DNA from: Eledone cirrhosa | Taxonomy: Eukaryota | NCBI GenBank assembly: GCA_964016885.1 | Contig: OZ024766.1 | Span: 19,406,001 to 19,470,000, forward strand | Reading direction: 5' to 3' | DNA: 64,000 bases | Part shown: piece by piece, positions 1-64,000 of the stretch | Numbering within the stretch: position 1 is the stretch's first letter | Layout of the letters: each line of letters begins with the position of its first letter | The notes under the pieces: model-generated | Seen by the model: only the letters and a program-made list of their open reading frames with translations | The model's database searches: none | Told to the model about the DNA's origin: nothing | Program-made: the position numbers and the translations under genes

Positions 1-996
1 AGGCAAAAGAGCCTTTTTTTTTGTCAATTGAGGACAAGCAGCCCTTAGATGACCCCTGCTTGAACAGTAGTAACATATGGGCCTCCTACCCTCGGCTGAA
101 ATATATATAAATGTTTCTCCATCGAGGGACACCCTCTGTGGTATTCTAGCGATTCGTTCTGGTCTCATTTGGACCAGAACCTCCACGCTCAAACCGCCGA
201 AAACGTCTGTGGTGACTTCTCCTACTGAGAGGATTCCGTCCTCGTCTTCTAAAAATCCTGTTAGTACCCAGGAAATGCATGCATTTGGCCGGATTCCGGA
301 GACCCTTATCTTCTGCGTTCTTTTCCCTAAATATGTGGGGAAAAATGTATATATCTTGGAAACAATTGGTGCCACAGAGTATTTCCTGGCCGTCAATTGA
401 TCCTTCATTAGGACCGTTATATTCCCATAGAGTGGCCCTTTTTGTATGAACGATATATCACTCCACACATTTTTTAGGACCAGCTCAATCTCTTTTTGGG
501 ATAATTGAGTTGGTTTCCTTGTTATGTTGGAAATTGTTCTGAAAGATATCGTTCTTAGCGTCGTGTCTCTTTTGATTTCTTGTGGGGAGGTGATTGTGAA
601 GTCTCCTCCTTCTTTGAAAGTTACATACTGTTTCGCTTCCTTCATCTTTTCTCTCAGAGTTGTAATGTCCAGTTGCTTGCAGGTTTGTGTTTTCCGGACC
701 GCCTGTGCAAAGGAGGTACCAGTAGTGGGTTCACTTTGTTTGGTGTTATCGTTATTTTTTCCTTGGTTGGTGTTGTGACTATTGCTGTTATTGTCGTTGA
801 TGTTTTTGTCTGCGTTTATGTGACTTTCTGGGTTTTCACCCATTTCTACAAATTTTTCTTTTAATTCCGTGTTCCATGTTTCTTTTGCAGAAGTGAGGAG
901 GGAAGACTTAGAGCCTTGTGCTTCTAGCTTCTCTGTATCACCTTTCTTAGGGGGCGTGGCTTTCACGTTAGGATGAGATGTGAAAATTCCGTCCAT
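1..996 (-). mobile_element. ORF1 (gag-like, CCHC zinc knuckle) of an L1/Tx1-like non-LTR retrotransposon; partial, runs off the left edge
   Basis: Manual translation from the ATG at 996 (MDGIFTSHPNVK...) is open for 332 codons to base 1. It contains EGRRPICYYCSSRGHLRAACP (C-X2-C-X4-H-X4-C at 34-75) after a low-complexity N/T/K-rich N-terminus. Not in the ORF track because no stop lies in the window. Clade assignment is inference. Confidence 0.7.
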
Positions 997-1209
997 TTCT
1001 ATTAGTTTGCCGTAATAAATTTTTAACTGGAAAATTCGCCCCAAAAAGGGGCGAAAATAAATAAACTCAAAGTTTGACGACCAAGGCAAGGGGTTAACGT
1101 ATATTACAGTATAAAAAAATTAATCAAAACTCACTTTTTGAGTAAGTAAATCCGACTCGGTAGCCGAGCTTGTTCACACACGTCAACACACGTCTCTCGT
1201 ATACGAGAT

Positions 1210-4200
1210 GTTATGTGAGATATTATGTGAGGTAAAGCCTTTACTGTGACAATACAATAGTATATATAGAGTAATGTAAATGTTATGTGAGGTATTATGT
1301 GAGGTAAAGCCTTTACTGTGACAATACAATAGTATATATAGAGTAATGTAAATGTTATGTGAGATATTATGTGAGGTAAAGCCTTTACTGTGACAATACA
1401 ATAGTATATATAGAGTAATGTAAATGTTATGTGAGATATTATGTGAGGTAAAGCCTTTACTGTGACAATACAATAGTATATATAGAGTAATGTAAATGTT
1501 ATGTGAGGTATTATGTGAGGTAAAGCCTTTACTGTGACAATACAATAGTATATATAGAGTAATGTAAATGTTATGTGAGGTAAAGCCTTTACTGTGACAA
1601 TACAATAGTATATATAGAGTAATGTAAATGTTATGTGAGGTAAAGCCTTTACTGTGACAATACAATAGTATATATAGAGTAATGTAAATGTTATGTGAGA
1701 TATTATGTGAGGTAAAGCCTTTACTGTGACAATACAATAGTATATATAGAGTAATGTAAATGTTATGTGAGATATTATGTGAGGTAAAGCCTTTACTGTG
1801 ACAATACAATAGTATATATAGAGTAATGTAAATGTTATGTGAGATATTATGTGAGGTAAAGCCTTTACTGTGACAATACAATAGTATATATAGAGTAATG
1901 TAAATGTTATATGAGATATTATGTGAGGTAAAGCCTTTACTGTGACAATACAATAGTATATATAGAGTAATGTAAATGTTATGTGAGATATTATGTGAGG
2001 TAAAGTCTTTACTGTGACAATACAATAGTATATATAGAGTAATGTAAATGTTATGTGAGGTATTATGTGAGGTAAAGCCTTTACTGTGACAATACAATAG
2101 TATATATAGAGTAATGTAAATGTTATGTGAGATATTATGTGAGGTAAAGTCTTTACTGTGACAATACAATAGTATATATAGAGTAATGTAAATGTTATGT
2201 GAGATATTATGTGAGGTAAAGCCTTTACTGTGACAATACAATAGTATATATAGAGTAATGTAAATGTTATGTGAGGTATTATGTGAGGTAAAGCCTTTAC
2301 TGTGACAATACAATAGTATATATAGAGTAATGTAAATGTTATGTGAGATATTATGTGAGGTAAAGCCTTTACTGTGACAATACAATAGTATATATAGAGT
2401 AATGTAAATGTTATGTGAGATATTATGTGAGGTAAAGCCTTTACTGTGACAATACAATAGTATATATAGAGTAATGTAAATGTTATGTGAGGTATTATGT
2501 GAGGTAAAGCCTTTACTGTGACAATACAATAGTATATATAGAGTAATGTAAATGTTATGTGAGGTAAAGCCTTTACTGTGACAATACGATAGTATATATA
2601 GAGTAATGTAAATGTTATGTGAGGTATTATGTGAGGTAAAGCCTTTACTGTGACAATACAATAGTATATATAGAGTAATGTAAATGCTATGTGAGATATT
2701 ATGTGAGGTAAAGCCTTTACTGTGACAATACAATAGTATATATAGAGTAATGTAAATGTTATGTGAGATATTATGTGAGGTAAAGCCTTTACTGTGACAA
2801 TACAATAGTATATATAGAGTAATGTAAATGTTATGTGAGATATTATGTGAGGTAAAGCCTTTACTGTGACAATACAATAGTATATATAGAGTAATGTAAA
2901 TGTTATGTGAGGTAGTATATATAGAGTAATGTAAATGTTATGTGAGATATTATGTGAGGTAAAGCCTTTACTGTGACAATACAATAGTATATATAGAGTA
3001 ATGTAAATGTTATGTGAGATATTAAGTGAGGTAAAGCCTTTACTGTGACAATACAATAGTATATATAGAGTAATGTAAATGTTATGTGAGATATTATGTG
3101 AGGTAAAGCCTTTACTGTGACAATACAATAGTATATATAGAGTAATGTAAATGTTATGTGAGATATTATGTGAGGTAAAGCTTTTACTGTGACAATACAA
3201 TAGTATATATAGAGTAATGTAAATATGTGAGATATTATGTGAGGTAAAGCCTTTACTGTGACAATACAATAGTATATATAGAGTAATGTAAATGTTATGT
3301 GAGATATTATGTGAGGTAAAGCCTTTACTGTGACAATACAATAGTATATATAGAGTAATGTAAATGTTATATGAGATATTATGTGAGGTAAAGCCTTTAC
3401 TGTGACAATACAATAGTATATATAGAGTAATGTAAATGTTATGTGAGATATTATGTGAGGTAAAGTCTTTACTGTGACAATACAATAGTATATATAGAGT
3501 AATGTAAATGTTATGTGAGGTATTATGTGAGGTAAAGCCTTTACTGTGACAATACAATAGTATATATAGAGTAATGTAAATGTTATGTGAGATATTATGT
3601 GAGGTAAAGTCTTTACTGTGACAATACAATAGTATATATAGAGTAATGTAAATGTTATGTGAGATATTATGTGAGGTAAAGCCTTTACTGTGACAATACA
3701 ATAGTATATATAGAGTAATGTAAATGTTATGTGAGGTATTATGTGAGGTAAAGCCTTTACTGTGACAATACAATAGTATATATAGAGTAATGTAAATGTT
3801 ATGTGAGATATTATGTGAGGTAAAGCCTTTACTGTGACAATACAATAGTATATATAGAGTAATGTAAATGTTATGTGAGATATTATGTGAGGTAAAGCCT
3901 TTACTGTGACAATACAATAGTATATATAGAGTAATGTAAATGTTATGTGAGGTATTATGTGAGGTAAAGCCTTTACTGTGACAATACAATAGTATATATA
4001 GAGTAATGTAAATGTTATGTGAGGTAAAGCCTTTACTGTGACAATACAATAGTATATATAGAGTAATGTAAATGTTATGTGAGGTAAAGCCTTTACTGTG
4101 ACAATACAATAGTATATATAGAGTAATGTAAATGTTATGTGAGGTAAAGCCTTTACTGTGACAATACAATAGTATATATAGAGTAATGTAAATGTTATGT

Positions 4201-4940
4201 GAGATATTATGTGAGGTAAAGCCTTTACTGTGACAATACAATAGTATATATAGAGTAATGTAAATGTTATGTGAGATATTATGTGAGGTAAAGCCTTTAC
4301 TGTGACAATACAATAGTATATATAGAGTAATGTAAATGTTATGTGAGATATTATGTGAGGTAAAGCCTTTACTGTGACAATACAATAGTATATATAGAGT
4401 AATGTAAATGTTATATGAGATATTATGTGAGGTAAAGCCTTTACTGTGACAATACAATAGTATATATAGAGTAATGTAAATGTTATGTGAGATATTATGT
4501 GAGGTAAAGTCTTTACTGTGACAATACAATAGTATATATAGAGTAATGTAAATGTTATGTGAGGTATTATGTGAGGTAAAGCCTTTACTGTGACAATACA
4601 ATAGTATATATAGAGTAATGTAAATGTTATGTGAGATATTATGTGAGGTAAAGCCTTTACTGTGACAATACAATAGTATATATAGAGTAATGTAAATGTT
4701 ATGTGAGATATTATGTGAGGTAAAGCCTTTACTGTGACAATACAATAGTATATATAGAGTAATGTAAATGTTATGTGAGGTATTATGTGAGGTAAAGCCT
4801 TTACTGTGACAATACAATAGTATATATAGAGTAATGTAAATGTTATGTGAGGTATTATGTGAGGTAAAGCCTTTACTGTGACAATACAATAGTATATATA
4901 GAGTAATGTAAATGTTATGTGAGGTAAAGCCTTTACTATG
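1210..4940. repeat. 72-bp tandem satellite (~50 units, with 60-bp variants)
   Basis: Unit GTTATGTGAGATATTATGTGAGGTAAAGCCTTTACTGTGACAATACAATAGTATATATAGAGTAATGTAAAT; 60-bp units lack one TTATGTGAG subrepeat. Explains the spurious 1271-aa and 564-aa ORFs. Confidence 0.98.
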
Positions 4941-5412
4941 AAACATATTACTAAATACAGAGTATACTTAGGAATAAGGGGACAAAGTACTAGATACTAG
5001 GGATAGTAGCGTATGACTATATTATAAAGAGTCTGAACCCAACAGCTGAGTTCTTCCTGTTTCAACAACAGTTTATATGATCTTTGTTCAATAACCAACT
5101 ATTTACAGAGTGTACTGGGTGCCTGTTATCATAGTACCAGCAGTAGAGAAGTTGTCAGGTACTCCAGAGTCCCTAAGGGTGACATCTAACCAATATTGTC
5201 TTGGTTTATTTATTCACCATTTTACTCAGTTTACTGAGTGTATTCCATTTTATTAGTCTGGAAAAACATTCAACTTTGATAATAAATTGACCAAATTTGT
5301 AAATTCTATACTTTACAGTAGTTTCAGTGCAAGACTTGGTTAAATCTTCTACAAATAAACTAAGAAGAGTAATTTTTTAGTAAACCAGTTTTATTAAAGA
5401 CATTTACATTTA

Positions 5413-6370
5413 TGAAGGCACATGGCTTAGTGGTTACAGCATTGGCCTTGCAATCGAAAGGTTCTGAGTTCAATTCTCAGGCCGGGTGATGTGTTGTTTC
5501 CTTGAGCAAGACACTTTATTTCACATTGCTCCAGTTTACTCAGCTGTAGAAATGATATGATAGGGACTGGGGTCCCTATCATTCAACTGTAAAGTGGTCG
5601 TGGGGGTGCCACGGCAAAAAAGCACCCAGCACTCACTGTAAAGTGGTTGTGGAGGTGCCACGGCAAAAAAAGCACCCAGCCCTCACTGTAAAATGGTCGT
5701 GGAGGTGCCACGGCAAAAAATGCACCCAGCACTCACTGTAAAATGGTCGTGGAGGTGCCACGGCAAAAAAGCACCCAGCACTCACTGTAAAATGGTTGTG
5801 GAGGTGCCACGGCAAAAAAGCACCCAGCACTCACTGTAAAGTGGTCGTGGAGGTGCCACGGCAAAAAAGCACCCAGCACTCACTGTAAAGTGGTCGTGGA
5901 GGTGCCACGGCAAAAAAGCACCCAGCACTCACTGTAAAGTGGTCGTGGAGGTGCCACGGCAAAAAAGCACCCAGCACTCACTGTAAAGTGGTCGTGGAGG
6001 TCCCACGGCAAAAAAGCACCCAGCACTCACTGTAAAGTGGTCGTGGAGGTCCCACGGCAAAAAAGCACCCAGCACTCACTGTAAAGTGGTCGTGGAGGTG
6101 CCACAGCAAAAAAGCACCCAGCACTCACTGTAAAGTGGTCGTGGAGGTGCCACAGCAAAAAAGCACCCAGCACTCACTGTAAAGTGGTCGTGGAGGTCCC
6201 ACGGCAAAAAAGCACCCAGCACTCACTGTAAAGTGGTCGTGGAGGTCCCACGGCAAAAAAGCACCCAGCACACACTGTAAATGAGGTTGGTGTTAGGAAT
6301 CAAGCCAGAGTCAGTTCTCGTCCCACCCTTGCAAGCAGGGAAAAAGCGGACGTAAAATGAAATGATGATG
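5413..6370 (+). mobile_element. tRNA-derived CORE-type SINE with internal 49-bp array and (GAT)n tail
   Basis: A-box-like TGGCTTAGTGG and B-box-like GAGTTCAATTC. CORE-like CCTTGAGCAAGACACTT...CTCCAGTTTACTCAGCTGTAGAAATG. 3' end ...CCCTTGCAAGCAGGG...ATGATGATG. Flanked by a 103-bp direct repeat. Confidence 0.85.
5587..6281 (+). repeat. 49-bp tandem array inside the SINE (~14 copies)
   Basis: Unit CACTGTAAAGTGGTCGTGGAGGTGCCACGGCAAAAAAGCACCCAGCACT. Confidence 0.97.
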
Positions 6371-6452
6371 ATACTTTACATTAGTTTCAGCGCAAGTCTT
6401 GCTTAAATCTTCTCCAAATAAACTAAGAAGAGTAATTTTTTAGTAAACCAGT

Positions 6453-6458
6453 TTTATT
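6453..6458 (-). terminator. Putative AATAAA poly(A) signal of Z0 (second copy at 5390-5395)
   Basis: TTTATT on + within TTAGTAAAxCAGTTTTATT, a context conserved downstream of every ZNF gene in the window. Confidence 0.55.
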
Positions 6459-6689
6459 AAAGACATTTACATTGTGTTTACAGTCTTATTGTGTTTGTGT
6501 TTCATTAAGTCACTTTTACAAGAGAATGATTTACCAGACATCACAGTGATATGGCTTCTCTCCTCTATAGATATATGTTAGTCTCTGGTGAAGCCACAAC
6601 ATTTAGAGAATGATTTACTACACACATCAGTGATATGGTTCCTCACCTGTATATATATGCATGTGTGTAAATAAGCTTCCTATTTGGAA

Positions 6690-9029
<2,340 letters not shown>

Positions 9030-9267
9030 AGAATTTACAGATGTTCTTGTTATTTTTTATATTATATTCTTAAAAATATTTCTGCTATATTTTCCTGAAC
9101 TGTCATCACAGTTCTGAGGAAATATCTCACAGTAATTGAACTATAGATTTATATAAACAGTGTTATATAAGTTCTGTTTAAAAAGTTTTAGTTTTCAAAT
9201 GATGATAAATAGAGGGGATGTATCCAAGATTAAAAATAATAATTTTATCCCAATGTCATCTGATATT

Positions 9268-9290
9268 CTGAAATAAGAAAGAAACAGTAT
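9268..9290 (-). promoter_or_regulatory. Predicted 3' splice acceptor ahead of the coding exon (also at 27383, 33856, 41758, 50349, 58316)
   Basis: Minus strand reads TGTTTCTTTCTTATTTCAG|AATATC, a polypyrimidine tract plus AG conserved in all six complete genes. Confidence 0.7.
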
Positions 9291-9826
9291 GAGATAATAG
9301 AGAATACTTTAGAAACAGAGATAGATTTAACATTGGAAATTTTATATTTCTATATTGATAAACTGTAGATATCAACTTTCCTGTCCAGAGTTATTCTCTC
9401 CAATGTAAGCAGTGATATTCCACGATGCTCTATAAACTATATCCTTCTAACTCTTGGGAGGTCTGCCCTATAGCCTTTACCCAAGAACTTCATTCTTATA
9501 TGACATTCTAATATGGTAATTGTCTGAGACCTGAGATGTGTAACCTGACAGTTCCTTGAGTAACAGTTCTTTCTACCTGGAAGGGGAAAAGTGCTGTGTA
9601 ATTGCTTGATAACAGTCAAAGGATTCTCACACATGGCTACCCTAGGCACCCCAATAACATGACTTGTGTTAGGCTTGTAGACACAATTAGTGGGAATTTT
9701 TATTCGTAGGGATTACATAATTTTAGCGCTATTTTTTTTCTTTTTCTGTTTGGATGCCTTTCCACTCATCAACCACTTTACAGCAAGGACTGGATGTATT
9801 GTTTGTGGCCCTAGAGAGGTTATTTT

Positions 9827-10136
9827 CCATGGAACAAACTGCCTGCATCAGTTGTTAGCTGTTGAGACACTGCATCCTTTAAAACCTCCATGGAACAAAC
9901 TACCTGCATCAGTTGTTAGCTGTTGAGACACTGCATCCTTTAAAACCTCCATGGAACAAACTACCTGCATCAGTTGTTAGCTGTTGAGACACTGCATCCT
10001 TTAAAACCTCCATGGAACAAACTACCTGCATCAGTTGTTAGCTGTCGAGACACTGCATCCTTTAAAACCTCCATGGAACAAACTCCCTGCATCAATTGTT
10101 AGCTGTCGAGACACTGCATCCTTTAAAACCTCCATG
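9827..10136. repeat. 61-bp tandem repeat (5 copies)
   Basis: CCATG unit start (CCATGGAACAAACT...) at 9827, 9888, 9949, 10010 and 10071; partial sixth start at 10132. Confidence 0.95.
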
Positions 10137-10375
10137 CTTCCTGAGATTCGCCAACACTATACCTAATATTTCCCCTGAGCACTGTACATAATAATTTCAT
10201 TATTAATGTCAAAGATAAAGATAAATTCACCTCCTGCTGCCGGACGAGAATGCAAGGACTCCTCTTTATTTCAGACACAGATGGCTAACATAACCCCCCT
10301 CCCTGCGCTTCCAACCCATCACTTCCACCTATCAAACGAAATCCAAAACTTCAGAGTTGGTACCATTAATTTTTT

Positions 10376-11467
10376 CTAAGGCGGGTAAAATTCCCGAGAT
10401 CCATGGACGAGTTCTCTCCAGCGGTCTCTGTCCCTCATTATCGCTGCCATGTCCTGCGTCTCCAACAGACCAGTGTCTGTCCTTAGGGCATCAACATACG
10501 TTAACCTTGGTCTTCCTCTTCTAGTGTGTCCATGCAGGGGCTCCCACAGGAGCACTGAGTGCAGTGTCAACTCTGGATATCAGTGAGCATGTCCAGCTAA
10601 CCTCAGTCTCCCTCTTCCAGTGTGACCATGCAGGGGCTCCCACAGGAGCACTGAGTGCAGTGTCATCTCTGGATGTCAGTGAACATGTCCAGCTAACCTC
10701 TGTCTCCCTCTTCCAGTGTGTCCATGCAGGGGCTCCCACAGGAGCACTGAGTGCAGTGTCAACTCTGGATGTCGGTGAGCATGTCCAGCTAACCTCTGTC
10801 TCCCTCTTCCAGTGTGTCCATGTAGGGGTTCCCACAGGAGCACTGAGTGCAGTGTCAACTCTGGATGTCGATGAGCATGTCCAGCTAACCTCTGTCTCCC
10901 TCTTCCAGTGTGTCCATGTAGGGGTTCCCACAGGAGCACTGAGTGCAGTGTCAACTCTGGATGTCGATGAGCATGTCCAGCTAACCTCTGTCTCCCTCTT
11001 CCAGTGTGTCCATGTAGGGGTTCCCACAGGAGCACTGAGTGCAGTGTCAACTCTGGATGTCGATGAGCATGTCCAGCTAACCTCTGTCTCCCTCTTCCAG
11101 TGTGTCCATGTAGGGGTTCCCACAGGAGCACTGAGTGCAGTGTCAACTCTGGATGTCGGTGAGCATGTCCAGCTAACCTCAGTCTCCCTCTTCTAGTGTG
11201 TCCATGTAGGGGCTCCCATAGGAGCACTGAGTGCAGTGTCAACTCTGGATGTCGGTGAGCATGCCCAGCTAACCTCAGTCTCCTCTGTGTCACTTTTGAG
11301 CTGACTTTTGGGAGGCTCCCATACAGCTCTGAGTTCTTCATCCTCAGTGTATACTGATTAATGTTCAGAGCCATCCTCAACATTCTCGTGTAGCACCCAT
11401 CCACCATCTGAGTGAGTTTCTTGGCCAGTGTCCAAGTCTCAGACCCGTACAGCAGCACAGACTCCAC
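10376..11467 (-). mobile_element. 3' end of an RTE-clade LINE ORF with an in-frame 96-bp expansion
   Basis: ESVLLYGSETWTL...RRLRLAGH...RRGRPRLTYVD...RDRWRELV is the typical RTE C-terminal motif series. A 32-codon unit is repeated ~8x at 10520-11283. Confidence 0.88.
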
Positions 11468-13948
11468 TACAACAACGAGCCATCCTCAACATTCTCGTGT
11501 AGCACCCATCCACCATCTGAGTGAGTTTCTTGGTCAGTGTCCAAGTCTCAGACCCGTACAGCAGCACAGACTCCACTACAACAACGAGCCATCCTCAACA
11601 TTCTCGTGAAGCACCCATCCACCATCTGAGTGAGTTTCTTGGCCAGTGTCCAAGTCTCAGACCCGTACAGCAGCACAGACTCCACTACAACAACGAGCCA
11701 TCCTCAACATTCTCGTGTAGCACCCATCCACCATCTGAGTGAGTTTCTTGGTCAGTGTCCAAGTCTCAGACCCGTACAGCAGCACAGACTCCACTACAAC
11801 AACGAGCCATCCTCAACATTCTCGTGAAGCACCCATCCACCATCTGAGTGAGTTTCTTGGTCAGTGTCCAAGTCTCAGACCCGTACAGCAGCACAGACTC
11901 CACTACAACAACGAGCCATCCTCAACATTCTCGTGTAGCACCCATCCACCATCTGAGTGAGTTTCTTGGCCAGTGTCCAAGTCTCAGACCCGTACAGCAG
12001 CACAGACTCCACTACAACAACGAGCCATCCTCAACATTCTCGTGTAGCACCCATCCACCATCTGAGTGAGTTTCTTGGTCAGTGTCCAAGTCTCAGACCC
12101 GTACAGCAGCACAGACTCCACTACAACAACGAGCCATCCTCAACATTCTCGTGAAGCACCCATCCACCATCTGAGTGAGTTTCTTGGTCAGTGTCCAAGT
12201 CTCAGACCCGTACAGCAGCACAGACTCCACTACAACAACGAGCCATCCTCAACATTCTCGTGTAGCACCCATCCACCATCTGAGTGAGTTTCTTGGTCAG
12301 TGTCCAAGTCTCAGACCCGTACAGCAGCACAGACACCACTACAACAACGAGCCATCCTCAGCATTCTCGTGTAGCACCCATCCACCATCTGAGTGAGTTT
12401 CTTGGTCAGTGTCCAAGTCTCAGACCCGTACAGCAGCACAGACTCCACTACAACAACGAGCCATCCTCAACATTCTCGTGAAGCACCCATCCACCATCTG
12501 AGTGAGTTTCTTGGTCAGTGTCCAAGTCTCAGACCCGTACAGCAGCACAGACTCCACTACAACAACGAGCCATCCTCAACATTCTCGTGTAGCACCCATC
12601 CACCATCTGAGTGAGTTTCTTGGTCAGTGTCCAAGTCCCAGACCCGTACAGCAGCACAGACTCCACTACAACAACGAGCCAGCCTCAGCATTCTCGTGTA
12701 GCACCCATCCACCATCTGAGTGAGTTTCTTGGTCAGTGTCCAAGTCTCAGACCCGTACAGCAGCACAGACTCCACTACAACAACGAGCCATCCTCAACAT
12801 TCTCGTGAAGCACCCATCCACCATCTGAGTGAGTTTCTTGGCCAGTGTCCAAGTCTCAGACCCGTACAGCAGCACAGACTCCACTACAACAACGAGCCAT
12901 CCTCAACATTCTCGTGAAGCACCCATCCACCATCTGAGTGAGTTTCTTGGCCAGTGTCCAAGTCTCAGACCCGTACAGCAGCACAGACTCCACTACAACA
13001 ACGAGCCATCCTCAACATTCTCGTGTAGCACCCATCCACCATCTGAGTGAGTTTCTTGGTCAGTGTCCAAGTCTCAGACCCGTACAGCAGCACAGACTCC
13101 ACTACAACAACGAGCCATCCTCAACATTCTCGTGAAGCACCCATCCACCATCTGAGTGAGTTTCTTGGCCAGTGTCCAAGTCTCAGACCCGTACAGCAGC
13201 ACAGACTCCACTACAACAACGAGCCATCCTCAACATTCTCGTGTAGCACCCATCCACCATCTGAGTGAGTTTCTTGGCCAGTGTCCAAGTCTCAGACCCG
13301 TACAGCAGCACAGACTCCACTACAACAACGAGCCATCCTCAACATTCTCGTGTAGCACCCATCCACCATCTGAGTGAGTTTCTTGGTCAGTGTCCAAGTC
13401 TCAGACCCGTACAGCAGCACAGACACCACTACAACAACGAGCCATCCTCAGCATTCTCGTGTAGCACCCATCCACCATCTGAGTGAGTTTCTTGGCCAGT
13501 GTCCAAGTCTCAGACCCGTACAGCAGCACAGACTCCACTACAACAACGAGCCATCCTCAACATTCTCGTGTAGCACCCATCCACCATCTGAGTGAGTTTC
13601 TTGGTCAGTGTCCAAGTCTCAGACCCGTACAGCAGCACAGACTCCACTACAACAACGAGCCATCCTCAACATTCTCGTGTAGCACCCATCCACCATCTGA
13701 GTGAGTTTCTTGGCCAGTGTCCAAGTCTCAGACCCGTACAGCAGCACAGACTCCACTACAACAACGAGCCATCCTCAACATTCTCGTGTAGCACCCATCC
13801 ACCATCTGAGTGAGTTTCTTGGCCAGTGTCCAAGTCTCAGACCCATACAGCAGCACAGACTCCACTACAGCAACAAGCCATCCTCAACATTCTCGTGTAG
13901 CACCCATCCACCATCTGAGTGAGTTTCTTGGCCAGTGTCCAAGTCTCA
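11369..13948 (-). repeat. 109-bp satellite (~23.5 copies) derived from RTE coding sequence
   Basis: Period 109. Unit encodes VESVLLYGSETWTL(A/T)KKLTQMVDGCYTRMLRMA on the minus strand, continuous with the RTE fragment. Confidence 0.97.
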
Positions 13949-14249
13949 GTAAGGAGGGCAGTGAAGATCCTTGCTGGTACTTCCATAACAACACCAACCG
14001 AAATGGAAGACTGCTGACAGTGTGGGTACCATTAATGTAAGCACTTTAAAAGGTCACTCAAACAAGGTTTTATAGATGCTTGAACGTAAGAAACTTGATG
14101 ATCATGTGTTCAAAAGACTAGGTGGGTCTGCTAGATTCATTGTAAAAAACGATGCTATAAACTTTTCTGGGTGGGAAATGACAATGGGCTGAATAGAGTA
14201 GGAATTATGTTTGCAGAAAAATGGGTAGATAAGGTAATAGACGTTCATT

Positions 14250-17200
14250 CCCCTCACCTCTCCCCGTGCCCCCTGTAAAGTTATGTTGGTGCCACAACAT
14301 CCAGGCCGAAACAAATGAGGTCGTGTAGGTGTCACGACAAAAAACACACACAGTCCACGCTGTAATGTGGCCGTGTAGGTAACACGGTAAAAACCTCCCA
14401 GTCCCACACTGTAAACGTGGTTGGTGTTGGGAAGGGCATCCAGCTGTAGAAAACACGCCAGACAGTCCACGCTGTAATGTGGCCGTGTAGGCAACACGGT
14501 AAAAACCTCCCAGTCCCACACTGTAAATGTGGTTGGTGTTAGGAAGGGCATCCAGCTGTAGAAAACACGCCAGACAGTCCACGCTGTAATGTGGCCGTGT
14601 AGGCAACACGGTAAAAACCTCCCATCCCACACTGTAAATGTGGTTGGTGTTAGGAAGGGCATCCAGCTGTAGAAAACACGCCAGACAGTCCACGCTGTAA
14701 TGTGGCCGTGTAGGCAACACGGTAAAAACCTCCCAGTCCCACACTGTAAATGTGGTTGGTGTTAGGAAGGGCATCCAGCTGTAGAAAACACGCCAGACAG
14801 TCCACGCTGTAATGTGGCCGTGTAGGCAACACGGTAAAAACCTCCCAGACCCACACTGTAAATGTGGTTGGTGTTAGGAAGGGCATCCAGCTGTAGAAAA
14901 CACGCCAGACAGTCCACGCTGTAATGTGGCCGTGTAGGCAACACGGTAAAAACCTCCCATCCCACACTGTAAATGTGGTTGGTGTTAGGAAGGGCATCCA
15001 GCTGTAGAAAACCTGCCAGACAGTCCACGCTGTAATGTGGCCGTGTAGGCAACACGGTAAAAACCTCCCAGCCCCACACTGTAAATGTGGTTGGTGTTAG
15101 GAAGGGCATCCAGCTGTAGAAAACACGCCAGACAGTCCACGCTGTAATGTGGCCGTGTAGGCAACACGGTAAAAACCTCCCAGACCCACACTGTAAATGT
15201 GGTTGGTGTTAGGAAGGGCATCCAGCTGTAGAAAACACGCCAGACAGTCCACGCTGTAATGTGGCCGTGTAGGCAACACGGTAAAAACCTCCCAGACCCA
15301 CACTGTAAATGTGGTTGGTGTTAGGAAGGGCATCCAGCTGTAGAAAACCCGCCAGACAGTCCACGCTGTAATGTGGCCGTGTAGGCAACACGGTAAAAAC
15401 CTCCCAGCCCCACACTGTAAATGTGGTTGGTGTTAGGAAGGGCATCCAGCTGTAGAAAACACGCCAGACAGTCCACGCTGTAATGTGGCCGTGTAGGCAA
15501 CACGGTAAAAACCTCCCAGACCCACACTGTAAATGTGGTTGGTGTTAGGAAGGGCATCCAGCTGTAGAAAACACGCCAGACAGTCCACGCTGTAATGTGG
15601 CCGTGTAGGCAACACGGTAAAAACCTCCCAGACCCACACTGTAAATGTGGTTGGTGTTAGGAAGGGCATCCAGCCGTAGAAAACCCGCCAGACAGTCCAC
15701 GCTGTAATGTGGCCGTGTAGGCAACACGGTAAAAACCTCCCAGACCCACACTGTAAATGTGGTTGGTGTTAGGAAGGGCATCCAGCCGTAGAAAACCCGC
15801 CAGACAGTCCACGCTGTAATGTGGCCGTGTAGGCAACACGGTAAAAACCTCCCAGACCCACACTGTAAATGTGGTTGGTGTTAGGAAGGGCATCCAGCTG
15901 TAGAAAACCCGCCAGACAGTCCACGCTGTAATGTGGCCGTGTAGGCAACACGGTAAAAACCTCCCAGTCCCACACTGTAAATGTGGTTGGTGTTAGGAAG
16001 GGCATCCAGCTGTAGAAAACACGCCAGACAGTCCACGCTGTAATGTGGCCGTGTAGGCAACACGGTAAAAACCTCCCAGTCCCACACTGTAAATGTGGTT
16101 GGTGTTAGGAAGGGCATCCAGCTGTAGAAAACACGCCAGACAGTCCACGCTGTAATGTGGCCGTGTAGGCAACACGGTAAAAACCTCCCATCCCACACTG
16201 TAAATGTGGTTGGTGTTAGGAAGGGCATCCAGCTGTAGAAAACACGCCAGACAGTCCACGCTGTAATGTGGCCGTGTAGGCAACACGGTAAAAACCTCCC
16301 AGTCCCACACTGTAAATGTGGTTGGTGTTAGGAAGGGCATCCAGCTGTAGAAAACCTGCCAGACAGTCCACGCTGTAATGTGGCCGTGTAGGTAACACGG
16401 TAAAAACCTCCCAGTCCCACACTGTAAATGTGGTTGGTGTTAGGAAGGGCATCCAGCTGTAGAAAACCCGCCAGACAGTCCACGCTGTAATGTGGCCGTG
16501 TAGGCAACACGGTAAAAACCTCCCAGTCCCACACTGTAAATGTGGTTGGTGTTAGGAAGGGCATCCAGCTGTAGAAAACACGCCAGACAGTCCACGCTGT
16601 AATGTGGCCGTGTAGGCAACACGGTAAAAACCTCCCAGTCCCACACTGTAAATGTGGTTGGTGTTAGGAAGGGCATCCAGCTGTAGAAAACACGCCAGAC
16701 AGTCCACGCTGTAATGTGGCCGTGTAGGTAACACGGTAAAAACCTCCCAGTCCCACACTGTAAATGTGGTTGGTGTTAGGAAGGGCATCCAGCTGTAGAA
16801 AACCCGCCAGACAGTCCACGCTGTAATGTGGCCGTGTAGGCAACACGGTAAAAACCTCCCAGTCCCACACTGTAAATGTGGTTGGTGTTAGGAAGGGCAT
16901 CCAGCTGTAGAAAACACGCCAGACAGTCCACGCTGTAATGTGGCCGTGTAGGTAACACGGTAAAAACCTCCCAGTCCCACACTGTAAATGTGGTTGGTGT
17001 TAGGAAGGGCATCCAGCTGTAGAAAACCCGCCAGACAGTCCACGCTGTAATGTGGCCGTGTAGGCAACACGGTAAAAACCTCCCATCCCACACTGTAAAT
17101 GTGGTTGGTGTTAGGAAGGGCATCCAGCTGTAGAAAACACGCCAGACAGTCCACGCTGTAATGTGGCCGTGTAGGCAACACGGTAAAAACCTCCCATCCC

Positions 17201-17465
17201 ACACTGTAAATGTGGTTGGTGTTAGGAAGGGCATCCAGCTGTAGAAAACCCGCCAGACAGTCCACGCTGTAATGTGGCCATGTAGGCAACACGGTAAAAA
17301 CCTCCCAGCCCCACACTGTAAACGTGGTTGGTGTTAGGAAGGGCATCCAGCCGTAGAAAACCCGCCAGACAGTCCTATGCGAGCAAGACAACCACTCTTG
17401 CCTCAAGTGGGAAAACCCCCGTCCAAACCCATGCAAGCGTTAAACGATGATGATGATGATGATGA
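14250..17465 (+). mobile_element. Non-autonomous retroelement with (GAT)n tail and an internal 112-bp array (~27 copies, 14351-17375)
   Basis: Homologous to the short copy at 46289-46913. Ends ...CCCGTCCAAACCCATGCAAGCG...GATGATGATGAT. The unit shares GGTTGGTGTTAGGAAGGGCATCCAGCTGTAGAAA with the SINE 3' region. Confidence 0.85.
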
Positions 17466-20190
17466 AGACTTGTCCTAAATAGAACTACTGTGACAATAAT
17501 ATCCGCTTATGCGCCCCAATCTGGACTGCTTGGTGTTATAAAAGACAGGTTCTATGAGTCGCTAATGCACACTACCTCCCAAATAACCGACAGTGACTAC
17601 TTAATTATTGCTAGCGATCTAAACAGTCACGTTGGACAACATAGTGATGGCTATGATGGAAACCATGGAGGCTATGGGTTTGGTACTAGAAATGAGGAAG
17701 GCTCCAGAATCCTGGAATTCTGTGACACTAATAACCTAACTCTCTGTAACACAAACTTGAAAAAACGAGACAATCACTTGGTCACCTACAGATCAGGGGA
17801 ACACACCAGCCAGATAGATTATATCCTTACTAGAAGACGTGACAGAGTGTCTGTTGTAAACACTAAATCCCTCCCCCATGAAGAATGCATCTCCCAGCAT
17901 AGCCTCATAGTTAGTGACCTCATAGTCAGGACTAGACGTACTCAACGACAGAGCAGGACTACCTTGAAGAGAAGAATATGGAAGTTGAAGGACCCCACAG
18001 CCAGTAACAAATTTAAAAGCATATTACTTGATGCTTTTGACAGTAAGGAAGAGCAATTAGAGACGTGCAATAGAGAGGAACAGTGGGAATTCCTGAATGT
18101 GAACCTGCTGAAGGCGACAGATGAAATCTGTGGCTGGAGCAGACCTATAGGCAGGAGGAGAGTAACTTGGTGGTGGAACTGTAAGGTGGAGGAGTCAATC
18201 AAGGCCAAAAAGCAGGCTTGGGGTAGTAGAGAGCACTATCAAGTGGCCAGGAGAGAAGCTAGGAGACAAGTGTACCTTGCAAGAAGGGTAGCAGAGGATA
18301 GAAAGTTCAAGCATTTTCTGGAACAAGAGGATCAAAAACGTGAGGTGTTCAGGATTGCTAGACAATGTGTCAAGGAAAACTATGATATAGAGGAACAGTG
18401 GGAATTCCTGAAAGCAAACCTGCTGATGGCGGCAGACGAAGTCTGTGGCCGGAGCAGGCCTATAGGCAGGAGGAGAGTAACATGGTGGTGGAACAGTAAG
18501 GTGGAGGAGTCGATTAAGGCCAAAAAGCAGGCTTGGAAAGTATGGTGGGATGGGGGAAGTAGAGAAGACTATCAAGTGGCCAGGAGGGAAGCTAGGAGAC
18601 AAGTGTACCTTGCAAGAAGGGTAGCAGAGGATAGAAGGTTCAAGCATTTTCTGGAACAAGAGGATCAAAAACGTGAGGTGTTCAGGATTGCTAGACAATG
18701 TGACAAGGAAAACCGTGATATTGTCGGGGAGAAGTGAGTCCGTAATGATAACGGTGTACTTGCCCTTACTGATACTGATAAGATAGCCTGGAAGTGTCAC
18801 TATGAGAGGCTACTAAATAAGGAGAATAAATAAGGAAAAGATAGTCTGCCCCAAATCGATCCAATAGAAGGACCAGCAGTGTATTAATGGTAGTATAGTC
18901 ATCATCATCACCCTGCTTGCAAGGGTGGGATGGGAACTGATTCTGGCTTGATTTCTACAGCTGGATGCCCTTCCTAACACCAACCTCATTTACAGTGAGT
19001 GCTGGGTGCTTATTTTGCTGTGGCACCTCCACGACCACTTTACAGTGAGGGCTGGGTGCTTTTTTGCCGTGGCACCTCCACGACCACTTTACAGTGAGTG
19101 CTGGGTGCTTTTTTTGCTGTAGCGCCTCCACGACCACTTTACAGTGAGGGCTGGGTGCTTTTTTGCCGTGGCACCTCCATGACCACTTTACAGTGAGTGC
19201 TGGGTGCTTTTTTGCCGTGGCACCTCCACGACCACTTTACAGTGAGTGCTGGGTGCTTTGTTGCCGTGGCACCTCCACGACCACTTTACAGTGTGGGCTG
19301 GGTGCTTTTTTTGCCGTGGCACCTCCACGACCACTTTACAGTGAGTGCTGGGTGTTTTTTTTGCCGTGGCTCCTCCACGACCACTTTACAGTGAGTGCTG
19401 GGTGCTTTTTTGCCGTGGCACCTCCACGACCACTTTACAGTGTGGGCTGGGTGCTTTTTTTGCCGTGGCACCTCCACGACCACTTTACAGTGAGTGCTGG
19501 GTGTTTTTTTTGCCGTGGCACCTCCACGACCACTTTACAGTGTGGGCTGGGTGCTTTTTTTGCTGTGGCACCTCCACGACCACTTTACAGTGAGGGATGG
19601 GTGCTTTTTTTGCCGTGGCACCTCCACGACCACTTTACAGTGAGTGCTGGGTGCTTTTTTTGCTGTGGCACCTCCACGACCACTTTACAGTGAGTGCTGG
19701 GTGCTTTTTTTGCTGTGGCACCTCCACACCACTTTACAGTGGAATGATAGAGACCCCATCTCATTTCTACAGCTGAGTAAACTGGAGCAATGTGAAATAA
19801 AGTGTCTTGCTTAAGGAAACAACACATCACCCGGTCTGAGAATTGAACTCACAACTTTCGATTGCAAAGCCAATGCTCTAACCACTAAGCCATGTGCCTC
19901 CATTATAATAAGTAAGGCAATCAAAGATATGAAGACAGGCAAGGCAGCTGGGCCTTCGGAGATAGTTGCTGAGATGTTGAAGGCATCTGGTATGGTGGGA
20001 CATACTATGGTCACCCGTATAGTAAACCAAGTAATACAGAATGGGGTCATACCAAAGGACTGGTGTAGCGGCATCATCATTAACTGCTACAAGGGTAAAG
20101 GGGATGCTCTAGATAGGGGAAACTATAGAGGCATTAAGTTAGTTGACAAGGTCATGAAGCTCACAGAGAGCGAATTGGTCAAGGTGAAAT
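17466..20190 (+). mobile_element. Truncated RTE-clade LINE (AP endonuclease, linker, start of RT), interrupted by a SINE
   Basis: IISAYAPQ...SDLNSHVG...RNEEGSRILEFC...SQIDYIL...SQHSLIV (APE); VTWWWN; KTGKAAGPSEI...PKDW...KGKGD...NYRGIKL (RT N-terminus). Stops are present. Confidence 0.92.
18901..19900 (-). mobile_element. Second copy of the CORE-type SINE with a 49-bp array (~15 copies)
   Basis: Reverse complement of the 5413-6370 element: head GGAGGCACATGGCTTAGTGG at ~19900 and (GAT)n tail at 18901. Confidence 0.9.
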
Positions 20191-20215
20191 GCAAAGGTGA
20201 GGAAAGACAATTTGG

Positions 20216-22078
20216 GTTACACATACATCTACTGAGTTACATACACATCTACTGAGTTACATACACATCTACTGAGTTACACACATACATCTACTGAGTT
20301 ACACATACATCTACTGAGTTACACATACATCTACTGAGTTACATACACATCTACTGAGCTACACACATACATCTACTGAGTTACACATACATCTACTGAG
20401 TTACACATACATCTACTGAGTTACATACACATCTACTGAGTTACATACACATCTACTGAGTTACATACACATCTACTGAGTTACACACACATCTACTGAG
20501 CTACACACATACATCTACTGAGTTACACATACATCTACTGAGTTACACATACATCTACTGAGTTACACACATCTACTGAGTTACATACACATCTACTGAG
20601 TTACACACACATCTACTGAGTTACATACACATCTACTGAGTTACACACACATCTACTGAGTTACACACACATCTACTGAGTTACACACACATCTACTGAG
20701 TTACATACACATCTACTGAGTTACACACACATCTACTGAGTTACACACACATCTACTGAGTTACATACACATCTACTGAGTTACACACACATCTACTGAG
20801 TTACACACACATCTACTGAGTTACACACACATCTACTCAGTTACACACACATCTACAGAGTTACATACACATCTACTGAGTTATACACACATCTACTGAG
20901 TTACACACACATCTACTGAGTTACACACACATCTACAGAGTTACATACACATCTACTGAGTTACACACACATCTACTGAGTTACACACACATCTACTGAG
21001 TTACACACACATCTACTGAGCTACACACATCTACTGAGTTACATACACATCTACTGAGTTACACACACATCTACTGAGTTACATACACATCTACTCAGTT
21101 ACACATACATCTACTGAGTTACACATACACATCTACTGAGTTACAGACACATCTACTGAGTTATACATACATCTACTGAGTTACACACACATCTACTGAG
21201 TTACACATACATCTACTGAGTTACATACACATCTACTGAGTTACATACACATCTACTGAGTTACACACACATCTACTGAGTTACACACACATCTACTGAG
21301 TTATACACACATCTACTGAGTTACACACACATCTACTGAGTTATACACACATCTACTGAGTTACACACACATCTACTGAGTTATACACACATCTACTGAG
21401 TTATACACACATTTACTGAGTTATACACACATCTACTGAGTTACACACACATCTACTGAGTTACACACACATCTACTGAGTTACATACACATCTTCTGAG
21501 TTACACACACATCTACTGAGTTACATACACATCTACTCAGTTACACACACATCTACTGAGTTACATACACATCTACTGAGTTACACACACATCTACAGAG
21601 TTACACACACATCTACTGAGTTATACCCATATCTACTGAGCTAGACACACATCTACTGAGATACATACACATCTACTCAGTTACATACACATCTACTGAG
21701 TTACACACACATCTACTGAGTTACACACACATCTACTGAGTTATACACACATCTACTGAGTTACATACACATCTACTGAGTTACATACACATCTACTCAG
21801 TTACACACACATCTACTGAGTTATACACACATCTACTGAGTTATACACACATCTACTGAGTTACACACACATCTACTGAGTTACACATACACATCTACTG
21901 AGTTATACACACATCTGAGTTACACACACATCTACTGAGTTACACACACATCTACTGAGTTACATACACATCTACTCAGTTACACACACATCTACTGAGT
22001 TACACACACATCTACTGAGTTATACACACATCTACTGAGTTATACACACATCTACTGAGTTACACACACATCTACTCA
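20216..22078. repeat. 20-bp minisatellite CTACTGAGTTACACACACAT (~90 copies)
   Basis: Directly visible; longest of six arrays. Confidence 0.98.
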
Positions 22079-22124
22079 TATATATTTATAAATAGACACA
22101 TTATACAAAATAATTATTATATAC

Positions 22125-22225
22125 ACTCACATCTATGAATGATTGAGGAAGAGCTGGTGAAACACTATAGCAATATGTGTGTTTCACCCCTTTTGGTTTT
22201 ACCGGCTACATAGCCTATCCGTATT
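22125..22225 (-). promoter_or_regulatory. Predicted 5' splice donor (GAT|GTGAGT) and non-coding first exon with hairpin (also at 28859, 35593, 43618, 52812, 59580)
   Basis: ACTCAC on + (consensus GTGAGT donor; GTGTGT in two copies), next to the inverted repeat GGTGAAACAC/GTGTTTCACC at 22156-22188. One copy lies upstream of each complete ZNF gene. Confidence 0.5.
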
Positions 22226-22920
22226 CTTATATCAGGTGTGAAGGTGTATTATCTTGTCTAGTTTGTATAATGTATGTATGTATATATACAGTACATATAC
22301 ACATATATATATGCTCATATACATGAATACATATATATATATACACATATATTTATACTTTATATATATATATATACTTTATATATATACATATATATAC
22401 TTTATATATATAAAGTATATATAAATATTTAGACAGAAAATAGGGGAAAAATTAGTCAGAAATATTTTAAATATAAAACGGAATAAATTAATGAAAGAAA
22501 CGTAAAACAGATAAAAATTGTTGAAATACCTTGAAAATATAAAATATAGAAGAAAGAGGCAGGAATTGATTGAGTTTGAAGTAAATTAATGAATGAACGA
22601 AAGTAGGTGGGGCAGGAACAGGAAGTAAAGACAGTAGAGTCTCGCAGTGAATGGTAAGGTTTAGAGTAAGAATTATTTTATTCCTGGTTGTATCAATAAC
22701 ATTACAAATATCAAGTAGATAAAAAAATATATACGTACACATATATATATATATATATTTTATATAAATATATATACATATTTATACATGTAAAGTTATA
22801 TTTAAAATTGTTGGGTTACAACTAGTAAATATTTATAACTGATATAAAAGCACTCGACAAATACTTGGAGTATATTTACAATATTAAATAAATGGAAAAC
22901 TATATTTATAAAACCATATC

Positions 22921-22986
22921 TATTTCATTATATATATTTCGGGGATATCATATTAACAATATGCTATGCCTTCATCAGACAAAATA
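22921..22986 (-). ncRNA. Minimal type I hammerhead ribozyme motif in a Penelope-like relic (~22790-23075)
   Basis: Minus strand: UAUUUUGU-CUGAUGA-AGGCAUAGCAUAUU-GUU-AAUAUGAUAUCCCC-GAAA-UAUAUA-UA/AUGAAAUA. Intact core; stem I has 8 bp including 2 GU; stem III is short and palindromic. Confidence 0.6.
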
Positions 22987-23137
22987 CAATATAAACAGTT
23001 TTATAGATAAATATATTCGACATACCGTAATAAACATCAACTTCATTTGAAGAGGTTCACTCTAGCAGTGAGAATACAGAGAGAAAGAAAGAGAGAGAGA
23101 AAAGAGGGAAATAGGAAAGAAAGAAAGACAAAATGTG

Positions 23138-23168
<31 letters not shown>

Positions 23169-23175
23169 TTATATA

Positions 23176-23209
<34 letters not shown>

Positions 23210-23216
23210 TATATAA

Positions 23217-23249
<33 letters not shown>

Positions 23250-23409
23250 CACACCAGGTCAAAAAAAGATATAGAGAAAGTACAGGTTCGCAGTGAATAT
23301 CTCAAGAATTATTTTATTCCTAGTTTTGTATATATACATACACATAAATGTGTGTATATATATATATATACACATAAATATGTGTATATATATATATATA
23401 TACACATAA

Positions 23410-23456
<47 letters not shown>

Positions 23457-23460
<4 letters not shown>

Positions 23461-23900
23461 TACCAATGAATACAGTGAAGAATTTAGTATAAAAGTTGGT
23501 GTTCATCAAGGCTCTGTCCTTAGCCCCCTCCTATTTATTATTGCCCTTCAGACTAAAACAGGAGTTTAAGACTGGCTGCCCATGGGAACGTCTATACACA
23601 GATTATCTAACAGCTGAACTAGATAAGATATTCCAAACATGGAAGCATGGCCTAGAATCAAAAGGCCGTAAAGTTAACTTGTCTAAGACTAAAGTTCTAG
23701 TTTGTAGGAAGGAAAATAGGGCACAGGTGCCCTCTGGGAAATGGCCATGTTCAGTGTGTAGGAAAGGAGTAGGTAGAAATTCCATTTTATCTCCCAAATA
23801 CAAACTATGGGTACATAACAGACGTACTGGGAACACAGGCCAGCTATCTAAGAAAGTAGATTTTATATGTGGCTGATGCTCAGGTGCAATAAGTAGCAAG
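23457..23900 (+). mobile_element. RTE RT fragment in the tandem unit
   Basis: [11 protein letters not shown]...GCPWExLYTDxL followed by the Cys-rich KWPCSVCRKGVGRNSI segment; frameshifted. Confidence 0.88.
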
Positions 23901-24292
23901 TTCCAGACGTCAGACCTTCAATATATCCATACCCAGGGAGGCAAGGCATTCAGAGTATGGTAGATACTTGATGGAGGGTATTCACTTGGTTGCACGTCTC
24001 TAAGCAAATTCCAGGAGGTCAATGATCTGAGCAAGACAGGGGTTCCAGACTCGTGATGCAATTTCTAAGTGTGGCCGCACCATAGCTATTTACAGCTTTA
24101 AATAGATAGATAAATGCATGGTTGTACACATGTACACAGCCAGCTTGAGTTGCCAGTCCGTGGTCCATTGCTGCATTGTGTCCAGATCTAGTGTTCAGGA
24201 TCTGTCCTTTTTATCTCAAGGGACAGCTCGATGTCATCTGCATATTTCAGTACTGTGACACTCTTTAAGTTGCCATCTATGTCATTAATAGA
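23900..24292 (-). mobile_element. CR1-like LINE RT fragment (also ~30475-30868, 37089-37363, 45160-45555, 54140-54535, 61185-61580)
   Basis: Minus strand: INDIDGNLKSVTVLKYADD, DLDTMQQWTTDWQLKL, VRPHLEIASRVWNP...RRATK, matching CR1 RT and C-terminal motifs. Confidence 0.8.
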
Positions 24293-24294
24293 TG

Positions 24295-24928
24295 TGTAAC
24301 GGAATTCTCCTATAAATTACCTGCCGAAGATTCAAAACCGAATCTAAAAGTTCTCGCATCTGGGACCACCTATCGTTGCGAGTTTCCCACCATTGTCCTG
24401 TCAAGAGACAGCAATGATGAACATACATGCCACTTGACCTGTGACCCCAGCTTCAAGATAGCTGAAACTCACGTGGCTACTCATAAATCAACCCTGTATA
24501 CACATCCTTCTAGCTATAGGGTTATTATAAATACAAGTACAAAGGGAATCCAGCAGCCAGACCACGAAGCAGTAGTCCTTAAGAGAAAAATGTGAAACAT
24601 TCACATTCTACAGACCTCTTGGGGTCTACAGACTTCTACTGACCTTTTACTCTATCTCTCTCTCCTGGCCTTACTGGCTCTCACCTTCTTGGCCACAGAC
24701 TACGCCACCAGACAAGAGAGACCGAAGAAGCAGTCCTTGAGAGGAATAACAAATACTAAGGATACACACACACTCAGTAGGTTTCATTATACTGTTTACT
24801 TCTGGGTTTTATCTATTCTTTTGTCTTCCTGTTGAATCACTTCTCGTGTATCGTTGTATTGATACATACATACACGCTAGCTCGAAGTAGCTAGTCAGCA
24901 AATTGATGTAGTGATAATTCCTGTCACA
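24295..24928. mobile_element. Solo-LTR-like element, ~630 bp (also 30871-31481, 37364-37820 partial, 45557-46189, 54537-55169, 61582-62219)
   Basis: Begins TGTAACGGAATT and ends AATTCCTGTCACA (TG...CA, imperfect terminal inverted repeat); internal TATAAATA. No TSD seen. Confidence 0.45.
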
Positions 24929-25215
24929 ATTTTTATTACTTGATGTTCAATGTAGACACAAGTTAATATTGTTATTGTAAAATAAACATTGTTAACATCA
25001 CAATTTTGGCATTATTCTTTTTATCATTCATACACAAAAGAATACATTTATCCACTACATATGCAACAAACAAAAGGGGACACAAATTTCTACACACATA
25101 CATTCACATATATATAGCGTGTGTAAATTCTGAACAATACAGATTTGTCAGCACAAGTCTTGGTTACAACTTCTACAAATAAAATGAAAGGAGAAGAATT
25201 TCTTAGTAAAACAGT

Positions 25216-25221
25216 TTTATT
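25216..25221 (-). terminator. Putative AATAAA poly(A) signal of Z1 (also 31769, 38109, 47107, 55455, 62507)
   Basis: Conserved position at the end of the finger-derived 3' UTR in all units and in the diverged Z0. Confidence 0.55.
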
Positions 25222-25804
25222 CAAAATATTAACATTGGTGGCACAATTTTGGGTGAGTGGTATGGTTTTTATCTTGTCTGATTGTGTTGCATTAAGTAAT
25301 CTTTACAAGAGAATAATTTACCACAGACATCACAGTGATATAGTTCCTCTCCTGTATATGTTAGTGTCTAGTGAAGCCACAACATTTAGAGAATGATTTA
25401 CTGAAGACATTACAGTGATATAGTTCCTCTCCTGTGAATGTTAGTGCCGAATGAAGTGAGTTATTTCAGAGAATGATTTCCCACAGATATCACAGTGATA
25501 TGGTTTCTGTCCTGTATGTATGTGTTTGTGTCTAATTGAACAAGCTATCATGGATAACAATTTACCACAAATATTACAGTGATATGGCTTTTCTCCAGTA
25601 TATATATGTTTGTATGAAGGTAAGTAGCAATGAAAGAGAATAGCACAGTGGCATGGCTTCTCATATGAATGTATTTGTGTTTAATTCACCATTTTCAGAC
25701 AATGAGATATTTTTTGGTAATGGGTTCTCACCCATATGGGTATATTTGTGCCTAGTTAAACTACTTGATACAGAGAATAATTTACCACAGATATCGCAGT
25801 GGTA

Positions 25805-26995
25805 TCACTTGTCTCCTGTATGGGTACGTATGTGTTTAGTTAAGTTACTACTTACAGAGAATGATTTACCACAGATATCGCAGTGGTATGGCTTGTCTCC
25901 TGTATGTATACGTCTGTGTCTAGTTAAGTGACTATGTTGAGAAAATGATATACCACAGATATCACAGTGGTATGGCTTGTCTCCAGTATGGGTACGTTTG
26001 TGTGTCGTTAAGGTACTACTTTCAGAGAATGATTTACCACAGATATCGCAGTGGTATGGCTTCTCTCCTGTATGGGTACGTTTGTGTGTCGTTAAGATCC
26101 TACTTTCAGAGAATAATTTACCACAGATATCACAGTTGAATGGCTTGTCTCCTGTATGCATACGTTTGTGGCAAGTTAAGTTGCTACTTCGAGAGAATGA
26201 TTTACCACAGATATCACAGTGGTATGGCTTGTCTCCTGTATGGATACGTTTGTGTCTAGTTAAGGTACTACTATCAGAGAATGATTTACCACAGATATCA
26301 CAGTGGTATGGCTTGTCTCCTGTATGCATACGTTTGTGGCCCGTTAAGTTGCTACTTTGAGAGAATGATTTACCACAGATTTCGCAGTGGTATGGCTTGT
26401 CAGCTGTATGTATATGTTTGTGTTGAGTTAAGGTACTACTAACAGAGAATGATATACCACAGATATCACAGTGGTATGGCTTGTCTCCTGTATGTGTACG
26501 TACGTGTGTAGTTAAGTGAGTACTTTGAGAGAATGATTTACCACAGATATCACAGTGGTGTGGCTTGTCTCCTGTATGCATACGTTTGTGGCAAGTTAAG
26601 TTGCTACTGTGAGAGAATGATTTGCCACAGATTTCGCAGTGGTATGGCTTGTCTGCTTTATGTATATGTTTGTGTTGAGTTAAGGTACTACTAAAAGAGA
26701 ATGATTTACCACAGATATCACAGTGGTATGGCTTGTCTCCTGTATGCATACGTTTGTGGCAAGTTAAGTTGCTACTTTGAGAGAATGATTTACCACAGAT
26801 ATCACAGTGGTATGGCTTGTCTCCTGTATGCATACGTTTGTGTGGAATTAACTGACAATTTTGAGAGAATGATTTACCACAGATATCACAGTGATATGGT
26901 TTCTCTCCTCTAGACTTTGGCATCTCTTCTGGAATAGCCATATCTCTAGACAATGTTTCACATTTAATCTTCTTCTCACTCAATTTAGTTTCCAT
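25805..26995 (-). CDS. C2H2 zinc-finger protein Z1, 13 fingers (a 14th lies beyond a TGA)
   Basis: 396-aa [12 protein letters not shown] start preceded by an in-frame TAA; TGDKPYH linkers. Confidence 0.92.
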
Positions 26996-28109
26996 GTTTC
27001 TTCTTCCCTTGGCAGAATTTACAGATGTTATTCTTGTCTTATTTTATATATTATATTCCTGAAGATATTACTTCTGCAATATTTCCGTCAACGGTGATCT
27101 CAGTCAAGATCTGAAGATGATGCAAACTTCTTTCTGATCCAAGTTTAGTTAAGGTTAAAAATCATCTGGTAAATATTTCAGATAGTGATGAAACAATACT
27201 TTTCGAAGAATTTTTCCAAGACGCACAGTTCTGAGGAAATATTTCACACTAATTCTGCCATAGATTTATATAAACAGTGTTATATGAGTTCCGTATCAAA
27301 ACCTTTAGTCTTGAAATGATGATAAATAGAGGGGACGTATTCAAGATTAAAAAATAATTTTATCCCAATGTCATCTGATATTCTGAAATAAGAAAGAAAC
27401 AGTATGAGATAATAGAGAATACTTTAGAAACAGAGATAGATTTAACATTGGATATTTTATATTTCTATATTGATAAACTGTAGATATCAACTTTCCTGTC
27501 CAGAGTTATTCTCTCCAATGTAAGCAGTGATATTCCACGATGCTCTATAAACTATATCCTTCTAACTCTTGGGAGGTCTGCTCTATAGCCTTTACCCAAG
27601 AACTTCATTCTTATATGACATTCTAACATGGTAATTGTCTGAGACCTGAGATGTGTAACTTGACAGTTCCTTGAGTAACAGTTCTTTCTACCTGGAAGGG
27701 GAAAAGTGCTGTGTAATTGCTTGATAACAGTCAAAGGATTCTCACACATGGCTACCCTAGGCACCCCAATAACATGACTTGTGTTAGGCTTGTAGACACA
27801 ATTAGGGGAAATTTTTATTCATAGGGATTACATAATTTTAGCGCTATTTTTTATCTTTTCTGTTTGGATGCCTTTCCTCTCATCAACCACTTTACAGCAA
27901 GGACTGGGTGTACTGTTTGTGACACTAGAGAGGTTATTTTAATGGTCTTAAGAGCTCATATACATACATATATATACATATGTATAAATATTTATATGTC
28001 TATACTTATATATACATATATATATATACATATAAATTTCACCAGAGATAGAAAACCAGAATTAGTCATTTAGTTTACATAATGAGACCACAACCCATCC
28101 TATTTATTT

Positions 28110-28287
28110 TAAAGGGTGGGGTGAATTAAGAGTGGGGTGGTGGTGTAAAAAACCTGAAAATTAAATGAGTGTGGGTGGGGGAAAATTATTTGAGACCTAA
28201 GTGAGGGTGGTGAACGATTATTTAAGAAAAAAGTGAGGGTGGGGAACGATTATTTGAGACCAAAGTGAGGGTGGGGGACAATCATTT
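28110..28287 (+). repeat. G-rich box with ~33-bp ATTATTTGAGACCAAAGTGAGGGTGGGG repeats (also ~34560, 42540, 52070, 59040)
   Basis: Directly visible; copy number differs between units; leads straight into the 20-bp minisatellite. Confidence 0.8.
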
Positions 28288-28814
28288 GAGCTACACACAC
28301 ATCTCCTGAGTTACACACACATCTCCTGAGTTATACACACATCTACTGAGTTATATACACATCTACTGAGTTACATACACATCTACTGAGTTATACACAC
28401 ATCTACTGAGTTATACACACATCTACTGAGTTACACACACATCTGAGTTACACATACATCTACTGAGTTACACACATATCTACTGAGTTACACACACATC
28501 TACTGAGATACATACACATCTGCTGAGTTACATACACATCTACTCAGTTATACACACATCTACTGAGTTATACACACATCTACTGAGTTATACACACATC
28601 TACTGAGTTACACAAACATCTGAGTTACATACACATCTGAGTTATACACACATCTACAGAGTTATACACACATCTGAGTTATACACACATCTGAGTTATA
28701 CACACGTCTACTGAGTTACACACACATCTACTGAGTTACACACACATCTACTGAGTTAAACACACGTATACTGAGTTACACACACATGTACATAGTTATA
28801 CACACATCTACTCA
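28288..28814. repeat. 20-bp minisatellite array
   Basis: CTACTGAGTTACACACACAT variants. Confidence 0.97.
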
Positions 28815-29481
28815 TATATATTTATAAATAGACACATTATAAAATAATTATTATATACACTCACATCTATGAATGATTGAGGAAGAGCTGGTGAAACACT
28901 AGAGCAATATGTGTGTTTCACCCATTTTGGTTTTACCGGCTACATAGCCTATCCGTATTCTTATATCAGATGTGTAGGTGTATTATCTTGTCTAGTAGGT
29001 ATAATGTATATATACAATATATATACACATATATATATGCATATATACATGAATACATATATATATATATATACACATATATTTATATATACATATTTAT
29101 ATATACTTTATACATATATATATATATATATATATACTTTATATATATAAAGTATATATAAATATTTAGACAGAAAATACGGGAAAAATTAGTCAGAAAT
29201 ATTTTAAATATAAAACGGAATAAATTAATGAAAGAAACGTAAAACAGATAAAAGTTGTTGAAATACCTTGAAAATATAAAATATAGAAGAAAGAGACAGG
29301 AATTGATTGAGTTTGAAGTAAATTAATGAATGAACGAAAGTAGGTGGGGCAGGAACAGGAAATAAAGACAGTAGAGTCTCGCAGTGAATGGTAAGGTTTA
29401 GAGTAAGAATTATTTTATTCCTGGTTGTATAAATAACATTACAAATAGCACAAATATCAAATAGATAAAAAATATATATAC

Positions 29482-29521
<40 letters not shown>

Positions 29522-29705
29522 ATATCCACACCAGGTCCGAAAAAGATATAGAGAAAGTACAGGTTCGCAGTGAATATCTCAAGAATAATTTTATTCCTGG
29601 TTGTATAAATAACATTACAAATATCAAGTAGATAAAAAAATATATATGTACACATATATATATATATATTTTATATAAATATGTATATATATATATTTTA
29701 TATAA

Positions 29706-29756
<51 letters not shown>

Positions 29757-29999
29757 ATATAAATATATATATACATATATATACACACCAGGTCCAAAAA
29801 AGATATAGAGAAAGTACAGGTTCGCAGTGAATATCTCAAGAATTATTTTATTCCTAGTTTTGTAAATAACATTACAAATTATACTTAGACGAAGAATGTG
29901 GAGTAGTAAATAAATATATATACACATAAATATGTGTATATATATATATATATATACATACACATAAATATGTGTATATATATATATATATACACATAA

Positions 30000-30032
<33 letters not shown>

Positions 30033-30475
30033 GAATTACCAATGAATACAGTGAAGAATTTAGTATAAAAGTTGGTGTTCATCAAAGCTCTGTCCTTAGC
30101 CCCCTCCTATTTATTATTGCCCTTCAAGCTAAAACAGGAGTTTAAGACTGGCTGCCCATGGGAACTTCTATACACAGATGATCTAACAGCTGAACTAGAT
30201 AAGAAATTCCAAACATGGAAGCATGGCCTAGAATCAAAAGGCCTTAAAGTTAACTTGTCTAAGACTAAAGTTCTAGTTTGTAGGAAGGAAAATAGGGCAC
30301 AGGTGCCCGCTGGGAAATGGCCATGTTCAGTGTGTAGGAAAGGAGTAGGTAGAAATTCCATTTTATGTCCCAAATACAAACTATGGGTACATAACAGACG
30401 TACTGGGAACACAGGCCAGCTATCTAAGAAAGTAGATTTTATATGTGGCTGATGCTCAGGTGCAATAAGTAGCAA
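30033..30475 (+). mobile_element. RTE RT fragment (unit copy)
   Basis: GCPWELLYTDDL...KWPCSVCRKG. Confidence 0.88.
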
Positions 30476-32190
30476 GTTCCAAATGTCAGACCTTCAATGT
30501 ATCCATACCCAGGGAGGCAAGGCATTCAGAGTATGGTAGATACTTGATGGAGGGTATTCACTTGGTTGCACGTCTCTAAACAATTTCCAGGAGGTCAATG
30601 ATCTAAGCAAGACAGGGGTTCCAGACTGGTGATGCAATTTCTAAGTGTGGCCGCACCATAGCTATTTACAGCTTTAAATAGATAGATAAATGCATAGTCG
30701 TACACTTGTACACAGCCAGCTTGAGTTGCCAGTCCGTGGTCCATTGCTGCATTGTGTCCAGATCTAGTGTTCAGGATCTGTCCTTTTTATCTCAAGGGAC
30801 AGCTCGATGTCATCTGCATATTTCAGTACTGTGACATACTTTAAGTTGCCATCTATGTCATTAATAGATGTGTCAACGGAATTCTCCTATAAATTACCTG
30901 CCGAAGATTCAAAACCGAATCTAAGAGTTCTCACATCTAGGACCACCTATCGTTGCGAGTTTCCCACCATTGTCCTGTCAAGAGACAACAATGATGAACA
31001 TACATGCCACTTGACCTGTGACCCCAGCTTCAAGATAGCTGAAACTCACACGGCTACTCATAAATCAACCCTGTATACACATCCTTCTAGCTATAGGGTT
31101 ATTATAAATACAAGTACAAAGGGAATCCAGCAGCCAGACCACGAAGCAGCAGTGCTTGAGAGAATAACGATGTGGGGTCTACAGACTTCTACTGACCTTT
31201 TACTCTATCTCTCTCTCCTGGCCTTACTGGCTCTCACCTTATCAGCCACAGACTACACCACCAAACAAGAGAGACGGAAGCAGCAGTCCTTGAGAGGAAT
31301 AACAAATACTAAGGATACACACACACTCAGTAGGTTTCATTATACTGTTTACTTCCGTGTTTTATCTATTCTTTTGTCTTCCTGTTGAATCACTTCTCGT
31401 GTATCGTTGTATTGATACATACATACACGCTAGCTCGAAGTAGCTAGTCAGCAAATTGATGTAGTGATAATTCCTGTCACAATTTTTTTGACTCGATGTT
31501 CAATGTAGCAACAAGTGAATATTGTTATTGTAAAATAAACATTGTCAACATCACAATTCTGGCATTATTCTTTTTATCATTCATACACAAAAGAATACAT
31601 TTATCCACTACATATGCAACAAACAAAAGGGGACACAAATTTCTACACACATACATTCACATATATATAGCGTGTGTAAATTCTGAACGCTACAGATTTG
31701 TCAGCACAAGTCTTGGTTACAACTTCAACAAATAAAATGAAAGGAAAAGAATTTCTTAGTAAAACAGTTTTATTGAAAATATTAACAACATTGGTGGCAC
31801 TATTTTGGGTGAGTGATATGGTTTTTATCTTGTCTGATTGTGTTGCATTAAGTAATCTTTACAAGAGAATGATTTACCACAGACATCACAGTGATATAGT
31901 TCCTCTCCTGTATATGTTAGTGTCTAGTGAAGCCACAACATTTAGACAATGATTTATTGCAGACATTACAGTGATATAGTTCCTCTCCTGTATATGTTAG
32001 TGTCTAGTGAAGCCACAATATTTAGAGAATGATTTCTCACAGATATCACAGTGATATGGTTTCTCTCCTGTATGTATATGTTTGTATGAAGTTAAGTAGC
32101 AATGAAAGAGAATAGCACAGTGGCATGGCTTCTCATATGAATGTATTTGTGTTTAATTCACCATTGTCAGATAATGAGATATTTTTTTGG

Positions 32191-33468
32191 TTATGGGTTC
32201 TCAGTCATATGGGTACGTTTGTGTCTAGTTAAGGTACCACCTTCAGTGAATGATTTACCACAGATATCACAGTGGTATGGCTTGTCTCCTGTATGGGTAC
32301 GTAAGTGTTTAGTTAAGTTACTACTTTCAGAGAAGGATATACCACAGGTATCACAGTGGTATGGCTTGTCTCCTGTATGTATACGTTTGTGTCTAGTTAA
32401 GGTACCATTTATAAAGAATGATTTACCACAGATATCACAGTGGTATGGCTTGTCTCCTGTATGGGTACGTAAGTGTGAAGTTAAGGTACAACTATCAGAG
32501 AATGATTTACTACAGATATCACAGTGGTATGGCTTGTCTCCTGTATGTATACGTTTGTGTCTAGTTAAGTTACTACTTCCAGAGAATGATATACCACAGA
32601 TATCACAGTTGTATGGCTTGTCTCCTGTATGGGTACGTATGTGTGTAGTTAAGTGACTACTATCAGAGAATGATTTACCACAGATATCACAGAGGTGTGG
32701 CTTCTCTCCTGTATGTATACGTTTGTGGGAAGTTAAGTGGCTACTTTGAGAGAATGATTTACCACAGATATCGCAGTGGTATGGCTTGTCTGCTGTATGG
32801 GTATATTTGTGTTTAGTTAAGTCACTACTATCGGAGACTGATATACCACAGATATCACAGTGGTATGGCTTGTCTCCTGTATGTATACGTATGTGTCTAG
32901 TTAAGGTACTACTTCGAGAGAATGATTTACCACAGATATCACAGTGGTGTGGCTTCTCTCCTGTATGCATAAGTTTGTGGCAAGTTAACTGACCACTTTG
33001 AGAGAATGATTTACCACAGATATCGCAGTGGTATGGCTTGACTCCTGTATGTATACGTTTGTGTGGAATTAACTGACCACTTTTCGAGAATGATTTACCA
33101 CAGATATCACAGTGGTATGGCTTGTCTCCTGTATGTATACGTTTGTGGCAAGTTAAGTGGCTACTTTGAGAGAATGATTTACCACAGATATCGCATTGGT
33201 ATGGCTTGTCTCCTGTATGTGTTCGTTTGTGTGGAATTAACTGACCACTTCCAGAGAATGATTTACCACAGATTTCGCAGTGGTATGGCTTGTCTCCTGT
33301 ATGTATACGTATGTGTCTAGTTAAGTTACTACTTATATAGAATGATTTACCACAGACATCACAGTGATATGGTTTCTCTCCTCTAGACTTTGGCATCTCT
33401 TCTGGAATAGCCATATCTCTAGACAATGTTTCACATTTAATCTTCTTCACACTCAATTTCGTTTCCAT
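32191..33468 (-). CDS. C2H2 zinc-finger protein Z2, 14 fingers
   Basis: 425-aa ORF ending HMTENP*; finger-for-finger colinear with Z5. Confidence 0.93.
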
Positions 33469-34704
33469 GTTTCTTCTTCCCTTGGCAGAATTTACAGATG
33501 TTATTCTCGTCTTATTTTATATATTATATTCCTGAAGATATTTCTACTGCTATATTTCCGGCAACGGTGATCTCAGTCAAGATCTGAAGATGATGCAAAC
33601 TTCTTTCTGATCCAAGTTTAGTAAAGATTCAAAATCATCTTGTAAATATTTCAGATGCTGATGAAACAATACTTTTCCAAGAATTTTTCCAAGACACACA
33701 GTTCTGAGGAAATATTTCACACTAATTCTGCCATAGATTTATATAAACAGTGTTATATGAGTTCCGTATCAAAACCTTTAGTCTTGAAATGATGATAAAT
33801 AGAGGGGATGTATTCAAGATTAAAAAATAATGTTATCCCAATGTCATCTGATATTCTGAAATAAGAAAGAAACAGTATGAGATAATAGAGAATTCTTTAG
33901 AAACAGAGATAGATTTAACATTGGAAATTTTAAATTTCTATATTGATAAACTGTAGATATCAACTTTCCTGTCCAGAGTTATTCTCTCCAATGTAAGCAG
34001 TGATATTCCACGATGCTCTATAAACTATATCCTTCTAACTCTTGGTAGGTCTGCTCTATAGCCTTTACCCAAGAACTTCATTCTTATATGACATTCTAAC
34101 ATGGTAATTGTCTGAGACCTGAGATGTGTAACTTGACAGTTCCTTGAGTAACAGTTCTTTCTACCTGGAAGGGGAAAAGTGCTGTGTAATTGCTTGATAA
34201 CAGTAAAAGGATTCTCACACATGGCTACCCGAGGCACCCCAATAACATGACTTGTGTTAGGCTTGTAGACACAATTAGTGGGAATTTTTATTCGTAGGGA
34301 TTACATAATTTTAGCACTATTTTTTATCTTTTCTGTTTGGATGCCTTTCCTCTCATCAACCACTTTACAGCAAGGACTGGGTGTATTGTTTGTGGCACTA
34401 GAGAGGTTATTTTACTGGTCTTAAGAGCTCATATATATACATATATATATACATATGTATATACATATATACATATACATATAAATTTCACCAGAGATAG
34501 AAAACCAGAATTAGGCATTTAGTTTACATAATGAGACCCCAACCCATCCTATTTATTTTAAAGGGTGGGGTGAATTAAGCGTGGGGTGGTGGTGTAAAAA
34601 ATCTGAAAATTAAATGAGGGTGGGGGAAAATTATTTGTTTGAGACCAAAGTGAGGGTGGGGGACGATTATTTGGGACCAAAGTTAGAGTCGGGAACGATT
34701 ATTT

Positions 34705-35545
34705 GAGCTACACACACATCTGAGTTACACACACATCTACTGAGTTATACACACATCTACTGAGTTACACACACATCTGAGTTACACACACATCTACTGA
34801 GTTATACACACATCTACTGAGTTACACACACATCTACTGAGTTATACACACATCTACTGAGTTATACACACATCTGAGTTACACACATCTACTGTGTTAC
34901 ACACATCTACTACGTTACACACATCTACTGCGTTACACACACATCTACTGAGCTACACACATATCTACTGAGTTACACACACATCTACAGAGTTACACAC
35001 ACATCTACTGAGTTACACACACATCCACTGAGTTACATACACATCTACAGAGTTACACACACATCTGAGTTACACACACATCTACTGAGTTACACACACA
35101 TCTACTGAGTTACATACACATCTACTGAGCTACACACATCTACTGAGTTACACACACATCTGAGTTACACACACATCTACTGAGTTACATACACACATCT
35201 ACTGAGTTACATACACACATCTACTGAGTTACACACACATCTACTGAGTTACATACACATCTACTGAGTTACATACACATCTACTGAGTTACATACACAT
35301 CTACTAAGTTACACACACATCTGAGTTACACACACATCTACTGAGTTACATACACACATCTACTGAGTTATACACACATCTACTGAGTTACACACACATC
35401 TCCTGAGTTATATACACATCTACTGAGTTACACACACATCTACTGAGTTATACACACGTCTACTGAGTTACACACACATCTACTGAGTTACACACACATC
35501 TACAGAGTTATACACACATCTACTGAGTTATACACACATCTACTT
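34705..35545. repeat. 20-bp minisatellite array
   Basis: CTACTGAGTTACACACACAT variants. Confidence 0.97.
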
Positions 35546-36573
35546 ATACATTTTTATAAATAGACACATTATACAAAATAATTATTATATACACACACAT
35601 CTATGAATGATTGTGGAAGAGCTGGTGAAACACTATAGCAGTGTTTCACCCCTTTTGGTTTTACCGGCTACATAGCCTATCCGTATTCTTATATCAGATG
35701 TGAAGGTGTATTATCTTGTCTAGTATGTATAATGTATGTATGTATGTAGATATACTATATATATACACATATATATATGCATATATACATGAATACATAT
35801 ATATATATATATATAGACATATATTTATATATACTTTATATATATATATATTTATACTTTATATATATATATACTTTATATATATATATATACTTTATAT
35901 ATATATATATTTTATATATATATATACTTTATATAAATAGACAGAAAATACGGGAAAAATTAGTCAGAAATATTTTAAATATAAAACGGAATAAATTAAT
36001 GAAAGAAACGTAAAAAAGATAAAAATTGTTGAAATACCTTGAAAATATAAAATATAGAAGAAAGAGGCAGGAATTGATTGAGTTTGAAGTAAATTAATGA
36101 ATGAACGAAAGTAGGTGGGGCAGGAACAGGAAGTAAAGACAGTAGAGTCTCGCAGTGAATGGTAAGGTTTAGAGTAAGAATTATTTTATACCTGGTTGTA
36201 TAAATAACATTACAAATTATACTGAGACAAATAATGTGCTGTAGAAAATATATATATTTATTAAAATAACAGATTAAAGTTTAAGCAAAGAATCGCTGCT
36301 TTCACCCTTAACGGGATCTTCTGAAACTAACAAAGTCAATCTGTAAACGCAGAACTGGATATATATATATATATGCGCCAGGTTCAAAAAAGATATAGAG
36401 AAAGTACAGGTTCGCAGTGAATATCACAAGAATTATTTTATTCCTAGTTTTGTAAATAACATTACAAATTGTACTTAGACGAAGAATGTGGAGTAGTAAA
36501 TATATATATATATACACATAAATATGTATATATATATACATACACATAAATATGTGTATATATATACACATAA

Positions 36574-36613
<40 letters not shown>

Positions 36614-36646
36614 GTAAATATGTGTATATACATATATATATATAGA

Positions 36647-37090
36647 GAATTACCAATGAATACAGTGAAGAATTTAGAATAAAAGTTGGTGTTCATCAAA
36701 GCTCTGTCCTTAGCCCCTCCAATTTATTATTGCCCTTCAGGCTAAAACAGAGGAGTTTAAGACAGGCTGCCCATGGGAACTTCTATACACAGATGATCTA
36801 ACAGCTGAACTAGATAAGAAATTCCAAACATGGAAGCAAGGCCTAGAATCAAAAGGCCTTAAAGTTAACTTGTCTAAGACTAAAGTTCTAGTTTGTAGGA
36901 AGGAAAATAGGGCACAGGTGCCCTCTGGGAAATGGCCATGTTCAGTGTGTAGGAAAGGAGTAGGTAGAAATTCCATTTTATGTCCCAAATACAAACTATG
37001 GGTACATAACAGACGTACTGGGAACACAGGCCAGCTATCTAAGAAAGTAGATTTTATATGTGGCTGATGCTCAGGTGCAATAAGTAGCAA
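36647..37090 (+). mobile_element. RTE RT fragment (unit copy)
   Basis: Same motifs as 23457-23900. Confidence 0.88.
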
Positions 37091-38204
37091 GTTCCAGACG
37101 TTGGACCTTCAATGTATCCATACCCAGGGAGGCAAGGCATTCAGAGTATGGTAGATGGTTGATGGAGCATATTCACTTGGTTGCACGTCTCTAAACAATT
37201 TCCAGGAGGTCAATGTTCTGAGCAAGACAGGGGTTCCAGACTGGTGATTCAATTTCTAAGTGTGGCCACACCATAGCTATTTACAGCTTTAAATAGATAG
37301 ATAAATGCATGGTCGTACACTTGTACACAGCCAGCTTCAGTTGCCAGTCCGTGGTCCATTGCTCCATGGCTACTCATAAATCAACCCTGTATACACATCT
37401 AGCTATAGGGTTATTATAAATACAAGTACAAAGGGAATCCAGCAGCCAGACCACGAAGCACTAGTCCTTAAGAGAATAATGATGTGAAACATTCACATTC
37501 TACAGACCCCTTGGGGTCTACAGACTTCTACTGACCTTTTACTCTATCTCTCTCTCCTGGCCTTACTGGCTCTCACCTTCTTGGCCACAGACTACACCAC
37601 CAAACAGGAGAGACCAAAGCAGCAGTCCTTGAGAGGAATAACAAATACTAAGGATACACACACACTCAGTAGGTTTCATTATACTGTTTACTTCTGTGTT
37701 TTATCTATTCTTTCGTCTTCCTGTTGAATCACTTCTCTTGTGTCGTTGTATTGATACATACATACACGCTAGCTCGAAGTAGCTAGTCAGAAAATTGATG
37801 TAGTGATAATTCCTGTCACAAATTTTATTACTTGATATTCAATGTAGCAACAAGTTAATATTGTTATTGTAAAATAAACATTGTCAACATCACAATTCTG
37901 GCATTATTCTTTTTATCATTCATACACAAAAGAATACATTTATCCACTACATATGCAACAAATAAAAGGGGACACAAATTTCAACACACATACATTTCAC
38001 ATATATATAGAGAATGTAAATTCTGAACAATACAGATTTGTCAGCACAAGTCTTGGTTACAAATTCTACAAATAAAATGAAAGGGGAAGAATTTCTTAGT
38101 AAAACAGTTTTATTCAAAATATTAACATTGGTGGCACTATTTTGGGTGAGTGATATGGTTTTTATCTTGTCTGATTGTGTTGCATTAAGTAATTTTTACA
38201 AGAG

Positions 38205-38810
38205 AATGATTTACCACAGACATCAGAGTGATATAGTTCCTCTCCTGTATATGTTAGTGTCTAGTGAAGCCCCAACATTTAGACAATGATTTACCAGACA
38301 TCACAGTGATATGGTTCCTCTCCTATATATGGTAGTGTGTAGTGAAGCCACAACATTTAGACAATGATTTACCAGACATCACAGTGATATGGTTCCTCTC
38401 CTGTATATGGTAGTGTCTAGAGAAGCCCCAACATTTAGACAATGATTTACCAGACATCACAGTGATATGGTTCCTCTCCTGTAAATGTTATTGTCTAGTG
38501 AAGCCACAACATTTAGACAATGATTTACTGCAGACATTACAGTGATGTAGTTCCTCTCCTGTAAATGTTAGTCTAGTGAAGCCACAATATTTAGAGAAGG
38601 ATTTACTGCAGACATCACAGTGATATAGTTCCTCTCCTGTAAATGTTAGTGTGTAGTGAAGCCACAACATATAGAGAATGATTTACCACAGACATCACAG
38701 TGATATGGTTCCTCTCCTGTAAATGTTAGTGTCTAGTGAAGCCACAACATTTAGAGAAGGATTTACCACGGACATCACAGTGATATAGTTCCTCTCCTGT
38801 AAATGTTAGT
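38205..38810 (-). repeat. ~80-bp degenerate finger-derived repeat in the Z3 3' UTR (~7-8 copies)
   Basis: Unit CATCACAGTGATATAGTTCCTCTCCTGTATATGTTAGTGTCTAGTGAAGCCACAACATTTAGACAATGATTTACCACAGA is a finger module lacking 4 bp. Confidence 0.9.
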
Positions 38811-39246
38811 GCCGAATGAAGTGAGTTATTTCAGAGAATGATTTCCCACAGATATCACAGTGATATGGTTTCTCTCCTGTATGTATATGTTTGTGTCTAG
38901 TTGAACAAGCTATCATGGATAACAATTTACCACAAATTTTACAGTGATATGGCTTTTCTCCAGTACATATATGTTTGTATGAAGTTAATGCAGCAATGAA
39001 AGAGAATAGCACAGTGGCATGGCTTCTCATATGAATATATTTGTGTTTAATTCACCATTTTCAGACAATGAGATATTTTTTTGGTTATGGGTTCTCAGCC
39101 ATATGGGTATATTTGTGTCTAGTTAAACTACTTGATACAGATAATGATTTACCTCAGATATCACAGTGGTATGGCTTATCTCCTGTATGGGTACGTTTGT
39201 CTGTAATTAATTGAAAACTTCGAGAGAATGTTTTACCTCAGATATC

Positions 39247-41370
39247 TCAGTGGTATGGCTTGTCTCCTGGATGTGTACGTTTGTGTGTAATTAAGTGACT
39301 ACTTTGAGAGAATGATGTACCACAGATATCACAGTGATATGGCTTGTCTCCTGTATGTGTACGTTTGTGGCTAGTTAAGTTACCACTTTCAGAGAATGAT
39401 TTACCACAGATATCACAGTGGTATGGCTTGTCTCCTGTATGTATACGTAAGTGTTTAGTTAAGGTACTACTTACAGAGAATGATTTACCACAGATATCAC
39501 AGTGGTATGGCTTGTCTCCTGTATGGGTACGTTTGTGTGTAGTTAAACTACTTGATACAGAGAACGATTTACCACAGATATCACAGTGGTATGGCCTGTC
39601 TCCTGTATGTATACGTTTGTGTCTACTTAAGTTACTACTTCCAGAGAATGATATACCACAGATATCACAGTGGTATGGTTTGTCTCCAGTATGGGTACGT
39701 TCGTGTTTAGTTAAGGTACCACCTTCAGAGAATGATTTACCACAGATATTACAGTGGTATGACTTGTCTCCTGTATGGGGACGTAAATGTGTAGTTAACT
39801 TACTACTATCAGAGAATGATTTACCAGAGATATCGCAGCGGTATGGCCTGTCTCCTGTATGGGTATGTTTGTGTTTAGTTAAGGTACTACCTTCAGAGAA
39901 TGATTTACCACAGATATCGCAGTGGTATGACATGTCTCCTGTATGTATACGTTTGTGGCAAGTTAAGTGGCTACTTTGAGAGAATGATTTACCACAGATT
40001 TCACAGTGGTATGGCTTGTCTCCTGTATGGGTACGTAAGTGTTTAGTTAAGGTACTACTATCAGAGAATGATTTACCACAGATATCACAGTGGTATGGCT
40101 TGTCTCCTGTATGGGTATATTTGTGTCTAGTTAAACTACTTGATACAGAGAATAATTTACCACAGATATCACAGTGGTATGGCTTGTCTCCTGTATGGGT
40201 ATATTTGTGTCTAGTTAAACTACTTGAAACAGAGAATAATTTACCACAGATATCGCAGTGGTATGACTTGTCTCCTGTATGGGTACGTAAGTGTTTAGTT
40301 AAGGTACTACTATCAGAGAATGATATACCACAGATATCACAGTGGTATGGCTTGTCTCCTGTATGTATACGTTTGTGTCTAGTTAAGTGACTACTTTTAG
40401 AGAATGATATACCACAGATATCACAGTGGTATGGCTTGTCTCCTGTATGTATACGTTTGTGTCTAGTTAAGGTACCATTTATAAAGAATGATTTACCACA
40501 GATATCACAGTGGTATGGCTTGTCTCCTGTATGGGTACGTAAGTGTGAAGGTAAGTTACTACTATTAGAGAATGATTTACCACAGATTTCGCAGTGGTAT
40601 GGCTTGTCTCCTGTATGTATACGTTTGTGTCTAGTTAAGTGACTACTTTTAGAGAATGATTCACCACAGATATCACAGTGGTATGGCTTGTCTCCTGTAT
40701 GTATACGTTTGTGTCTAGTTAAGTGACTACTTTTAGAGAATGATTTACCACAGATATCACAGTGGTATGGCTTGTCTCCTGTATGTATACGTATGTGTGT
40801 AGTTAAGTTACTACTTCGAGAGAATGATCTACCACAGATATCACAGTGGTATGGCTTGTCTCCTGTATGTATACGTTTGTGGGAAGTTAAGTTGCTACTT
40901 TGAGAGAATGATTTACCACAGATTTCGCAATGGTATGGCTTGTCTGCTGTATGTATACGTATGTGTGTAGTTAAGTGACTACCTTTAGAGAATGATATAC
41001 CACAGATATCACAGTGGTATGGCTTGTCTCCTGTATGTATATGTATGTGTGTAGTTAAGTGACTACTTCGAGAGAATGATTTACCACAGATATCACAGTG
41101 GTGTGGCTTCTCTCCTGTATGTATACGTTTGTGTCTAGTTAAGGTACTACTTTGAGAGAATGATTTACCACAGATATCGCAGTGGTATGGCTTGTCTCCT
41201 GTATGTGTACGTTTGTGTGGAATTAACTGACAATTTTGAGAGAATGATTTACCACAGATATCACAGTGATATGGTTTCTCTCCTCTAGACTTTGGCATCT
41301 CTTCTGGAATAGCCATATCTCTAGACAATGTTTCACATTTCATCTTCTTCTCACTCAATTTAGTTTCCAT
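39247..41370 (-). CDS. C2H2 zinc-finger protein Z3, 24 fingers (one with CDIS)
   Basis: 707-aa ORF; ends at a TGA that occupies a Cys codon. Confidence 0.92.
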
Positions 41371-42421
41371 GTTTCTTCTTCCCTTGGCAGAATTTACAGA
41401 TGTTATTCTTGTCTTATTTTATATATTATATTCCTGAAGATATTTCTTCTGCTATATTTCCGGCAACGGTGATCTCAGTCAAGATCTGAAGATGATGCAA
41501 ACTTCTTTCTGATCCAAGTTTAGTTAAGATTCAAAATCATCTTGTAAATATTTCAGATGTTGATGAAACAATACTTTTCCAAGAATTTTTCCAAGACACA
41601 CAGTTCTGAGGAAATATTTCACACTAATTCTGCCATAGATTTATATAAACAGTGTTATATGAGTTCTGTATCAAAAGCTTTAGTCTTGAAATGATGATAA
41701 ATAGAGGGGATGTATTCAAGATTAAAAAATAATTTTATCCCAATGTCATCTGATATTCTGAAATAAGAAAGAAACAGTATGAGATAATAGAGAATACTTT
41801 AGAAACAGAGATAGATTTAACATTGGAAATTTTATATTTCTATATTGATAAACTGTAGATATCAACTTTCCTGTCCAGAGTTATTCTCTCCAATGTAAGC
41901 AGTGATATTCCACGATGCTCTATAAACTATATCCATCTAACTCTTGGGAGGTCTGCCCTATAGCCTTTACCCAAGAACTTCATTCTTATATGACATTCTA
42001 ACATGGTAATTGTCTGAGACCTGAGATGTGTAACTTGACAGTTCCTTGGGTAATAGTTCTTTCTACCTGGAAGGGGAAAAGTGCTGTGTAATTGCTTGAT
42101 AACAGTCAAAGGATTCTCACACATGGCAACCCTAGGCACCCCAAAAACATGACTTGTGTTAGGCTTGTAGACACAATTAGTGGGAATTTTTATTCGTAGG
42201 GATTACATAATTTTAGCGCTATTTTTTTTCTTTTCACTCATCAACCACTTTACAGCAAGGACTGGGTGTATTGTTTGTGGCACTAGAGAGGTTATTTTAC
42301 TGGTCTTAAGAGCTCATATACATACATATATATATACATATGTATAGATATTTATATATATATACATATGTATATATACATATATATATACATATATGTA
42401 TATATACATATGTATATATAC

Positions 42422-42452
<31 letters not shown>

Positions 42453-42711
42453 CATATAAATCACACCAGAGATAGAAAACCAGAATTAGTCATTTAGTTT
42501 TCATAATGAGACCACAACCCGTCCTATTTATTTTAAATGGGTGGGGTGAATTAAGAGTGGGGTGGTGGTGTAAAAAATCTCAAAATTAAATGAGTGAGGG
42601 TGGGGGAAAATTATTTGAGACCTAAGTGAAGGTAGAGGACAATTATTTGAGACCAAAGTGAGGGTGGGGAACGATTATTTCGGACCAAAGTTAGAGTGGG
42701 GGACAATTATT

Positions 42712-43571
42712 TGAGCTACACACACATCTGAGTTATACACACATCTACTGAGTTATACACACATCTACTGAGTTACATACACATCTACTGAGTTACACAC
42801 AATCTACTGAGTTACACACACATCTACTGAGTTATACACACATCTACTGAGTTATACACACATCTACTGAGTTACAGACACATCTGAGTTACACAAATGT
42901 CTACTGAGTTACATACACATCTACTGAGTTACACACACATCTACTGAGTTACACACACATCTAGTGAGTTACACACACATCTACTGAGTTACACACACAT
43001 CTACTGAGTTACACACACATCTACTGAGTTACACACACATCTACTGAGTTACATACACAGCTACTGAGTTACACACATCTACTGAGTTACACACACATCA
43101 ACTGAGTTACACACACATCTACTGAGTTACACACACATCTACTGAGTAACACACATCTGAGTTACACACACATCTACTGAGTTATACACACATCTACTGA
43201 GTTATACACACATCTAGTGAGTTACACACACATCTACTGAGTTACACACACATCTACTGAGTTACACACACATCTACTGAGTTACACACATCTACAGAGT
43301 TACACATATCTACTGAGTTACACACACATCTACTGATTTACACACACATCTACTGAGTTATACACACATCTACAGAGTTATACACACATCTACTGAGTTA
43401 CACACACATCTGAGTTATACACACATCTACTGAGTTATACACACATCTACTGAGTTATACACACATCTACTGAGTTATACACATCTACATAGTTACACAC
43501 ACATCTACTGAGTTACACACACATCTACTGAGTTACACACACATCAACTGAGTTACACACACATCTACTCA
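42712..43571. repeat. 20-bp minisatellite array
   Basis: CTACTGAGTTACACACACAT variants. Confidence 0.97.
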
Positions 43572-43873
43572 TACATATTTATAAATAGACACATTATACA
43601 AAATAATTATTAAATACACTCACATCTATGAATGATTGAGGAATAGCTGGTGAAACAGTATAGCAATATGTGTTTCACCCCTTTTGGTGTTACCGGCTAC
43701 ATAGCCTATCCGTATTCTTATATCAGATGTGTAGGTGTATTATCTTGTCTAGTATGTATAATGTATGTATGTATATATACAATATATATACACATATATA
43801 TATGCATATTTACATGAATACATATATATATATATATAGACATATATTTATACATACATATTTATATATATAT

Positions 43874-43905
<32 letters not shown>

Positions 43906-44361
43906 CTTTATATATATATATATACTTTATATATATATATATATACACATATATACTTTATATATATATACCTTATATATATATATACTTTATATATATA
44001 TATATATATATATATACTTTATATATATAAAGTATATAAATATTTAGACAGAAAATACGGGAAAAATTAGTCAGAAATATTTTAAATATAAAACGGAATA
44101 AATTAATGAAAGAAGCGTAAAACAGATAAAAATTGTTGAAATACCTTGAAAATATAAAATATAGAAGAAAGAGACAGGAATTGATTGAGTTTGAAGTAAA
44201 TTAATAAATGAACGAAAGTAGGTGGGGCAGGAACAGGAAATAAAGACAGTAGAGTCTCGCAGTGAATGGTAAGGTTTAGAGTAAGAATTATTTTATTCCT
44301 GGTTGTATAAATAACATTACAAATTATACTGATACGAATAATGTGCTGTAGTAAATATATA

Positions 44362-44399
<38 letters not shown>

Positions 44400-44514
44400 G
44401 TCCGAACAGCAAGTACAGTCTCGCAGTGAATGGTAAGTGTTAGGGGAAGAATTATTTTACTCCTGGTTGTATTAATAACATTACAAATATCAAATAGATA
44501 AAAATATATATACG

Positions 44515-44547
<33 letters not shown>

Positions 44548-44719
44548 CAGGTCCGAAAAAGATATAGAGAAAGTACAGGTTCGCAGTGAATATCTCAAGA
44601 ATTATTTTATTCCTAGTTTTGTAAATAACATTACAAATTATGCTTAGACGAAGAATGTGGAGTAGTAAATATATATATATATATATATATACATACACAT
44701 AAATATGTGTATATATATA

Positions 44720-45161
44720 GAATTACCAATGAATGCGATGAAGAATTTAGTATAAAAGTTGTTCATCAAGGCTCTGTCCTTAGCCCCCTCCTATTTATTA
44801 TTGCCCTTCAGGCTAAAACAGAGGAGTTTAAGACTGGCTGCCCATGAGAACTTCTATACACAGATTATCTAACACCTGAACTAGATAAGATATTCCAAAC
44901 ATGGAAGCATGGCCTAGAATCAAAAGGCCTTAAAGTTAACTTGTCTAAGACTAAAGTTCTAGTATGTAGGAAGGAAAATAAGGCACAGGTGCCCTCTGGG
45001 AAATGGCCATGTTCAGTGTGTAGGAAAGGAGTAGGTAGAAATTCCATTTTATGTCCCAAATACAAACTATGGGTACATAACAGACGTACTGGGAACACAG
45101 GCCAGCTATCTAAGAAAGTAGATTTTATATGTGGCTGATGCTCAGGTGCAATAAGTAGCAA
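44720..45161 (+). mobile_element. RTE RT fragment (unit copy)
   Basis: Same motifs as 23457-23900. Confidence 0.88.
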
Positions 45162-46288
45162 GTTCCAGACGTTGGACCTTCAATGTATCCATACCCAGGG
45201 AGGCAAGGCATTCAGAGTATGGTAGATGGTTGATGGAGCGTATTCACTTGGTTGCACGTCTCTAAACAATTTCCAGGAGGTCAATGTTCTGAGCAAGACA
45301 GGGGTTCCAGACTGGTGATGCAATTTCTAAGTGTGGCCACACCATAGCTATTTACAGCTTTAAATAGATAGATAAATGCATGGTCGTACACATGTACACA
45401 GCCAGCTTTAGTTGCCAGTCCGTGGTTCATTGCTGCATTGTGTCCAGATCTAGTGTTCAGGATCTGTCCTTTTTATCTCAAGGGACAGCTTGATGTCATC
45501 TGCATATTTCAGTACTGTGACATACTTTAAGTTGCCATCTATGTCATTAATATATGTGTAACGGAATTCTCCTATAAATTACCTGGCGAAGATTCAAAAC
45601 CGAATCTAAAAGTTCTCGCATCTGGGACCACCTATCGTTGCGAGTTTCCCACCATTGTCCTGTCAAGAGACAACAATGATAAACATACATGCCACTTGAC
45701 CTGTGACCCCAGCTTCAAGATAGCTGAAACTCACATGGCTACTCATAAATCAACCCCGTATACACATCTAGCTATAGGGTTATTATAAATACAAGTACAA
45801 AGGGAATCCAGCAGCCAGACCACGAAGCAGTAGTCCTTAAGACAATAATGATGTGAAACATTCACATTCTACAGACCTCTTGGGGTCTGCAGACTTCTAC
45901 TGACCTTTTACTCTGTCTCTCTCTCCTGGCCTTACTGGCTCTCACCTTCTTGGCCACAGACTACACCACCAAACAAGTGAGACCAAAGCAGCAGTCCTTG
46001 AGAGGAATAACAAATACTAAGGATACACACACACTCAGTAGGTTTCATTATACTGTTTACTTCTGTGTTTTATCTATTCTTTTGTCTTCCTGTTGAATCA
46101 CTTCTCGTGTATCGTTGTATTGATACATACATACACGCTAGCTCGAAGTAGCTAGTCAGCAAATTGATGTAGTGATAATTCCTGTCACAATTTTTATTAC
46201 TTGATATTCAATGTAGCAAGAAGTTAATATTGTTATTGTAAAATAAACATTGTCAACATCACAATTCTGGCATTATTCTTTTTATCAT

Positions 46289-46913
46289 AGTAAAAACCTA
46301 CTACAGTCAGTAGGCATCTCTATCAAAACACCCCCCCCCCCCCCCCCCGTCCCACCACCTCCACCCCATCCACACCGCCCCTTTCAATGTACAGTTATGT
46401 TGGTCCCACAACATCCAGGCCGAAACAAATGAGATCGTGTAGGTGTCACGACAAAAAAACACACAGTCCACGCTGTAATGTGGCCGTGTAGGCAACACGG
46501 TAAAAACCTCCCAGTCCCACACTGTAAATGTGGTTGGTGTTAGGAAGGGCATCCAGCTGTAGAAATCCCGCCAGACAGTCCACGCTGTAAATGTGGCCGT
46601 GTAGGCAACACGGTAAAAACCTCCCAGCCCCACACTGTAAATGTGGTTGGTGTTAGGAAGGGCATCCAGCTGTAGAAAACCCGCCAGACAGTCCACGCTG
46701 TAATGTGGCCGTGTAGGCAACACGGTAAAAACCTCCCAGCCCCACACTGTAAATGTGGTTGGTGTTAGGAAGGGCATCCAACTGTAGAAAACCCGCCAGA
46801 CAGTCCTATGCGAGCAAGACAACCACTCTTGCCTCAAGTGGGAAAACCCCCGTCCAAACCCATGCAAGCGTGGAACACGGACGCTAAACCTGATGATGAT
46901 GATGATGATGATG
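46289..46913 (+). mobile_element. Unit-specific insertion of the 112-bp-repeat element (~3 units, (GAT)n tail)
   Basis: The empty site TTTTATCATTCATACAC of the other units is split here, with ATCAT on both sides. Homologous to 14250-17465. Confidence 0.9.
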
Positions 46914-47851
46914 ATCATTCATACACAAAAGAATGCATTTATCCACTACATATGCAACAAACAAAAGGGGACACAAATTTCTACACACATACGATCACAT
47001 ATATATAGCGTATGTAAATTCTGAACAATACAGATTTGTCAGCACAAGTCTTGGTTACAACTTCTACAAATAAAATGAAAGGAGAAGAATTTCTTAGTAA
47101 AACAGTTTTATTCAAAATATTAACATTGGTGGCACTATTTTGGGTGAGTGATATGGTTTTTATCTTGTCTGATTGTGTTGCATTAAGTAATCTTTACAAG
47201 AGAATGATTTACCACAGACATCACAGTGATATAGTTCCTCTCCTGTATATGTTAGTGTGTAGGGAAGCCCCAACATTTAGACAATGATTTACCAGACATC
47301 ACAGTGATATGGTTCCTCTCCTGTATATGTTAGTGTCTCTAGTGAAGCCACAACATTTAGAGAATGATTTACTGCAGACATTACAGTGATATGGTTCCTC
47401 TCCTGTATATGTTAGTGTCTAGTGAAGCCACAACATTTAGACAATGATTTTCTGCAGACATTACAGTGATATGGTTCCTCTCCTGTATATGTTAGTGTCT
47501 AGTGAAGCCACAATATTTAGAGAAGGATATACTGCAGACATTACAGTGATATAGTTCCTCTCCTGTAAATGTTAGTGCCGAATGAAGTGAGTTATTTCAG
47601 AGAATGATTTCCCACAGATATCACAGTGATATGGTTTCTCTCCTGTACGTATATGTTTGTGTCTAATTGAATAAGCTATCATGGATAACAATTTACCACA
47701 AATATTACAGTGATTGGCTTTTCTCCAGTATATATATGTTTGTATGAAGTTAAGTAGCAATGAAAGAGAATAGCCCAGTGGCATGGCTTCTCATATGAAT
47801 GTATTTGTGTTTAATTTACCATTGTCAGACATTCAGATATTTTTTTAGTTA

Positions 47852-47944
<93 letters not shown>

Positions 47945-49960
47945 TCATGTATGGGTATGTAAGTGTTTAGTTAAGTAACTACTATCAGAGAATGATTTAC
48001 CACAGATATCACAGTGGTATGGCTTGTCTCCTGTATGCATACGTTTGTGGCAAGTTAAGTTGCTACTTTGAGAGAATGATTTACCACAGATTTCGCAGTG
48101 GTATGGCTTGTCTGCTGTATGTATATGTTTGTGTCTAGTTAAGGTACTACTAACAGAGAATGATATACCACAGATATCACAGTGGTATGGCTTGTCTCCT
48201 GTATGTATACGTACGTGTGTAGTTAAGTGAGTACTTTGAGAGAATGATTTACCACAGATATCACAGTGGTGTGGCTTGTCTCCTGTATGCATATGTTTGT
48301 GGCAAGTTAAGTTGCTACTTCGAGAGAATGATTTACCACAGATTTCGCAGTGGTATGGCTTGTCTGCTGTATGTATACGTTTGTGTCTAGTTAAGGTACT
48401 ACTAACAGAGAATGATTTACCACAGATATCACAGTGATATGGCTTGTCTCCTGTATGTATACGTTTGTGTGTAGTTAAGTGGCTACATTGAGAGAATGAT
48501 TTACCACAGATTTCGCAGTGGTATGGCTTGTCTGCTGCATGTATACGTTTGTGTTTAGTTAAGTGACTACTAACAGAGAATGATATACCACAGATATCAC
48601 AGTGGTATGGCTTGTCTCCTGTATGTATACGTATGTGTGTAGTTAAATGACGACTATCAGAGAATGATTTACCACAGATATCGCAGTGGTATGGCTTTTC
48701 TCCTGTATGTATACGTTTGTGGCAAGTTAAGGTACTACTAACAGAGAATGATTTACCACAGATATCGCAGTGGTATGGCTTGTCTCCTGTATGTATACGT
48801 TTGTGTGGAATTAACTGACCACTTTTAGAGAATGATTTACCACAGACATCACAGTGGTATGGCTTGTCTCCTGTATGGGTACGTAAGTGTGAAGTTAAGG
48901 TACCACTTTCAGAGAATGATTTACCACAGATATCACAGTGGTATGGCTTGTCTCCTGTATGTATACGTTTGTGTCTAGTTAAGGTACTACTAACAGAGAA
49001 TGATATACCACAGATATCACAGTGGTATGGCTTGTCCCCTGTATGTATACGTATGTGTGTAGTTAAGTGACTACTATCAGAGAATGATTTACCACAGATA
49101 TCACAGAGGTGTGGCTTCTCTCCTGTATGTATACGTTTGTGGGAAGTTAAGTTGCTACTTTGAGAGAATGATTTACCACAGATTTCGCAGTAGTATGGCT
49201 TCTCTGCTGTATGTATATGTTTAGATAAGGTACTACTATCAGAGAATGATATACCACAGATATCACAGTGGTATGGCTTGTCTCCTGTATGTATATATTT
49301 GTGGCAAGTTAAGTGGCTACTTTGAGAGAATGATTTATTACAGATATCACAGTGGTGTGGCTTGTCTCCTGTGTGTATACGTTTGTGTCTAGTTAAGGTA
49401 CTACTTTGAGAGAATGATTTACCACAGATATCGCAGTGGTATGGCTTGTCTCCTGTATGTGTACGTTTGTGTGGAATTAACTGAGCATTTTGAGAGAATG
49501 ATTTACCACAGATATCACAGTGGTATGGCTTGTCACCTGTATGTATATGTTTGTGGCTAGTTAAGGTACTCCTAACAGAGAATGATTTACCACAGATTTC
49601 GCAGTGGTATGGCTTGTCTCTTGTATGTGTACGTTTGTGGCAAGTCAAGTTACTACTATCAGAGAATGATCTACCACAGATATCACAGTGGTATGGCTTG
49701 TCTCCTGTATGTATACGTTTGTGTCTAGTTAAGTCACTATTTTGAGAGAATGATTTACCACAGATATCACAGTGGTATGGCTTGTCTCCTATATGTGTAC
49801 GTTTGTGTGGAATTAACTGACCATTTTGAGAGAATGATTTACCACAGACATCACAGTGATATGGTTTCCCCCCTGTAGACTTTGGCATCTCTTCTGGAAT
49901 AGCCATATCTCTAGACAATGTTTCACATTTAATCTTCTTCTCACTCAATTTAGTTTCCAT
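47945..49960 (-). CDS. C2H2 zinc-finger protein Z4, 23 fingers (finger 8 has a 2-aa deletion; a 24th lies beyond a TGA)
   Basis: 671-aa ORF. Confidence 0.92.
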
Positions 49961-51014
49961 GTTTCTTCTTCCCTTGGCAGAATTTACAGATGTTCTTCTT
50001 GTCTTATTTTATATATTATATTCCTGAAGATATTTCTTCTGCTATATTTCCGGCAACGGTGATCTCAGTCAAGATCTGAAGATGATGCAAACTTCTTTCT
50101 GATCCAAATTTAGTTAAGATTCAAAATCATCTTGTAAATATTTCAGATGCTGATGAAACAATACTTTTCCAAGAATTTTTCCAAGACACACAGTTCTGAG
50201 GAAATATTTCACACTAATTCTGCCATAGATTTATATAAACAATGTTATATGAGTTCCTTATCAAAACCTTTAGTCTTGAAATGATGATAAATAGAGGGGA
50301 TGTATTCAAGATTAAAAATCTAATTTTATCCCAATGTCATCTGATATTCTGAAATAAGAAAGAAACAGTATGAGATAATAGAGAATACTTTAGAAACAGA
50401 GATAGATTTAACATTGGAAATTTTATATTTCTATATTGATAAACTTTAGATATCAACTTTCCTGTCCAGAGTTATTCTCTCCAATGTAAGCAGTGATATT
50501 CCACGATGCTCTATAAACTATATCCTTCTAACTCTTGGGAGGTCTGCCCTATAGCCTTTACCCAAGAACTTCATTCTTATATGACATTCTAACATGGTAA
50601 TTGTCTGAGACCTGAGATGTGTAACTTGACAGTTCCTTGAGTAACAGTTCTTTCTACCTGGAAGGGGAAAAGTGCTGTGTAATTGCTTGATGACAGTCAA
50701 AGGATTCTCACACATGGCAACCCTAGGCACCCCAATAACATGACTTGTGTTAGGTTTGTAGACACAATTAGTGGGAATTTTTATTCGTAGGGATTACATA
50801 ATTTTAGCGCTATTTTTTTTTTTTCTGTTTGGATGCCTTTCCACTCATCAACCACTTTACAGCAAGGACTGGGTGTATTGTTTGTTCACTAGAGAGGTTA
50901 TTTTACTGGTCTTAAGCTCATATACATACATATATAGATTTATATATATATACATACATATATATATACATATGTATAGATATTTATATATATACATATG
51001 TATATATATATATA

Positions 51015-51820
51015 ATCAGGGAAATGGCCATGTTCGATATGCAGAAAAGGAACTGGCATAAATTCTATAAAATGCACACAATGTAGGTCCTGGGTACACA
51101 AGAGATGTAGCGGGATAGCAGGCAAACTAACAGGTAGGGAGAAATATGTATGCAGTAGATGTACAGGGAAATTAGACAGTAGAAGTCGCACTGATAGACA
51201 CATTTTTCAAATGCGAGAGGGTGCTATAGAAGTGGTGGATAGCTTCCGGTACCTAGGAGATCAGATTAGCATGGGAGGAGGGTGTTCCGAGGCCATAGTA
51301 TCTAGAATAAGGACGGGTTGGAAGAAGTTTAGGGAGCTGCTTCCTCTGTTGACGAAGAAGGGTTTCTCCCTGCGTACGAAAGGCTGGTTGTATGATGCCT
51401 GTGTGAGGAGCGCGATGCTGCATGGTAGTGAGACATGGGCAGCTACCGCAGAAGATATGCGACGGCTGGAGAGAAATGAGGCAAGCATGCTCCGTTGGAT
51501 GTGCAGTGTAAATGTGCGTGAACGACCCAGCATAAATGTGTTGAGAGAGAAACTGTGTCTGAGAGGGATAGAATGTAGTGTACGGGAGAGGAGACTGAGG
51601 TGGTATGGACATGTGATGCGCATGGAGGATGACCGATGGGTGAAGAAGTGCCAGGAAATGCCAGTTGAAGGAAGACGTAGTAGAGGTAGACCACGAAAAA
51701 CATGGGCGGAGGTGGTGAGAACAGACCTCAGATCATTGAAGCTCACGGTGGAGATGACGAGGGACCGTGACGAGTGGAGAGATGCTGTGCTAAATAAGAC
51801 CCGTCCCACCCTTGCAAGCA
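51015..51820 (+). mobile_element. 5'-truncated RTE LINE 3' end inserted in the intronic (TA)n tract of Z4
   Basis: GKWPCSIC...; [11 protein letters not shown]...[17 protein letters not shown]...[12 protein letters not shown]...RGRPRKTW...RDEWR. Absent from the other units. Confidence 0.93.
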
Positions 51821-51833
51821 TATATATATATAC

Positions 51834-51866
<33 letters not shown>

Positions 51867-51878
51867 CATATATAAATA

Positions 51879-51914
<36 letters not shown>

Positions 51915-52177
51915 CATATATATACATATATATATACATATATATACATATATATATACATATATATATACATATATATATATATACATATAAATTTCAC
52001 CAGAGATAGAAAACCAGAATTAGTTATTTAGTTTACACAATGAGACCACAACCCGTCCTATTTATTTTAAATGGGTGGGGTGAATTAAGAGTGGGGTGGT
52101 GGTGTAAAAAATCTGAAAATTAAATGAGGGTGGGGGAAAATTATTTGAGACCTAAACGAGGGTAGGGGACAATTATT

Positions 52178-52763
52178 TGAGCTACACACACATCTACTGA
52201 GTTACACACACATCTACTGAGTTACATACACATCTACTGAGTTACATACACATCTACTGAGTTACACACACATCTACTTAGTTACACACACATCAACTGA
52301 GTTACATACACATCTACTGAGTTATACACACATCTACTGAGTTACACACACATCTACTGAGTTATACACACATCTACTGAGTTATACACACATCTACTGA
52401 GTTAGACACACATCGGAGTTACATACACATCTACTGATTTACACACATCGGAGTTACATACACATCTACTGAGTTACACACACATCTACTGAGTTATACA
52501 CACATCTGAGTTACACACACATCTACTGAGTTACACACACATCTACTGGGTTATACACACATCTACTGAGTTATACACATCTACTGAGTAACACACACAT
52601 CTACTGAGTTATACACATCTACTGAGTTACACACACATCTACTGAGTTATACACACATCTACTGAGTTATACACACATCTACTGAGTTATACACACATCT
52701 ACTGAGTTATACACACATCTACTGAGTTACACACACATCTACAGAGTTATACACACATCTACT
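52178..52763. repeat. 20-bp minisatellite array
   Basis: CTACTGAGTTACACACACAT variants. Confidence 0.97.
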
Positions 52764-53408
52764 TATACATTTTTATAAATAGACACATTATACAAAATAA
52801 TTATTATATACACACACATCTATGAATGATTGTGGAAGAGCTGGTGAAACACTATAGCAATGTGTTTCACCCATTTCGGTTTTACCGGCTACATAGCCTA
52901 TCCGTAGTCTTATATCAGATGTGAAGGTGTATTATCTTGTCTAGTATGTATAATGTATGTATGTATGTATATATACAATATATATACACATATATATATG
53001 CATATTTACATGAATACATATATATATATACACATATATTTATACTTTATATATATATATATATATATACATATATATACTTTATATATATAAAGTATAT
53101 AAATATTTAGACAGAAAATACGGGAAAAATTAGTCAGAAATATTTTAAATATAAAACGGAATAAATTAATGAAAGAAACGTAAAAAAGATAAAAATTGTT
53201 GAAATACCTTGAAAATATAAAATATAGAAGAAAGAGGCAGGAATTGATTGAGTTTGAAGTAAATTAATGAATGAACGAAAGTAGGTGGGGCAGGAACAGG
53301 AAATAAAGACAGTACAGTCTCGCAGTGAATGGTAAGGTTTAGAGTAAGAATTATTTTATTCCTGGTTGTATAAATAAAATTACAAATAGCACAAATATCA
53401 AATAGATA

Positions 53409-53463
<55 letters not shown>

Positions 53464-53698
53464 ACACCAGGTCCGAAAAAGAAATAGAGAAAGTACAGGT
53501 TCGCAGTGAATATCTCAAGAATTATTTTATTACTAGTTTTGTAAATAACATTACAAATTATACTTAGACGAAGAATGTGGAGTAGTAAATATATATATAT
53601 ATACACATGAATATGTGTATATATATATATATACATACACATAAATATGTGTATATATATATACACATAAATATGTGTATATATATATATATATATAT

Positions 53699-54142
53699 AA
53701 TTACCAATGAATACAGTGAAGAATTTAGTATAAAAGTTGGTGTTCATCAAGGCTCTGTCCTTAGCCCCCTTGTATTTATTATTGCCCTTCAGGCTAAAAC
53801 AGAGGAGTTTAAGACTGGCTGCCCATGGGAACTTCTATACACAGATGATCTAACAGCTGAACTAGATAAGATATTCCAAACATGGAAGCATGGCCTAGAA
53901 TCAAAAGGCCTTAAAGTTAACTTGTCTAAGACTAAAGTTCTAGTATGTAGGAAGGAAAATAGGGCACAGGTGCCCTCTGGGAAATGGCCATGTTCAGTGT
54001 GTAGGAAAGGAGTAGGTAGAAATTCCATTTTATTTCCCAAATACAAACTATGGGTACATAACAGACGTACTGGGAACACAGGCCAGCTATCTAAGAACGT
54101 AGATTTTATATGTGGCTGATGCTCAGGTGCAATAAGTAGCAA
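53699..54142 (+). mobile_element. RTE RT fragment (best-preserved unit copy)
   Basis: [45 protein letters not shown] in one frame. Confidence 0.9.
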
Positions 54143-55534
54143 GTTCCAGACGTCGGACCTTCAATGTATCCATACCCAGGGAGGCAAGGCATTCAGAGTA
54201 TGGTAGATACTTGATGGAGGGTATTCACTTGGTTGCACGTCTCTAAACAATTTCCAGATCAATGTTCTGAGCAAGACAGGGGTTCCAGACTGGTGATGCA
54301 AATTCTAAGTGTGGCCGCACCATAGCTATTTACAGCTTTAAATAGATAGATAAATGCATGGTCGTACACTTGTACACAGCCAGCTTGAGTTGCCAGTCCG
54401 TGGTCCATTGCTGCATTGTGTCCAGATCTATAGTGTTCAGGATCTGTCCTATTTATCTCAAAGGACAGCTTGATGTCATCTGCATATTTCAGTACTGTGA
54501 CACTCTTTAAGTTGCCATCTATGTCATTAATAGATGTGTAACGGAATTCTCCTATAAATTACTTGCCGAATCTAAAAGTTCTCGCATCTGGGACCACCTA
54601 TCGTTGCGAGTTTCCCACCATTGTCCTGTCAAGAGACAACAATGATGAACATACATGCCACTTGACCTGTGACCCCAGCTTCAAGATAGCTGAAACTCAC
54701 ATGGCTACTCATAAATCAACCCTGTATACACATCCTTCTAGCTATAGGGTTATTATAAATACAAGTACAAAGGGAATCCAGCAGCCAGACCACGAAGCAG
54801 TAGTCCTTAAGAGAATAATGATGTGAAACATTCACATTCTACAGACCTCTTGGTGTCTACAGACTTCTACTGACCTCTCTGGACCTTTTACTCTATCTCT
54901 CTCTCCTGGCCTTACTGGCTCTCACCTTCTTGGCCACAGACTACACCACCAAACAAGAGAGACCGAAGCACCAGTCCTTGAGAGGAATAACAAATACTAA
55001 GGATACACACACACTCAGTAGGTTTCATTATACTGTTTACTTCTGTGTTTTATCTATTCTTTTGTCTTCCTGTTGAATCACTTCTCGTGTATCGTTGTAT
55101 TGATACATACATACACGCTAGCTCGAAGTAGCTAGTCAGCAAATTGATGTAGTGATAATTCCTGTCACAAATTTTTATTACTTGATATTCAATGTAGCAA
55201 CAAGTTAATATTGTTATTGTAAAATAAACATTGTCAACATCACAATTCTGGCATTATTCTTTTTATCATTCATACACAGAAGAATACATTTATCCACTAC
55301 ATATGCAACAAACAAAAGGGGACACAAATTTCTACACACATACATTCACATATATATAGCGTATGTAAATTCTGAACGATACAGATTTGTCAGCACAAGT
55401 CTTGGTTACAACTTCTACAAATAAAATGAAAGAAGAATTTTTTAGTAAAACAGTTTTATTCAAAATATTAACGTTGGTGGCACTATTTTGGGTGAGTGAT
55501 ATGGTTTTTATCTTGTCTGAAAGTAATCTTTACA

Positions 55535-56460
55535 AGAGAATGATTTACCACAGACATAACAGTGATATAGTTCCTCTCCTGTATATGTTAGTGTGTAGTG
55601 AAGCCCCAACATTTAGACAATGATTTACTGCAGACATTACAGTGATATGGTTCCTCTCCTGTATATGTTAGTGTCTAGTGAAGCCACAACATTTAGACAA
55701 TGATTTACCACAGACATCACAGTGATATAGTTCCTCTCCTGTATATGTTAGTGTCTAGTGAAGCCAAAACATTTAGACAATGATTTACCACAGACATCAC
55801 AGTGATATAGTTCCTCTCCTGTATATGTTAGTGTGTAGTGAAGCCACAACATTTAGACAATGATTTACCACAGACATCACAGTGATATAGTTCCTCTCCT
55901 GTATATGTTAGTGTCTAGTGAAGCCACAATATTTAGAGAAGGATTTACTGCAGACATCACAGTGATATAGTTCCTCTCCTGTATATGTTAGTGTCTAGTG
56001 AAGCCACAACATTTAGACAATGATTTGCCAGACATCACAGTGATATGGTTCCTCTCCTGTATATGCTAGAGTCTAGTGAAGCCCCAACATTTAGACAATG
56101 ATTTACTGCAGACATTACAGTGATATGGTTCCTCTCCTGTATATGATAGTGTCTAATGAAGCCACAACATTTAGACAATGATTTACTGCAGACATTACAG
56201 TGATATGGTTTCTCTCCTGTATATGTTAGTGTCTAGTGAAGCCACAATATTTAGAGAAGGATTTACTGCAGACATTACAGTGATATGGTTCCTCTCCTGT
56301 ATATGTTAGTGTCTTGTGAAGCCACAACATTTAGACAATGATTTACCACAGACATCACAGTGATATAGTTCCTCTCCTGTATATGTTGGTGTCTAGTAAA
56401 GCCACAATATTTAGAGAATGATTTCCCACAGATATCACAGTGATATAGTTCCTCTCCTGT
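55535..56460 (-). repeat. 80-bp finger-derived satellite in the Z5 3' UTR (~11 copies)
   Basis: CAGACATCACAGTGATATAG at 55711, 55791 and 55871 gives period 80. Confidence 0.92.
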
Positions 56461-56662
56461 CTGTATATGCTTGTGTCTAGTTGAACAAGCTATCATGGAT
56501 AACAATTTGCCACAAATATTACAGTGATTGGCTTTTCTCCAGTATATATATGTTTGTATGAAGTTAAGTAGCAATGAAAGAGAATAGCACAGTGGCATGG
56601 CTTCTCATATGAATGTATTTGTGTTTAATTCACCATTGTCAGACAATGAGATATTTTTTTGG

Positions 56663-57940
56663 TTATGGGTTCTCAGTCATATGGGTACGTTTGTGTCTAG
56701 TTAAGGTACCACCTTCAGTGAATGATTTACCACAGATATCACAGTGGTATGGCTTGTCTCCTGTATGGGTACGTAAGTGTTTAGTTAAGCTACTTCTTTC
56801 AGTGAATGATATACCACAGGTATCACAGTGGTATGGCTTGTCTCCTGTATGTATACGTTTGTGTCTAGTTAATGTACCATTTATAAAGAATGATTTACCA
56901 CAGATATCACAGTGGTATGGCTTGTCTCCTGTATGGGTACGTAAGTGTGAAGTTAAGTTACTACTATCAGAGAATGATTTACCACAGATATCACAGTGGT
57001 ATGGCTGGTCTCCTGTATGTATACGTTTGTGTCTAGTTAAGGTACTACTAACAGAGAATGATATACCACAGATATCACAGTGGTATGGCTTGTCGCCTGT
57101 ATGTATACGTTTGTGTGTAGTTAAGTGACTACTATCAGAGAATGATTTACCACAGATATCACAGAGGTGTGGCTTCTCTCCTGTATGTATACGTTTGTGG
57201 GAAGTTAAGTGGCTACTTTGAGAGAATGATTTACCACAGACATCGCAGTGGTATGGCTTGTCTGCTGTATGGGTATATTTGTGTTTAGTTAAGTCACTAC
57301 TATCAGAGAATGATATACCACAGATATCACAGTGGTATGGCTTGTCTCCTGTATGTATACGTATGTGTCTAGTTAAGGTACTACTTCGAGAGAATGATTT
57401 ACCACAGATATCACAGTGGTGTGGCTTCTCTCCTGTATGCATACGTTTGTGGCAAGTTAACTGACCACTTTGAGAGAATGATTTACCACAGATATCGCAG
57501 TGGTATGGCTTGTCTCCTGTATGTATACGTTTGTGTGGAATTAACTGACCATTTCGAGAGAATGATTTACCACAGATTTCGCAGTGGTATGGCTTGTCTC
57601 CTGTATGTATACGATTGTGGCAAGTTAAGTGGCTACTTTGAGAGAATGATTTACCACAGATATCACAATGGTATGGCTTGTCTCCTGTATGTGTACGTTT
57701 GTGTGGAATTAACTGACCACTTCCAGAGAATGATTTACCACAGATTTCGCAGTGGTATGGCTTGTCTCCTGTATGTATACGTATGTGTCTAGTTAAGTTA
57801 CTACTTATATAGAATGATTTACCACAGACATCACAGTGATATGGTTTCTCTCCTCTAGACTTTGGCATCTCTTCTGGAATAGCTATATCTCTAGACAATG
57901 TTTCACATTTAATCTTCTTTTCACTCAATTTAGTTTCCAT
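56663..57940 (-). CDS. C2H2 zinc-finger protein Z5, 14 fingers (close paralog of Z2)
   Basis: 425-aa ORF ending HMTENP*. Confidence 0.93.
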
Positions 57941-59248
57941 GTTTCTTCTTACCTTGGCAGAATTTACAGATGTTATTCTTGTCTTATTTTATATATTATA
58001 TTCCTGAAGATATTTCTTCTGCTATATTTCCGGCAACGGTGATCTCAGTCAAGATCTGAAGATGATGCAAACTTCTTTCTGATCCAAGTTTAGTTAAGAT
58101 TCAAAATAATCTTGTAAATATTTCAGATGCTGATGAAACAATACTTTTCCAAGACACACAGTTCTGAGGAAATATCTCACACTAATTCTGCCGTAGATTT
58201 ATATAAACAGTGTTATATGAGTTCTGTATCAAAACCTTTAGTCTTGAAATGATGATAAATAGAGGGGATGTATTCAAGATTAAAAAATTATTTTATCCCA
58301 ATGTCATTTGATATTCTGAAATAAGAAAGAAACATGATGAGACAATAGAGAATACTTTAGAAACAGAGATAGATTTAACATTGGAAATTTTATATTTCTA
58401 TATTGATAAACCAGATATCAACTTTCCTGTCCAGAGTTATTCTCTCCAATGTAAGCAGTGATATTCCACGATGCTCTATAAACTATATCCTTCTAACTTT
58501 TGGGAGGTCTGCCCTATAGCCTTTACCCAAGAACTTCATTCTTATATGACATTCTAACATGGTAATTGTCTGAGACCTGAGATGTGTAACTTGACAGTTC
58601 CTTGAGTAACAGTTCTTTCTACCTGGAAGAGAAAAAGTGCTGTGTAATTGCTTGATAACAGTCAAAGGATTCTCACACATGGCTACCCTAGGCACCCCAA
58701 TAACATGACTTGTGTTAGGCTTGTAGACACAATTAGTGGGAATTTTTATTCGTAGGGATTACATAATTTAAGCACTATTTTTTATCTTTTCTGTTTGGAT
58801 GCCTTTACTCTCATCAACCACTTTACAGCAAGGTCTGGGTGTACTGTTTGTGACACTAGAGAGGTTATTTTAATGGTCTTAAGAGCTCATATACATACAT
58901 ATATATACATATGTATAAATATTTATATGTCTATACTTATATATACATATATATATATACATATAAATTTCACCAGATAGAAAACCCGAATTAGTCATTT
59001 AGTTTACATAATGAGACCACAACCCATCCTATTTATTTTAAATGGGTGGGGTGAATTAAGAGTGGGGAGGTGGTGTAAAAAATCTGAAAATTAAATGAGT
59101 GAGGGAGGGGGGAAATTATTTGAGACCTAAGCGAGGGTAGGGGACAATTATTTGAGTCCAAAGTGAGGGTGGTGAACGATTATTTCAGAAAAAAGTGAGG
59201 GTGGGGAACGATTATTTGAGACCAAAGTGAAGGTGGGGGACAATTATT

Positions 59249-59539
59249 TGAGCTACACACACATCTACTGAGTTACACACACATCTACTGAGTTATACAC
59301 ACATCTACTGAGTTATATGCATCTAATGAGTTACACACACACACATCTACTGAGTTACACACACATCTACTGAGTTACATACACATCTACTGAGTTACAC
59401 ACACATTTACTGAGTTACATACACATCTACAGAGTTACACACACATCTACTGAGTTATACACACATCTACTGAGTTATACACACATCTACTGAGTTACAC
59501 ACACATCTACTGAGTTATACACACATCTACATAGTTATA
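59249..59539. repeat. 20-bp minisatellite array (shortest)
   Basis: CTACTGAGTTACACACACAT variants. Confidence 0.95.
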
Positions 59540-59840
59540 TTTATAAATATACACATTATACAAAATAATTATTATATACACTCACATCTATGAATGATTG
59601 AGGAAGAGCTGGTGAAACACTATAGCAATATGTGTGTTTCACCCATTTTGGTTTTACCGGCTACATAGCCTATCCGTATTCTTATATCAGATGTGTAGGT
59701 GTATTATCTTGTCTAGTTTGTATAATGTATGTATACAATATATATACACATATATATATATTCATATATACATGAATACATATATATATATATACACATA
59801 TATTTATACATACATATTTATATATACTTTATATATATAT

Positions 59841-59872
<32 letters not shown>

Positions 59873-60770
59873 CTTTATATATATAAAGTATATATATATA
59901 TATAAAGTATATATAAATATTTAGGCAGAAAATACGGGAAAAATTAGTCAGAAATATTTTAAATATAAAACGGAATAAATTAATGAAAGAAACGTAAAAC
60001 AGATAAAAATCGTTGAAATACCTTGAAAATATAAAATATAGAAGAAAGAGACAGGAATTGATTGAGTTTGAAGTAAATTAATGAATGAACGAAAGTAGGT
60101 GGGGCAGGAACAGGAAGTAAATACAGTAGAGTCTCGCAGTGAATGGTAAGGTTTAGAGTAAGAATTATTTTATTCCTGGTTGTATAAATAACATTACAAA
60201 TTATACTTAGACGAATAATGTGCTGTAGAAAATATATATATTTATATATATATATATATATATATATTTATTAAAATAACAGATTAAAGTTTAAGCAAAG
60301 AATCGCTGCTTTCACCCTTAACGGGATCTTCTGAAACTAACAAAGTCAATCTGTAAACGCAGAACTGGATATATATATATATATATACGCCAGGTTCAAA
60401 AAAGATATAGAGAAAGTACAGGTTCGCAGTGAATATCACAAGAATTATTTTATTCTTAGTTTTGTAAATAACATTACAAATTATACTTAGATGAAAAATG
60501 TGCAGTAGTAAATATATATATACATACACATAAATATGTATATATATACATACACATAAATATGTATATATATATATACATACACATAAATATGTGTATA
60601 TATATACACATAAATATGTGTAAATATATACACATAAATATGTGTATATATATACACATAAATTTGTGTATATATATACACATAAATATGTGTATATATA
60701 TACACATAAATATGTGTATATATATATATATATATATACACATAAATATGTGTATATACATATATATATA

Positions 60771-61186
60771 GAATTACCAATGAATACAGTGAAGAATTTA
60801 GTATAAAAGTTGGTGTTCATCAAGGCTCAGTCCTTAGCCCCCTCCTATTTATTATTGCCCTTCAGGCTAAAACAAAGGAGTTTAAGACTGGCTGCCCATG
60901 GGAACTTCTATACGCAGATGATCTAACAGCTGAACTAGATAAGATATTCCAAACATGGAAGCATGGCCTAGAATCAAAAGGCCTTAAAGTTAACTTGACT
61001 AAGACTAATGTTCTAGTTTGTAGGAAGGAAAATAGGGCACAGGTGTAGGAAAGGAGTAGGTAGAAATTCCATTTTATCTCCCAAATACAAACTATGGGTA
61101 CATAACAGATGCAATGGGAACACAGGCCAGCTATCTAAGAACGTAGATTTTATATGTGGCTGATGCTCAGGTGCAATAAGTAGCAA
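60771..61186 (+). mobile_element. RTE RT fragment (unit copy with YADD)
   Basis: GAACTTCTATACGCAGATGAT encodes ELLYADD; short deletion in the Cys-rich segment. Confidence 0.88.
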
Positions 61187-62996
61187 GTTCCAGATGTCAG
61201 ACCTTCAATGTATCCATACCCAGGGAGGCAAGGCATTCAGAGTATGGTAGATGGTTGATGGAGCGTATTCACTTGATTGCACGTCTCTAAACAATTTCCA
61301 GGAGGTCAATAATCTGAGCAAGATAGGGGTTCCAGACTGGTGATTCAATTTCTAAGTGTGGCCGCACCATAGCTATTTACAGCTTTAAATAGATAGATAA
61401 ATGCATGGTCGTACACTTGTACACAGCCAGCTTGAGTTGCCAGTCCGTGGTCCATTGCTGCATTGTGTCCAGATCTATAGTGTTCAGGATCTGTCCTTTT
61501 TATCTTAATAGACAGCTTGATGTCATCTGCATATTTCAGTACTGTGACACTCTTTAAGTTGCCATCTATGTCATTAAAATATGTCAACAGAATTCTCCTA
61601 TAAATTACCTGGCGAAGATTCAAAACCGAATCTAAAAGTTCTCGCATCTGGGACCACCTATCGTTGCGAGTTTCCCACCATTGTCCTGTCAAGAGACAAC
61701 AATGATGAACATACATGCCACTTGACCTGTGACCCCAGCTTCAAGATAGCTGAAACTCACATGGCTACTCATAAATCAACCCTGTATACACATCCTTCTA
61801 GCTATAGGGTAATTATAAATACAAGTACAAAGGGAATCCAGCAGCCAGACCACAAAGCAGTAGTGCTTGAGGGAATAATGATGTGAAACATTCACGTTCT
61901 ACAGACCCCTTGGGGTCTACAGACTTCTACTGACCTTTTACTATATCCCTCTCTCCTGGCCTTACTGGCTCTCACTTTCTTGGCCACAGACTACACCACC
62001 AAACAAGAGAGACCGAAGCAGCAGTCCTTGAGAGGAATAACAAATACTAAGGATACACACACACTCAGTAGGTTTCATTATACTGTTTACTACTGGGTTT
62101 TATCTATTATTTCGTCTTCCTGTTGAATCACTTCTATTGTATCGTTGTATTGATACATACATACACGCTAGCTCGAAGTAGCTAGTCAGCAAATTGATGT
62201 AGTGATAATTCCTGTCACAAATTTTATTACTTGATATTCAATGTAGCAACAAGTTAATATTGTTATTGTAAAATAAACATTGTCAACATCACAATTCTGG
62301 CATTATTCTTTTTATCATTCATACACAAAAGAATACATTTATCCACTACATATGCAACAAATAAATGGGGACACAAATTTCAACACACATACATTCACAT
62401 ATATATAGCGTATGTAAATTCTGAACGATACAGATTTGTCAGCACAAGTCTTGGTTACAACTTCTACAAATGAAATGAAAGGGGAAGAATTTCTTAGTAA
62501 AACAGTTTTATTCAAAATATTAACATTGGTGGCACTATTTTGGGTGAGTGATATGGTTTTTATCTTGTCTGAAAGTAATCTTTACAAGAGAATGATTTAC
62601 CACAGACATCACAGTGATATAGTTCCTCTCCTGTAAATGTTAGTATCTAGTGAAGCCACAACATTTAGAGAAGGATTTACTGCAGACATCACAGTGATAT
62701 AGTTCCTCTCCTGTAAACGTTAGTGCCGAATGAAGTGAGTTATTTCAGAGAATGATTTCCCACAGATATCACAGTGATATGGTCTCTCTCCTGTATGTAT
62801 ATGTTTGTGTCTAGTTGAACAAGCTATCATGGATAACAATTTACCACAAATATTACAGTGATTGGCTTTTCTCCAGTATATATATGTTTGTATGAAGTTA
62901 AGTAGCAATGAAAGAGAATTGCACAGTGGCATGGCTTCTCATATGAATGTATTTGTGTTTAATTCACCATTTTCAGACAATGAGATATTTTTTTGG

Positions 62997-64000
62997 TTAT
63001 GGGTTCTCACCCATATGGGTATATTTGTGCCTAGTTAAACTACTTGATACAGAGAATGATTTACCACAGATATCGCAGTGGTATGACTTGTCTCCTGTAT
63101 GGGTACGTATGTGTTTAGTTAAGTTACTACTTGCAGAGAAGGATTTGCCACAGATATCGCAGTGGTATGGCCTGTCTCCTGTATGTATACGTAAGTGTTT
63201 AGTTAAGGTACTACTTACAGAGAATGATTTACCACAGATATCACAGTGGTATGGCTTGTCTCCTGTATGGGTACGTTTGTGTGCAGTTAAACTACTTGAT
63301 ACAGAGAACGATTTACCACAGATATCACAGTGGTATGACTTGTCTCCTGTATGGGTACGTAAGTGTTTAATTAAGGTACTACTATCAGAGAATGATTTAC
63401 GACAGATATCACAGTGGTATGGCCTGTCTCCTGTATGTATACGTTTGTGTCTACTTAAGTTACTACTTCCAGAGAATGATATACCACAGATATCACAGTG
63501 GTATGGTTTGTCTCCAGTGTGGGTACGTTCGTGTTTAGTTAAGGTACCACCTTCAAAGAATGATTTACCACAGATATTACAGTGGTATGGCTTGTCTCCT
63601 GTATGGGGACGTAAATGTGTAGTTAACTTACTACTATCAGAGAATGATTTACCAGAGATATCGCAGCGGTATGGCCTGTCTCCTGTATGGGTACGTTTGT
63701 GTTTAGTTAAGGTACCACCTTCAGAGAATGATTTACCACAGATATCGCAGCGATATGGCCTGTCTCCTGTATGGGTACGTTTGTGTCTAGTTAAGGTACC
63801 ACTTTCAGAGAATGATTTACCACAGATTTCGCAGTGGTATGGCTTGTCTCTTGAATGTGTACGTTTGTGGCAAGTTAAGTTACTACTATCAGAGAATGAT
63901 CTACCACAGATATCACAGTGGTATGGCTTGTCTCCTGTATGTATACGTTTGTGTCTAGTTAAGTCACTACTTTGAGAGAATGATTTACCACAGATATCAC
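62997..64000 (-). CDS. C2H2 zinc-finger protein Z6, 5'-partial (~12 fingers visible)
   Basis: Finger frame runs from the window edge to ...[21 protein letters not shown] (62997-62999) with 84-bp periodicity; missing from the ORF track. Confidence 0.9.

What the first reader, a model, noticed from the sequence alone, without database searches (positions are those of the whole stretch)
25721..64000. Finger-shuffling ZNF array: paralogs are mosaics of shared finger blocks
Seen: flanks and N-termini are near-identical, yet finger number is 13/14/24/23/14 and diagnostic fingers occur at different positions in different genes. Z1 fingers 3-8 match Z4 fingers 18-23 ([12 protein letters not shown]). 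The PHLC-DSSH block is in Z2, Z5 and Z4; the FFINGT finger is in Z2, Z5 and Z3. Z6 joins Z4-like fingers 2-3 ([19 protein letters not shown]...RDK) to the Z3 block CDISG/CNIC-EGGT/GSSNLSR and a Z1-like end. Variation is concentrated in the recognition helix while the 84-bp scaffold is homogenised. Known: cephalopods have expanded clustered C2H2 genes, and PRDM9 arrays evolve as coding minisatellites. Inference: the cluster behaves as a shared finger library that generates new DNA-binding specificities by unequal crossover or conversion, without a KRAB or SET domain, possibly against the surrounding TEs and satellites.
Basis: partly seen in the sequence, partly recalled or inferred. Interest (0 to 1): 0.75.

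Follow-up and report, generated by a model that had tools for sequence, protein, structure and literature searches.

The report
Finger-swapping zinc-finger gene cluster
About 45 neighbouring copies of a zinc-finger gene, likely from an octopus, are patchworks of one shared pool of 84-base finger units with unusually varied DNA-reading positions, so they would keep producing new DNA-binding proteins; similar swapping is known in mouse gene clusters, and what these proteins bind is untested.

Summary
Six minus-strand C2H2 genes (13/14/24/23/14/13 fingers) lie in ~7-kb tandem units of a ~45-gene cluster. Fingers do not group by gene (12.45 nt apart within, 12.54 between), and blocks recur at shifted positions with 0-6 differences per finger. 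Exchange between paralogues is shown: 5' and 3' flank trees conflict, hybrids can be traced, and near-identical copies differ by short conversion-like tracts. Positions -1/+3/+6 carry 3.6-4.1 times the synonymous diversity; 26 of 31 recent contact changes swap alleles already common in the pool. Qualifications: flanks recombine too and non-coding minisatellites vary as much, so the engine is ordinary tandem-array recombination; new point mutations show no contact excess; targets, expression and raw-read assembly checks are missing. It evolves like PRDM9's array but is not PRDM9. Block shuffling among paralogues is in print for mouse KRAB clusters (PMC5363842), and this scan noted the same pattern elsewhere in this genome (e1-9557371). 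Extra: the cluster's helices converge on those of the genome's PRDM9 candidate (9 of 20) without sharing DNA. Verdict: new variant of a known kind.

The parts
25805..26995 (-). Z1 coding sequence: 30-aa leader + 13 C2H2 fingers; nonsense codon one finger before the family's usual last finger
32191..33468 (-). Z2 coding sequence: leader + 14 fingers, collinear with Z5
39247..41370 (-). Z3 coding sequence: leader + 24 fingers, painted from at least six donor genes; nonsense codon two fingers before the usual end
47945..49960 (-). Z4 coding sequence: leader + 23 fingers (one of 26 aa); nonsense codon one finger before the usual end
56663..57940 (-). Z5 coding sequence: leader + 14 fingers
62997..64000 (-). 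Z6, 3' part (13 fingers in the whole gene, which runs on past the window): Z4-like start, Z3-like middle, Z1-like end
25308..25516 (-). Non-coding 80-bp repeat derived from a finger, 2.6 copies, behind Z1
31864..32073 (-). 80-bp finger-derived repeat, 2.6 copies, behind Z2
38201..38881 (-). 78-80-bp finger-derived repeat, 8.6 copies, behind Z3
47199..47647 (-). 80-bp finger-derived repeat, 5.6 copies, behind Z4
55535..56460 (-). 80-bp finger-derived repeat, 11.6 copies, behind Z5
62587..62795 (-). 80-bp finger-derived repeat, 2.6 copies, behind Z6
28287..28812 (.). 20-bp minisatellite of the duplicated unit, 27 copies (also 34704-35544: 43; 42712-43569: 44; 52178-52763: 30; 59249-59530: 14)
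33469..34429 (-). Conserved ~1-kb 5' flank of the unit (shown for Z2) with a candidate splice acceptor at 33856 (also 27383, 41758, 50349, 58316); splicing not shown
7833..9008 (-). Z0, older paralogue outside the finding: 13 fingers, no finger closer than 8 nt to the cluster's; comparison only

Best explanation
This is a young tandem cluster of about 45 single-ORF C2H2 zinc-finger genes whose 84-bp fingers and flanks are mosaics of one another, likely made by unequal crossover and gene conversion between the ~7-kb units, with diversifying selection likely keeping the DNA-contact positions varied, so that each gene would read a different DNA sequence. Steps. Shown: units 93-97% alike; fingers pooled across genes; conflicting histories of 5' flank, array and 3' flank; whole-finger gains and short in-register tracts between near-identical copies; contact diversity 3.6-4.1 times synonymous; zinc ligands almost never broken in coding fingers. 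Inferred: misaligned pairing between fingers (about 85% alike, 84-bp register) lets a crossover change finger number in frame and join the front of one gene to the back of another, while short conversions homogenise the scaffold and move helix alleles, also half-helices; exchange is mostly local. Inferred from known families: the proteins are sequence-specific repressors or chromatin-targeting factors for fast-changing repeats, perhaps through the psi-K-x-E (SUMO-type, consensus recalled) motif in the 30-aa leader. The targets are not shown.
For: Pooling: (33 of 41 ORFs with 8 or more fingers are painted from two or more donor genes; 351 of 673 fingers are best matched in another gene at another position, 59 in the own gene; the painting has no null). 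Intergenic exchange: 5' and 3' flank trees of 34 genes reject each other (AU p 6e-54 and 2e-4, 2000 replicates, below the program's advice); four-gamete fraction 0.467 and 0.512 against at most 0.379 and 0.361 in 20 no-recombination simulations each; g17 follows g16 in the 5' flank and finger 1, then g18 in fingers 2-11 and most of the 3' flank. Recent events: Z3 and its block copy differ at 14 of 2169 nt, all in three tracts, one with 9 differences in 33 bp that matches Z6 finger 9 at 41 of 42 nt; g7 and its copy differ by two added fingers. Locality: nearest finger 2.1 and 2.0 nt within a sub-cluster, 4.3 and 4.5 across; the lone copy on C25 is closer to itself for 20 of 23 fingers against 29 of 664 in the cluster. 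Selection: piN/piS 4.13, 3.61, 3.75 at -1, +3, +6; four contact sites together 3.26 (bootstrap 2.2-5.1; 2.7-3.9 for kappa 1-4), rest 0.56; contact alleles are enriched among common over rare alleles against synonymous ones (22:13 vs 14:52, p 6e-5); synonymous sites at +4 and +5, between the variable codons, stay at 0.03-0.04. Function: 5 of 459 distinct coding units have a broken zinc ligand. Library use: 26 of 31 recent contact changes are between two common alleles.
Against: In 59 recent finger pairs, rare (new) alleles show no contact excess (1.10) and non-contact rare changes are near neutral (0.95), so present-day selection is not shown. Multi-difference pairs are not more clustered than expected (span 37.7 vs 38.6, 15 pairs). 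Fingers are not independent, so the p values are optimistic. Flank trees are star-like, which weakens tree tests. The lone copy on C18 does not behave like the one on C25 (own gene closer for 3 of 12). 4 of 44 genes carry an internal frameshift and 16 of 44 a late nonsense codon. No expression, binding or population data.
Confidence: 0.7

Rival explanations
1. Neutral minisatellite turnover with relaxed constraint: the array is shuffled like any repeat in this repeat-rich region, contact diversity is inherited from an older selected past, and the new combinations are now largely unselected, redundant copies.
For: Non-coding repeats in the same unit vary as much (20-bp: 14-68 copies; 80-bp: 2.6-11.6); flanks recombine; rare alleles near neutral outside the zinc ligands; a frameshift is carried by three paralogues and twice within one.
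Against: Zinc ligands intact in 454 of 459 coding units and nonsense codons confined to the last one or two fingers; synonymous sites next to the contact codons are homogenised while the contact codons are not, which conversion alone would not keep up for long.
Confidence: 0.22
2. No exchange between genes: all paralogues descend from one long ancestral array and diverged only by internal duplication and deletion.
For: Shared blocks differ by about 2%, close to the 3.3% between flanks; internal duplications exist (59 of 673 fingers).
Against: Flank incongruence and traceable hybrids; g39 has a 3' flank identical to g32's but another array; an ancestor would need most of 200 fingerprints.
Confidence: 0.04
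3. Mis-assembly: chimeric or falsely duplicated arrays.
For: The seven-gene, ~52-kb block is repeated at 97-99% and could be a second haplotype placed in tandem; no raw reads of this assembly could be laid.
Against: Shared blocks differ at up to 6 nt per finger rather than being identical; the same mosaics stand in both block copies, which differ from each other; no N in 264 kb; frames stay open.
Confidence: 0.04

Closest known systems
Young mouse KRAB-ZFP clusters (PMC5363842, section 7 and passages read; PMC12575710, passages read)
   Same: Tandem clusters; runs of 2-7 fingerprint triplets repeated within and among non-adjacent paralogues; multi-gene block duplications; fast turnover of fingerprint arrays.
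   Different: No KRAB in the ORF; a compact ~7-kb unit; here the between-gene exchange and allele swapping are quantified, and within-gene finger distance equals between-gene distance. TE binding is shown for the mouse genes, not here.
PRDM9 zinc-finger array (PMC2779102 passages; PMC5519329 section 10 part 1 and passages)
   Same: 84-bp coding minisatellite, homogenised scaffold, excess change at -1, +3, +6, variable finger number.
   Different: No PR/SET; the pool spans dozens of genes, not one; weaker signal (piN/piS about 4 against dN/dS 10-14 in human PRDM9, different methods; finger identity median 0.856 against over 0.90 in mouse). The genome has a separate PR/SET-linked array on another contig with other synonymous codons.
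Lineage-specific poly-ZF expansions (PMC2604467 passages) and zebrafish FiNZ-ZNFs (PMC10547256 passages)
   Same: Positive selection at contact residues, finger gain and loss, gene conversion among paralogues (most genes in the chicken sets); short N-terminal leader without KRAB; octopus ZNFs predicted in bulk to bind TEs.
   Different: Conversion was reported as short and in few genes for most sets; FiNZ sits in its own exon, whereas this leader is in the finger ORF.
Hemipteran ZF271-like/APEZ clusters (PMC6444547 passages)
   Same: Invertebrate tandem clusters of finger-only genes, 3-45 fingers, high turnover, likened to array shuffling.
   Different: There gene structures differ within clusters and no nucleotide-level pooling was shown in the passages read.
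Cephalopod C2H2 expansions (PMC12513265, first seventh of the text and passages)
   Same: Large lineage-specific C2H2 expansions.
   Different: The paper's main text has 0 occurrences of 'recombination' or 'gene conversion'; it calls the TE arms race an open question.

Membership tests
Tandem C2H2 (Krueppel-type) poly-zinc-finger genes | Repeats of C-x2-C-x12-H-x3-H with TGEKP-type linkers | tested here: met
   (PF00096, PF13465 far above cut-off for 3 of 3 proteins)
Cephalopod-expanded C2H2 clusters | Cephalopod origin | tested here: inconclusive
   No named hit. 3.0-Gb genome, ZNF abundance and earlier AI notes point to an octopod; Atlas rows were generic
Cephalopod-expanded C2H2 clusters | Tandem clustering of recent paralogues | tested here: met
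Cephalopod-expanded C2H2 clusters | Nervous-system expression | not testable with these tools
   no tissue-labelled RNA reads
PRDM9 | PR/SET methyltransferase domain in the gene | tested here: not met
   0 of 14 PF21549 matches lie on contig C27; ORFs start 30 aa before finger 1
PRDM9 | KRAB and SSXRD domains | tested here: inconclusive
   no match in the genome, but nothing rang in the controls either
PRDM9 | Homogenised array with diversity focused on contact residues | tested here: met
   share of diversity at -1/2/3/6: median 0.42 (0.35-0.57) in 49 ORFs, 0.30 in 30 other arrays (a biased sample that includes 3 family members), 0.50 in the genome's PRDM9 candidate
PRDM9 | Array descended from or exchanging DNA with the PRDM9 array | tested here: not met
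   0 of 36 helices identical in DNA; scaffold 29-34% different; +1 Ser is TCT there, AGT here
KRAB-ZFP | N-terminal KRAB domain | tested here: inconclusive
   none among the 25 families shown per protein (of 33-40) and no room in the 30-aa leader; an upstream coding exon is unlikely (stop just 5' of the leader) but not excluded
KRAB-ZFP | Binding and repression of transposable elements | not testable with these tools
   no binding data and no validated recognition-code model on hand

The most novel reading that the evidence does not exclude
The cluster is an enzyme-less, PRDM9-like repertoire: dozens of genes draw on one finger pool whose helices have converged on those of the genome's own PRDM9 candidate (9 of 20 distinct helices shared, against 2 of 296 for other zinc-finger genes, with no shared DNA), so the proteins would occupy PRDM9-type sites and shield repeats or compete for recombination hotspots, chasing PRDM9 as it changes.
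Probability: 0.08. Interest if true: 0.85.

Novelty: new variant of a known kind. Interest (0 to 1): 0.5.

Why it matters
It shows, with tests, how a KRAB-less invertebrate zinc-finger expansion can make new binding specificities: mostly by swapping existing helix alleles and finger blocks between paralogues rather than by new mutation. That bears on the open question whether cephalopod C2H2 genes are in an arms race with repeats, warns that gene trees and codeml tests on such families are unreliable, and offers near-identical gene pairs that differ by one finger or half a helix as ready test cases for binding assays. The ingredients are each known from mouse KRAB clusters and PRDM9.

Tried and rejected
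Expression: no RNA holder listed. Contigs of four and then four runs were laid on Z2's leader and 5' flank: run X2, of unrecorded kind, has a 308-base contig across the leader and lower summed depth upstream of about 34000, but no splice joint was listed and contig depth cannot rank parts, so nothing is concluded. Clustering of differences within fingers: no signal. DNA exchange with the PRDM9 candidate: rejected. KRAB and SSXRD genome searches: uninformative. Atlas search of the leader plus finger 1: generic C2H2 clusters only. Search of earlier findings by sequence: nothing. Paper searches: one search found 0 papers with 5 of 6 terms; searches listed no paper on finger exchange among cephalopod paralogues in the rows shown (30 of 33, 30 of 37, 20 of 75, 15 of 87, 15 of 324); PMC4795812 is not held; subscription papers and supplements were not seen, so 'not in print' is limited to these searches. 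Motif prediction against local satellites was not run: no validated model. 200 of the 230 kb between the two sub-clusters were read and hold no family member. Rows dropped: g0, g26, g29 (other leaders) and 23 of 795 fingers failing a ligand or linker filter, so those calls cannot speak on ligand conservation (one search is unfiltered); five divergent or partial genes, the block copies g8-g14 and g45.
Full report
What is there. Six-frame translation gives six C2H2 arrays on the minus strand between 25.8 and 64 kb, plus an older paralogue Z0 at 7.8-9.0 kb. Each gene is one open frame: a 30-aa leader and 13, 14, 24, 23, 14 and 13 fingers. Each sits in a ~7-kb unit with a 20-bp minisatellite, AT repeats, a ~1-kb 5' flank, decayed fingers behind the stop, an 80-bp finger-derived repeat and a ~1.8-kb 3' flank. 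The window is G000:C27:19406001-19470000 in a 3.0-Gb genome. Reading on, I found 52 finger ORFs (832 fingers) in 464 kb: 28 on the minus strand up to 19.66 Mb and 24 at 19.92-20.07 Mb, five of them frameshift pieces; 44 genes carry the family leader. More members lie at C27 15.9-16.2 and 21.9 Mb and singly on C25, C18, C8. Octopod origin is an inference; no call named the organism.

The observation. All named blocks were found, with Z1/Z4 sharing five fingers at the limit used rather than six. Fingers are as far apart within a gene as between genes (12.45 vs 12.54 nt), and 94 of 124 have their nearest neighbour in another gene. A least-cost painting draws 33 of 41 ORFs from two or more donors; Z3 uses at least six (no null model).

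Is it exchange between genes? Descent from one long ancestor could also share blocks, so I tested the flanks, which align without the fingers. Across 42 genes 5' and 3' distances are uncorrelated (rho -0.01, where two 3' flanks with deletions align badly). On 34 cleaned genes, Mantel r is 0.26 and 0.36 for two neighbouring segment pairs within a flank and -0.10 to 0.17 across the array, with 1 of 6 5'-3' pairs at p 0.04; the two ML trees reject each other. Four-gamete fractions (0.467, 0.512) exceed all 20 no-recombination simulations per flank. Single hybrids can be read: g17 switches from g16 to g18 at finger 1-2; g42 and g23 switch inside the 5' flank; g39 has g32's 3' flank and another array. 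So exchange is real, and it is not confined to the fingers.

Recent events. Z1-Z6 and the next gene are repeated as a ~52-kb block. Five pairs differ at 0-5 nt. Z3 and its copy differ at 14, all in three tracts of 8, 13 and 33 bp; the 33-bp tract turns the second half of finger 20 into that of Z6 finger 9 (41 of 42 nt), a hybrid helix. The seventh pair differs by two added fingers. Whether the block is a duplication or a second haplotype is open; either way these are very recent differences. Within fingers, r2 falls from 0.078 under 10 bp to 0.005 beyond 60 bp, as expected if crossovers also fall inside fingers.

Selection. On 483 distinct fingers (772 of 795 passed a filter), piN over pooled piS is 4.13, 3.61 and 3.75 at -1, +3, +6, 1.6 at +1 and +2, 1.7-2.0 at three residues after the first His, and 0.56 over the rest. 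The synonymous sites of +4 and +5 stay at 0.03-0.04 between hypervariable codons. Contact alleles are common more often than synonymous ones (22:13 vs 14:52), which argues against a mutation hotspot. Against this, in 59 recent finger pairs anchored by both neighbours, the contact excess (2.85) comes wholly from swaps between common alleles (4.12; 26 of 31 changes); rare alleles give 1.10 at contacts and 0.95 elsewhere. The library is thus old and selected, its present use is by swapping, and current selection on new combinations is not shown. Function is supported by ligands: 5 of 459 distinct coding units are broken, and nonsense codons at five different codon positions clip only the last one or two fingers in 16 of 44 genes.

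Controls from the same units. The 20-bp repeat has 14-68 copies and differs in 5 of 7 block pairs; the 80-bp repeat has 2.6-11.6 copies. The window holds many 96-99% identical minisatellites. Copy-number change is therefore general here; what sets the finger array apart is that the 84-bp register keeps the frame and that contact diversity persists.

Comparison with PRDM9. No PR/SET match lies on this contig. A PR/SET exon on C22 is followed by an array with 36 canonical fingers; I did not verify that it is PRDM9 beyond this and an earlier AI note. Its share of diversity at contact sites is 0.50, the cluster's median 0.42, that of 30 other arrays 0.30 (vertebrate full-length PRDM9 values run from 0.33 to 1.0 in PMC5519329 Table 1). 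It shares no helix with the cluster in DNA (0 of 36) and codes +1 Ser by TCT instead of AGT, yet 9 of its 20 distinct helices occur in the cluster's 242, against 2 of 296 from other arrays. This is convergence; it may only reflect a preference of fast-turning arrays for Ser/Thr-rich helices, and the comparison set is small and biased.

What is known. PMC5363842 (section 7 read) reports blocks of 2-7 fingerprints repeated within and among non-adjacent mouse paralogues; PMC12575710 (passages) multi-gene block duplications; PMC2604467 (passages) conversion among poly-ZF paralogues and contact selection; PMC6444547 (passages) finger-only insect clusters; PMC10547256 (passages) predicted TE binding for octopus ZNFs in bulk; PMC2779102 (passages) concerted evolution of PRDM9; bioRxiv 10.64898/2026.09.07.749791 (passages) cnidarian PRDM9 paralogues; PMC12513265 (first part and passages) cephalopod expansions without mention of recombination. 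No supplements were read. My searches listed no account of finger pooling among cephalopod paralogues. This scan recorded the same pattern on other DNA of this genome (e1-9557371).

Verdict. Real, mechanistically well supported, a KRAB-less, many-gene version of processes known from mouse KRAB clusters and PRDM9. It works like PRDM9's array in how it evolves, and is not a PRDM9 or, on present evidence, a KRAB-ZFP. Targets, expression and read-level proof are missing. Interest 0.5.

Noticed in passing
G000:C27:19431308-19529533 (starts at window 25308): Seven-gene, ~52-kb block repeated in tandem at 97-99% identity, no N; true duplication or second haplotype not decided.
   Followed up: partly
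L081-L082 (G000:C22:11549628 onward): PR/SET exon followed by an array of 36 canonical fingers whose helices converge on the cluster's in protein but not in DNA.
   Followed up: partly
window 25805, 39247, 47945 and 13 more genes of the cluster: Nonsense codons at five different codon positions each remove only the last one or two fingers, as if the shared terminal finger is dispensable or disfavoured.
   Followed up: partly
leader of each gene, e.g. window 33420-33468: I-K-C-E in 35 and M-K-C-E in 10 of 46 leaders: fits the psi-K-x-E SUMO consensus (recalled); untested.
   Followed up: no
window 6689-7925: 149-bp repeat, 8.3 copies at 98%, made of Z0's last finger, its stop codon and 3' sequence.
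   Followed up: no
window 1208-22076: Dense run of young minisatellites (72, 49, 61, 96, 109, 112, 50, 20 bp; 92-99% identical), with the 112-bp unit again at 46463-46806.
   Followed up: no
G000:C27:19950162-19989952 (L026-L029): The same frameshift in the array stands in three paralogues and twice within one, where a ~15-finger block is doubled: a lesion travelling with a finger block.
   Followed up: partly
L105-L107 (G000:C27:15.9-16.2 Mb), L048-L051 (21.87-21.91 Mb): Further clusters of the same family, with fingers about 5-6 nt from this cluster's nearest.
   Followed up: partly
window 33700-34020: Part of the 5' flank draws very high contig depth in two runs, likely a high-copy repeat inside the putative 5' UTR.
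   Followed up: no
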